Assembly: GCF_028641065.1 (NCBI RefSeq)
Contig: NC_073405.1
Location: 6,572,001 to 6,636,000, forward strand
Direction of reading: 5' to 3'
Length of the DNA: 64,000 nucleotides
From: Leucoraja erinacea
Taxonomy: Eukaryota
The notes under the pieces were generated by a model. The model was not told where the DNA came from and searched no databases. It saw only the letters and a program-made list of their open reading frames with translations. The translations under genes were made by a program, and so were the position numbers. Position 1 is the first letter of the stretch. Each line of letters starts with the position of its first letter. Below are positions 1-64,000 of this stretch, one piece after another.

Positions 1-974
1 ATAGTGTGATCCCAAGAGGGGACCATCGTTGCAAACCTTGGACTGGTTAACCAACATTTACTGCATGGGGGGGGGGGGGGGGGGGGGGGGGAAGAAGAGT
101 GGGGGAGAGAGAGAGAGTGTAAGTTACCTAAAATCAAATAATTCAATGTTCATAGTGAACACAGACACAAAATGTTGGAGTAACTCAATGGGTCAGGCAA
201 CATCTCTGGAGAAAATGAACAGGTGGCGTTTGTGTCTATCTTCGGTAAAAACCTGCATCCCGCAGTTCCTTCCTGCACAATGGATCTCAGTGTCAAGTCT
301 CTGACTCCCGTTGGCAGGCCATTCGGCCCACAGCCCGCCCAGCGATGACTAACCCATGTCACAGGGGGTTGGTGTGAAGGCGGAGTTAGACAGACCTTGA
401 TTAATGTTACGGTTGGGGAATGGGCCATAATATGGCCAGGGAAACGCTGTTATTCGTGACGCCCCCTGCGCCCTTTCCCAGCTGTTCTCAATCGCACCCC
501 TGGCCACACAAAAATGTATACTTTAAGAAGGAATACACGGAACATTTAAACTCAGAACGCTTCTAACAGAGTGAGCCATGTGAGCACTTTGATCATTCTC
601 CCTGTATTTGCATTTGACAAAATAGTCGGAAAAAAATGTTTAAAAGTGTTCATACCTTTTGCAATGCCTAATTGGCCCTTACCTCTGCGAAAATAGTCTG
701 ATATTCGTAGGTGAAATGTCACCAACAATAATTGATTCTATTATTAATTGGCTAATAATTGACTATTAGCGGAAAGATGCAATTCTGATCTAATATTATC
801 AATGCCTCTGTCTTTGGAAGCAACACCAGCAATTTATTAAATCTGACTACATGCGGCACAGTGGTAGAGTTGCTGCCTCACAGCCCCAGAGACCGGGGTT
901 CGATCCTGACCATGGGGGAGAGAGAGAGAGTGTAAGTTACCTAAGTTACCCAAGTCAGATCTGGAAAGAAAAAC

Positions 975-1210
975 ATAAAAAGCAGGAATAAATCAGCGGG
1001 TCAGGCAGCATCTCTTGAGAAAAAGAATAGGTGGCGATTCGAATCGGAACCCTTCTTCAGACATCCTAATCGGAATTGAGTCTGAAGATGTGTCTCGTCC
1101 CGAAACATCACCTATTTTTCTCCAGAGATGCTGCTTGACTCGCTGAGTTACTCCAGCTTTTTGTGTCTGTCTTCGGTTTAAACCAGCATGTGCAGTTCAC
1201 TCCTTACACG
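975..1210. mobile_element. Penelope-like pLTR remnant pair in inverted orientation
   Basis: CAGCGGGTCAGGCAGCATCTC…CCCTTCTTCAGAC is followed by its reverse complement GTCTGAAGA…GAGATGCTGCTTGACTCGCTGAG. The same repeat is joined to a GIY-YIG C-terminus at 23714-24041. Confidence 0.7.
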
Positions 1211-1299
1211 AGTCTCTGGAGAACATTGATTGGTAGCGTTCTGGACCCTGCTTCGGAAAAGCATCGATCGCTGGTCGGCGAGGACTCCGAGCTGTATCT

Positions 1300-1777
1300 C
1301 TCAAAGAAGTACATGTGAAAGATTTCTCACGGACGATAAAAATGCGGGACCTTTCAGTAAAATCCCTTTTAAAGATTATAGTTATTTTCTTAACATAACT
1401 CATGAATAAGTTGATGTCCATATGCGGATGCAAATCTTTATTTTTTAAATTCAATCCCACAGAAGACAATTTTTACTCGCCTTCTGTCCCCTCTGTCCAG
1501 CTTCCGGGTTCACCATTCGCAGGACACGCAAGAGTTATTACGGATATCGCACGGGCCACTACGTGCATACAATGTTGCAATGCTCAACCACAAGTGTACA
1601 AGTCACTCTTGGAGATATTCAAGCTTGCTTGAATTTTCTCCCGAGTCACCAATTTACGCGATTACCTGCCGTTAGCGCCACGGTGGTCCACGAATGCCGT
1701 ACTGTTATCGCACGAGGTTCCCACGATGCTAAACTCTGGTTAACTCTTGCGTCAAGTCGCCCCGTGAGAAAGGCCAG
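1300..1777 (-). mobile_element. Terminal fragment of a PIF/Harbinger element (same family as 11615-12907)
   Basis: 1470-1777 is the reverse complement of about 11620-11935. It ends with the TIR …CTCTTGCGTCAAGTCGCCCCGTGAGAAAGGCCAG followed by TAA. The inner boundary is approximate. Confidence 0.7.
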
Positions 1778-1884
1778 TAAGACAGTTGTGCAGAACAGGT
1801 AGAGAAAAATAGGCCAAATAAAATTCAGATCAGTTTAGTCGCCATTTTATTCAACAGTGAGGCAAGATTGAAGGATTGTAAGGT

Positions 1885-2165
1885 ACAGTCTGGAAACAGG
1901 CCCTTCAGCCTACTGAGTCCATGCTGACCATCGATCACCCGTTCATATTAGTTCTATGTTATACCACTCTCTCAGCCTCTCTCTACACCCTGGGGGCAAT
2001 TAACCTGCCAACCTCCACATCTTTGGGATGTAGGAGGGAGCCGGAGCACCTGGAGGAACATGCAAACTCCACACAGACAGGGCCTGAGGTCAGGATCGAA
2101 CCTGGGTCTCTGGCGCTGTGAGGCAGCAGCCTTCTCTATTGCAGCTGATTCTATTGTGCCACCCT
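1885..2165 (-). mobile_element. tRNA-derived HE1/V-SINE-type SINE
   Basis: Reverse complement of the A/B-box head, the GGAGTTTGCA…TTCCTCC central domain and the GAAGGGCCTGTTTCC tail. Confidence 0.7.
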
Positions 2166-2319
2166 ATATGACCGAGTCCTGCTTTTGCTTCTTATGTCTT
2201 AATATTCTGAATATTTTGCAGGTTCCCCAGTTTTAAACAAATATTCTTGGAGATAGTTGTATATTTAACGAAAGCCAATATTCAGATATCGACTGGTGAT
2301 TGGTGACCTGTTGTCTCTC

Positions 2320-2596
2320 ACAGTGCCAGAGGTCTGGATTTGATCCTGACCTCATTTGCTGTCTGTGTGGAGTTTGCACGTTCTCCCTGTGACCACGTGG
2401 GTTTCCTCCCGGTGCTCCGGTTTCCTTCCACATCCCCAAGAAATGTGGGTTTGTAGGTTCATTAGCCTCTGTAAATGACCCCTAGTGTGTAGGGAGTGGA
2501 TGAGTGTGAGATTACATACCACTAGTGTGATTGATGGTGGGCATGGACTTGATGGGCCGAAGGGCCTGTTTCCATGCCGTATCTCTAAAACTAAAC
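2320..2596 (+). mobile_element. HE1/V-SINE-type SINE
   Basis: TGTGTGGAGTTTGCACGTTCTCCCTGTG…GGGTTTCCTCCCGGTGCTCCGGTTTCC V-domain and a (CTAAA)n-like tail. Confidence 0.75.
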
Positions 2597-2675
2597 GTCA
2601 AATTGCAAGATTGAATTTGGACGAACAGGAAGACCATCCTAAATTTGAAACTCCACATCTTTTTCTTAATTGCAG

Positions 2676-3739
2676 AGTCTTCAAGACCTGAACATGAAGA
2701 TGGTGTCAAACTAATGGTAGATTCAATTAACAGTTCTGAAGCGATTCACTGTACGCAGAATGCATCAGCAAGATATTACTTGACCAGTCCCATTACCACG
2801 GTGGTGATCCCGGTCATTTCAAGCATCATCCTGATCATTGGCCTCCCGGCGAATGTGCTGGGCCTTTGGGTTCTGGCCACCAAGGTCCAGAGGATGCCCT
2901 CCACCATCTTCCTGATGAACCTGGCAACGGCCGACCTCCTCCTGATCCTGGTGCTGCCCTTTAAAATCCACTATCACTTCCAGGGCAACAACTGGGTCTT
3001 CGGCGAAGCTCTGTGTCGGACGATGACCGCCTTCTTCTACGGCAACATGTACTGCTCCATCCTCCTCCTCTCTTTCATCAGCATCGACCGCTACTTTGCC
3101 CTGGTCCATCCACTTCACGCCAAACGCTTCCGCGCCAACGGCATAGCGGTGGGAGCCTGCTCCATGCTTTGGGTTCTTGTCTGCCTCTCTGTGATACCCT
3201 TTCTCCTCCAGAGGCAGGCATATCCAATCCGGGACCTAAATATCACGACCTGCCACGATGTCTTGCCAGCCAGCGTGGACTCTGGCTATTTCTTCTACTA
3301 CTTTGTGTGTCTTATTGTCGTGGAATTCCTTGTTCCTTGCCTAGTCACTGTATTTTGTTACGTGTCCATAATCAAAACCCTGATGGTGAATGATCGCAAG
3401 TACGTGAAAGCTGTGAGCGCCATCGTTTTAGCGTTGATAGTGTATGTGGTGTGTTTCACTCCCAGTAAGATAATCCTGCTCATTCACCACTCCCGGTACC
3501 ACCTTATACATTGCAGCGGCCTCTATTTATATTACATGATCTTCCTGGAGCTCAGCACCCTCAATAACTGCATCGACCCCTTTATCTTTTATTACTTCTC
3601 CCAGGAGTTTTGGAGCAAACTGGGGCGTTCCCTTGTCTTTTGCAAAGAAAACCCAAAAGATAAAGGGTCGAGAAAATCTGCTCGGAAACGTTCTTGGCCC
3701 AATATGCCGTCAGCCCGCAGAGAGAACACACTAGTATAA
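2676..3739 (+). CDS. Protease-activated receptor-like GPCR copy 1 (PAR3/PAR4-type), 7TM exon; exon 1 not found in window
   Basis: Pyrimidine tract and acceptor TTTTTCTTAATTGCAG ending 2675, phase 1 in the 2645..3739 ORF frame. Intact 7TM with GLPAN, NLATADL, WVFGEALC, DRY, the PAR ECL2 hallmark ITTCHDVL and DPFIFY. The TTG ORF start is intronic. Confidence 0.9.
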
Positions 3740-3749
3740 GAAGCACCAG

Positions 3750-3846
3750 TGTCTGAAGAAGGGTCTCGACCCGAAACATCACCCAGTCCTTCTCTCCAGA
3801 GATGCTGCCTGTCCCGCTGAGTGACTTCAGCATTTTGTGTCTACAC
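3750..3846 (+). mobile_element. Penelope pLTR remnant with degenerate minimal hammerhead motif, directly after the stop codon of PAR copy 1
   Basis: CTGAAGA-A-GGGT-CTCG-ACCC-GAAAC-ATC; a CpG-type G>A change lies in stem III. Confidence 0.65.
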
Positions 3847-5249
3847 CATTGCAAGGCATGGAGCAAAGCCAGCTGAATGTACACGGGGAAGTGGACAACT
3901 AACGTCAAGTTTTGCAACATTAAAGTCAATGCTGGTTATAAATCTTGCCTGTTTTTCCCCTTTTGTTGGAAATGAGGAACAAGCTCAGCGACAATAGGTT
4001 TGTGAACTTTAGTTGCACCTGCCTTTTTATCTGCACACATCTCGTTTTTAATAATGCCTGTATACTAACCACCTTGTTCAAGGAAGTCAACTCAAGAGTC
4101 ATGTCATGAGTGTTTTATTTCCGTATGTCCCAAACGGAACAATAAAATGCTCACTGGCAGCAGCACGACAGAATATGTAAGCGTAGTAGAACTCTGTAAA
4201 GAAAATATTAAGTGAAAAAAAAGAGTTGAGTATTCTCGCACACCATCTCACACACACCATCTCACACACACCATCTCGCACCCACGCCGCAAAAGGACAA
4301 CACCAAGTCTATATAGTTTGGAGCTTATTTGGAGATTGTAGTGTTGGCTTCAAGGAAGATGCTGTTCCTGAACCTGGACGTCACAGCTTTTGGATTCCTG
4401 TATCTTCTTCCTGAGGGCAGGAATGAAATGAGTGTGTGTCCAGGGTGGTGTGGAGTTGCCTTGAGATGCAAGTCATTAGAGTCTTAAATTTTGCTGACCT
4501 TTAGTGCCAATAATTTCTCCAATAATCAGTTTTTAAAGCTGTTGCTAATTTATTTTTATTTTTTATTTTTTTTTTGTCCTACTCATAAAATTACTGAGGA
4601 GTTTCTCTGTCTTCTGCGAAACCAACACAGGTAACTTGTAGGTACACAAAATTGCTGGAGAAACTCAGCGGGTGCAGCAGCATCTATGGAGCGAAGAAAA
4701 TAGGCGACGTTTCGGGCCGAAACCCTTCTTCAGACAACTTGTAATTGCTCTGCCATTTCCGTATTTCCACTATGACACCTCCAGTCTCAGTCTGCAAGCA
4801 ATTCGCGCTAATGTTTGCCAATATTTTTCCTTGGACTGTAGAATTTAGAGATAGAGCATGGAAGCTGGCTCTTCGGCCCATCGAGTCCGCGCTGACCAGT
4901 GATCGCCTCGTACACAAGCACTACACTGCACACCGGGGACAATTTTTTACAATTTACCGAAGCCAATTAGCCTATAAACCTGTGCGTGTTTGTAGTGTGG
5001 GAGGAAACCGGAGGACACAAAAAAAACTCACGGGGTGAACGTTCAAATTCTTTGGTCAGGATCAAACCCTTGACCCTGAAGCTGTAAGGCAGCAACTCTG
5101 TGCTATCTCTACCACTGCACCACTGTGCTGTCCAAAATGTTTGTTATCATTTGTCTCATGTGGTTCACTAATTATCTACAGGTGGTTTTGGCTGGTTAAA
5201 ATATCCAAAACAGTTTGCTCTGCTTTCCTGTTCCTTATTTCTCATGCCT

Positions 5250-6660
5250 GGTCTCAATGTAAGGAGCATTCGTAATAAGGTGGATGAGCAAGCCTAAGGC
5301 AATTTTAATTATAATTTCTTAATGTAAAAAACAAACAACAATCTGTTGGGATTACAATTACAGTTAATTATAATTTCTTACGAAAATAAAAAAACAAACA
5401 ACATCTGTAAACATGTGGTAATTGAGCAACATTTGGACACCATCTTCCCAACTATCATTTATCAAATTTTGGCTGGTTAAAATATCCAAAAGGAACCAGG
5501 AAGAAATTGCAGAGTAATGCAATCTCTGCTTGGGCAAGAGTGACCATGGTTGAGTTCCATTATCAATGAAACGATGGTTCTGAACTTAAAGAAAGGTAAC
5601 TTTGAGGGTATGAGACGCCTCAATTAATTCTACATTTAAAGACTCTACAAAAATTGTTCATCCCAGACCAAATTAGCCAGAAAAAGCAGCATACCGGTGG
5701 ACTGGGAGAAATTCAAAGACCTTTAATTAGAAAGGAAAAATGTTATGAAAGACCTAAAAACTGACTGGGCTTATCCTACAGAAACAGGTGAGTTGATCAT
5801 GGGGAACAGATTGGCGGATTAACCCCGTCTTCACTCTTAATTGCGTTAGTACTTTAAAATCTTGAAACCCCGGGAATGGGTAAACTAGACCCGATATCCC
5901 CAGGCTGGCTGACCTTAAGGAAGTAGCCCAGAAATAGTGTGAAGGTCTAAGCTGAATGTGGTGTATATTTTTCTAATAATGAAACAAAGTGCAACTGAGT
6001 GGGTCAGGCAGCATCTGACGTTTCGGATGCTGATGCTTCATCACAATGCTTAATGCACAATGCTCTCTCCGATGGGATTTTTTGTGAGGCCCTCTCTGGC
6101 TTCTCCCACTCTGTGATTCCTGTTGCTCTCCCACATTGTTTGGCAGAGCAGTATGTGGATAAATGACCCGGACTCGCTATTATCTAAATGGTGGCCGACA
6201 AAGCAGCGAGACGGGTGTCATGGTACACCAGTCATTGAAGGTAGGCTTCAGTGCAGCAAGTAAAGGGTCCCTTTGACTTCTACTGCAGTTGTAAACGCCC
6301 ACCCAGTATTGCCTTTTTGGTCTCCAAATCTGAGGAAGGACATTATTGCCAGATGGAGTGCAGAGACGACAGACTGATTCTGATGTCATTCCAGAAGAAA
6401 GACACTTTTTACTCTCTAGAATTTAGAAGATTCCAGTTACAAAATTCTTAAGGGGTTGGACAGGCTAGATGCAGGAAGATTTTAGGGAAGTCCAGGACAA
6501 GGGGTCACAGCTTAAGGATAAAGGGGAAAACCCGAGATTTTTTTCATGCAGAGAGTGGTGAATCTCTGGAACTCTCTGCCACAGAGGGTAGTTGAGGCCA
6601 GTGTGTTTCTCTAAGGGGATCAGGGGGTAGGAGAGAAGGCAGATATTTTGGATGATCAGT
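5250..6660 (+). mobile_element. Garbled, telescoped CR1 LINE ORF2 (probable consensus artefact)
   Basis: Short collinear matches to the CR1 family at 57820-60578, running from the APE start (LNVRSIRNKVDE) to the 3' tail, interleaved with copies of flanking unique sequence. Confidence 0.6.
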
Positions 6661-7249
6661 AGTACAGGAAGGAAATTTCTGTTTCAGATGAAATGTTTCC
6701 CACCTCCTGGCTTAAACTCTTGAAGATTAGCGTTGTACACAAATAGGCTACAATCCCGCTGTGAGTGAAGGTCTAAGCAGGGTGTAGTAGAGCCCATTCG
6801 GCCCTTCGGCCAGCATGCTTCATCACAATGCTTAATGCACAATGCTCTCTCCGATCATCTCAATGTGATCATGGAAACACTGATCATCATCCCCAATCAG
6901 TACCCCGTTTCTGCCTTCTCCCCATATCCCCTGACTCTGCTATTTTTAAGAGCCCTATCTAGCTCTCTATTGAAAGCATCCAGAGAACCCGCCTCCACCG
7001 CCCTCTGTGGCAGAGAATTCCACAGACTCACAACTCTCCGTGAGAAAAAGTGTTTCCTCGTCTCCGTTCTAAATGGCTTACTCCTTATTCTTAAACTGTG
7101 GCCCCTGGTTCAGGACTCCCCCAACAGTCGGCAACATGTTTCCTGCCTCTCGAACCCTTGGGTCTCGACCCGAAACGTCACCCGTTCCTTCTCTCCAGAG
7201 ATGCTGCCTGTCCCACAGAGTTACTCCAGCTTTTTGCAGATATTTAATA

Positions 7250-7555
7250 ATGTTTAGTGCAAGAAAAGGTCCAGCAAAGTCCAATTAAAATGCAGTCCAA
7301 GGCTGCTCTCTAGTTGGTGATAGGGTGGTTCAGTTGCCTGATAACAGCTAGCAAGGAACTGTCCCTGAATGTGGAGGTGTGTGTTTTCACACTTCTGTTT
7401 CTCTTTGGAAGGGGGAGAGGAGGGAGTGAGCGGGATGTCCTTGATTATGCTGGTGCCCTTGCCGAGGCAGAATGAGGTGTAGACGGAGTCAATGGAAGGG
7501 GCGTAGGTTTGTGTGATGGTCTGGGCTGCGTCCACAACTTTCTGTAATTTCTTGC
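7250..7555 (-). mobile_element. Rex1/Babar-like LINE 3' fragment
   Basis: The minus-strand translation (AAQTIT…SID.VY…CLGK..SIIKD) matches the C-terminal region seen more clearly at 16315-16632. Confidence 0.55.
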
Positions 7556-8004
7556 TGTTTCGGATATTTTATACCAGCCAAACGTCAATGAAAGTTGGGA
7601 AGATGGCTACCAACTGTTGCTCGATTACCACAACTTTACAGATGCTGGCTTTATTTTTTTTGTTTTCATGAGAATTCATAATTAATTCATGATGGGAGCA
7701 AAGGCTCGGAAGGGGGGCATGAAAAGATTTGTCGAAAAGCATTGCACATTCAAAGCAATTTGGGGGGTTTACTCCCAATGAGCAGCCAGCAAATTGTATG
7801 CAGAGATGTGATGGTTTCGATCAAAATCAGTTTCTAACGTCGGGGATAGCCACTGAGTTACTGTTCCCTGAGTTTACCTCTGTCCTTGCAATCTCATGTC
7901 GTGCCTGATCATTTCCTGTGTGCACCATGTGAAGTAAACTTTTCTTCAGACACAAACATGCAGAGTCCACCACCACATCCTGCTTAATTTATTTTCCCCT
8001 GGAG

Positions 8005-8012
8005 TATAAATA
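8005..8012 (+). promoter_or_regulatory. Candidate TATA box of PAR-like copy 2
   Basis: TATAAATA 74 nt upstream of the ATG at 8079 (context ACCATGG). Confidence 0.5.
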
Positions 8013-8078
8013 GCAAGCACGAAAGTCATTGTTTGCAAACGATTGCTCACTGCCTGATGTGCAGTCGCCATCATAACC

Positions 8079-8160
8079 ATGGCTCTGTCTGCTCTCTGTC
8101 AAAAGGTCTTTCTTTTTGCGGTTTTGGCCTCGTCAGCTGAGTTTTGCAAAGTGACCAGAG
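8079..8160 (+). CDS. PAR-like copy 2, exon 1 (signal peptide MALSALCQKVFLFAVLASSAEFCKVTR-)
   Basis: Kozak-context ATG, 27 codons + 1 nt, hydrophobic core, donor AG|GTAAGT at 8161. Phase 1 matches the acceptor at 13955 (G+GA = Gly). Confidence 0.8.
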
Positions 8161-8189
8161 GTAAGTTATCTCTTCATCTTGCGTGAGAA

Positions 8190-8770
8190 AGAACTGTGAA
8201 AGCTGGTAAAATCGAAGGTAGACACAATCTCAGCGGGTGAGGCAGCATCTATGGAGAGAAGGAATGGGCAACATTATGGGTCAAGACCGTTCTTCAGACT
8301 AATGAAGAAGAAGAAGGGTCTTGACCCGAAACGTCGCCCATAGATGCTGCCTCAGCCGCTGAGTTACTCCAGCATTTCGTGTCTACATATCTCTTTATCT
8401 TGCTGGTACACAAAAATGCTGGAGGAACTCAGTGGGTGAGGCAGCATCCATGGAGCGAAGGAGATAGGCAACGTTTCAGGCCGAAACCTTTCTTCGGTCC
8501 GGAGAAGGGTCTCGACCCGAAACGTCATCTATTCCTTCGCTCCATAGATGTTGCCTCACCCACTGTGTTTCTCCAGCATTTTTGTCTACCTTCGATTTGA
8601 CGAGCATCTGCAGTTCTTTAAGCACAAAGTGCTGGAGTAACTCAGCGTCTCTGGAGAACAACATCTCTGGAGAACTCTGAAGTCTGAAGAAGGGTCCCGA
8701 CCTGAAAAGTCACCCATCCTTTTTCTCCAGAGATGCTGCCTGACCCGCTGAGTTACTCCAGCACTTTGTG
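8190..8770. mobile_element. Cluster of Penelope pLTR remnants (two inverted pairs plus one copy) at the start of copy 2 intron 1
   Basis: Repeated CTCAGCGGGTGAGGCAGCATC and GAAGGGTCTCGACCCGAAACGTC units on both strands. Confidence 0.7.
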
Positions 8771-11614
8771 GCTATCACTGATGTTGTGGAGATGCCCACA
8801 GATTAAGGTGTACACCTGATTTTCTATTAATGTTGAGTTTAGTTTATTGTCACGTGTTCTGAGCTTTTTGTTGCATGCTAACCAGTCAGCGGAAAGACAA
8901 TACATGATTACAATCGAGCTGTCCAGAGTGTTCAGAGGTACAGAATAAAGGTGACTGCCTATAAAAATTCATTTCACTTGCACTTTATGTGCAATGTGAC
9001 GAATAAAACCGTATTGTATTGTTAAATGCTACTCATCCCTCAGGCCTGATTCCCTATTTAAAATCATCCCTCTGCAGAACAAACGCCTTCACCCAATTCA
9101 ATTAAATCATGCAAGCAGTACACACTTTATTATACCTCTAAATTCAAACAAACAAACCTAGACTGTATGACTTATTCATGTAGATCTTAGGTCCATTTAT
9201 CTTAATATCCTTATTCGACTAAAATTTATCATTGCGTTTTAAACCTTCCAACTGATCTCCAGAATCCACAGATTTTTCCGCAGCCAGATCTTATGTCATT
9301 TCCATTGTTCTTTGTGTGAAGAAATGCCTCCTAATTTGTCGTCCGAACGGGACCTATCGTATTTTAAGAGTTTTCTCCATCTATTATTCGACACTTCTAT
9401 TTATTCTAACTACCAATGCTTTTTTTTCCTCTTAAATTGTAGTGTGGAAGAAATTAATTTAGGGGGAAATTAAAGGAAAATGAAAAGCCACAAACTTTAC
9501 AGGTTTGCTTCAAGAGACTTTATTGCAAGATAGCATGGAGAGATGGCGGCAGTAAACTGCCCACCAGTTCTCTGACTTTACAGCAGAATTAGCCCGCAGT
9601 TATACTGTGCAGTAAACAATTTTTTTTTTTTGTAGATACTACTCTACGAAAAGATGGTACCGATAGTAGATACTATCATCTACGTCGGTACCAATTATTT
9701 AATTAGTCATAACATTCTTTTCGTTTATGTTAAACTTATTCAACAACAGATGGTTAGTACAAGTCAAACACAATACAAGGGCATCTTGACATTATTCTAT
9801 CTTACCTTTTAGGCGACCCGCGCCACCATCCCTTCTCTGAGCCACTCATAAGCCCCCCCCCCCTCATTTACAGTAACATTTCTATGCTACTAGCGGTAGG
9901 GGGTGTGGGTGATCTACTGTAACTTCTCAAAAAAGGAAAAACAAGCTTCCTTACCTTCTCTACTATTTCTTGTTTACATTCACCATCTACCCGTCAACAC
10001 TTTCCCAGACAAGAGGTAATACATCGAATCTTATTTTGCCGATTCCCATGAACCTCTTCTACACTTGGTCAAGCAAGAGATGCCAATTGTCACATCCAAA
10101 CACCCTTTTGTTACCTTGCCTGGTGGGTTGAATGGCCATTGCAAATTGCACAGAGTGGGATATGTGTGTGTTAGAATCTGCAGAGGGGTAAAATTAATTC
10201 AAATTGATAAATAAATAATAAACAGAATAAAATGGCGTTGCTGTAAATAAGTGTAGGAAGGAACTGCAGACGCTGGCTCATACCGAAAATAGATACATAA
10301 AGCTGGAGTAGCTCAGCGGGACAGGCAGCATCTCTGGAGGAAAGGAATGGGTGACGTTTCCGGTCAGACTGAAGCAGGGTCACCACCCAAAATGCCACTT
10401 ATTCCTTAACGTCAGAGATGTTGCCTGACCCGCTGAATTGCTCCAGCTTTTTGTGTGTGTCTCTTCGATGTAAATAAGTGGTGGTGTGAACTCAATGGGC
10501 CAAAGGGTCTGAGTCGATGCTCTGCGACTGCGAATGACTTTAAAAGTTGATTATTCTGAGGACATTTTTCTAGTGACCTTAAATTGCATTTGAAATTCAA
10601 TTGTAGACTAGAGGCCACAGCTTTAAGCTTAAGGCTTATTTTACGCAGAGGTTAGTGGGTGCCTGAAATCCGTTACCAGTGGAAGCAGGTATGACAGGGG
10701 AATTTAAGAGATGTGTAGATAGGCGCTCCGCACAGTTTTTATCTTTGTATGCAACAGACGATAAAAGCCCGTCGTAGTCGTAGAGTCGTGCAGAGACAGG
10801 CCCTTTGGCCCAACTCACCCATGCTAACCAATGCGCCCAATTCCAATCTGTTGACAGCTCCAGTCCTTGTACTGTCCAAATGTCTGTTAAATGTTGCCTC
10901 AACTAACTCCTGGTAGTTTGTTCCGTATAGCCACCTACCTGTGTGTGTATTGTATTGTATTGTATATCTTTATTGTCATTTCCTGAGTATTCACATACCC
11001 AGAGGAAACAAAAAAACGTTGCTCAACCAGTGTCCATTCAGTGTGCATTAAAAATAAATAGAAATAAAAATACATATATCATGAACAAATTTAACACTCT
11101 ACTAAACATTCAACAGGCGTTCCGATCGGCAGCGGCACAACAGTGGCTCTGCTGCAGTGTGTCCAGGTTGGTGGTTGGTGCGCGATACTTGGCAGGGGGA
11201 AAAGTCCATTTAGCAGTCTTATAGCCTGTGGGAAGAAGCTGAGGAGCATCCAGCTGGTTTTGCAGTTAATGCTCCTGTACCTCTTCCCAGATGAGATGAG
11301 ATGTGAAAAGATTGTCCCTCGGGCTCCTATTAAATCTTTCCTCTCTCAGCTTAAACCTTTGTCCTCTGGGGCGTGCACGGTGCAGTAGAGGTAAAGTTGC
11401 TGCCTTACAGCATCAGAGACCTGGGTTCAGTTCTTACTATGGGTGCTTGTCGGTATACAGTTATCCCTGTGACCTGCGTGGGTTTTCTCTGAGACCTTCG
11501 GTTTCCTCCCACACTCCTAAGACGTACAGGTTTTTAGGTTGATTGGTCTGGTATAAAGGTTTAAAAAAAATAAATTAAAAAAAAATGTCCCCAGTCTGTG
11601 CAGGATAATGTTAA

Positions 11615-12907
11615 ACCCCTTTTTCACAGGGCGACGTGACGCAAGAGGTAACCAGAGTTTAACATCGAGGGAACCTCGTGCGATAACAGTACGGCATCCA
11701 TGGACCACCGTGGCGCTAACGGCAGGTAATCGTGTAACTTGGGTACTCGGGAGAAAATTCAAGCAAGCTTGAATTTCTCCAAGAGTGACTTGTACACTTG
11801 TGGTTGAACATTGCAACATTATATGCACGTAGTGGCCAGTGCGAGATCCGTAGTAACTCTTGCGGTTACTGTGGAAACTCCTGCGAACGGTGAACCCGGA
11901 AGCTGGACAGAGGGGACAGAAGTTGAGTAAAAAAGGTGTTCTCAATGTCGCCAATGGAACAAGTGTCCATCGAGGACGTCCCACCTCATTGTCATTGTTG
12001 GAGAATCTTTTTAACAGGAACACGCAGAGATGGCTCCCAGAAAAGCTCAAAGAAAGGGGGTAAAGCGTGTCAGAAAGGTTTTTGCCATGCAGGGGAATGA
12101 GGAGGAGACGCAGCAAGAGAGACAGGTGGAGAGGCAACAGGAGATGCCACAGATAACACTGCCTGTGGGCTCCTTGGAGCAGGGAGAGGGTGAGCAAGGT
12201 GGATTTCAAATTGCCTCCCCAGTAGCCGTTGTAGGAATAGCCTCTACAGACGCTTATGTAAAGGGAAGATGGCAGAAGGTAAGGCCATATAACTTCTCCA
12301 GGGAACAAGAGGGGGAACTTGTAGAATGGTACCAATTTAACGAGATTCTCTACGATAAATCCAGAGAGGATTATAGAAACAGGGAGAGAAAACGGAACCT
12401 GCTGGAGACGAAGGCTGCGGAGTATCCCAGGTGCTCATGTGAGTATATATAACGATATATCAGTTCATCAACAGGAGAACCATTTAATGTTATCCAAGAT
12501 TTAAAAACATACAATGCTATAGATGTAAAAGTGCTGTTTTTGCAGTTAACAAACTTCTCTTATAAGTCTGTCTGTGCCCTGCAGCTGCAAAGTAAAAAAG
12601 TCGCAGACAGCTTTTACACCCTCTGTGTTTGAGGTTGGAATCATGTTTCTAAGAGCCATAAAATAAATTATGGCATCATTTGTGCCACGTGATGATTTAA
12701 TTACACTTGACAGTTTACAATGTTCATTCAAGATTTAACGGGAAAGCTCGGGAGACGGACAAGTCACTCGCACAAATAACAGAAATGCCGAGTACCGTGG
12801 GAACTCTTTGTCTACCCCCCTCCGTTATATCGTGTGATATCGTGCTAGACCACGACCACTTCACTCTGGTCACATCTTGCGTCAAGTCGCCCCGTGAAAA
12901 AGCCCCA
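11615..12907 (+). mobile_element. Non-autonomous PIF/Harbinger transposon retaining part of its MADF gene
   Basis: TIRs of about 40 bp (TTTTTCACAGGGCGACGTGACGCAAGAGGTAACCAGAGT and ACTCTGGTCACATCTTGCGTCAAGTCGCCCCGTGAAAAA), flanked by TTAA at 11611-11614 and 12908-12911. It splits a SINE. No transposase is seen. Confidence 0.8.
12030..12438 (+). pseudogene. First exon of a Harbinger MADF (Myb/SANT-like) accessory gene
   Basis: FSREQEGELVEWYQFNEILYDKSREDYRNRERK is the N-terminal half of a MADF domain. Basic N-terminus; donor GTGAGT at 12439; the rest of the domain is missing. Confidence 0.65.
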
Positions 12908-13955
12908 TTAATATGGGGGATCACTGGTCGGCGCAGACTCGATGGGCCGAAGGGCCTGCTTCCCGCGCTGGATAAAAGTATCTATTTATTCCCTTAACTA
13001 TTTTATACCACTCTGTAAGATTACACCTCGGCCTCCAGCTTTCTATGGTTTATTTAATATTACCAGCACATTTTCGACATCCTAATGTGTTTTAGCTAGA
13101 GACAGAGTCACACAGCACGGAGACAGGCCCTTCAGCTCAACCTGTCCATGCCCTATCTACACCAGTCCTACCTACCCATGTTTGGCCCACATCCCTCTAC
13201 ATTTTTCCTATCCAAAAATGTTTTAAATATTGTTATAGTGCCCGTTTCAACTTCCTCCTCTGGCAGCTTGTTCCATGTACCCACCACCCCTCCGAGTAAA
13301 AAAAGTTGCCCCTCAAGTTCCTATTAAATCTTGCCCCTTTCACCTTAAACCTACGTCCTCCGTTCCACTGGATAAAATACCTATTGTCTATCTATTCCCC
13401 TCATGATTTTATAAGATCATACCTCAGCCTCCAGCATTTATGTTTTCATTCAAAATCATCAGCTCATTTTCTAATGATTTTTTTTTTGGGCCATTCAACA
13501 CATTGAGGTTGTTCCATTCTTCAGTAAAATCCAAACTGTCTTGTACCTCGGCTCCCATTGTCAGCTTTTACATGTCTCTTTGTTCCTGACAAGTTAGCCC
13601 TTTCCTTTGTTATCATTGCTGGCTTTGATCAGCCATTTTACAATCTTTCCTAAATTTGCTCTAATTACTTTTCATATCTCTCACTTCCTTCTCCCCCGAT
13701 CCCTCAGTCTGAAGAAGGGCCTCGACCCGAAATGTCACCTGTTCCTTTTCTCCAGAGATGCTGCCTGACCCGCTGAGTTACTCCAGCCTTTCGTGTCCAT
13801 CTTTGGTGTAAACCAGCGCCTGCAATTCCTTCCCACACAAGGCCGCCCTTTTATTCTTGAGAGCTACCCAGGGCATCCATAGCCTTTTGCAATCTCATTT
13901 TTCAAAAACAGAACTTAATTGCTGATCACAAAAAAATAACATTCTATTTTTGCAG

Positions 13956-14968
13956 GAAGTCCGAAAGTACGGAGTTTCCCCCTCTACAAAGATGGCAACA
14001 ACACTTTTCTGAATGATTCTACCAAGGAGCATCTCAACAGTTCCATTACCACGGTGGTGATCCCGGTCATTTCAAGCATCGTCCTGATCATTGGCCTCCC
14101 GGCGAATGGTCTTGCCCTTTGGGTTTTGGCCACCAAGGTCCAGAGGATGCCCTCCACCATCTTCCTGATGAACCTGGCAACGGCCGACCTCCTCCTGATC
14201 CTGGCGCTGCCCTTTAAAATCCACTATCACTTCCAGGGCAACAACTGGGTCTTCGGCGAAGCTCTGTGTCGGACGATGACCGCCTTCTTCTACGGCAACA
14301 TGTACTGCTCCATCCTCCTCCTCACCGTCATTAGCATCGACCGTTACTTTGCCCTGGTCCACCCGTTCTACTCCAAAGGCTTCAGAGACAATAGGTTTGC
14401 TACGGTTACCTGCGTGACGATTTGGTTTCTTGTTGGACTCTCCACCATACCGTTCCTTTGGAAGAAGCAGGTGCACTGGTTGAAGAACCTAAATATCACG
14501 ACCTGCCACGACGTCTTGCCGGAAGATGTGGCCTCCGATTACTACTTCGTGTGTCTGATCGCTTTTGGCTTTCTCATCCCGTTTCTCATCACGATATTCT
14601 GCAACGTGTCGGTAATCCGAGCGCTGGCCGTTAGCGCGGGGCCGTTCGGCCTGGCTGTGCGGAACATGACATTGGTGATGATTGTGTTTGTGGTGTGTTT
14701 TCTCCCCAGCAATATAATCCTACTCATCCACCATTCCGGAAGCACCTACAGGTACCTCTATCATTATTACATGATCTGTCTGATGCTGTGCACCCTCAAC
14801 AACTGCATCGACCCCTTCATCTACTACTACCTCTCGGACGATTTCCGGAGTAAAGTGAGAAGCCTGACCTTCTGCACGAGAACGAACGAGGGTTCACGAA
14901 AATCAGCTAGGCCCCTGGCCCAGACAAACACCTCCTCTACTCCGGACAGCAAGGTGTCGAGCAATTGA
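13956..14968 (+). CDS. PAR-like copy 2, 7TM exon (GSPKVR|SFPLYK...)
   Basis: Acceptor TTCTATTTTTGCAG ending 13955; open in frame into ORF 14054..14968. LPANGLALWVLAT..R.PST..LMNLA.ADLLL and DPFIYYY.S..FR.KVR resemble human PAR4; ITTCHDVL present. Confidence 0.92.
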
Positions 14969-16185
14969 AGTTGGTCTCTGTGAACATGACCAGACTCTCA
15001 GTCGTATCGGAGTAGCAAAGCCAGCAATCTCTAGCTTGATCAGTGACATGCCTACTCAACCAGGATGTTGCTTCCAATAAATCACTCCCTGTCTAACAAC
15101 AAGAGAAAGCCCTCGACACATGAAACCAGGACTGATCCCAATTAACATTGGGAAAAGGTCGCGTCTTAATGGTCGGGCAAAACGCACGGGTCTCACTGCA
15201 CTTAATGTCAGCAAGAAGACTGTACGTGATTACAATCAAGCTGTCCAGATCGTACACACAGAATAAAGTTAGCCTCTCTATTTGGCTGTCATAATGAAAA
15301 CACTCCACGCCAGGCAAGATCTTGGTGAATCTGCACTCTCTCCAGAACTTTAACATCCGTCCTGTAGTGCGGTGTGCTGTACTCCAGATGTTTTATTAAC
15401 ATTGCCTGTGTTGGATAGTGCTAGTGTATGGGGTGATCACTGGTCGGCATGGGCCGAAGGGCCTGTTTCTGTCCTGTATCTCAAAATTAATGTATGTGTC
15501 TTAACGTCTATGTAATTACATAATGCAAACATTGTCAAATGGAGGAAAATGCATCAAATTCCCTGTTTGTGATGAATATTTGGATGTGTAACTTGCCTCA
15601 GAATTAAAAACCTTTTGAAAATAAAACATTGTTTGATGTTCTTGAGTATGAGCTAAATACTTTTCCCTTGTCCTGTATCTATAATAAATCCATGACATTT
15701 GATTTTTCAGAGTAGAATATTCTTATTGATTCGAAGAGCAACTTCTATTAACACTTAAGATAGGCACAAAATGCCAGAGTAACTCAACGGGTCAGGCAGC
15801 ATCTCCGGAGAAGAGAAATAGATGACGTTTTGGGTCGAGACACTTCTTCAGACAGAGTCAGGGGAAAGGGAAACTAGAGGTATGAAAAGGTACAAAGAAG
15901 AGATGAATGAAAGGTATGAGATGAACTATTCAAAGCCAGCACTGATGATCAAGGAGAGGCAGAGCCCACAATGGTCCATTGTTGGCTGTGGAGAGGGTGA
16001 CAACGAGTGGATACAAACAGCGATACTCGGTGAAACAGGAGTTTCCAATAACACTAAGCTTCCAATAACATTTGCTGGGTGGTGTCACCAGAGTTAAAGG
16101 TGATCGTCCTTGGCTGGGCCAGGAACGGGGTCCTTTCTGCCTTGCTCACCTGGTGAATTGTTTGCTCGTTGACAAGGCGTCAAGA

Positions 16186-16670
16186 GATAAGAGTCAAGAG
16201 TGTTTAAATGTCACATGTACCGAAGATCGGAACATTGGATTCTTACCTGGAGCATAACGGGTCTAGAATGCGGTACATGGATTACATAATAAACAATACA
16301 AAGTTCAATAAATGTTAAAAGACAATATTAATGCAAACAAAAGCCTTGTAGATCGAAGACCCTTGTAGATCGAAGACCCGTTCGTAGTTTTTCAGTTTAG
16401 TTGGTTTTGTAGTGTTTAAGAGGCTAATGGTTTCAGGGAAGAAGCTGAACCTGGACGTTACAGTTTTCAGACTCCTGTACCTTCTTCCCGATGGCAGGGT
16501 TGAAATGAGAACCTGGCCAGGGTGGTGTGGGCCTCTGACAATGCCGCCTGCCTTTTTGAGGCAGCAACTCCTGTAGATCCCTTCAATGGTGGGGTGGTCA
16601 GTACCTGTGATGGACCGAGCAGTGTCCACCACTTTTTGTAATCACATTCGCTGATGGGTGTTTGAGTTGC
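16186..16670 (-). mobile_element. Rex1/Babar-like LINE 3' end
   Basis: TARSITG…CLKKA..IV..PHHPG…LPSGRRYRSL…SFFP..ISLLN is the typical Rex1 ORF C-terminus, followed by a short tandem tail. Confidence 0.75.
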
Positions 16671-16776
16671 TGCAATGTATTCTCTCTGCATGTATGCAAT
16701 ATGCTCTCTACCGTACACCTGCAGGGTATGTCATGAGATGGGTAATGCTGGCATTTATTGCTCACCCCCAATTGTG

Positions 16777-17284
16777 CGGCACGGTGGCGCAGCGGTAGAG
16801 TTGCTGCCTTACAGCGAATGCAACGCTGGAGGCCCGGTTTCGATCTCGACTACGAGTGCTGTCTGTACGGAGTTTGTACCTTCTCCCTGTGAGAGCCCTG
16901 CAAGGTGTATAATATTTTTTACACTGTCATAGGCCTTTCTTACATTTGCTGTCACAACGCTCTGTAGTCTCTAAACAACCCTTCAGTAATTTTCCTTGCC
17001 CACCATTACAGTATAATAGTGTTTTAAGCCAATAACTCGACACTAGCAGTGGCAATAAATAAATAAAGGCAGCTTTCCAGCCCCTTATCTCATTGGCCAC
17101 GCTCGGCTGCAAAACGGTGTCAATCTGGTGGACCATCTTCCTCTAGTCGTGGAAGTGGAACAGCTTAGGGCCTCCCTTCATCTAAATCCGGCCCTGCCTG
17201 TGACCTGCTTGGGTTTTCTCTGAGATCTTCAGTTTCCTCCCACACTCCAAAGACGAACAGGTTTGTAGGTTAATAGGCTTGATA
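16777..17284 (+). mobile_element. 5' half of a HE1/V-SINE, itself interrupted by a hAT-like fragment at about 16892-17195
   Basis: Head GGCACGGTGGCGCAGCGGTAGAG. The SINE resumes after …TAAATCCGGCCCTG, breaks at GGCTTGATAT and continues at 25414. Confidence 0.7.
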
Positions 17285-20200
17285 TAATAATAATAAAAGT
17301 TTTATTTCAGACACAGGTCCATATAACACATCATACAGTATAAGGAGATACAAAAAATACATTAAAAAATTGCATATTAGCCTATAAGATATACAGTACA
17401 AGCTATTGCACCAATGCCATCTTAGCCTAGAAGTGAATCTATAGCAGCTTTTCAGAGGGCTGACTAGGGCTTCAATTATGTGATTCTCTGACTTGTCCAG
17501 GCGACACATAAAACTAAACATCAGCTGTCTTAAGAGTGCCTCACAGGTTGGCACTCTAGTGGACACAAACAATTGACTGGCACTATGCCACCTAGGGACA
17601 CGAAGTAGCAACCTCATTGCATCATTGTATGCTACCTTAAGCCTCTGCATACTCTTTTTCTTATAGTTAGACCACAATTGAGCAGTATATAACGGTGTGA
17701 TATAGGTTCTGAACAAGGAACACTTCACAGAGTCAGAGCACAAAGAAAACTTCCTTATAAGTATGTTAGCTTGAAAATAAAATTTACAGCGCTGTCGGTA
17801 GAGGCCTTTGTCATCCGTCCAGTCATCGGATAGGACATGACCTAGGTATTTAATTTCCTCACACACAGCAAGAGGACTGCCTGACAAATAAAAGGTCGGA
17901 AAAGTTGATTTCCTGTTCTCAGCGCTTCTAACTATCATTATGCGGCTTTTCTTAGCGTTATACTTTATGTCATAATCAAGGCCATACTGAGAGCACACCT
18001 TCAGCATCTGCTGCAGCCCAGCACTATATGGACAGAGCAGGACCAGGTCGTCTGCATACATCAGATGATTAACAATAGTGTTGCCCACAAGACAGCCAGT
18101 TTTTAACCTATTTAACTGATTTGATAATTCATCCATATAAACATTAAATAAAATAGGAGACAAGATTCCTCCTTGCCGCACTCCGTTACTAACACAGAAT
18201 GGAGCAGATACAACATTGTCCCATTTAACCTGAAACGTTTGATGGGCATATCAAAACACTAAAATTCTCACTAAAAATTTAGGGGCACCTCTATCTAGCA
18301 ATTTTACAAACAATTGTTCATGATTAATTCTATCAAATGCCTTGGACGCATCAATAAAACATAGGAATACAGATGAATTCAGGCTTGTGTACCTGAACAC
18401 AATCTCTTTAAGAGCATAGATACACTGGTCAGTTCCATGTTTTCTTTTGAACCCAAACTGATTGTCAGTAGTAAGGACATACATTTCTAGCTTTGTTAGC
18501 AGTATTCTCTCCAGTACTTTAGACAAGATACTGGCTAATGCAATAGGTCGATAATTGTCAATACTGTTGAGCTTACCAGCCTTGTCTTTAAGCACAGGCA
18601 CTAACATTACAGACATAATAGCATTTGGCAGGACACCATGAACCAGACAACCATTAAAGCACATGGCAGAGCTTATAGCTGGCATATTTTAGATGTTCTG
18701 CAGTAATGCAGTCCATACCGCAGGCTTTGTTGTTATCCAACATGTTAATGGCATCATAGACATCTGCTGCCCTAACTATCATATCTGCTGAGAGATCAAT
18801 ATGTTCATGATTGATTCTAACTGGGTTACTTTTAACACAATTTTACTTCGGAGTCACGTGAGTGACTACCTGAAGAACCCGCTCAGTGTGCAGGTGCGGC
18901 ATTAACGTCCAGCTGTGCAACGGCGGCCCAGACGGGAGTCGGGCGCTCCCTCAACTAGCCTGAAAGAAGGAACGTTAGGTAAGCACCTACCTTAATCGGG
19001 CCTTGTCTTTTTTGCTCCAGGGGGAGCAAAGCAGCAGAGGAAGCGGCCCCCGTTCGACTCCAGCGAAGGAGCCGACAGTGGAGGGGGAGAGGCGGCAACG
19101 GGACCGCACACGCTGCGGACCACAGACACGGGTGCTGCGCTGATGCCGGTCCGCTGAACAGCTGTTTGACTAACAGCAGCGGACCGGAGGGAAATTTAAA
19201 AACCGGCCGGCAACCCCTGCAGACTCCCGACAAGGAGAATCGCCGCCCGAGAACCGCAAAAATTCCGACCGAAAACGGCAGGCAGCCTCTATCAATAAGG
19301 TAAGACCAAACCTCAGGCTGGAGACAGTAAAAACAAGTATGTCTGTTTCCCCAAGCCAGAGGAGGTCATGGAGCTAAAAAACTCCAGAAAAACGAGGGGT
19401 CACTGGCTGAATGCCAAGGGAGCTAACACTCCCACCCCAGTGCTATTGCACTAGCCATCTCCCTTGTCGAGGGATTGATGGGACCAGAGCTGGGCTGGTC
19501 AAAGAGGAGGGGTGTAAGACCAAACCTCAGGAAAAGCGATCTCACGGAGGTAGGGCATATGCCTCCTCCACAGTATCTACAGTACCCCTCTGCTCCCTCT
19601 TCGAGGCTAGCAAGGGAGACCAGGGCTGGGCTGGTCTACAACAAGGGCAGGCGGACGAGAGCAGAAGTATGCCAGGGGAGCAGGATCATGAAGAGCTGCT
19701 GGGTGTCGTGGGCCACTATACGGCACCACCACGCGCAGGAAGACTACTGGAACCCAAGATGGCAGCCAGTATCAACCATCTCTCCAACAAAGCCCTGCAG
19801 GAGAAGGCCCTTCTAGAAGCTTTAGAAGAGTACACAGCGCCAGAGAATTGTGAGGCACTAAAAGAAGAGTGTCAACGGTCAAATCTGGAGGCAGCTGGGT
19901 CAGCAGATTCGCAGTCAAGAGCCTTTGCTCGTTCCACGGAACATACTAACATGACCACCTGCCAACAGGATGTATTAGCACTAATGTGCAATACACAATT
20001 GAGATCAACAATCTAAGGCAGGACAATATAAGACCTGCCCTCAACCCCAAATATGCGGGGCTATGCAAAACCGCTGCAGCGGAAAGAGAGGCAGCTAAAC
20101 CTGTGGGCCTCATGAGGGCAGGCCCGGGAACGAGCGGGACATCTCATCCGACACCCAGCTGGCAGCACCCCTCGGCATCCACCAGTCGACACCCACATCC

Positions 20201-20519
20201 AAGGACTGGTGAAAGCTCGGGGACCGCTGCTTATTACCCCCAAAGGTCTTTTTTAGACATGGGCCCGGAGCGGACCCCAGGGAAAATGCGCCGCCCCACC
20301 GACAGCACCAGCATACCAGCAAAACAGAGCCTTCATGAAGAAACAATGAACATGGAGGTAGGTGGGTCTGGTTCCTGCCAGCTTACACAGAATAAGGGTG
20401 CTCTACTAACTGGGGACGATTACACTTGTTTTAAAAAATAAAAAATAAAAAAGCATGGGGTACTGTCACAAATAACAAATATATACTCAACAGTATTAGT
20501 GGATACAAAATTGAATTTA

Positions 20520-21700
20520 AATTGGGCATATTACCGCCAGTTCAGCATGCGCCCCAAAGGGTATTTTTCCCTCTGAGAAAGAGAAGGGAGAAGGACAAGC
20601 TGAACTAGAAAGGCTCATTGCAAAAGGGATCATTGAAAAGATCAAACATGAACCATTGGAATTTGTATCGAATATATTCACTAAAACTAAAAAAGATGGT
20701 GGATGTCGCATCATCATTGACCTAACATCACTAAATAAATCTGTTGAGTATATACACTTCAAGATGGAGACGCTTGTCACTGCCAGACAACTGATCTCCA
20801 AAGGATACTTTATGGCAAGCATTGATATTAAAGATGCTTACTATCTAATACCCATACACAAGGATCATTGTAGATACCTAAAATTTATCTGGATGGAGCA
20901 ACTATGGGAGTATAGAGCATTGCCCAATGGTCTAACCTCAGCCCTAGACTATTTACAAAAATACTAAAAATAGCCATGAAAATATTAAGAAAACAAAAGC
21001 ATAGTCATGGCATATTTGGATGACATCCTCATATTAGGAAAAACAAAGGAATTAGCTGTGGCAGCAGTTCTAGCTATGAAACAGCTCCTTGAAACACTGG
21101 GGTTCGTCCTACACCCAGATAAATCCAAATTGAAGCCGTTAACTACCATAGATTATCTGGGCTTCAATATCAATTCAATCCATATGACTGTTACTTTGCC
21201 AAGGTGCTCGGGTCAAATCATGAATTTACCCACTGAACCTATATCAGAACTACAGTGGTGGGCAGACAATGTTTGGCACAGTTTCAGCCCTATTATCATC
21301 ACCAACCCTAACTTGGTTATTAAAAACCGATGCCAGTGCTTTAGGCTGGGGAGCAACTAACTCCATATCCAGCACAGGTGGCAGATGGACTAATTCAGAA
21401 TCATCGTTACTACACACACTGGGCATCAACTATTTGGAAATGTTGGCCGCCTATCATGGGTTAAAAGCATATGCATTTAAAATGCAGCACGTGCATGTGC
21501 GGTTACGGATTGATAATACTATGGTGGTGGCTTATATTAACCATATGGGGAGCATAAAATCATTATCGTGCGACAAATTGGTCAAACAGATCTGGCAATG
21601 GTGTGTCGAAAGACATTTTTTACTATCGGCTGCCTATCTACTAGGTAAGCTAAAACACAGTGGCAGACACCAGGTCACGGGGGAAAAAATTTAATGATAA
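20520..21700 (+). pseudogene. DIRS reverse transcriptase / RNase H (frameshifted)
   Basis: FVSNIF..KKDGGCRIIIDL..LN, FKME, IDIKDAY, LPNGL, AYLDD; RNase H motifs TDASALGWGA, INYLEMLA and DNTMVVAYINHMG. Confidence 0.88.
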
Positions 21701-22119
21701 CATCGAATGGATGTTAAACCCAAAATATTTGCTAAAGTTATTAAGCAATATGGAACGCCAGATATCGATTTGTTTGCAACAAGACGGAATCACCAGTTAC
21801 CTATGTATGTGACTTGGGAACCAGATCAGAGGCAGCAGCGGTAGATGCCTACACGCTGGATTGGGGGAATTTCTGCTTTTTGCTTTCCCTCCCTTCTGCC
21901 TCATCAGTCGGGTACTTCGCAATACAGATGGACTCTGCCTCTGGGATATTGATGGTGCCCGACTGGCCTACACAGCCATGGTTCCCAGTTCATCACGACA
22001 TGGTGGTCGAGTCACCTATGGATTTCCCTAGTGGACCACGGTTGTTGACTCACCCAGTATCAGGCATAAGCCACCCATGCCATGAAAACATCAAACTCCT
22101 GGGTTGTAGGTTTGAATAG
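21700..22119 (+). pseudogene. DIRS DNA N6-adenine methyltransferase-like domain (frameshifted)
   Basis: IDLFATRRNHQLPMY, AVDAYTLDW, AFPPF and VPDWPTQPWF spread across frames. This domain is known to lie after RNase H in DIRS1 elements. Confidence 0.7.
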
Positions 22120-23030
22120 ACCTTACCAGGGACTGGGATTATCCAAATGAACCATCACCACCATGTCGGCATCCCTGCGAACAGCCACCAAGAAGCAAAA
22201 ATGGGAAAATACTGCCAGGACGCAGGGACAACATACGAAACTACTCAACCACTGACGTGCTGGAGTTCCTGGGCCATCTACACCATGATGAAAAGATAAG
22301 TTACAGTGCCGTAAATACAGCACGAACCGCCCTGTCTGCTTATCTAAAAACAGCAGGACAGCAGAGCATGGGATCCCATCCACTGATGATAAAACTTATG
22401 AAGGGCATTTACAATAACAAGCCCCCAAAACCCAGGTATACCCATGTATGGGATATCAGTGTGATATTAACATATCTCAGAGGATGGCCACCAGCTAGAT
22501 CCCTCAGTCTTGAGCAATCTACGTTAAAAACGCTCATGCTTATGGCTCTCGTATCCGCTCACAGAGTCCAGTCACTCCATAAAACTAAGACTGGATAACA
22601 TGGTGATCACCCCAGACCGCATCACGTTCATCATTCTAGGTCTGGTAAAAACAAAGCAGGCCAGGAACGCCCAATTCACTGGTGGTATTCCGGGCCTACC
22701 CACCAGAGCCAAGGTTGAGTGTGGTGACCCATCTACAACAATATATAGACACAACCCACAATCTCAGAGGGAGAGAAAAAGCCCTATGGGTCAGCCACAA
22801 GAAACCTCATGACGGGGTAACGAGCCAAACCACTTCAAGGTGGCTCAAACAGGTACTGAAAGCTGCCAGAATAGACACTAATACATTTAAATCCCATTCC
22901 ACTAGGGCAGCATCGACATCAGCGGCTGAACGAATGGACGTCTCGGTTGACCACATTCTCAATACGGCAGGATGGTCGAGGGAAACGACGTTCAGAATGT
23001 TTTTTATTATAAACCGTTGATAAAGCCTGA
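22120..23030 (+). pseudogene. DIRS tyrosine recombinase (frameshifted)
   Basis: SYSAVNTARTALS, KTLMLMALVSAHRVQSL, HSTRAASTS and ILNTAGWS…TFRMF: the R…HxxR…W catalytic motifs. Confidence 0.88.
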
Positions 23031-23713
23031 TTTAATTGCAGACAGAATATTACAAACTGCAAATATTTAATTTAAGCTCAGGGGAGCTATTTATGTTGTT
23101 ATTGTTAATAAATACCTTTCTGTTTCTTGAGAAAGCAGATCCATTGGTTGATTACGATAACACTTCCTCCCTCAAGAACTTCGGCAGTGAGTGAAATAAA
23201 AACTGTTACACGGTTTGAAATCACAGACCTTTGAAGTCTTCACGTAGTCACTCACGTGACTCCGAAGTAAAATAGTAAGATTAAACGAGTACTTACCAGT
23301 GCAAAGTTTGATCTGTATTTTATGAGGAGTTACGATGAGGGATTACGTGCCCTCCGCTCCCACCCTCATTATATAGATCAAACTAGTAAACTGATGTCTC
23401 CTTAATCTTTGCTATGTTTACTTCATATATTGTGTCTATCTGTGATTCCACATCGCTGCTTGGAAGTATGTCGCACCTGCGCACTGGGCAGGGTTCTTCA
23501 CGTAATCCCTCATCGTAACTCCTCATAAAATACAGATCAAACTTCGCACTGGTAAGTACTCGTTTAATCTTACTATTAAAAAGGTTACGGTAGTGCTTAC
23601 GCCAAATCTCAGCTATTTTTTCTGGGCTACTAACCCCTTCAATGTCAGATGGTAGAGGTGTTTTATTGTTATTCATTACTTTGTCCTCTTTCCAGAAGTT
23701 AGTAAGGTTGTTG

Positions 23714-24041
23714 GTACACAAAATTGCTGGAGGAACTCAGCGGGTGCAGCAGCATCTATGGAGTGAAGAAAATAGGCGACGTTTCGGGCCAAAACCCTTC
23801 TTCAGACTGATGGGGGGTGGGATGGGAGAAGGAAGGAAAGGGGAGGAGGAGGAGCCCGAGGGGGGGGGGATGGGAGGAGACAGCTTGAGGGTTAAAGAAG
23901 GGGAGGAGACAGCAAAGGCTAGCAAAATTGGGAGAATTCAACATTCATGCCATCAGGATGCAAGCTGCCCAGGCGGAATATGAGGTGCTGTTCCTCCAAT
24001 TTCCGGTGTTGCTCACTCTGGCAATGGAGGAGACCCAGGTT
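23714..24041 (-). mobile_element. 5'-truncated Penelope-like element: GIY-YIG C-terminus plus pLTR with hammerhead motif
   Basis: The minus strand reads LGLLHCQSEQHRKLEEQHLIFRLGSLHPDGMNVEF, then CTGAAGA-A-GGGT-TTTG-GCCC-GAAAC-GTC. Flanking duplication AGGTTGTTG at 23705-23713 and 24042-24050. Confidence 0.82.
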
Positions 24042-25413
24042 AGGTTGTTGTTCTGTAGCTTTCTGGCAAGCGAGTCTGCTCTCATTGTGTTTTCATTTTT
24101 CTTAATAACATGAAGTGCATACTTAACTCTAGCATTGGTGCGTTTTTTCATATCTAGCAATACCCCCTGTCTAGGCCTACCTGCCTCTGACCAGAGTCTA
24201 AAGGCCTCTCTTGCCCCAGCGTACTGCTCAGCCACAAACTCATTCCACCCAGGTCTAATGTTGGGTACCTTACATTTACTTTTACGAAAGGGTTCACTGG
24301 AAGCATTGAGACATTTCACAATAACATCATACATGGCATTCATGCTGAGCAACTTACCCGTGGCATAGGTGGTGATTGGCAGTCACCGAGGTACGTTGTT
24401 GAGTAGAGTGACAGCCGCCGGAAAGAAGCTGTTCCTCGACCTGCTGGTTCGACCTGCTGGTTCGCGACCACCAGTCCCGATTATGCCGGTCTTCTTTCCC
24501 ACATGTCTCACTGGGGTTTTTACAGTGCGAGGTGTAGGGCGTTGATGGACAAGGTTCTCAGGTACCTGCTTCAGTCGGCGCCCTGCCTTCACCACCATGC
24601 TCCATGGGGGGGTCTGCGTTCGTCCCAGGGCTGGATCTACAGGCTGGGCTGGTTGTCTACCGTTGGTCCCGCCAGGCGTTGCTGTCAACCATCCATTAAC
24701 CACAGAGGGAGCGCAGGGGGCAGGGTCAGCGCCCGGCGGCAACTCCATCACAGTCGAGGAAAGACCTGTCGCACTGGGCGCAGGGCCCGGTTGTATCTCC
24801 ACAGCAGGGAGGCAGGCAGCCGAGAAAGTAGCGTCCGGGCCACAACCCCCCTCCACAGCAGTCAGACGGCCGTCGAGTTTAGCAGAGACCTCCCGCAATG
24901 TTTCACAGGCAGCTACCTGAGTTCCCATAGTCCTTTTTAGGTAGTCAATGTCAGCATTGATTTGTTGCATTTTCCCAGAGGAGCGCAGACACATCAATGT
25001 GTTTAAATGAGACGGGGGGGGGGGGGGGGGGGGGGGTAATTCATCCAGGAAGTGCGATACAAATCTTGGGATCTCTTCACCGCACTCATTAAGCACTTGC
25101 GGGCACATTTTTGACATTGTTAATGTCCTTCTTTTGTCCCCTGTAGGAGATCATTCGTTTGTTGTGTGGAAAGAGTTCTGACAAAACTGCCTTGGAGGAC
25201 TCAATCCGCTCGGAGCTAAAACTGCTCGTAACTATCAACGCAATATCATCGTGGCTTAGTGTTTGCATTTTGATCATAATAAAATTCACCAATTCATCCT
25301 TGACTATGGCTCTACCGTCTTCAGTATGGTAAACCTCCGGTTTAATTCGCGAAAACTCTCGAGAAAACTCCCCCACACCACGCCGTGCTGCTGCACCGGC
25401 CACCATCTTGAAG

Positions 25414-25550
25414 AAATGTAAATGTAAAAATTGTCCCTAGTGTGTGTGTGTGTGTGTGTAGGATAGTGTTAATATGTGGGGATCGCTGGTCGGCATGGAC
25501 CCGGTGAGCCGAAGGGCCTGTTTCCACGTTGTATCTCTAAAACTAAAACT
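25414..25550 (+). mobile_element. 3' half of the HE1/V-SINE split by the RTE-X-like LINE
   Basis: AAATGTAAAAATTGTCCCTAG…GAAGGGCCTGTTTCC…CTAAAACT continues the SINE consensus broken at 17284. Confidence 0.7.
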
Positions 25551-25786
25551 ACAAAAATTGCCCCTGAACTGTGAGTCTGCTAAACATGGATCACTGTGCT
25601 GGATCTGGAGCCTTGTGTAAACCAGATAGAACGAGGTTGAAGGCCCTGAGAGAACCAGACAGACCTCTACCACAATCTACAGCATTTCACTGAGAGCATT
25701 TAATTCCATTTATTTATTCACCTGAAGTTATTTCCCCAGTTGCAATGCTGCAATTCAAAGACATGCTTCTAAGCACATGGTACATC

Positions 25787-26425
25787 AATAGACAATAGGT
25801 GCAGGAGGCCATTCGGCCCTTCGAGCCAGCACCGCCATTCACTGTGATCATGGCTGATCATCCACAATCAGTACCCCGTTCCTGCTCTTCTCCCCATGTC
25901 CACTGACTCCGTCCGCTATCTTTAAGAGCTCAATCTAACTCTCTCTTGGAAGCATCCAGAGAATTGGCCTCCACTGCCTTCTGAGGCAGAGAAATCCGCA
26001 GATTCACAACTCTGTGTGTGAAAAGTTTTTCCTCATCTCTGTTCTACATGTTTAAGAAGGAACTGCAGATGCTGGAAAAATCGAAGGTAGACAAAAGTGC
26101 TGGAGAAACTCAGCGGGTGCGGCAGCATCCATGGAGCGAAGGAAATAGGCAACGTTTCGGGCCGAAACCCTTCTTCAGACCGTTCTAAATGGCTTACCCC
26201 TTATTCTTAAATGGTGGCACCTGGTTCTGACTCCCCCAACATCGGGAACATATTTCCTGCCTCTAGCGTGTCCAAGCCCTTAATAATCTTAAATGTTTCA
26301 ATAAGATTCCCTCTCATCCTTCTAAATTCCAGAGTGTACAAGCCCAGCCACTCCATTCTATCTACATATGACAGTCCCGCCATCCCGGGAATGATCCTTG
26401 TGAACCTACGCTGCACTCCCTCAAT
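25787..26425 (-). mobile_element. CR1 LINE 3' fragment with a nested Penelope pLTR remnant (about 26048-26180)
   Basis: IEGVQRRFTRIIPGMAGLSY…LGLYTLEFRRMRG; (CTATTGT)n tail; GTTCTA duplicated around the nested insert. Confidence 0.8.
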
Positions 26426-26740
26426 AGATGTAAAAAACTTCCCTTTATTAGCCTTGCATCTGCAGAAAATTAAATCCAGCGCAATAAAAGTCACTGGGAA
26501 GAATTGGGAGGCCCACGAGCTGAGACCAGCAGGAGGGGCAGCTCTGGATGTGGTTTCCGAATGCTTCTGCGAGCTGTGAGATAAGATGCAGTGTGATTGC
26601 AAGGAAAGGGAAGGTTTCCCACGTGCAGTCTCACTGTAACCTCCCACGATAAGTAGGCGAGAGGCACAAATAAAGACGCTCGCCTCAGTTTATTCAGAGC
26701 GAAGGGGATCTCCGACAGGGAGCTGCGTTGATCTGCACCA

Positions 26741-26822
26741 ATGGTCTGGACCCAACCCTCCTGCACTTTCCTTGTCTCAATTCTTTTCCTCCTCTGTGCA
26801 GCATTCTGCTCCTCACAGGAAG
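26741..26822 (+). CDS. PAR-like copy 3, exon 1 (signal peptide MVWTQPSCTFLVSILFLLCAAFCSSQE-)
   Basis: ATG in CCAATGG, 27 codons + 1 nt (same 82-nt length as copy 2 exon 1), hydrophobic core, donor AG|GTAAGA at 26823, phase 1. Confidence 0.8.
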
Positions 26823-27149
26823 GTAAGACTGTATGTTGATGTTTCCGACATCTGTGTTCTCACGCTTCACACTGTCGGGAGAAGATTCTCTATCTTCCTG
26901 TTTAGGTCCCTGCTCAGGAGCTGAAATCGGTTCAAACTTCACCAGCTGAAGTTGGAGGGCAAGGTCACGCCACCCAAGGCCACGTTTACCCGAAAACTAA
27001 ACTTTTCCTCAAGTAACTTGTGTCGAACCACTGTGTTTCCCCCAAGTGCTGCACAGAATAAGTAAATGGCATGAAAGTTAGATGCAAGTTGATGGGTGTG
27101 GTGGACTCGGTGTATCGAAGGGCCTGTTTCTGCGTTGTATATCTACCTT

Positions 27150-27692
27150 AATTCCACGACTATACTCGATGGTGAGAGTTGGAGGGAGCTTAACCTCATA
27201 TCTAACCTGCGCTGTCCGTCCCCTAGAGTGTTTGATGGAACAGTGTCGAGGCAGTTTCACTGGCAGTGGATGCTTTCAAGAGCGAGCTAGATAGGTCTCT
27301 TAAAAATTGCGGAGTCAGCGTATATGAGGAGAAGGCAGGAACGGGGTACTGATTGGGGATGATCAGCCATGATCACATTGAATGGCGGTGCTGGCTCGAA
27401 GGGCCGAATGGCCTACTCCTGCACCTATTGTCTATTGTCTATTGTCACTCTCTGCCTAATTATATTGTCCCTGCTCCGGGAGTGTTTGATGGGACTATCT
27501 AGAGGGAGCTTTACCCGAAACACATTCCCTGCCCTACAAATCTCTGATGGGATTATTCTGGGAGGCCATTACCTTATATTGAGCCAGTGTGTAACTGAAA
27601 GGCTTAATGGGTTAAATGCTTAACGTAGAGAGGGCTTCAAACTATGGTTAACCTGTGCTGTCCCTGATCTGGGAGTGTATGATGGGACCAGT
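27150..27692 (+). repeat. Degenerate GGGAGTGTTTGATGGGAC…GAGGGAGCTTTAC minisatellite-like repeat, interrupted by a CR1 tail
   Basis: Related units near 27180-27262, 27468-27515 and 27625-27692. Confidence 0.45.
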
Positions 27693-28661
27693 ATTGTTTA
27701 GTTGAATTTTTCTTTAGTTTAGAGATAGGGTGCGCAAATAGACCCTTCGGCCCACCGAGTCTGTGCGGACCAACAGTCCCCGCACACTAGCACTAACGTA
27801 CACCCCAGTGGCAAATTACAATCTTTACAGAAGCCAAATTAACCTACAAACCGGTAGGTCTTTGGAGTGTGAGAGGGAAACGGAACACCCGGCGAAAACG
27901 CGCGCGGTCAGGCGAAAAACGCGCAAACTCCGCACAGACAGCACCTCTAGTCAGGATCGAACCCGGGTGTCTGGTGCTGTAAGGCAGCAACTCTACCGCT
28001 GCGCCACCGTGCCGCCCCAAAGGGAGGATCTTTATCCTGCGATGAAGTGCCCTGAGCAGGTTTGATGTTGACCTTCCTATTCTTAGAGTCAGCGCTCCTG
28101 GATCCAAGGGAATGCATCCCAGATGCCTCCGTAACGATCTTAGTGCAGAATGTCGGGACATAGAGGGATTGTAGAAGACATAAATCAGTGTTTCATTTAG
28201 TTTAGAGGCACAACATGGAAACAGGCCCTTCAGCCCACTGCGTCCATGCTGACCCGTGGTCACCCGTACACTAGTTCTATCCTGCGTACTGGAGACAATG
28301 TGTACAGAAGCCAATTGATCTACAAGCTTGCTCATCTTTGGTGTGTGGGAGGGAACCCGACCCTTATAAAACCCACGCGGTCACAGGTAACGTATAAACT
28401 CTGTACAGCCAGAACACCACCTGGGTTCTATCCTGACCACGCGTGCTGCCTGTACGGAGTTTGCATGTGTTCTCCCTGTGACCTCGTGGGTTTTCTCTAG
28501 GTGTTCCGGTTTCCTCCCACATTCCAAAGACGTGCGGGGCTAGCGAGGGTTTCTGTAAATTGTCCCTAGTGTGTAGGATGTTTCCACGTTGTATCTCTAA
28601 ATCAAACTAGAGCAGGAAATGGAATTTTAAATGCAACATGAATTTCCCTTTGTCTGTCTAG

Positions 28662-29710
28662 AAAGCTCAGGAGATGATGGCAGGGGAAGAAGTCTCGTCT
28701 ATGTTAATAGTCCAACAAATGGACGTTCCAAGGTCATTGAGGGAGTGTTGGATAAAACCGCCAAGTATTACTTGACCACGGCTATTACAACGACCGTGAT
28801 CCCTTCTCTCTATATCATGGTCTTCACCTTTGGCCTCGCAGCTAATGGGTTGGCTCTGATCAATCTCATCATCAATATCCAGCGGATGCCCTCCACCATC
28901 TTCCTGATGAACCTGGCGACGGCCGACCTCCTCCTGATCCTGGCGCTGCCCTTTAAAATCCACTATCACTTCCAGGGCAACAACTGGGTCTTCGGCGAAG
29001 CTCTGTGTCGGACGGTGACCGCCTTCTTCTACGGCAACATGTACTGCTCCGTCCTCCTCCTCACCTTCATCAGCATCGACAGGTACTGTGCCCTGGTCCA
29101 CCCGTTCTACTCCAAGCGCTTCAGGGACAATAGGTTTGCTGCGGCGACCTGCTTGGTCATCTGGGCTCTCGTTGGGCTCTCTGTCATACCCTTTCTCCTC
29201 CAGAGACAGGTGTACCCATCCAAGGAGTTGAACATCACAACCTGCCATGACGTCTTGCCCGAAGACATACAGCATGGCTACTTCTTCTACTACTTTGTGT
29301 GCTTGGTTGTCTTTGAGTTCCTCATTCCCTGCCTTATAACTATATTCTGTTATGTATCTGTCATCAAAACACTGATGGCCAAGAGTGACAAATATATCAA
29401 AGCAATAAGGGCCATAATCCTAGTGCTGGTGGTCTATGTGGTCTGCTTTGCTCCTAGTAACATCATCTTGCTCATCCATTTCTCCCAGTTTCACCTGGTG
29501 GGGAACAATCACCTGTATTTGTGTTACGCCATCTGCCTTGTATTCAGCACCCTCAACAGTTGTATAGACCCCTTCATTTATTACTATACGTCTGATGAGT
29601 TTCGCCACAGTGTGAGAAGCATTATTTCTTTTCGGAAGGAGAAGAGAAGTGAGGATTCCAGGAAAACCATTATCCGTGTAGATTGCACATCGACATCAAA
29701 GACAGTTTAG
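28662..29710 (+). CDS. PAR-like copy 3, 7TM exon (ESSGDDGRGR|SLVYVN...)
   Basis: Acceptor TTTCCCTTTGTCTGTCTAG ending 28661, phase 1. Intact 7TM with DRY, ITTCHDVL, CFAPSN and DPFIYY. The stop codon lies in a SINE tail. Confidence 0.92.
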
Positions 29711-30010
29711 TTTAGTTTAGAGATGCAGCATGGAAACAGGCCCACTGCACCGACCAGCGACCCCCCACACATTAATACAACCCTACACACGCACTAGGGG
29801 CAAGCTTACATTTCACACCAAGCCAATTAACCCGCAAACCTGCACGTCTTTGGAGTGTGGGAGGGAAGCAAAGATCTCGGGGGGGGAAACCCACGCAGGT
29901 GGCGGGGAGAACGTACACACTCCGACAGACAGTCATCCGTAGTCAGGATTGAACCCGGATCTCTGGCGCTGTAAGGCAGTAGCTCGACCACTGCACCAAC
30001 CATGCCGCCC
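29705..30010 (-). mobile_element. HE1/V-SINE inserted into the last codons of PAR copy 3
   Basis: The (GTTTA)n tail begins at 29705 and the head ends at 30010. GACA is duplicated at 29701-29704 and 30011-30014. Confidence 0.8.
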
Positions 30011-30707
30011 GACATTGGCATCTTAGAGGGAGAGATCTAACTGGAACAAACGCAAAACGGTTTGGATCCGGAGAAACTATTGGGTTCGATAGGGAATTCA
30101 AGGAGATGTGAATGAAATAAAGCCATGGAAAGATCAGCTTTTTGTTTATTAATAGAGACATTGAATACAAGAACACAGAGGGAATGTATACAACATGTTG
30201 CCTGGGTGACAATTTGGTGATGCTGTCTAGTAACGGGCTTCATTGTTGAGAGAATATCAAAGCAAGAAGATGCCCGCAATGCTTGCTGCAATATTTGGGA
30301 AGCTGAAGCAAATATCGGATTGCTATAGAATTTTGGGAACATCGAAGGTCTTGGGATTAGCTTTGGAAATGCACAAGCATTGAAAAGAGCAGTGGTCTCA
30401 GTCTGGAACTGATACAAGGCCATTTGGAGAAAGGATATTTTGGGGATTAATATTTGGGGCGGGAGGGGTTAGGGCTTTGAGATAAGCTTTAATTTTGAAT
30501 AAGGGCTAAAGCTGATTAGGGGCTATAGAGAGAGAGGGTAATAGGGTTTGTTTGGTGTGGTTCTAGGCCACTGCCATGCGGTGAACCTATTCACTTCTAA
30601 CTTCATACTTTTAAATTGGCCATAGCTACATTCATTTGTCATGTTAGCTACTAGCAGCAGTCTGATATATTTCTTTCCTGTAATTCTTCCAGAATGCTTT
30701 CTGAACT

Positions 30708-31300
30708 TAGAGCCATACAGCGTGGAAACAGGCCCTTCGGCCCAGCTTTCCAAAGCCGACCAACATGTCCCATCTACACAAGTGTCACCTACCTACGTTT
30801 GTCCCTTATCCCTCTAATCCTATCCAATCCATGTACCTGTTTGAATGTTTCTTAAACGTTGCAATAGTACCAGTCTCAATCACCTCCCTCCACAGCTCAT
30901 TCCATACACCAACAACCCTTTCGACGTCACACCTCAGGCTCCTATTAAATCTTTCCCCACTTACCTTAAATCTATGCCCTCTGGCTCTCGATTTCCTTAC
31001 TCTGGGCAAGAGACTCTCATGACTTTATTCACATCTATAAGATCGCCCCTCATGCTCCTGCGCTCCATGGAATAAAGCCCTAGCTGACTCATGCTCTCCC
31101 TATAGCTCAGGCCCTCTAGTCCTGGCAACATCCTCGTGAATCTTCTCTGCATCTTTTCCAGCTTGACAACATCTTTCCCAGAACACGGTGATCGAAACTG
31201 AACGCAATACTTTATATGTGGCCTCACCAACGTCTTATACAACTGCAACGTGACCTCCCAACTTCTACACTCAATACTCTTGAGACTGATGAAGGCCAAT
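30708..31300 (-). mobile_element. CR1 LINE 3' fragment (older subfamily)
   Basis: QLYKTLVRPHIKYCVQFRSP…RRFTRMLPGLEGLSY and RGHRFKVSGERF. Confidence 0.75.
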
Positions 31301-31361
31301 CTGTCGAAGGCCTTTTTGGTTAGCGTCGAGCAAAGAGAGTCTGTAAGTGATCATGGAAAAT

Positions 31362-31400
<39 letters not shown>

Positions 31401-33297
31401 AAGAGAGTAGGATAAAAAATAGAGTGCAGCAAAAATGAGGAGCAAAGAATCACAATTTCAGGACATCAGGAAAATGAGGTTCCATTTATCCAACTACCAA
31501 CAAGGCATGTTTCATCATTATTCCTTACATTCCCTCGATCTAATAACTCACACACTCTCCCTTACACAGTACAAACACACAATGTGCAGGAAGGAACTGC
31601 AGATGCTGGTTTACACCGGAGATAGTCCGAAGAAGGGTCTCGACCCGAAAAATCACCCATTCCTTCTACTCCAGCGATGCTGCCTGTCCCGCTGAGTTAC
31701 TCCAGCGTTTTGTGCCTAGACACATGAACACTGCTGTCTGAAACTGAGGAAAAGTGAAGCTGAGAGAATCTCAATGGCTTAAAGCTCTTGCGATGCAAAT
31801 GGATTTAACATCACACCAGATACATTTATTTCTTCCCAAACACTCCCTTTATCAGATTGTTATTATATTTTATATTAAATTACATTCTATTTTCATAAAA
31901 TGTATTTAGCCAAAGTTTGTATTTTCTAATGCTAACAGGTGCTTTCTCACTTTATGTAAAAGCTATTGTCCTGTGGTATTAATAAATGACTCTCATATCC
32001 ATTTCTCTCCTGTAATATTGCATCATTAACATTATTTGGTGCCATGGTGGTGCAGCGGTAGAGTTACCTTGCTGTGCCAGAGACCCGGGTTCGATCCAGA
32101 CTACGGGTGCTGTCTGTACGGAGTTTGTACGTTCTCCCCGTGACCACATGGGTTTTCTCCGGGATGCTCTGGTTTCAATAGACAATAGACAATAGGTGCA
32201 GGAGTAGGCCATTCGGCCCTTCGAGCCAGCACCGCCATTCAATGTGATCATGGCTGATCATCCCCAATCAGTACCCCGTTCCTGCCTTCTCCCCATATCC
32301 CCTGACACCGCTATCTTTAAGAGCCCTATCTAGCTCTCTCTTGAAAGTAGAAGTTTCCTCCCACACTCCAAAGACGTGCAGGCTTGTAGGTTAATTGGCT
32401 TCGGTAAAAAGATTGTAAATTGTCCGTAGTGGGTAGGGTAGTGCAAGTGTACGGGGTGATCGCTGGTCGGCGTGGACTCGGTGGGCCGAAGGGCCTGCCT
32501 CCGCCTTTAATCTCTAAACTAAACTAAATTATTTCTGTACAGTTTTCAGTGAGGTTGAGGGTAATTCCACCCTCACTGGTGACGTTCAGAGTGAGTTCAG
32601 CTGAACAACATGTTCAGCTGACGGCTTCTATAAAAAGAATGGTGAATCAACAGAAGCCAAAGCTTGGGAAGGACTGAACATTCTCAATAGCATTCCATTG
32701 ATTAATGATGGGAGATTTACATTGCTGATAAACAAAGTTTGATTTACTGAAATTGCGATGGGCTGATATTCTAGATCAAGCCCAGGACTCGTAACAGTAC
32801 ACCGCGGTGTGGCACGGTGGCGCAGCGGTAGATCAGGGTTCGATCCCGACTACGGGTGCTGTCCGTACGGAATTTGTACGTGGGTTTTCTCCGAGATCGC
32901 CAGTTTCAAAGGTTTCAATGGTCTTTTATCGTCACGTACCAATTAAGGTACAGTGATATTCATATTACCATACAGCCATACTAAAAAAAAGCAACAAGGC
33001 ACACAACTACATAAAAGCTAACATAAACATCCACCACAGCGGATTCCCCACAATCCTCACTGTGATGAAAGGCAATTAAGTCTAATCTTCTTCCCTCATT
33101 TTTCTTCCGCGGCCGGGGCAGTCAAACCATCTGTCGGAGCGGTCGAAGCTCCCAAGGCTTGGAGCTCCCAAAGCCTGTCTCCAGAAATGGCCGCCAGCTC
33201 CACGATGTTAGGCCGCAGTGCGGACGGAGATACGACACGGAAAAAAAAAATCCAATCTCAGTCGAGAAAGGAGATTAAGTTAGTTTCCCCCCCCCCC

Positions 33298-33330
<33 letters not shown>

Positions 33331-33805
33331 ACCCCCCACATAAAACCAGCTAAAGAACACTAAAACATACATTTAACTCGTACTATAAAACAACAGAGAA
33401 CGAAGGGACAAACAGACTGTTGGCGAGGCAGCCATTGCTGGCGCCACCTGGTGGTTTCCTCCCACACTCCAAAGACTTACAGGATTGTACGTTAATGTAA
33501 TTGGTACAAAGGTAAAATTGTCCTAAGCGTGTAGGGTAGCATTAATGTGCGGGGATCGCTGGTCGGCGCGGATTTAGTGGGCCGAATGGCTTGTTTCCCC
33601 GCTGTATCTCTAAACTAAACCACACCCTTCAACCCACAATGTCCATTGCAAACATGATGCCAAGATAAACTAATCTCCTCTGCCTGTACTGTACATAATC
33701 CATATTAATCCATTCCTTGCGTGTGCCTACCTAAACGTTTTAAACGCCACTATCGTATATGCCTTCACCACCACCCTTGGCCCACGCCCTCACGGTGTAA
33801 CAAAC

Positions 33806-34068
33806 CTGCCCTGGCAACTCTGCTCTGGCATCTCTGCCCTGGCAACTCTGCTCTGGCATCTCTGCCCTGGCAACTCTGCTCTGGCATCTCTGCCCTGGCA
33901 TCTCTGCCCTGGCAACTCTGCTCTGGCATCTCTGCCCTGGCATCTCTGCCCTGGCATCTCTGTTCTGGCATCTCTGCCCTGGCATCTCTGCTCTGGCATC
34001 TCTGCTCTGGCATCTCTGTTCTGGCATCTCTGCTCTGGTATCTCTGCTCTGGCAACTCTGCTCTGGCA
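33806..34068. repeat. 14-bp minisatellite (CTGGCAWCTCTGCY)n, about 19 copies
   Basis: Direct tandem periodicity; it produces the spurious overlapping ORFs at 33721-34257. Confidence 0.92.
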
Positions 34069-34762
34069 CCTCCTTTTAACTTTGCCTCTCTTGCCTTAAA
34101 ACTATCCCCTCTGATATTTCCACCCTGGGGAAATGTTCTGACTGTCTACCCTATCTATGCCTCGCATAATTTTAAATACCGTACTTCTATCAGTTCTCTG
34201 CCGAACCTCCGACGTTCCAACGGAAACAAACCAAATTTGTGCAACCTCTTCTTATAGCTAATACCCGCTAATCTAGGCATCATTCTGGTAAAACTCTTCT
34301 GCATCCTCTCCACAGCTTCCACATCCTTCCTGTTTGGGGGGGACCAGAACTGCAGGGAATATTCCAAATACAGCAGTTAATCTGCCAGCACCTACAGCCC
34401 TTTCTAATTTGAATGGAAGTAATGACGGCATTTAGTCCTGGGTCCCATAGATAAAACAGAAAATATGACGAGAAACAATGAAACAATGAAACAATTAAAA
34501 TATTCGACCGGTCATGCGGCATCTGCGGGAAAAAGAGACAAGAAGTAATTTATTTTATTTTGTTTCTAGTTCAGTCTGAAGAAGGGGCTTGACCCGAAAT
34601 GTCGCCCATGCCTCCTATCCATAGATGCTGCCTCACCCACTGAGTTACTCCGGAATTTTGTGTCTACTAGTTATTTTTTAAAGTTTTGTTTAATTTAGAG
34701 ATACAGCGTGGAATTAAGTCCTTCGCTGACCATGATCCCCCCCCCCCCCCCACACACCACAC

Positions 34763-34920
34763 NNNNNNNNNNNNNNNNNNNNNNNNNNNNNNNNNNNNNN
34801 NNNNNNNNNNNNNNNNNNNNNNNNNNNNNNNNNNNNNNNNNNNNNNNNNNNNNNNNNNNNNNNNNNNNNNNNNNNNNNNNNNNNNNNNNNNNNNNNNNNN
34901 NNNNNNNNNNNNNNNNNNNN
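34763..34920. other. Assembly gap (N run)
   Basis: Run of N. Confidence 1.
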
Positions 34921-34983
34921 CGTACAGGATCAAACACATGTCTCTTGTCACTGACACACACACACACACAAAGATATGATACA

Positions 34984-35115
34984 NNNNNNNNNNNNNNNNN
35001 NNNNNNNNNNNNNNNNNNNNNNNNNNNNNNNNNNNNNNNNNNNNNNNNNNNNNNNNNNNNNNNNNNNNNNNNNNNNNNNNNNNNNNNNNNNNNNNNNNNN
35101 NNNNNNNNNNNNNNN
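34984..35115. other. Assembly gap (N run)
   Basis: Run of N. Confidence 1.
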
Positions 35116-37479
35116 CAAGAGACACACACACACCCTCAGAACACACACAGTAGTTTTGTATTACATGATGGAAAATTAACCTTATATAGAGAGATTCACA
35201 AAAAGCCACTTCCAATGACTTGATGTCATTTTGGCAAGTTGGTGAGGGGGGTTTTCTCGGTGCATTTGCGTTGACGTGGTTTCCACTAATCTTTCCTCAA
35301 CTGACCAAACACACCTGCTTCATCCATTTCATACTACCAAGAAAATGACAACACACACACACACACACACACAGCGGCGCAGCGGTACACTGCCTTACAG
35401 CGCCACACACCACAGGGTTCGATCCCGACTACGGGTGCTGTCTGTACGGAGTTTGTACGTACTCCCCGTGACCTGCGTGGATTTTCTCCGAGTTCTTCAG
35501 ATTCCTCTCACACTCCAAACACGTACAGCTTTATAAGTTAACTGGCTTGGTATCAGTGTGAATTGTCCCCTAGTGTGTGTAGGATAGTGTTAATATGCAG
35601 TGATCGCTGGTCGGCGCGGACTCGGTGGGCCCCACTGTATCTGTAAACTAAACTGTACAGCACATGAACAGGTCCTTCAGCAGAACATGATGCTGTGTTA
35701 AACTAATCTCATCTGTCTGCACCTGATCCATTCTCTGCATATCGCCACTATTGTATCGGCCTCCACCACCACCCCAGGCAGCACGTTCCAGGCACCCACC
35801 ACTCATTGTGTTGAACAATTGTCCCTCCCATCTCCTTTAAAATTTGTCCCTTAACATAAGCGCCCTGGGGAAAAGGTTGTGACTGTCGACCCTATCTATA
35901 CCTCTCATCATTTCATATACCTCTCTCAAGCATTCACAAGGATGTTGCCAGGACTCAAGGGCCTGAGCTATCGGGAGCGTTTACGCAAGCCTAGGACTAT
36001 TCCTTGGAGCGCAAGAGGATGAGGGGTGATCTTATAAAATATATAAAATAAAGCAGTAAAATTGGGGTAGGCCAGCGGCCCAGCATGTCGAGAGTTGCGA
36101 CCAACATGCCCCAGGACACTAGTCCCACCTGCCTGCGGGTGCCCCATATCGGAGTTTGTACCATACTATCCATGTACCAGCGTAAATGTTTCCTAAACAT
36201 TACACATTCCCTACACCCTACTGCGTACAGCCGGCATAAGTTCCACTGGCCATCATCCTATGTGTAAAAATTGTACCCCTAGTGTGTATTAAATAGTTTC
36301 CATATGCACCTTAAAGCTATGTCCTTTGCGTCCTCGGTGGGCCCCACTGTATGGGCAAGAAACTCTCTGTGTACAGCACAGGAACAGGTCCTCTCAGCAG
36401 TTTATGATGCTGTGTTCTAATCTCATCTGTCTGCACCTCATCCATTCTCTGCATATCAAGGAATATTGTATCTAGCCTGCCACCTCTCCCCAGAGCCCGT
36501 GATCCAGGCACCCACCACTCATTGTGTTGAACAATTGTCCCTCACCTTTTCCTTTGACAAATTTGTCCCTTGACAAACATGCCCTGGGATTGAACACTAA
36601 GTGACTGTCACCAACTATACAACTCTCAACATTTCATATACCAACTCTCAAGCATCACAAGGATGACTAATGAAGGACTTTTTGGCCACCTATCGGACCT
36701 GTGATGCAAGCCTAACACTCATTCCTTGTCAGCGCAAGACTTGGGGGGTGATCTTATAAAGCTATATAAAACTAAATAAATAGAATATTGTAACGGTCTC
36801 CTTGCATGTCTTTCTGAACAAAAACTGTTCAGGCAGCTACAGCTTGTGCCTGAACGCTGTTGCCCCATAGTTCTAAACCCACCAAATCCTTGTACCATTC
36901 TAAATTTTCCTAAATCATTACACAGTCCCTGCCTCAGATACGATCCTCCGGCCTGCCCATTCCCTACACCCACCATCCTATGGTTAAAAATGGTACCCAC
37001 TGACATGCTTCCTACATAAATCCTTCTAGACCCCTCTCAGATCTTCTGAAAGCTATCTGTTAGGATTCCCAGAGTAAATACAAAACTCTGGGCAAGAAAC
37101 TCTTGTGTGTCTACCCAATCTATAGCTGGAATGATTTTCCTGAAGATCGATAAGACTCACCGCAACTTTGACCACTTTTAAAACAAGGACTGAAAACTTT
37201 TAGCCTACTCAAGCTTTCAGCTAAATCTCTACCCTTTTAACTTTTGCATTTTGAGAATGGCAACATCCTCGTAAATTTGCTTTTGCTTTTCTTTTTCCAG
37301 CTTCAATTTTATTTCATGGTACCCGAAATGAACATTTTATTGCAGCCTGACCAACGTTTTATATGTGAAGCAACATGAGTCTGCCTTCGTATATGAAATG
37401 CTGCTATATGAAGGCCATTTTGTCCACCCTATCTACCTGTGATGCCTCTTTCAACAAATTATGTACCCGTACCCCTGGA

Positions 37480-37690
37480 TAGACACAAAAAGCTGGAGTG
37501 ACTCAGCGGGGACAGGCGGCATCTCTGGAGAGAAGGAATGGGTGACGTTTCGGGTCAAGGTCTGAAGAAGGGTCTCGACGCGAAACATCACCCATTCCTT
37601 CTCTCCAGAGATGCCGCCTGTCCCCACTGAGTTACTCCAGCTTTTTGTGTCTATCTTCGGTTTAAACCAGCATCTGCAGTTCTTTCCCAC
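37480..37690. mobile_element. Inverted Penelope pLTR pair (long hairpin)
   Basis: GATAGACACAAAAAGCTGGAGT…GGGTGACGTTTCG and its reverse complement CGAAACATCACCC…CTCCAGCTTTTTGTGTCTATC. Confidence 0.75.
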
Positions 37691-38749
37691 CTGTATTCCC
37701 AGTTCCCTCTGCTCTACAACACGATCCCTACCATTGACTGTGCATGTTGGTGCTCCTAAAATGCAACTCCTGACATTACCCTGTTCTGGCGACATGCTGG
37801 AACGTGCCGAGCGATACACCTCACTCACCGACGGTGTCGCTTGTTGGGCAACGGCAACTCTCCGATGGGCAACGGTCACGAGGAAATATATTTTTAACTT
37901 CAATGCATGACATGCAATGATCGCTTCTGAGAAATGGAGCGTCCATAAAAAAACACAAAGCCCAGAGCGACGGAAACATGCGGGAAGAGATAAGATGTTC
38001 TTGTGGCAGCGCCAAAGAATAGGACAACTTCTCCTGCACGCTGAAGAAGAAATACTTTCCTCATTCCCTGAAAGGATCAAGGTACTTGTTTCGTTTAATT
38101 AACTGGAAAGATTTAAGTTTGTACTTGGCCTTCTTCTTATCGAGTTCACACACAAGATCAGAAGTTGTTCAGCCAGAGATGAACGCACTTCTCGGCAGCT
38201 GTCTGTCTTGTCGTTCTTGTTGCTTCTAGTGCGTGTGGTGGCGGTGGAAAGATTGGTGGAAACAGGGCCGCGACGTGAACGCTCTTTCCTTGACCCCGGT
38301 ACATTTCAATTTTGGGCCGTATTTAAAATTTGGGGCAAAAGGTATAAGGGAGACATGAGGGGTAACTATTTCACATGATCTGGAACATATTCTGGTGGCA
38401 CGGTGGCGCAGGGGTAGGGTTGCTGCCTCACAGCGCCAGAGACCTGGGTTTGATCCTGACTCAGGGTGCTGTCTGTACGGAGTTTGCACGTTCTCCCTGT
38501 GACCTCGTGGGTTTTCTCCGGGTGTTCCGGTTTTCTCCCACATTTCAAAGATATACAGGTTTATAGGTTAATTGGCCTCCGTAGACTGTCCCTAGTGTGT
38601 AGGATAGATTGAGATGAATAGAGAAAAATGGGAAAACGAACATGTTCCAATTCGTATGAAAAGATAATCATTTTAATGTGTTTTAAAATTAAATCATGTT
38701 TCTATTTCAATTAATCCACTAATTGCTTTTAGGTTTGGTGGTTTAAAGA

Positions 38750-39047
38750 TGTTTAGAATAAAGGGGAGGTCATTTAAGACTGAGGTGAGGAAAAACCTTT
38801 TCTCCCAGAGAGTTGTGAATTTATGGAATTCCCTGCCACAGAGGGCAGTGGAGGCCAAGTCACTGGATGGATTTAAGAGAGAGTTACATAGAGCTCTAGG
38901 GGCTAGTGGAGTCAACGGATATGGGGAGAAGGCAGGCATGGGTTATTGATAGGGGACGATCAGCCATGATCACAATGAATGGCGGTGCTGGCTCGAAGGG
39001 CCGAATGGTCTCCTCCTGCACCCATTTTCTATGTTTCTATGTTTCTA
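38750..39047 (+). mobile_element. CR1 LINE 3' end
   Basis: RIKGRSFKTEVRKNLFSQRVVNLWNSLP; (TTTCTATG)n tail. Confidence 0.8.
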
Positions 39048-39917
39048 TGTAAAGCTGAGAGTCGATTTAAATAAATTAAATCTCTCCATCTTGGGGAGGA
39101 TAAATAGTGAAACTGAGGGACTGAATGAATAACTTGTCTTGCGCAGCTGGTACAGCCTCACCGCACGGCGCCAGAAAAAACCCCGGTTCGATCCTGACCT
39201 CGGGTGCTGTCTATGCGGAGTTTGCACGTTCCCTCAGCGACCGCGTGGGTTTTCTCCGGGTGCTCCGGTTTCCTACCACATCCAATGGAGGTGCGGGTTT
39301 GTAAGTTAGTTGGCCTTTTGTGTAAAAATTGCCCCTGGTATGTCGGGAGTGGATGTGAGTGTGGGGCAATGGAGAACGAGTGTGAAGGGGTGATCGATGG
39401 TCGGCGTGGACTTTGTGGGCGGTGGACCCTGTTTCCATGCTGTAAAGTAAATTAAACAAATTAATTGCCCTTCATAAATTGGTGAGCATTTTTTGCTCAG
39501 GGATGTAAACTGCTGTGTTAACATGTACTAAACCTTAATTTGAACACAGGGCAATGAGGATAGAGGAGAGTCTGAGTCCTCTTTTTCAGCAGAGACATGA
39601 ATGAAAGGAGTGGCTGGAGAAGTGAAAGAAAGAGTTAAAGTCTGCGCTCACTAAAACGCATGCTTTAGAAAAATATTTACCCTTGTGCCCCTTTCGTGGT
39701 CCAAGCTAAACAACCGAAAGGAATCCAGAAATCATGTGAGAACTGCCATCGATTTGACCTCCGATGTTTACACAGCCTGTGACCCATTAATAAAAAACAT
39801 TGCGGCATTACTACCTAATTGCAGATCCTTTATTCCTTGTCTAGATACAAACCGTTCCGTCAAGGCAGCAGCTCAGGTTCAACGCAGAAAACAGCTCGGA
39901 GGACCAAGTGCGACAAA

Positions 39918-40008
39918 ATGAACCGCACTCTGTTGCTGCAGGTTGTTCTACTGACCCTGTGTGTGGTCTGGTGCGGGGCGAGAGACGGCCCTACTCTAGA
40001 CTATGATG
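39918..40008 (+). CDS. F2RL3: PAR-like copy 4, exon 1 (MNRTLLLQVVLLTLCVVWCGARDGPTLDYD-)
   Basis: ATG, typical signal peptide, 30 codons + 1 nt, donor G|GTGAGT at 40009. Phase 1 matches the acceptor at 49735. The symbol is tentative (see exon 2). Confidence 0.75.
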
Positions 40009-40349
40009 GTGAGTTGATTCTGTTTATAATGTCATTCTGCCCGTGTCAAAGCATGAAGAGTGCTCTAGCAGAAACTGCGTCGCTTGTTTCTTACTAACCC
40101 CACCCCATCCCCAGTCAAGCCTGAATCATCCCACCACAACCAGAGAGCAGAGCTGAACTACTATCTACCTCATTGGTGATCCTTGGATTCTTCTTGATCT
40201 GGCTTAACCTTGCACTAAACGTTATTCCCTTGTCGTGCATCTCTACACTGTAAATGGATTTGATTGTAATCATGTACAGTCTCTACGTTGACCGCTTAGC
40301 TTTTCGCTGCACCTCGGTACACATGACAATAAACTAAACTGAACTCTAC

Positions 40350-41603
40350 TGAAGGGAGCAACGCTTGAAGTGTCTTGTGAAGCTCGGGAAAGAATAACCA
40401 AATGCATTAGTACTCAAATAGAGAAAGCTAGTAGACAGATTGGGAGGCAGGAAGCAGAAAAGGGAAGCACTCGGACACAAGAGGAGAAAGAAAAAAAAGG
40501 AAATAAACAGAGAATAAGAGACGGGGGGTTTCTTAAATGTGCATATTTTAATGCTAGGAGCATTGTAAGAAAGGTGGATGAGCTTAGAGTCTGGATAGAC
40601 ACCTGGAAGTATGATGTTGTGGCGATCAGTGAAACATGGTTGCAGGAGGGCTGTGATTGGAAACTAAATATTCCAGGATTTCGTTGCTTCAGGTGTGATA
40701 AATTATATAGGGGGTGTTGTGGAAGTCTCTACAAAGTGATTTAGGCCATTTGGAAAAATGGGCTGAAAGATGGCAGATGGAGTTTAATGCTGATAAATGT
40801 GAGGTGCTACACCTTGGCAGGACAAATCAAAATAGGACGTACATGGTAAATGGTAGGGCATTGAAGAATACAGTTGAACAGAGGGATCTGGGAATAACCG
40901 TGCATAGTTCCTTGAAGGTGGAATCTCATATAGATAGGGTGGTAAAGAAAGCTTTTGGTATGCTAGCCTTTATAAATCAGAGCATTAAGTATAGAAGCTG
41001 GGATGTAATGATAAAATTGTACAAGGCATTGGTGAGACCAAATCTGGAGTATGGTGTACAATTTTGATCGCCCAATTATAGGAAGGATGTCAACAAAATA
41101 GAGAGAGTACAGAGGAGATTTACTAGAATGTTGCCTGGGTTTCAACAACTAAGTTACAGAGATAGGTTGAATAAGTTAGGTCTTTATTCTCTGGAGCGCA
41201 GAAGGTTAAGGGGGGACTTGATAGAGGTCTTTAAAATGATGAGAGGGAATAGACAGAGTTGATGTGGACAAGCTTTTCCCTTTGAGAATGGGGAAGATTC
41301 AAACAAGAGGACATGACTTCAGAATTAAGGGACAGAAGTTTAGGGGTAACATGAGGGGGAACTTCTTTACTCAGAGAATGGTAGCGGTGTGGAATGAGCT
41401 TCCAGTGGAAGTGGTGGAGGCAGGTTCGTTGGTATCATTTAAAAATAAATTAGATAGGCATATGGATGAGAAGGGAATGGGGGGTTATGGTATGAGTGCA
41501 GGCAGGTGGGACTAAGGGAAAAAGGTTGTTCGGCACGGACTTGTAGGGCCGAGATGGCCTGTTTCCGTGCTGTAATTGTTATATGGTTATATGGTTATGG
41601 TTA
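40350..41603 (+). mobile_element. CR1 LINE with a large internal deletion (APE start joined to RT end)
   Basis: FNARSIVRKVDEL…DVVAISETWL, then LQSDL..LEKWAERWQMEFNADKC…LVRPNLEY; (ATATGGTT)n tail. Confidence 0.85.
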
Positions 41604-41618
41604 TTAGGAGGAGAGTTA

Positions 41619-41823
41619 TGCCCCTGTTCCACTTATGAAACCTGAACGGAAACCTCTGGAGACTTTGTACCCCACCCAAGGTTTTTGTCAGTCTCCCTAC
41701 CTGCTTCCACTACCTGCAACCTCCGGCAACCACCTGCAACCTCCGGGAACCGCACGAAAACCTTGGGCGGGGCACAAAGTCTCCAGAGGTTTCCGTTCAG
41801 GTTTCCTAAGTGGGACAGGGGCA
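41619..41823. mobile_element. PIF/Harbinger-type MITE
   Basis: TIRs of about 50 bp (TGCCCCTGTTCCACTTA…GGAGACTTTG and its complement) with a TTA target duplication at 41616-41618 and 41824-41826. Confidence 0.88.
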
Positions 41824-43071
41824 TTATTAGGGTTTTCATTCTGGGTAACTCGATGCATCTAATGCTTCAATCAAAGGACATTGTGGAAACTGGACAAAAT
41901 GTCCAGGGTCTGTGTGTGGATGGGTCCATCATCTGAAGGGTCTCCTTTTCCCATAATAAGGAACTTTTATTATGAAGTCACAGTGTACAAAATACTGCGT
42001 CCATCAAAACTGCTATTCGTGCAGTTTGTAAACATCAGCCATTGGTTGGTGGCAAAAAATGCTGGAGTAACGCAGCGGGCGAGGCAGCATCTATGGAGAG
42101 AAGGAATCGGGACCCGAAACGTCGCCCATTCCTTCCCTCCATAGATGCTGTCTCGCCCGCTGAGTTACTCCAGCATTTTGTGTCTACCTCTGATTTGACC
42201 AGCATCTGCAGTTCTTGCAGGCTAGATGCAGGAAGATTGTTCCCAATGTTGGGGAAGTCCAGGACAAGGGGTCACAGTTTAAGGATAAAGGGGAAATCCT
42301 TTAGGAGCAAGATGAGAAAAACATTTTTCACACAGAGAGTGGTGAATCTCTGGAACTCTCTGCCACAGAAGGTAGTTGAGGCCACAGTTCATTGGCTATA
42401 TTTAAGAGGGAGTTAGGTGTGGCCTTTGTGGCTAGTGGGATCAGGGGGTATGGAGAGAAGGCAGGTACAGGATACTGAGTTGGATGATCAGCCATGATCA
42501 TATTGAATGGCGGTGCAGGCTCGAAGGGCCAAATGGCCTCTACTCCTGCACCTATTGTCTATGTTTCTTACACAGTTGATGGTACAGCATCTACACTAGT
42601 CCCACCTGCCTGTGACTGACCCATATCCCTCTACACCTGTCCTATCCATGTACCTGTCCAAATGTTCCTTAACTGTTGTGGTAGTACCCCCTCTGGCAGC
42701 TCGCTCCATACACCCACCACCCTTTGTGTAAAATATATTGCCCCTCAGTTTCCTAGTAAATCTTTACCCCTCTCACCTTAAACTTATGTCCTCTGGTTCT
42801 CGGTCCTGGGTTAAAGACTCTGTGCATTCACCCTTTCTGTTTCGCTGATCATGTTATGCATCTCTTTCCGATCACCCCCCCCCCCCAGCCTCCTGCACTT
42901 CCTATTTAATCTCCCCCCCCCTCACCTTAGAGCAGTGATCTGTGCTGGGACCTCTGCTGTTTGTGAGTATGTATATATATATATATATGAACTAAAGATG
43001 TCCACCACTTTATTATCCCTGATGATATCAAGCTTCTTGAATAATGTGGGAGAGATGAAGATAGATGAAGA

Positions 43072-43848
43072 GTATTATCTAAATGGTGGCCGATTGGGAA
43101 AGGGGGAGATGCAGCGAGACCTAGGTGTCGTGGTACACCAGTCATTGAAGGTAGCCATGCAGGTGCAGCAGGCAGTAAAGAAAGCGAATGGTATGTTAGC
43201 TTTCATTGCAAAAGGATTTGAGTATAGGAGCAGGGAGGTTCTACTGCAGTTGTACAGGGTCTTGGTGAGACCACACCTGGAGTATTGCGTACAGTTTTGG
43301 TCTCCAAATCTGAGGAAGGACATTATTGCCATAGAGGGAGTGCAGAGACGGTTCACCAGACTGATTCCTGGGATGTCAGGACTGTCTTATGAAGAAAGAC
43401 TGGATAGACTTGGTTTATACTCTCTAGAATTTAGGAGATTGAGAGGGGATCTTATAGAAACTTACAAAATTCTTAAGGGGTTGGACAGGCTAGATGCAGG
43501 AAGATTGTTCCCGATGGTAGGGAAGTCCACGACAAGGGGTCACAGCTTAAGGATAAGGGGGAAATCCTTTAAAACCGAGATGAGAACTTTTTTCACACAG
43601 AGAGTGGTGAATCTCTGGAACTCTCTGCCACAGAGGGTAGTTGAGGCCAGTTCATTGGCTATATTTAAGAGGGAGTTAGATGTGGCCCTTGTGGCTAAGG
43701 GGATCAGGGGGTATGGAGAGAAGGCAGGTACGGGACACTGAGTTGGATGATCAGCCATGATCATATTGAATGGCGGTGCAGGCTCGAAGGGCCGAATGGC
43801 CTACTCCTGCACCTAATTTCTATGTTTCTATGTTTCTATGTTTCTATA
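43072..43848 (+). mobile_element. Young CR1 LINE 3' fragment in copy 4 intron
   Basis: Open RT C-terminal frame YYLNGGRLGKG…LVRPHLEYCVQFWSP…; (TTTCTATG)n tail; nearly identical to 62731-63611. Confidence 0.88.
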
Positions 43849-43879
43849 TTAATACCAACCAAAGCTGACATTAACTAGG

Positions 43880-44208
43880 GCACCCACGGTGGCGCAGCAG
43901 TAGAGTTGCTGCCTTGCAGCGCTCGCAGCACCAGAGACCCGGGTTCGATCCCAACTATGGGTGCTGCCTGTACGGAGTTTGCACGTTCTTCCCGTGAGCT
44001 GCGTGGGTTTTCTCCGAGATCTTCGGTTTCCTCCCGCACTCCAACAGTGTGGGAGGAAATTGAAGATCTCGAAGTTTGTTGGTTCATTGGCTTGGTATAA
44101 ATGTAAATTGTCCCTAGTTTGTGTAAGGCAGTGTTAATGTGCGGGGATAGCACGGTGGGCCGAAGGGTCTGTTTCCGCGCTGTATCTCTAAACTGAACTC
44201 AACTAAAC
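43880..44208 (+). mobile_element. Full-length HE1/V-SINE-type SINE (representative of many copies in the window)
   Basis: A box TGGCGCAGCAGTAG, B box GGTTCGATCCC, V-domain, CR1-like tail and CTAAA repeats. Other copies lie near 4845, 11372, 27710, 32040, 35375, 38397, 39140, 56168 and 62170. Confidence 0.8.
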
Positions 44209-44435
44209 TTAGTACCACTCGGTGGCAACAAAACTGACTGACTCCAGCGTTATAGTGGTACTAATTGTTGCTTGTAGTGATTAATATTGCAATTAACTGT
44301 ACACGGTAAATAGTGCATTGATGAGGTCTTGAGACGGAAGCCCGCAGCTCTCTGAAAGTAGCAACAGAAGCAGATAGACTGGTAAAGAAGTAGAGCATCC
44401 TTGCCTTCATTAGTTACCGGAGGGCGGGGGTTGAG

Positions 44436-44545
44436 CAGTGGCGGACTGGGTCTAAAAATATTGGTTGCCAGGAGACAAAGGGGGCCCACTTCATCAGAGG
44501 CCACTTGCAATCGGGCAAGCTGACATCCTGGCCAGTCCACCACTG
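44436..44545. mobile_element. 110-bp hAT-type MITE
   Basis: TIRs CAGTGGCGGACTGG and CCAGTCCACCACTG with 8-bp TSD GGGTTGAG (44428-44435, 44546-44553). A second, truncated copy lies at 61304-61437. Confidence 0.88.
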
Positions 44546-46055
44546 GGGTTGAGTATAGAAATTGTAGAGTCACGTTGCAGTTGCAGTTATGTAAAACTTT
44601 GGAAGGGACATATTTGGAGTATTGTGCTGGAGTTGTGGTCGCTGTATTACAGGAAGGATGTGGAGGCTTTGGATTAGGCACCTCCTACATTAACCCCCCA
44701 TCATCCAGCACTTAGTTTATAGCTCTGTATGCTCTAGTGATTACAGTATTCTTGTAGATACTTCTTAACCTTATAGATTAATCTTGTGGTATGATACTAA
44801 TTTTATAGAGGTGTATAAAATCATGAGAGGCTTTGATCGGGTAGACGCACAGAGTCTCTTGCCCAGAGTAGGGGAATCGAGAGCCAGAGGGCATAGGTTA
44901 AAGGTGAAAGGGGAAAGATTTAATAGGAACCTGAATGGGTAACTTTTTCATACAAAGGATGGTGGGTGTATGGATCGAGCTGGCGGAGGAGGCAGTTGAG
45001 GCAGGAACTATCGCAACGTTTAAGTTAGGGGCTAGGCAAGGTGAATGCTGGGCCTGCACTCGCTGGAGTTTAGAAGGATGAGGGGGAGACCTCATTGAAA
45101 CTTCACCGAATTGCGAAAAGCCTGGATAGTGGATGTGGAGAGGACGTTTCCACTAGTGGGAGAGTCTAGGACCAGAGGCCACGCCTCAGAATAAAAGGAC
45201 GTACCTTCTTTAGAAAGATGAGGCGGAATTTCTTTAATCAGAGGGTGGAGACTCTGTGGAATTCATTGCCACATAAGGCTGTGGGTGCCAAGTCATTGTA
45301 TATTTTTAAGGGGAAGATAGATAGATTCTTGAGTGGTATGGGTGTCGGGAGCTACGGAGAGGGGGCAGGAGAATGGGATTGAGAGGAAAAGATAGATCAG
45401 CCATGGCGGAGTAGACGTGATGGGCCGAATGGCCTAATTCTGCTCCTACAACTTATGAACGGGTGATCAAAGGTCAATGTGGGCCGAAGAGCCTGTTTCC
45501 ATGCTGTACCTTTCAATCCATTAATTAAACAGTCGCATCTTGGTTCCAAAACATAGAATGGAATGTTTTTTTTAAAGGATCAGAAGGCCAGAAAGCAGTG
45601 GAAAATCCCAGCGTTGAATAGTGCTGCTGAGCCTACAATGTTTTAGTCACAAACAATAAACTATGTTTACTGCAACTGCGCAGGCAGAGAATCGTTGGGA
45701 TGTGTTCTCTGGAAACTGCTCCCTTCCTGGGATTGTATTTTGTATCCTGGAGATGTAACTTTACCGTAATCTTTCTGAGTCATCAAGGAGAAACACTCCA
45801 CTGGTTGCTCTGTCACGGACTCAAAGTAAACATGCCGAACAATTGCTCGCTATCTCTTTACACGGGTAATGCAGGATTATGTTCCTTTGCATTCATTACA
45901 TGGTGGCTTGGCAGCACAGCAGCAGATGTTAGTTTCGTTATTATTCGCTGTGTTATTCCAGAATTTTGTTCATGTTCTGAAATTCTTGAAGCAGGATCAG
46001 GCCATTCGGCCCATCAAGCCTACTCCGACATTCAAACATGGCTGATCTATCTTTT

Positions 46056-46532
46056 GGGATGTCAGGACTTTCATATGAAGAAAGACTGGATAGACCCGGC
46101 TTGTACTCGCTAGAATTTAGAAGATTGAGGGGGGGGGATCTTATAGAAACTTACAAAATTCTTAAGGGGTTGGACAGGCTAGATGCAGGAAGATTGTTCC
46201 CGATGTCGGTGAAGTCCAGAACAAAGGGTCACAGCTTAAGGATAAGGAGGAAATCTTTTAGGACCGAGATGAGAAAAACATTTTTAACATAGAGAGTGGT
46301 GAATCTGTGTGTGGGAATTCTCTGCCACAGAAGGTAGTTGAGGCCACAGTTCATTGGCTATATTTAAGAGGGAGTTAGATGTGGCCCTTGTGGCTAAAGG
46401 TATCAGGGGGGTATGGAGAGAAGGCAGGTGCAGGATACTGAGTTGGATGATCAGCCATGATCATATTGAATGGCAGTGCAGGCTCGAAGGGCCGAATGGC
46501 CTACTCCTGCACCTAATTTCCTATGTTTCTAT
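46056..46532 (+). mobile_element. CR1 LINE 3' fragment
   Basis: GMSGLSYEERLDR.GLYSLEFRRLRG…; CR1 3' stem-loop tail. Confidence 0.8.
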
Positions 46533-47687
46533 GCTCCTGCCTTCTCCCCATAACCCCTGACACCCGTACTAAACAACCCTTTACCAATTTTGTGACTGTC
46601 AATAAAAAGAGAGATTGTCCTGCAATATTTTAAGTCAACAGCAGAGGGAGATGGTATCTGAGCGCAGGTCGAGATGGCCTGTTTCCGTGCTGTAATTATT
46701 ATATGGTTATATATGGTTATATGGTTATATGAGATGTGGAAAAGCAGTCCCCTTATCTCCCGTTTTACAGTGGAACATTCCTCTGTAAAATGCTCTCATC
46801 TAAATGTTCTTGGGATAACTTGTGCTGCTTGAACAGCTGGAATGAAACAAATGACTCCGCTCTCCAGTTTAGTACGGGTGTCAGAGGCTATGGGGAGAAG
46901 GCAGGAGAATGGGGTTAGGATGGAGAGGTAGATCAGTCATGATTGAATGGCCTAATTCTACGCCTATTCCTTATGATATGATCTTATGACCTCTTTGGGC
47001 TAAATCACCATGAACAATGTTTTAATATAAAGCTGCAGCGTATACAATTATTAGATCATTCTACACAAGCATGAAGATATTATTTTTATTCTCTGGAGTT
47101 GGTGGTTAGGATTGTTATCGTTAGAAATCCCACCTTCCCACAAAGCTAGGAAGTCAACTATACAATAACAGGATGCACCATTTCATTCTGGCAGACATTG
47201 AGCGTTTCCTTGAAGCTTTTCCTCTGTAATATCTTTTTCCGTTGCACAATTCGGAATAAAGTATCTGTTTCAGGATTCAGTTGTCGGGTACTGGAATAAC
47301 TCGGCTCTCTCTTGAATATGGATGCTCCTATATTTTTAGCAAAATTCCCTGGGTCTAGGTTGCCCCCCAAGAAGAAACATCTCCTCATCCACCCATTTCA
47401 AGATCTTATCTCTTTCAATCAAGTCCCCATTCATTTCAGAGTTTGGACTTTAGAGATACAGCGCAGTGATACACAGCCCACCGAGTCCGCACTGACCAGG
47501 GATCGCCCCGTATACCAGTACTATCCTACACACTAGGGACAATTTACAATTTTTACCCAAGCCAATTAACCTTCAAACCTGTATGTCTTTGGAGTGTAGG
47601 AGGATACTGGAGCACCCCCGGAGAAAGCCCCCAAACGAGTCACGGGGAGAATGTGCAAACTCCATACAGACAGCATCCGTAGTCAGG

Positions 47688-48115
47688 TTCTTCTTCTTCA
47701 TGCGAATGAAACATAAACCAAAGGAATAGTTGGGTCTCAAGCCGGGTGTTGAGCAGGCAGGTTGCGGTCTCTGTTGGCGTCAATGTCTGCCAGGCCCCGA
47801 CACAGCTCCATATGGTGGGTGGTAGAGCGGGCACACAGAGATGACATGGTTGTCTGTCTGTTGTTCTGCTCCACATTCACAGGCTGGGCTCTGGCGGAGG
47901 GAGACCCCCATCTCCACACGCTGGCATTGAACGTCCAACTCCAGCACCAAGTCTGTTGAGCTTCATCCATCTACGCTCCTCTGGGGAGGTCGGACCCTGG
48001 ACAGCTTTGATCTGGTGAAGAGATGTAGCTGTGTAATGGAGATGAGGTTGCCTTGCACTCCTGTGACCACATGGTGGCTATCCCGTGTGCTTTTGGACCG
48101 AGAGACAGTGTGCTT
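47688..48115 (-). mobile_element. Vingi/Ingi-like LINE 3' fragment inserted in a SINE
   Basis: Minus-strand frames give GSDLPRG..MKLNRL.AGVG…WRWG…ACECGAEQQT..HV; (GAA)n tail; TCAGG on both sides. Confidence 0.55.
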
Positions 48116-48444
48116 TCAGGATCGAACTTTAGTCTCTGGCGCTGAAAGGCAGCAACTCTACCGCTGTGCCACCGTGCCGGAAGCAATACTGCGCTGTCCT
48201 TAGGATACAAGCCGGTCCTGTGCAAACTTGTCTTTGAAGACGACTCTCACATTCAACTTAAACTTCCTTATAATTGCTTTCAATGCACAAACATCCTTAC
48301 TTAACACATGAGTCCAATAATGTAAACACTGCTGTGTTCCAGCTGTGGTTTCACCAATGCTCCATATAATTAAGGAGGAGTTCATTTGAGGTCTTGCTTG
48401 GATTAAACTGGAAACTACCTGATGCTGTCAAACAGTCTGTGACC

Positions 48445-48640
48445 GAGAGAGGGAGAGCAGCAGAGAGAGGGAGAGGGAGAGAGAGACAGAGAGAGAGGGA
48501 GAGAGGGAGAGAGGAGAGAGAGGGAGAGAGAGGGGAGAGAGAGGGAAGAGAGAGGGAGAGAGAGGAGAGAAGAGGGAGAGAGAGAGAGGGAGAGAGGGAG
48601 AGGGAGAGAGGGAGAGAGGGAGAGAGGGAGAGAGAGGGAG
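48445..48640. repeat. GA-rich polypurine microsatellite
   Basis: Imperfect (GA)n/(GGGAGA)n tract. Confidence 0.9.
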
Positions 48641-49446
48641 AGTTGTTATGTGTCCCAGATAGGACAGCATGGAAACAGGCTCAACCTAACTTGACCACGC
48701 CGACCAACATGCCCCATCCACGCTAGTCCCACCTAGTGCATGTTCTCCCCGTGACCCGTTTGGGGGGTTTTCTCCAGGGGTCCTCCATGCCTAGAAACCT
48801 GTCCCTATCCATGTACCTGTCTCAATGTTTCTTAAATGTTGCAATAGTACATGCCTCAACTACGTCCTCCGGCAGCTCGTTCCATACACCCACCACGCTT
48901 TGTGTAAAAATGTTGGCCCTCAGATTCCCATTAAATCTTTTCCCCCTTCACCTGAAACCCATGTCCTCTGGTTCTCGATCCCCCTACTCTGGGCAAATGA
49001 CCTTGCATTTACCCAATCTATTCCTCTGATGATTTTGCACAGCTCTACAAGATCACCCCTCATCCTCTTGTGCTACAAGGAACAGAGTCCTCGCCTGCCC
49101 AACCCCCTCCCTATAGCTACGCCTCCCTCCAGTCCTCAACCTTTGTCCCTCGAGGGTGGCAGATGTACAGAGAGAAGGTGTGGAAGTCCCGATGATGTTG
49201 AGATCGGCCTTCTGACCCGGTTCGGTTTAGGCACCACATTTTCGAGTGGGGGGGGGTGGGTAGTGGGGGAGCGGGGGTGGCTTAAGTTAAAGCTAAAGGA
49301 GGCTCCTGTCCATCAGTTGCCAGAAAATCGGTGGTGGACCTGTAGTGGCATTTTTGCCGTTCCCATTTCAGATTTCCAGCATCTGCAACTTCTTGCATTG
49401 AGAAGTATCTTTAATTAGAGTCATAGAGTGATGCAGCGTGGAAACA

Positions 49447-49483
49447 GTCAAGTCAAGTCAAGTCAAGTCAAGTCAAGTCAAGT
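49447..49483. repeat. (GTCAA)n pentanucleotide, probably a LINE tail
   Basis: Seven tandem GTCAA units followed by GTTTATTTGTCAC. Confidence 0.8.
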
Positions 49484-49735
49484 TTATTTGTCACATACAC
49501 ATACGAGATTATCAGTGAAATGAAAGTGGCAATGCTCGTGGAACAACAAAACAACCAAACAAATTATAAACACAATCATAACACATATTATTTTACATAA
49601 ACAGGCCCTTCAGCCCAGCTTGCCCACACCTTGCATCTTGTTATAAGGATGAGCAGGTGCTAGACCTGTGCAGTGTGTTTCAATGCAGTTATACACCCAT
49701 TAACCACGAATTCCCCTCTTCCTTTCCTTGTTCAG

Positions 49736-50871
49736 ATGAAAATGACACCGATGTTTCAGAAGACGACATTAACACGAGCTCAATACCAAGTGTGGCTGAC
49801 ATCATGAAATCATTTAAAGCCACTCGGCAGAAGGTGAATGGTACCAATGAGACGTACATCATGGTGGACGATGCAGTTAGAGCCCACCTGACAGGTTCCA
49901 CCACCTTAGCTGTCATCCCAGCTCTTTATACCTTGGTCTTTGCTGTTGGGCTGCCAGCTAACGCACTGGGACTGTGGATAATGGCCACTAAGATCAGGAA
50001 ACTCCCTTCCACCGTCTTCCTGATCAACCTGACCACGGCCGACCTCCTCCTCATGCTGATCCTGCCGTTCAAGATCTCCTACCACCTCCAGGGCAACAAC
50101 TGGGTGTTCGGCGAAGCTCTGTGCCGGACGATGACCGCCTTGTTCTACGGCAACATGTACTGCTCCATCCTCCTGCTCACAGTCATCAGCGTGGACCGCT
50201 ACTGCGCCCTGGTCCACCCGTTCACCTCCCGGCAGTTCAGGGACAACGTGTTCGCCGCCGGCGTGTGCTCTGCCATCTGGGTGACCACCCTGCTCCTGGT
50301 CCTGCCCTTCCTCTTCGTGGAGCAGCAGCTCCGGCCCCACAACCTGAACATCACCACCTGCCACGACGTGCTGCTGCAGGATCAGCAGACCGGGTTTTTC
50401 TTCCGCTACTTTGTATCGCTGGTGGTGGTCGGCTTTTTGATCCCCTGCTGTGTCACCTTATTCTGCTACGGCTCCGTCATCAAGACCTTAGCGTCCAACA
50501 AGAAGAGTTACACACGGGCCGCGGTGGTCACTTTGCTGATTCTGCTGGTGTACGTCTGCTGTTTTGCCCCCAGCAATGTAATCCTCCTCATTCACCACTC
50601 CGAGTACCAGCTCACCGGCGACAGTGATCTCTACATTTACTACATGGTCTGCCTGGTTCTCAGCAGCGCCGGCAGCTGCATCGACCCCTTCATCTATTAT
50701 TACATTTCCGACGAGTTCAGGGTCAGGGTCAAACATGTCATTTGCTGCAGCAAGGACCAGCAGTCCTCTCGATCTGGCCGGACCACCACTCAAGAACTCC
50801 TGCGCACCAACACCACCACCAACCACCACCTCCTCCTCAAACTCCCGGGCCAGGGCAACAGTGAGAACTAA
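49736..50871 (+). CDS. F2RL3: PAR-like copy 4, 7TM exon (…ADIMK|SFKATR…); best candidate for the PAR4 orthologue
   Basis: Acceptor CCTCTTCCTTTCCTTGTTCAG ending 49735, phase 1. Intact 7TM. The pro-region PTLDYDDE…DD…SIPS resembles human PAR4 PSVYDES…DDSTPS, and RKLPST/NLTTADLLL is PAR4-like. PAR3 affinity cannot be excluded without a tree. Confidence 0.88.
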
Positions 50872-52892
50872 CATCTGATTCGGTGGAAGACCTGGGAAAA
50901 TCTCAAGGACCCGAGGAGAAAATAAAAAATAGAGAGATCCATCCAGAAACGACTTTGGGCCTGTAAATACCTGCAGTCCTAACTGCCTGGTCATGTAGTT
51001 CAAAGAAATGGGATATGATCCAAAATCTTTGTTCAGGTTAATTCAGGATATTCATTTTTTTTCCCCCTCAGGTGTCGCTTCTTTGGAATGAAGAAGTGTT
51101 GCCGTTAGCGACAGTGCAAGTTCTAGATTCTAAGCAAGTGCTTACAAAGTTGAGGAACTGCCTTTTTTCGCTCCACACCACAGCTTTCTAATAGAGTCGT
51201 AGACACATGCAGCATGGCAACAGGCCCATCAGACCTAAGTTCCCCACACTGGCCAACATGTCCCATCTACACTTAGTCCCATCTGCCTGCATTTGGCCCA
51301 TATCTCTCTAAACCTGTCCTATCCATGTACCTGTCTAACTGTGTCTTCATTGTTGCGATAGTCCCAGCCTCAGCTACCTCCTCCGGCAATTCATTCCATG
51401 CACCCACCACCCTTTGTGTGACAAGGTTACCCCTCAGATTTCTATTAGATCTTTCTCCCCCCTCACCTTAAACCGACGCTCGCTGGTTCTCCTAACGTCT
51501 CCGCTCTTCCCCTTTCTCACGTGAGGCTCCTAACGGTAACCTTTATCTTGGTGGTACAATGGCGCAGCCACAGAGCTGCTGCCTCACAGCATCGCAGTCC
51601 AGGGTTCAATCCTGACTGCAGTTGCTGTCTGTGTGGAGTTTGCACGTTCTCCCTGTGACTGCGTAGGTTTTCTCTAGGTGCACTGGTTTCCTCCGCCATT
51701 CTAAATACGTGCAGGCGTGGAGGTTCATTCACTTCTGTAACTTGCACCCCAGGACCCGCCACAATCCATCACCATCTTGGCAAGGCCGCTCCAATCCACG
51801 CGGTGCATCAATGGGCCTGGACCTCCCTGTGTAACCCCTAAAGCAGCAGCTAATGAATGATGAGTTGATACTTTATGGCCACATGTACCCAGGTACAGTG
51901 AAATGCTTTGTTTTGCACATAATCTGGTAAAGTCGTACAGTAGACCTCACCTCGGCAGCACACACAAGAGTCGCCATGCATCAGAGTTGCTAAAGTTCAC
52001 TGAACCTTCCTAACTTCTGCTTGCCTCCGCACGGGGCAGCAAGTGGTCCCCAGCTGGGACCCCCCCCCCCCCCCCCCCCCCCCCCCTTGGTTCTCACCGG
52101 CCCCCCCCTGCCAGTTAATCATCTTGCCTCCCGACTTACAAATATTTTACAATTTAGAAACATAGAACAATAGGAAATAGGTGCAGGAGTAGGCCATTCG
52201 GCCCCCTTGAGACAGCACCGCCCTTCAATGTGATCATGGCTGATCATCCCCAATCAGTACCCCATTCCTGCTTTTCCCCATATCCCCTGCTTCCTTTAGC
52301 CCCAAGAGCTCTCTCTTGAAAACATCCAGTGAATTGGCCTCCACTGCCTTCTGTGGCAGAGAATTCCTCAGATTCACAACACTCTGGGTGAAAGAGGTGT
52401 ATTGTAGGTGTATTTGATGTGTATTAATACTCGTGTAGAAATGTCAATGCTGTACCTGGCACGAACCTGTGCAATTAATAAAGTCAAATGCTGGAGATGC
52501 CTGAGTGGGCATTTGAATGAGGACCCTTCTTCTTTTTCGGGAGAGTCTTCTCTCAGGTAGGGCGTCTGGCGGCAACAGGATGGGCCGAATGGTTTGAAGC
52601 TACACCTGTGCAGGCCTTCAACCTGCTCCTGAGGTTCTGCAGTCATAGTCATAGAGTCACGGAGTGATACAGCGCGGAAACAGGCTCTTTTTTGGCCCAC
52701 GCCGACCAACATGTCCCATCTACACTAGTCCCACCTGCCTGCATCCCTCTAAACTTGTCCTATCCATGTACTTGTCCAAATGTTTCTTTAACATTGTGAT
52801 AGTCCCTGCCTCAACTACCTCCTCTGACAGCTCGATCCAAACAGCTACCACCGTTTACGTGAAAAAATTACTCTTTAGATTCCTATTAATCT

Positions 52893-52927
<35 letters not shown>

Positions 52928-53396
52928 ACCTTAAACCTATGCCCTCTGGTTCTCAATTCCCCTACTCTAAGGCAAGAGACTCTGTGCATCTATCCGTTCT
53001 ATTCCTCTCATGATTTTATACACCTGTGGTCTCGCGGTTCAGCACCGTCTGTCCATGCCGTCATGTGCCACAGGTGAGCAGGAGTCGGTGAGGATGGTAT
53101 TTTTTATTCGAGGAAGCTTTGTGAACATCCTTGAATCCTCTGTCTGCCTGTAAAGCTGGCCCATGAAGATCTCTGACCTTGACAGATCAGGCCTGTCTCT
53201 GTACGACACTGGGGTGCAGTACTGGTGGGCCTAGGTCTGTCTCTGTATAACACAGGGACACAGTTAGGTCTGTCGCTGTCCAACACTGGGGTACGGTACA
53301 TTTTGGGATGGATCTGTTGCTGTATAACATTGGGGTAGAGTACTGGTGGGGATGGGCCTATCCCTGTATAACACTGGAGTACGGTGCTGGTGGGGA

Positions 53397-53800
53397 CAAT
53401 AGACAATAGACAATAGGTGCAGGAGTAGGCCATTCGACCCTTCGAGCCAGCACCGACATTCAATGTGATCATGGCTGATCATCCCCAATCAGTACCCCGT
53501 TCCTGCCTTCTCCCCATGTCCCCTGACTCCACTATTTTTAAGAGCCCTATCTAGCTCTCTCTTGAAAGCATCCAGAGAACCCGCCTCCACCGCCCTCTGA
53601 GGCAGAGAATTCCACAGACTCACCACTCTCTGTGAGAAAAAGTGTTTCCTCGTCTCCGTTCTAAATGGCTTACCCCTTATTCTTAAACTGTGGCCCCTGG
53701 TTCTGGACTCCCCCAACATCGGGAACATGTTTCCTGCCTCTAGCGTGTCCAAACCCTTAACAGCCTTATATGTCTCAATGAGATCCCCTCTCATCCTTCT
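53397..53800 (-). mobile_element. CR1 LINE 3' fragment
   Basis: RRMRGDLIETYK..KGLD…FFSQRVVSLWNSLP; (CTATTGT)n tail. Confidence 0.82.
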
Positions 53801-54594
53801 GTCTGTCGAGTCTGTGGTACAGTACTGTATAACACTGGCATATTGTACCAGAGGGGGTGGAACTGGGTGAAAGTGAGAGTGAGATTCCAAAAATAAGGAT
53901 AGAAAATGTTGTTTGCATTGATCGAGTGGTGGAGTAGACTGGATGGGCCGAATGGCCTAATTCTGCTCCTATATGGTGGAATGGCAGAGTAGACTCGACG
54001 GGCCGAATGGCCTAATTCCGTTCCCATGTCTTACGGTGGAATGGGAAATAGACTTGATGGGTCTCATGGTCTTAAGGAAGTAAGAAGAGGTCCCGGATTA
54101 TTTCTGTGCCACCAGTGTCAAGGGAGAAGGGCTGGTGATGAGAGGTAGGACAATTGATCGTCTGTGAACAGGGAGGCCCAGGGCTATTGAAGGAGAGCGT
54201 ATTTGAACAGAAACTCGGCCAAAAGAAACTAGAATATATTGGAAGTCAAAATCCTACCTTATTTGGTGGTCCTGTTTCCAAGTGCAAAGGTTACTTGGCA
54301 GGTTGAGAGTGAGATTCATGAACAGCAGAAGCATAACTCAGTTATGTTGAGTTAGATCCAATTATTTTGCCCTTTGGCCCACCGAGTCCATGCTGACCAA
54401 CGACCACCCGTACACTAGTTCTATCTCACACACAAGGACACTTTATAGAAGCCAATTAACCTGCAAACCTGCCTGTCTTTGGATTGTGGGAGGAACCCGG
54501 AGCACTGGGAGGAAACCCACGTGGTCCCAGGGAGAAGTCAGGATTGAACAACGGGTCCCCAGCGCTGTTCAACGGAGCTGTACGGAGTTTGTAC

Positions 54595-55078
54595 GTTCAC
54601 CAGACTGATTCCTGGGATGGCAGGACTTTCATATGAAGAAAGACTGGATAGACTCGGCTTGTACACGCTAGAATTTAGAAGATTGAGGGGGGATCTTATA
54701 GAAACTTACAAAATTCTTAAGGGGTTGGACAGGCTAGATGCAGGAAGATTATTCCCGATGTTGGGGGAGTCCAGAACTAGGGGTCACAGTTTAAGGCTAA
54801 GAGGGAAGTCTTTTAGGATCGAGATGAGAAAATCATTTTTTACACAGAGAGTGGTGAATCTGTGGAACTCTCTGCCACAGAAGGTAGTTGAGGCCAGTTG
54901 ATTGGCTATATTTAAGAGGGAGTTAGATGTGGCCCTTGTGTCTAAGGGGATCAGGGGGTATGGAGAGAAGGCAGGGATGGGATACTGAGTTGGATGATCA
55001 GCCATGATCATATTGAATGGCGGTGCAGGCTCGAAGGGCCGAATGGCCTACTCCTGCACCTATTTTCTATGTTTCCAT
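54595..55078 (+). mobile_element. CR1 LINE 3' fragment
   Basis: ORF 54617..54901 is the CR1 RT C-terminus, followed by the CR1 tail. Confidence 0.82.
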
Positions 55079-55437
55079 GACTTCGAGAACATAGCTTATA
55101 ACTTGGCGATTTCTATTGTAAAAATAAACCTTTAAAGAACAGAAATGGTAGCATATCCCAATGGAAATAAAACCACATGATTGAAATGCGGCATAAGCAA
55201 CATTGTGACTGATACACTTGTTAATTATCAATGAAAGAGAAACAGCTAATTTAAATTACAAGCAAAAAAAACCTTTGTAGTAAATGATCAATTTATTTAA
55301 AATATTGCTTTCTGATTTTGTTTCAATGTATTACTGAATATATGATACTTTGAAGATCAGATGCAGAGAAAATAAAATGACAGATGGCTGTAATCAGTGT
55401 ACTATAATCGGTTGTACATGGCATACACTAGTTCAAT

Positions 55438-55439
55438 AT

Positions 55440-55472
<33 letters not shown>

Positions 55473-55850
55473 CTATATTTCGGACTCAAGGCCCAGACAA
55501 GGGGCAACACTAAATAAAAATGCATTGCATATTAATAAAATATCATAGTGCATATAAAATCTTAGTATATCACTTATAAAAGCATCATAAATTATATATT
55601 AAAAAAAACACAATACATGAATTAAAATCCAGAATAAAAGAATGATCAATGTCCTACAGCCAGCCAATGATACCAGTGTCTTCACAACTGGGATTTGTGG
55701 CGTGGAATGCTAAGCCTTATGTTTGACAAGACCACAATAATCAATTTTTTAGTAATTTTAGGGTCAATATTGATCCATTTCAATTGTAAAAGCAAATTAG
55801 TCCCACACATCTAAACAAAACGTTCCATGTTTGTGCCGATGCTCCTGAAT
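55438..55850 (-). mobile_element. 3' end of a second RTE-X-like LINE with (ATT)n tail
   Basis: The minus strand reads IVVLSNIRLSIPRHKSQL*RHWYHWL, similar to IEALVSPLKSCYRFTSRLRWHWCNSL near 17400. (ATA)n array at 55441-55472. Confidence 0.55.
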
Positions 55851-56073
55851 TGAATTTTATGATGACATAACTGACTGCGGAAGTTGGAACATTGGGCAAA
55901 CTCGAAGTGGCGGAGGAACTGAGAGGATCAGGCAACATCTGTTGAGGAAACGAACAAACGACATTTCGGGTCAGATATGTTTAAGAAGGAACTGCAGATA
56001 CTGGAAAAATCGAGGGTAGACAAAAATGTTGGGGAAACTCAGCGGGTGAGGCAGCATCCATGGGGCGAAGGAA

Positions 56074-56112
56074 TAGGTGACGTTTCGGGGTCGAGACCCT
56101 TCTTCAGACTGA
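56074..56112 (-). ncRNA. Minimal type I hammerhead-ribozyme-like motif in a Penelope pLTR remnant (55978-56116)
   Basis: Minus strand AGU-CUGAAGA-A-GGGU-CUCG-ACCC-C-GAAAC-GUC-ACC: conserved core, stem II and GUC cleavage triplet, with one extra C. Activity is untested. Confidence 0.55.
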
Positions 56113-56618
56113 TGGTCAGATACAACATGTTTGTGACATTGGGCCAAACAGAGCAAATGTTTTGCTTCAGTTTAGTTTAGAGACACAGCACGGAAACAGG
56201 CCCTTCGGGCCCACCGAGTCGGTGCCGACCAGCGACCCCCGCACACTAGTACTATCCTATACACACACTAGGGACTATTTACGCTTACGCAAAGCCAATT
56301 AACCTACAAAACTGCACGTCTTTGGAGTGTGGGAGGGGACCTGAAGACCTCGGGGAAGACCCAAGTGGGATCACGGGCAGAACGTACAAACTCCGCACAG
56401 ACAAGCACCCGTGGTCAGGATCGAACACGGGTCCCTGGCACTGCATGCGTGACCACAAGCCACGGGTGCAGCTGCGCCAACCAAATTACGGGCGCTCCAC
56501 CGCTGCGCCGCCGTGCCGCCCGTCATTTGGTTGGTACAGCATGTCAGATGGTGAGCTGCGGACTTTTACATTGCCGCGAGGGATGCCTGATCTTCGAAGC
56601 CACCCGACCCCAGATCAC

Positions 56619-57646
56619 TCAGCTACTATTCGTGGGAGATCTTTTGGAAGAAATCATCCGAGACAACCAAGTGCTGGTTGTCTGCGAATTACGAAATCTA
56701 GTGACAACTTTCTGGATACCGATCATCTTCTTTATTTTGTTCCTCAATTCATCCGAAATGAAGTAGTAGATGAAGGGGTCGATGCAGCTATTGAAGCTAC
56801 AGATGGGCACGGTTATCATGTAATGGATGTAGAGTTTAGGGATCCATTGGTGCAGGAAAAGTATTACATTGCTGGGACCAAAGCACACGAGGTATATCAG
56901 CAGAGTTAAAACAGTGACGACCTTGGCCTTTCTGTACTCTCTCTTGTTAAGCAGTAACATTCTGATCACAAAACTATAACAGACGATAGTGATTAGAGCT
57001 GGAATGATGAAGCCTATTATCACCACGGCCTGCCAGTAATAGAAATAAACACTCTGCATATTTTCCAGGTAGACGTCGTGGCAGGTAGTGATGTTAGTGA
57101 TGCTAGTGAGGCTGATCTTAAAGGACTGTTGCACAAGGAATAATGGCAGGACAAAGAGGCCAACCAAGACCCAAATGGCAGCACAGGTTGATACAGCAAA
57201 CCTGTTGCCCCTGAACCGCCTGGAGTAGAACGGGTGGACCAGGGCACAGTATCGGTCGATGCTGATGAAGGTGAGGAGGAGGACGGAGCAGTACATGTTG
57301 CCGTAGAACAAGGCGGTCACCGTCCGACACAGAGCTTCCCCGAAGATCCAGTTGTTGCCCTGGATGTGGTAATGGATCTTGAACGGCAGCACCAGGATCA
57401 GGAGGAGGTCGGCAACAGCCAGGTTGATCTGGCAAATGGTGGAAGGCTTCTTGATGTTGCCGGCCATAAACCAAATGGCCAGAGCATTGGCTGGGAACCC
57501 GATGATAAACACCAGGATGTAAAGGGCAGGAGTTAACACAGTGGTGACGGAATTTGTCATTTGACGTTCACCCCATTCATTTAAGATAGCTCCATCGTCA
57601 TTATTCGAACTGGATGCTAGCACTCCGCCTGCATCTGGCATAGGTT
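56619..57646 (-). CDS. PAR-like copy 5 (inverted), 7TM exon; no basic residue at the aligned activation site
   Basis: Minus-strand acceptor TCTCATTTCTTTAG (AG at 57648-57647), phase 1, in frame with ORF 56619..57641. GFPAN, DRY, ITTCHDVY, CFGPSN and DPFIYY present. Exon 1 not found in window. Confidence 0.9.
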
Positions 57647-57819
57647 CTAAAGAAATGAGAAGACGGTTTAAATTTTTTGTATTTAAACTTTAGACTTTAG
57701 AGATACCGCACGGAAACAGGCCCTTCGACCCATCGAGTCCATGTCGACCAGTGACCACCCCGTACACTAGCACAATCCTACATATTATTGACAATTTAAC
57801 AACTTACTGAAGCCAATTA

Positions 57820-60578
57820 ATAGAAAACATAGACAATAGGTGCAGGAGTAGGCCATTCAGCCCTTCGAGCCTGAACCGCCATTCAATATGATCATGGCTG
57901 ATCATCCAACTCAGTATCCTGTACCTGCCTTCTCTCCTGATCCCTTTAGCCACAAGGGCCACATCTAACTCCCTCTTAAATATAGCCAATCAACTGGCCT
58001 CAACTACCTTCTGTGGCAGAGAATTCCACAGATTCATCACTCTCTGTGTGAAAAATATTTTCCTCATCTCGGTCCTAAAAGATTTCCCCCTTATCCTTAA
58101 ACTGTGACCCCTTGTTCTGGACTTCCCCAACATCGGGAACAATTTTCCTGCATCGAGCCTGTGAACTCCTTAAGAATTTTGTAAGTTTCTATAAGATCCC
58201 CCCTCAATCTTCTAAATTCTAGCGAGTACAAGCCGAGTCTATCCAGTCTTTCTTCATATGAAAGTCCTGACATCCCAGGAATCAGTCTGGTGAACCTTCT
58301 CTGTACTCCCTCTATAGCAAGAATGTCTTTCCTCAGATTAGGAGACCAAAACTGTATGCAATACTCCAGGTGTGGTCTCACCAAGACCCTGTACAACTGC
58401 AGTAGAACCTCCCTGCTCCTATACTCAAATCCTTTCGCTATGAATGCTAACATACCATTCGCCTTCTTCACTGCCTGCTGCACCTGCATGTCTACTTTTA
58501 ATGACTGGTGTACCATGACACCAAGGTCTCATTGCATCTCCCCCTTTCCTAATCGGCCACCATTCAGATAATAGTCTACTTTCCTGTTTTTGCCACACAT
58601 TTATCCACATTATACTGCATCTGCCATGCATTTGCCCACTCACCCAGCCTATCCAAGTCACCTTGCAGCCTCCTAGCATCCTCCACACAGCTAACACTGC
58701 CCCCCAGCTTCGTGTCATCCGCAAACTTGGAGATGTTACATTCAATTCCCTCGCCCAAATCATTCATATATATCGTAAATAGCTGGGACCCAGCACAGCC
58801 TTGCGGTACCCCACTAGTCACTGCCTGCCACTGTGAAAAGGACCCGTTTACTCCTACTCTTTGCTTCCTATCTGCCAGCCAGTTCTCTATCCACATGAAC
58901 CCCCAATATCGTGTGCTTTAAGTTTGTATACTAATCTCCTATGTGGGACCTTGTCGAAAGCCTTCTGAAAGTCCAGATATAACACATCCACCGGTTCTCC
59001 CTTATCCACTCTACTAGTTACATCCTCAAAAAATTCTATAAGATTCGTCAGACATGATTTACCTTGCATAAATCCATGCTGACTTTGTCCAATGATTTCA
59101 CCACTTTCCAAATGTGCTGCTATCCCATCTTTAATAACTGATTCTAGCAGTTTCCCCACTATCGATGTTAGACTAACTGGTCTGTAATTCCCCATTTTCT
59201 CTCTCCCTCCCTTTTTAAAAAGTGGGGTTACATTAGCTACCCTCCAATCCTCAGGAAATATTCCAGAATCTAAAGAGTTTTGAAAAATTATCACTAATGC
59301 ATCCACTATTTCTGGGGCTACTTCCTTAAGTAGTCTGGGATGCAGCCTATCTGGCCCTGGGGATTTATCAGCCTTTAATCCATTCAATTTACCCAACACC
59401 ACTTCCCGGCTAACCTGGATTTCACTCAGTTCCTCCATCTCATTTGCCCCCGACCCCTTGCTTTTTGCTATAAAAGCTTTTGCAGTCAGTTTTTATGTTC
59501 CCTGCCAGTTTTCTTTCATAATCTATTCTCCCTTTCCTAATTAAGCCCTTTGTCCTCCTCTGCTGGGCTCTGAATTTCTCCCAGTCCTCTGGTAGGCTGC
59601 TTTTTCTGGCTAATTTGTACACTTCATCTTTTGTTTTCATACTATCCCTGATTGTCCTTGTTATCCACGGATGTACTACCTTCCCTGATTTATTTTTTTG
59701 CCAAACTGGGATGAACAATTGTTGTAGTTCATCCATGCAGTCTTTAAATGCCTTCCATTGCATATCCACCGTCAACCCATTAAGAATCAATTGCCAGTCT
59801 ATCTTGGCCAATTCACGTCTCATACCCTCAAAGTTACCTTTCTTTAAGTTCAGGACCCTTGTTTCTGAATTAACAATGTCACTCTCCATCCTAATGAAGA
59901 ACTCAACCATATTATGGTCACTCTTGCCCAAGGGGCCACCCACAACAAGGCTGCTAACTAACCCTTCCTCATTACTCAATATCCAATCTAGAATAGCCTG
60001 CTCTCTCGTTGGTTCATCTACATGTTGGTTTAGAAAACTATCCCGCATACATTCCAAGAAATCCTCCTCCTCAGCACCCTTGCCAATTTGATTCACCCAA
60101 TCTATATGTAGATTGAAGTCACCCATTATAACTGTTTTACCTTTGTTGCACGCATTTCTAATTTCCTGTTTGATGCCATCCCCAACTCCACTACTACTGT
60201 TAGGTGGCCTGTACACAACTCCCACTAGCGTGTTCTGCCCTTTAGTGTTTCGCAGCTCAACCCATATTGATTCCACATTCTCCAAGCTAATGTCCTTCCT
60301 TTCTATTGCGTTAATCTGCTCTCTAACCAGCAACACTACCCTACCTCCTTTCCCTTTCTGTCTATCCCTCCGGAATATTGAATATCCCTGGATGTTCAGC
60401 TCCCAGCCTTGGTCACCCTGGAGCCATGTCTCCGTGATCCCAACTATATCATAATCACCAGTTCCTCAGCCACACATTCAGGTCCCGTATCTCCCTGTTC
60501 CTGCTCTCGCCAGCACGAGGAACTGGAAGCAAACCGGAGATAACAACCCTGGAGGTCCTGCTTTTCAGCATTTTTCCG
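57820..60578 (-). mobile_element. CR1 (HER1-type) LINE with ORF1 esterase remnant, APE and RT; internal deletions and frameshifts; lies in the intron of PAR copy 5
   Basis: APE: GVVYRPP, MGDFN, LGKSDH. RT: KSPGPD, NYRPVSLTS, YLDFQKAFDKVPH, GVPQG, FADD. ORF1 end: VVISGLLPVPRAGESRNREI. Confidence 0.92.
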
Positions 60579-60846
60579 ACGTCTTTGTACGTCTTTGGAG
60601 TGAGGGAGGCTAAATGCACTCCCGACACTTTTGTTTCTTAGGGACTACTCGTGTTGGTGCAGCCTACATCCACATTTAAAAAAATGTTGTATAGACAAAC
60701 AGCGTGGAAACAGGCCCTTCGGCCCACCGTGTCCGCACCGACCAGTGATCGATCAGTCCCGGCCGACACTAACACTATCCTACACACCAGGGACAATTTA
60801 CAATTTACAGAAGCCAATTAACCTACAAATCCGCGCGTCTTTGGAG

Positions 60847-61496
60847 CAAAGATCCTATAGCGAGCAAGATAGATCACTCGACGAAAAAGATGTAGTACGG
60901 TCATGGGTAGATTCGGCCCCATTTCTGTAACCAGCTTCAGTCCAAAGATCCCACAGCGGAGCAAGGATACTAGTGCGGAGACGGGAGACGGAAGCCGGTT
61001 ACGGAACAAATCCTCGTAAAAATCAAAGTTCTTTGGTAAAAATCTTCACCTCATTTTCAGAATTATAATTTATTAACACAAACTGTCCCCCTGCAACGTT
61101 GATTACACCGCGAGAGGGATACCCAAAGTCAGGTCGGGTTACAGAAATGGATGAAAAAAAGGCCCACGTGCCGCTCCGTTGCGTACTACACGTCAGCCCA
61201 TTGTCTGAAGAATGGTTTCGGCCCAAAACGTTGCCTATTTCCTTCGCTCCATCAATGCTGCTGCACCCGCTGAGATTCTCCAGCACTTTTGTCTACCTAC
61301 AGCCAGTGGCGGACTGGGTCTAAAAATATTGGTTGCCAGGAGACAAAGGGGGGCCACTTCATCAGGGGCCCACTTGATATAGGGGGCCCACTTCATCAGG
61401 GGCCCACTTGCCATCGGGCAAGCTGACACCCTGGCCTGCAAACAGCCCATTGCATTTAGCAGGAGTGGTCTATCTTGCTCCGCTATAGGATCTTTG
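60847..61496. mobile_element. Non-autonomous TIR element with 8-bp TSD (P-element-like ends), containing nested pLTR and hAT MITE fragments
   Basis: TIRs CAAAGATCCTATAGCGAGCAAGATAGA and TCTATCTTGCTCCGCTATAGGATCTTTG; TSD CTTTGGAG at 60839-60846 and 61497-61504; inserted in a SINE. Confidence 0.8.
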
Positions 61497-62730
61497 CTTT
61501 GGAGTGTGGGAGGAAACCGGAACACCCGGAGAAAACCCATGAGGTCACAGGGAGAACGTGCAAACTCCACACAGACAAGCACCGTGTTGTCAGGATCGAA
61601 CCTGGGTCTCTGCTGCTGTGAGGCAGCCACACTACCACTGCACCATCCGAAGCCTTAAATGAATCCAAAAAAATCTCCCTTCCGTATGTTTTCAATCAAG
61701 GATGCACAGTCTCTTTGGGATGCAGGAGAAGGTTTCAAGGAATTTGAATCCTTTTGTATTTGAAGATATTATGGCAGACTGTCAAACACATGCAAGACAC
61801 ACGGGACAGCGATTGTTGGAGATTGATGGTGTTCAGAACAATGGAGGGGACATGAGTGGGCCCTGAGGCGTGGACTGGAAGTAAGTGCCCGCAGCACGAG
61901 AGGAATTCAGATCTCATGAGGCTGGGTGGAACAATGGCTATCTCTTGGACTTCAAGGATGAGGAAACATCTGTTATCGAAGAGTCCTGAAATGCATTGCT
62001 CTGTTGATTAGAAGAGCGTGGCTCGCTTCGTGGGAGAGCAAATCGCTTGAGGCAAAGGTCAAAGAGCAGGCAATGTTGTGTAGGGCGGCACTGTGATGTA
62101 ACTGGCATAGCCGCTGCCTCACACGGTACCGGCCAATCCGGATTAATGGAAGTGCCGAATCATCGATGGGGGCAGTGGTAGAGTTGCTGCCATTCAGCAC
62201 CACGAGACGCGGGTTCGATCCCGACTATGGGGTGCTTGTCTATACAGAGTTTGTACGTTTTCCCTGTGACCGCGTGGGTTTTCTCCAAGATGTTTGGTTT
62301 CCTCCCACAGTCCAAGGACGTACAGGTTTGTAGGTCAATTGGCTTGGTATCAATGTAAAACTGTCCCTAGTGTGTGTAGGATAGTGTTAGTGAGCGGGGG
62401 TCGCTGGTCGTTGCGGACTCGGTGGGCCGAGAGGCCTGTTTCCTCGCTGAATCTCTAAACTAAATCAGTTGCCGGTAAATTGGTGGTGGGGCTGTACATT
62501 TGGGGCATGGAGGGTTGCAGAACACAGGATAATTCCTTAACCGAAAGACAGCAATTATATAGGTCTGTCACGTGTATTTGATTCATTCACACATTCGCCT
62601 ATGACGATATCGCAGGAATCTGGCAGATCTCACTTAGTGTTCCTGGAGAAAAAGGATCGGTGAAGTTTCGGGTTAGTCCACGTCTTCAGACTCATTCCCT
62701 CACCTTTTACTATGGGCATTCCTTCTCCCC

Positions 62731-63611
62731 ATAGAAACATAGAAAATAGGTGCAGGAGTAGGCCATTCGGCCCTTCGAGCCTGCACTGCCATTCAATATG
62801 ATCATGGCTGATCATCCAACACAGTATCCCATCCCTGCCTTCTCTCCATACCCCATGATCCCTTTACCCACAAGGGCCACATCTATCTCCCTTTAAATAT
62901 AGCCAATGAACTGGCAGAGAATTCCACAGATTCACGACTCTCTGGGTGAAATTTATTTTTCTCATCTCGGTCCTAAAAGATTTCCCCCTTATCCTTAAAC
63001 TGTGACCCCTTGTTCTGGACTTCCCCAACATCGGGAACAATCTTCCTGCATCTAGCCTGTCCAACCCCTTAAGAATTTGTAAGTTTCTATAAGATCCCCT
63101 CTCAATCTCCTAAATTCTAGAGAGTATAAACCAAGTCTATCCAGTCTTTCTTCATAAGACAGTCCTGACATCCCAGGAATCAGTCTGATGAACCTTCTCT
63201 GTACTCCCTCTATGGCAAGAATGTCTTTCCTCAGATTAGGAGACCAAAACTGTACGCAATGCTCCAGGTGTGGTCTCACCAAGACCCTGTACAACTGCAG
63301 TAGAACCTCCCTGCTCCTATACTCAAATCCTTTTGCTATGAATGCTAACATACCATTCGCTTTCTTCACTGCCTGCTGCACCTGCATGTCTACTTTCAAT
63401 GACTGGTGTACCATGACACCCAGGTCACGTTGCATCTCCCCTTTTCCTAATCGGCCACCATTCAGATAATAGTCTACTTTCCTGTTTTTGCCACCAAAGT
63501 GGTTAACCTCACATTTATCCACATTAAACTGCATCTGCCATGCATTTGCCCACTCACCCAGCCTATCTAAGTCACCTTGCAGCCTCCTAGCATCCTCCTC
63601 ACAGCTAACAC
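62731..63611 (-). mobile_element. CR1 LINE 3' fragment
   Basis: EEDARRLQGDLDRLGEWANAWQMQFNVDKC…; CR1 tail. Confidence 0.88.
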
Positions 63612-64000
63612 AGCAAGCCATGACCTGCGTGGGTTTTCTCCAGGTGCTCTGGTTTCCTCCCACACTCCAAAGTAAGGTTTAATTGTAAAGTGTGCCTTGT
63701 GTGTGTAGGATAGTGTTAGTGTGCGGGCATTGCTAGTCGACGCAGTCAGTGGGCTGAAGGGCCTGTTTCAGTTCAGTACATCTGAAACTAAAACTAAGAT
63801 TCTGCCTGAACCGCTGAGTTAATCCAGCACTTTGTGCCTATCTTCGGTATAAACCAATGACTGCGATAGTCCCAGTCTCAACTACCTCCCTCCGGCAGCT
63901 TGTTCCATACACCCATCACCCTTTGTGTGAAAATGTTGCCCTCCAGATTCCAATTATATCTTTTCCCCTGGGCATGTGTATTCATGTTTTCTTGTCGGTC

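What the first reader, a model, noticed from the sequence alone, without database searches (positions are those of the whole stretch)
2676..57646. Five-gene PAR array: one receptor scaffold, five different activation sites
Seen: five intact PAR-type 7TM exons. Aligned 31-38 residues before the first TM1 proline, the sites read DGVK|LMVDS, PKVR|SFPLYK, GRGR|SLVYVN, DIMK|SFKATR and DAGG|VLASS. Known: human sites are PAR1 LDPR|SFLLRN, PAR2 SKGR|SLIGKV, PAR3 LPIK|TFRGAP and PAR4 PAPR|GYPGQV, and human F2RL3 is a single gene. Inference: a local expansion of a PAR4-like gene carries PAR1-, PAR2- and PAR3-like sites on a shared scaffold. It could act as a lineage-specific protease-sensing array in cartilaginous fish. 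None has the P2 proline thrombin prefers, so other proteases may be the activators.
Basis: partly seen in the sequence, partly recalled or inferred. Interest (0 to 1): 0.85.

Follow-up and report, generated by a model that had tools for sequence, protein, structure and literature searches.

The report
Skate cluster of five PAR4-type receptors
The little skate carries five neighbouring, intact genes for protease-activated receptors that all descend from the PAR4 branch of the family; three keep their own conserved protease cut site, two do not, and the set is shared by sharks and rays rather than special to this fish.

Summary
The window has exactly five intact PAR-type coding exons (A-E), each behind a polypyrimidine/AG acceptor with a phase-1 intron. 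The quoted peptides are all there. The two N gaps lie between C and D, about 4.8 kb or more from any PAR exon.

A careful tree of the 7TM core, with the converted tract removed, puts all 46 sampled shark, ray and chimaera copies in one clade (98/95). That clade sits inside a PAR4-type superclade and outside PAR1, PAR2 and true PAR3. AU tests reject B+PAR1 and D+PAR3.

So the cluster is an old cartilaginous-fish expansion, not a skate novelty. NCBI already auto-annotates the genes as "PAR2/3/4-like"; my literature searches found no description of it.

Only B (R|SF), C (GR|S) and D (DIM[K/R]|[S/T]F) have signal-peptide exons and sites conserved in orthologues. D also keeps an acidic di-tyrosine motif that I otherwise saw only in non-mammalian tetrapod PAR4. 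E has no signal peptide and no conserved basic P1. A's post-cut residues are not conserved.

A 59-codon TM2-TM3 tract is homogenised at synonymous sites, which indicates gene conversion. B and E show transcript evidence. Synteny could not be tested. Earlier scan notes concern this same stretch only.

The parts
2676..3739 (+). Copy A, main coding exon (353 aa in frame plus split codon). Ray-specific sister of B. Its exon 1 was not found in the window.
   Evidence: ORF and acceptor; 7tm_1; groups with Pristis, Mobula and Narcine A-type genes at 100/99; no signal-peptide exon in 1-2675.
2699..2725 (+). The basic residue is aligned with R/K in Hypanus and Mobula, but P1' is L, P or A.
8079..8160 (+). 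Copy B exon 1: start codon, signal peptide, first base of the split codon, then donor GTAAGT.
   Evidence: tblastn with the Rhinoraja orthologue; donor; same junction in the spliced Logan protein P0033.
13956..14968 (+). Copy B main coding exon.
   Evidence: P0033 matches it with 3 differences in 336 aa.
13961..13990 (+). B site PKVR|SFPLYK. R|(S/T)F is kept in 8 of 8 ray B rows; R|(S/G) plus a hydrophobic residue in 5 of 5 shark A/B-type rows.
26741..26822 (+). Copy C exon 1 (signal peptide), donor GTAAGA.
   Evidence: 100% match to residues 1-27 of NCBI protein P0001; donor.
28662..29710 (+). Copy C main coding exon. It is the protein NCBI names 'proteinase-activated receptor 2-like [Leucoraja erinacea]'.
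28679..28708 (+). C site GRGR|SLVYVN. GR| is kept in 6 of 6 ray, 8 of 8 shark and 1 of 1 chimaera rows.
39918..40008 (+). Copy D exon 1: signal peptide, then ...TLDYD plus the first base of the split codon; donor GTGAGT.
   Evidence: 87.5% match to Amblyraja P0040; donor and phase.
49736..50871 (+). Copy D main coding exon.
   Evidence: 95% identical to Amblyraja P0040.
49798..49827 (+). D site DIMK|SFKATR. (K/R)|(S/T/G) is kept in 14 of 15 D-group rows.
56619..57646 (-). Copy E main coding exon. The first in-frame ATG is at 57641. No signal peptide.
   Evidence: Logan protein P0077 is 99% identical; contigs of run X1 tile 56431-57650.
57609..57641 (-). E N-terminus MPDAGGVLASS. The pattern P-x-(A/S)GG(V/L/I) is conserved but x is hypervariable (D here, R in Amblyraja).
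2790..3070 (+). Converted tract in A (TM1-TM3): 281 nt, 97.5% identical to B 14043-14323.
   Evidence: synonymous pS 0.000 in the 59-codon core against 0.62 outside.
14043..14326 (+). Converted tract in B (partner of A; its 3' 182 nt are 98.4% identical to C).
28884..29114 (+). Converted tract in C: 28884-29065 with A/B; 28971-29114 is 96.5% identical to E.
50087..50174 (+). Shorter, older shared tract in D (88 nt, 96.6% identical to A and B).
57221..57364 (-). Shared tract in E (144 nt, 96.5% identical to C) although E lies on the other strand.
34763..35115 (.). Two assembly gaps (34763-34920, 34984-35115) in the C-D intergenic region, flanked by poly-C and CA repeats. Not part of any gene and left unfilled.

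Best explanation
The window holds a tandem cluster of five two-exon genes for protease-activated-receptor-type GPCRs. They belong to an old expansion of the PAR4-type lineage in cartilaginous fish. The orthogroups are C, D, E and a single A/B-type gene in sharks and rays, with A/B duplicated in rays; a sixth group, F, occurs only in sharks. Shown: all five ORFs are intact and keep the signalling and ligand-contact motifs of PARs. Shown: B, C and D have a signal-peptide exon, a phase-1 intron and a basic P1 followed by S/T plus a hydrophobic residue 31-38 residues before TM1, and each site type is conserved across its orthologues. Inferred: B, C and D work as classical PARs. A protease cuts after the basic residue and the new N-terminus (SFPLYK, SLVYVN or SFKATR) folds back as a tethered agonist. 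The three site types (x-V/L/P-R|SF; G-R|S; D-I-M-K/R|S/T-F) imply different activating proteases. Inferred: D is the most conservative copy, because it keeps the acidic di-tyrosine motif about 20-25 residues before the cut that non-mammalian tetrapod PAR4 also has. This is a plausible sulfotyrosine docking site for a thrombin-like enzyme. Shown: E lacks a signal peptide and a conserved basic P1, and A's post-cut residues are not conserved. Inferred: A and E are therefore not classical trypsin- or thrombin-type PARs (co-receptor, non-tryptic cleavage or other ligand). Shown: interlocus gene conversion keeps a TM2-ECL1-TM3 segment nearly identical among the copies. It is recent among A/B/C and older or shorter with D and E.
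For: Anatomy. Family: Pfam 7tm_1 for 5 of 5 copies; PDB best hits PAR2, PAR4, PAR1 for C; invariant D(TM2), TM3 Cys, DRY, ECL2 CHD, CFxP and DPxxY columns in the five-copy alignment. Phylogeny: 65 of 65 cartilaginous-fish array proteins form one clade in FastTree (SH 97). In the careful IQ-TREE of the 7TM core without the tract, 46 of 46 form one clade (98/95), inside a PAR4-type superclade (98/89) whose sister is true PAR3 (99/96), apart from PAR1 (100/100) and PAR2 (100/99). AU tests reject B+PAR1 and D+PAR3. True PAR1-like (Pristis P0145, on another contig) and F2RL2 (Callorhinchus P0139) exist separately. Site conservation: B 8/8, shark A/B-type 5/5, C 15/15, D 14/15. Di-tyrosine motif Y[DE][DE]Y: 9 of 15 D rows, 6 of 9 tetrapod PAR4, 0 of 103 other PAR rows. 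The same DYDEYD motif carries the two sulfation sites of the tick thrombin inhibitor haemathrin 2, about 20 residues before its PR|. Conversion: four-fold site identity is 96-100% in the tract against 52-68% outside for A/B/C, and 81-88% against 39-62% for pairs with D or E. pS is 0.00-0.02 and 0.21-0.26 in the tract against 0.61-0.81 outside. Constraint: rough omega 0.14-0.34 for the 7 pairs where it could be computed. Expression: P0033 is B spliced exactly as predicted. Contigs of X1 cover the E exon at depth 4-6 while unique flanking bins have depth 0.
Against: No protease or peptide response was measured, so activation is inferred from sequence only. The core tree rejects D+tetrapod PAR4 (p 0.0026), so 'PAR4 orthologue' is not shown. 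Relations inside the superclade are an unresolved polytomy. Gene conversion, proven here, can make paralogues look monophyletic. Three raw RNA-seq runs (X12, X16, X19; only 5-25% of each was read) gave essentially no reads on the E exon. I found no transcript evidence for A or D of this species, and none for C beyond the NCBI model. A's exon 1 was not found. P1 of D is Lys in skates, which thrombin-type enzymes cut poorly (recalled). Sulfation of the Tyr motif is untested.
Confidence: 0.72

Rival explanations
1. Ancient paralogy hidden by concerted evolution. The split between a D-type gene (the true PAR4) and a C/B-type gene (GR| or R|SF site) predates the split of cartilaginous and bony vertebrates. 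D would then be the orthologue of tetrapod PAR4. A/B/C would be orthologues of the ray-finned 'PAR4' and of the tetrapod 'PAR3-like' genes. The single cartilaginous-fish clade would be an artefact of repeated gene conversion in the 7TM core.
For: The di-tyrosine motif is shared only by D and tetrapod PAR4. GR|(S/T/V)(F/L) sites like those of C occur in sturgeon, bichir and lungfish PAR4-like proteins and in the bird and caecilian 'PAR3-like' proteins; the Amia PAR4 has LR|SF. Conversion is proven in this window. Shark C-type and A/B-type paralogues pair by species in the core tree: Stegostoma 100, Scyliorhinus 100, Carcharodon 97 SH-aLRT in the quick tree. Tetrapod PAR4 and ray-finned PAR4 do not form one clade.
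Against: The AU test on the core without the recent tract rejects D+tetrapod PAR4 (delta lnL 41.7, p 0.0026). Synonymous sites outside the tract are saturated between window copies, so there is no recent conversion there. Short basic sites can converge. The complementary constraint (A/B/C with the ray-finned and PAR3-like group) was not tested.
Confidence: 0.2
2. The five copies are the skate's orthologues of PAR1, PAR2, PAR3 and PAR4, as their site types and the NCBI names 'PAR2-like' and 'PAR3-like' suggest.
For: The sites resemble those of PAR1 (R|SF), PAR2 (GR|SL) and PAR3 (K|SF/TF). NCBI automatic names.
Against: Trees. AU rejection of B+PAR1 and D+PAR3; C+PAR2 was not AU-tested. Separate PAR1-like and F2RL2 genes exist in cartilaginous fish. 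The best non-chondrichthyan hits of C and E are PAR4.
Confidence: 0.02
3. A and/or E are decaying or silent copies whose open frames are intact only by chance or because gene conversion patches them. The functional array would then be three genes.
For: A: no signal-peptide exon found in the window, no Logan or NCBI transcript-based model of this species, and variable residues after the basic position. E: no reads in three RNA-seq runs, P1 is Asp here but Arg in Amblyraja, and no NCBI model of this species among the hits.
Against: Both keep every invariant motif. Both have orthologues with open frames across rays (A) or rays and sharks (E), which I recall as at least about 270 My. Rough omega is 0.14-0.24 for A pairs and 0.23-0.34 for the 3 E pairs with an estimate. 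The E exon is covered in the X1-X3 contig sets, where neighbouring unique DNA is not. A's end branch (0.15) is like those of its orthologues (0.05-0.16).
Confidence: 0.15
4. The near-identical TM2-TM3 tract reflects purifying selection on the protein, not gene conversion.
For: The tract encodes strongly conserved residues (TM2 Asp, ECL1, TM3 Cys) that are invariant in the five copies.
Against: Four-fold degenerate sites are 28/28, 27/28 and 28/29 identical among A/B/C inside the tract, against 52-68% outside. pS is 0.00-0.02 against 0.62-0.81. The boundaries are sharp and differ between pairs.
Confidence: 0.04

Closest known systems
PAR4 (F2RL3) of bony vertebrates
   Same: It is the nearest named relative by sequence: 48-53% identity to C and 41-49% to E. 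It shares the PAR4-type superclade and the two-exon layout. Copy D and non-mammalian tetrapod PAR4 share an N-terminal (D/E)YD(D/E)Y motif about 20-25 residues before the cut site.
   Different: F2RL3 is a single gene in tetrapods (recalled), whereas there are five here and five or six in sharks. No window copy has the P-x-P-R|G-Y-P-G type site. The core tree does not join D to tetrapod PAR4. Synteny is untested.
PAR2 (F2RL1)
   Same: Copy C's conserved G-R|S-(L/I) resembles the trypsin/FXa-type SKGR|SLIGKV site (recalled). PAR2 is C's top solved hit.
   Different: C is not in the PAR2 clade. The resemblance is limited to P2-P2'.
PAR3 (F2RL2)
   Same: Copy D's K|SF resembles LPIK|TFRGAP (recalled), with Lys at P1. 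True PAR3 is the sister clade of the superclade.
   Different: D+PAR3 is rejected. The chimaera has a separate F2RL2 (P0139). D's candidate docking motif lies before the cut, not after it like PAR3's hirudin-like motif (recalled).
Teleost PAR duplicates (Jin et al. 2016, PMC4771116; abstract and matched passages read)
   Same: A lineage-specific expansion of PAR genes with the two-exon structure retained.
   Different: That paper states that lineage-specific expansion was seen only in teleosts. A term search found no mention of 'shark', 'lamprey' or 'Callorhinchus' in its text. The present expansion is in cartilaginous fish and within the PAR4-type branch.
Tick madanin-type thrombin inhibitor haemathrin 2 (PMC11546549; matched passages and sequence table read)
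   Same: It has the acidic DYDEYD motif, whose two tyrosines are the sulfation sites, about 20 residues N-terminal of a PR| site. D-type receptors have the same order and similar spacing.
   Different: It is an unrelated secreted inhibitor, so this is an analogy only. That such motifs bind a thrombin exosite is recalled, not from a call. Sulfation of D is untested.

Membership tests
Protease-activated receptor (PAR) family | Class A (rhodopsin-type) 7TM receptor | tested here: met
   Pfam 7tm_1 for 5 of 5 copies, E 8e-45 to 6e-52.
Protease-activated receptor (PAR) family | Closest relatives are PAR1-4 rather than other class A receptors | tested here: met
   For C, PDB hits are PAR2 263, PAR4 259 and PAR1 247 bits, against P2RY8 189. 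All five copies lie inside the PAR clade with P2RY8 as outgroup.
Protease-activated receptor (PAR) family | Conserved core motifs: TM2 Asp, TM3-ECL2 Cys pair, DRY, ECL2 'CHD', CFxP, DPxxY (motif names recalled) | tested here: met
   D88, C115, D139-R140-Y141, C194-H195-D196, C261-F262-P264 and D302-P303...Y307 are invariant in the five-copy alignment.
Protease-activated receptor (PAR) family | Separate signal-peptide exon, with an intron before the exodomain | tested here: inconclusive
   Met for B, C and D: exon 1 found with GT donors, all phase 1. For A only the acceptor is seen. E has an acceptor but 0 of 11 orthologue models have a signal peptide.
Protease-activated receptor (PAR) family | Basic P1 followed by a tethered-ligand motif in the N-terminal exodomain, conserved among orthologues | tested here: inconclusive
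   Met for B (8/8), C (15/15) and D (14/15). Not met for E (basic residue in 2 of 11). A keeps K/R in 3 of 3 sequences but P1' is L, P or A.
Protease-activated receptor (PAR) family | Signalling triggered by proteolytic unmasking of the tethered ligand | not testable with these tools
   Needs cell assays.
PAR4 (F2RL3) orthologue | Falls in one clade with PAR4 of bony vertebrates | tested here: inconclusive
   It lies inside a PAR4-type superclade (98/89), but that clade also holds the tetrapod 'PAR3-like' genes and coelacanth extras, and it is a polytomy. D+tetrapod PAR4 is rejected, p 0.0026.
PAR4 (F2RL3) orthologue | PAR4-type N-terminus (acidic di-tyrosine motif before the cut site in non-mammalian PAR4) | tested here: met
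   Met for D only. D exon 1 ends ...LDYD. The motif is in 9 of 15 D rows, 6 of 9 tetrapod PAR4 rows and 0 of 103 other rows.
PAR4 (F2RL3) orthologue | Conserved synteny with the F2RL3 neighbourhood | not testable with these tools
PAR1 / PAR2 / PAR3 orthologues | Each copy groups with the clade whose site it resembles | tested here: not met
   Trees. AU tests reject B+PAR1 (p about 0) and D+PAR3 (p 0.013). C+PAR2 was judged by tree only.
Interlocus gene conversion | A bounded tract of near identity, including synonymous sites, between otherwise diverged paralogues | tested here: met
   Tracts of 80-281 nt at 94-98% identity (one 35-nt D-E run at 100%). Four-fold sites are 96-100% identical inside against 52-68% outside for A/B/C. 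pS is 0.00-0.02 against 0.62-0.81.

The most novel reading that the evidence does not exclude
The cluster is a division of labour that bony vertebrates never evolved on the PAR4 branch. There would be three receptors tuned to three proteases. One of them (D) would preserve an ancestral sulfotyrosine docking motif placed before the scissile bond, which mammalian PAR4 has lost. In addition, an elasmobranch-wide receptor type (E) has dropped both the signal peptide and the basic cut site while keeping a conserved P-x-(A/S)GG(V/L/I) N-terminus. E would then be a PAR-derived GPCR activated without tryptic cleavage: by a non-tryptic protease, by its native N-terminus, or as a partner of its neighbours.
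Probability: 0.3. Interest if true: 0.75.

Novelty: new member of a known kind. Interest (0 to 1): 0.55.

Why it matters
PARs are how vertebrate cells sense clotting and inflammatory proteases, and textbooks count four of them. Here the PAR4-type branch has five to six long-lived members in cartilaginous fish, each with its own conserved exodomain. That offers natural experiments on how cut-site and docking motifs set protease specificity on a nearly constant receptor body. The di-tyrosine motif shared by copy D and non-mammalian PAR4 suggests a testable ancestral mode of thrombin docking that mammals lost. The E type asks whether a PAR can be re-used without tryptic cleavage. The cluster is also a clean example of gene conversion confined to part of a GPCR gene, and a warning for PAR phylogenies built on 7TM cores. 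The one family-wide study I read (PMC4771116) reports expansion only in teleosts.

Tried and rejected
1. Synteny (SIN3B/CPAMD8 against IQGAP2/S100Z) could not be done. The scan's notes hold none of those gene names.

2. Exon 1 of A: tblastn with four orthologue or paralogue N-termini, plus a scan for ATG, a hydrophobic run and a phase-1 GT donor in 1-2675, found nothing convincing. It may lie outside the window.

3. Exon 1 of E: not found by tblastn. One X1 contig (164 nt) aligns only up to 57650 and has 65 further letters that do not lie on the stretch. I read this as a splice at the predicted acceptor, 57646. The tool's convention for minus-strand records leaves a second reading open, and the letters were not shown.

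5. The signal-peptide heuristic is conservative. It finds only 1/4 to 7/8 in groups that visibly have signal peptides, so only the contrast with E (0/11) is used.

6. dN/dS values are rough, because dS is saturated and undefined for 3 of 10 pairs.

7. Rows dropped before trees. One search used 70 of the 120 proteins listed (all 59 listed cartilaginous-fish proteins except P0001 and P0021, which are window copies C and A, plus 13 named outgroup proteins, mostly PAR4). It also used 105 of 146 representatives (those 290-520 aa long). One search used 88 rows chosen by me (46 array rows and 42 others) and 214 columns (TM1 to helix 8, minus the tract).

8. AU groups were named after seeing the first trees, which weakens the p-values.

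9. Literature: searches gave listings only, apart from the three papers cited. None of the listed titles or abstracts describes a cartilaginous-fish PAR expansion or a PAR4 di-tyrosine motif. The motif word search found four unrelated papers. Supplementary files were not opened and could hold gene lists that I did not see.

10. Structure prediction was considered and dropped, because the tools would not show whether a tethered ligand docks.

Full report
**What is there**

The window contains exactly five PAR-type coding exons (tblastn with three of them finds no sixth locus).
- Read stop to stop, each is preceded by a polypyrimidine run and an AG.
- The exon starts are 2676 (A), 13956 (B), 28662 (C), 49736 (D) and 57646 (E, minus strand). 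From the frames, all five acceptors are phase 1.
- All five match Pfam 7tm_1.
- Copy C's best solved relatives are PAR2, PAR4 and PAR1, well above P2RY8.
- The five proteins are 46-66% identical to each other.
- They share the invariant TM2 Asp, TM3/ECL2 cysteines, DRY, ECL2 CHD, CFxP and DPxxY columns (motif names recalled).

The two N runs lie in the C-D intergenic region, flanked by poly-C and CA repeats. They affect no exon or frame. I did not fill them. They only make the A-C to D-E adjacency depend on the scaffold join. Linkage of the orthologues on one contig in sawfish and in a cow shark supports that join (contig lengths).

**Gene models**

Every search used exon-2 translations, and first exons were located separately.

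tblastn with orthologue N-termini found signal-peptide exons for three copies:
- B: 8079-8160, donor GTAAGT.
- C: 26741-26822, donor GTAAGA, 100% identical to the NCBI protein P0001.
- D: 39918-40008, donor GTGAGT.

The introns are about 5.8, 1.8 and 9.7 kb. No exon 1 was found for A inside the window or for E.

**Whose genes are they**

Copy C is identical to 'proteinase-activated receptor 2-like [Leucoraja erinacea]'. The cluster is therefore at least partly annotated already, under inconsistent automatic names (PAR2-like, PAR3-like, PAR4-like). The best hits outside cartilaginous fish are PAR4 of amphibians, birds, marsupials, sturgeon and coelacanth.

A profile search of 1.84 billion representatives gave outgroups. 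I named 30 of them by cluster look-up.

| Tree | Rows | Result |
|---|---|---|
| FastTree | 180 | All 65 cartilaginous-fish array proteins form one clade (SH 97) |
| Careful IQ-TREE, TM1 to helix 8 minus the converted tract, 214 columns | 88 | All 46 sampled array proteins form one clade (98/95) |

In the careful tree the array clade lies inside a PAR4-type superclade (98/89). Its sister is true PAR3 (99/96). PAR1 (100/100) and gnathostome PAR2 (100/99) are separate.

AU tests reject B-group+PAR1 (delta lnL 58.2, p about 0) and D-group+PAR3 (delta lnL 25.8, p 0.013). A sawfish PAR1-like gene on another contig and a chimaera F2RL2 fall in the true PAR1 and PAR3 clades. The array is therefore additional to those genes.

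**Age and orthogroups**

- E occurs in rays and sharks.
- D occurs in rays, sharks and the chimaera (P0045).
- C occurs in rays, with C-like genes in sharks.
- A and B are a ray-only duplication of one shark gene.
- The chimaera protein P0024 lies at the base of the A/B/C group and is unresolved at the base of the array clade.
- A sixth group, F, is found only in sharks and is absent from the window.

The array is thus chondrichthyan-wide, not a skate novelty.

**The activation sites, judged by orthologues**

- **B:** R|(S/T)F in 8 of 8 ray rows. The shark A/B-type gene has R|(S/G) plus a hydrophobic residue in 5 of 5.
  - Mobula and Hypanus read PGPR|SF and a sawshark reads ANPR|GYPL, so P2 proline does occur in this orthogroup.
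  - P2 Val, as in the skate's PKVR|SF, is also what I recall for the thrombin site of fibrinogen A-alpha.
- **C:** G-R| in 15 of 15 rows. This recalls FXa/trypsin-type sites (recalled).
- **D:** (K/R)|(S/T/G) in 14 of 15 rows, within a conserved PSVADIM(K/R) context.
- **E:** no signal peptide in 0 of 11 orthologue models. The pattern P-x-(A/S)GG(V/L/I) is conserved: Pro in 11 of 11, and (A/S)GG in 10 of 11.
  - The x position is hypervariable: D, R, S, I, A, F, P, S, P, W, R. It is Arg only in Amblyraja and Hemitrygon.
The scan note that copy 5 lost its tryptic site agrees with the Asp here against Arg in the sister skate.
- **A:** a basic residue aligns in the 3 sequences that cover the region, but the next residues are LMVDS, PTKGS and ATKHS. 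No tethered ligand is conserved.

**A link between D and PAR4**

The motif Y[DE][DE]Y sits just after the signal peptide and 20-25 residues before the cut site.
- It occurs in 9 of 15 D rows and 6 of 9 tetrapod PAR4 rows (caecilian, frog, turkey, alligator, turtle, newt).
- It occurs in 0 of 103 rows of all other PAR groups examined (sequences).
- The window's D exon 1 ends ...LDYD, and the split codon and exon 2 continue with acidic residues, as in Amblyraja's LDYDDE.
- The same DYDEYD carries the two sulfation sites of the tick thrombin inhibitor haemathrin 2, about 20 residues before its PR|.
- From memory, sulfated motifs of that inhibitor family bind a thrombin exosite.

I therefore infer that D is the conservative, thrombin-type member of the array and that the motif is a docking site. 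This is an inference by analogy. The 7TM core rejects a D+tetrapod-PAR4 clade (p 0.0026).

**Gene conversion**

A 59-codon TM2-ECL1-TM3 tract is 98-99% identical in nucleotides among A, B and C, and 86-89% identical in pairs with D or E. The rest of the core is 60-72% identical.

| Measure | A/B/C pairs, in tract | A/B/C pairs, outside | Pairs with D or E, in tract | Pairs with D or E, outside |
|---|---|---|---|---|
| Four-fold site identity | 28/28, 27/28, 28/29 | 52-68% | 81-88% | 39-62% |
| pS | 0.00-0.02 | 0.62-0.81 | 0.21-0.26 | 0.61-0.76 |

Best-scoring segments differ by pair:
- A-B: 281 nt (2790-3070 / 14043-14323).
- B-C: 182 nt.
- C-E: 144 nt, despite opposite strands.
- A or B with D: 88 nt.

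This fits the earlier scan note on an A-B tract. In the core tree, shark C-type and A/B-type paralogues pair by species, so concerted evolution is general in this array. That is also the main caveat on the monophyly result, and it sustains the rival reading of ancient paralogy masked by conversion.

**Constraint and expression**

- Rough omega is 0.14-0.34 in the 7 of 10 pairs where dS could be estimated.
- B: Logan protein P0033 (364 aa, contig 1599 nt) is exon 1 spliced to exon 2 exactly as predicted, with 3 differences in the 336 exon-2 residues.
- E: Logan protein P0077 is 99% identical. Three small contig sets (X1-X3, 29-41 million letters, kind guessed as RNA) hold 51-65% of the exon's words.
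- E, laid reads: X1 contigs tile 56431-57650 at depth 4-6, while unique neighbouring bins (55197-55787) have depth 0. Coverage stops within 4 nt of the predicted acceptor.
- Three raw RNA-seq runs, read at 5-25%, have essentially no reads on E. Expression is therefore restricted or low.
- Nothing here speaks to expression of A or D in this species.

**Literature**

The family-wide study PMC4771116 (abstract and passages read) reports four clades and expansion only in teleosts; a term search found no mention of 'shark', 'lamprey' or 'Callorhinchus' in it. The whale shark genome paper mentions PARs once, in passing. Searches listed nothing on a cartilaginous-fish PAR array or a PAR4 di-tyrosine motif. 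Supplements were closed.

**Verdict**

This is a real, conserved and partly annotated gene cluster. It consists of new members of the PAR family, not a new kind of system. Three of the 'five activation sites' stand (B, C, D). Two do not (A, E), and E is the more interesting for that reason.

Noticed in passing
not in the window; proteins P0049, P0097, P0112, P0123, P0078, P0115: A sixth array-type orthogroup (F) appeared only in sharks among the hits. It has a conserved dibasic site R(R/K)|FPI(I/V)Q (LENRK|FVIVQ in P0123). In Heptranchias, Stegostoma and Hemiscyllium it lies on the same contigs as the other array genes. No ray member was seen.
   Followed up: partly
not in the window; P0125, P0128, P0149, P0359, P0370: Birds, a turtle, a newt and a caecilian have a second gene named 'PAR3(-like)'. 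It does not fall in the true PAR3 clade (gecko, ostrich, frog, gar, medaka, chimaera) but next to PAR4-type genes, with GR|(V/T)L sites. It may be a fifth tetrapod PAR that mammals lack. The coelacanth has further extras (P0106, P0131, P0163).
   Followed up: partly
not in the window; tetrapod PAR4 proteins P0053, P0054, P0048, P0064, P0081, P0094: Non-mammalian tetrapod PAR4 carries (D/E)YDDYS directly after the signal peptide and C/I-P-R|(A/S)(I/L)PG about 21 residues later. The motif is degenerate in the opossum and hyena sequences.
   Followed up: partly
window 17273-18181(-), 59443-60336(-), 42851-43738(+), 63055-63663(-): Retrotransposon remains lie between the genes: RVT_1 at 17273-18181 and endonuclease-RT at 59443-60336. 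The ORFs at 42851 and 63055 share a near-identical peptide stretch but have no Pfam hit.
   Followed up: partly
window 55000-55196 and 57758-58545: Very high read depth (hundreds to thousands) at 95-99% likeness in all RNA runs, with many strand-switch and back-joints. These are transcribed repeat families flanking E, not E itself.
   Followed up: no
shark proteins P0008/P0025, P0010/P0022, P0012/P0027: In the 7TM-core tree, C-type and A/B-type paralogues pair by species in three sharks, although their N-termini keep orthogroup-specific sites. Conversion therefore seems to spare the exodomain.
   Followed up: partly
Stegostoma models P0025 and P0115; also P0008 and P0038: NCBI isoform models of different array genes in the zebra shark share identical first exons (the same signal peptide). 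This suggests read-through or shared-promoter transcripts, or model artefacts.
   Followed up: no
window 34700-35175: Both assembly gaps sit in poly-C and CA microsatellite sequence, a likely cause of the assembly breaks.
   Followed up: no
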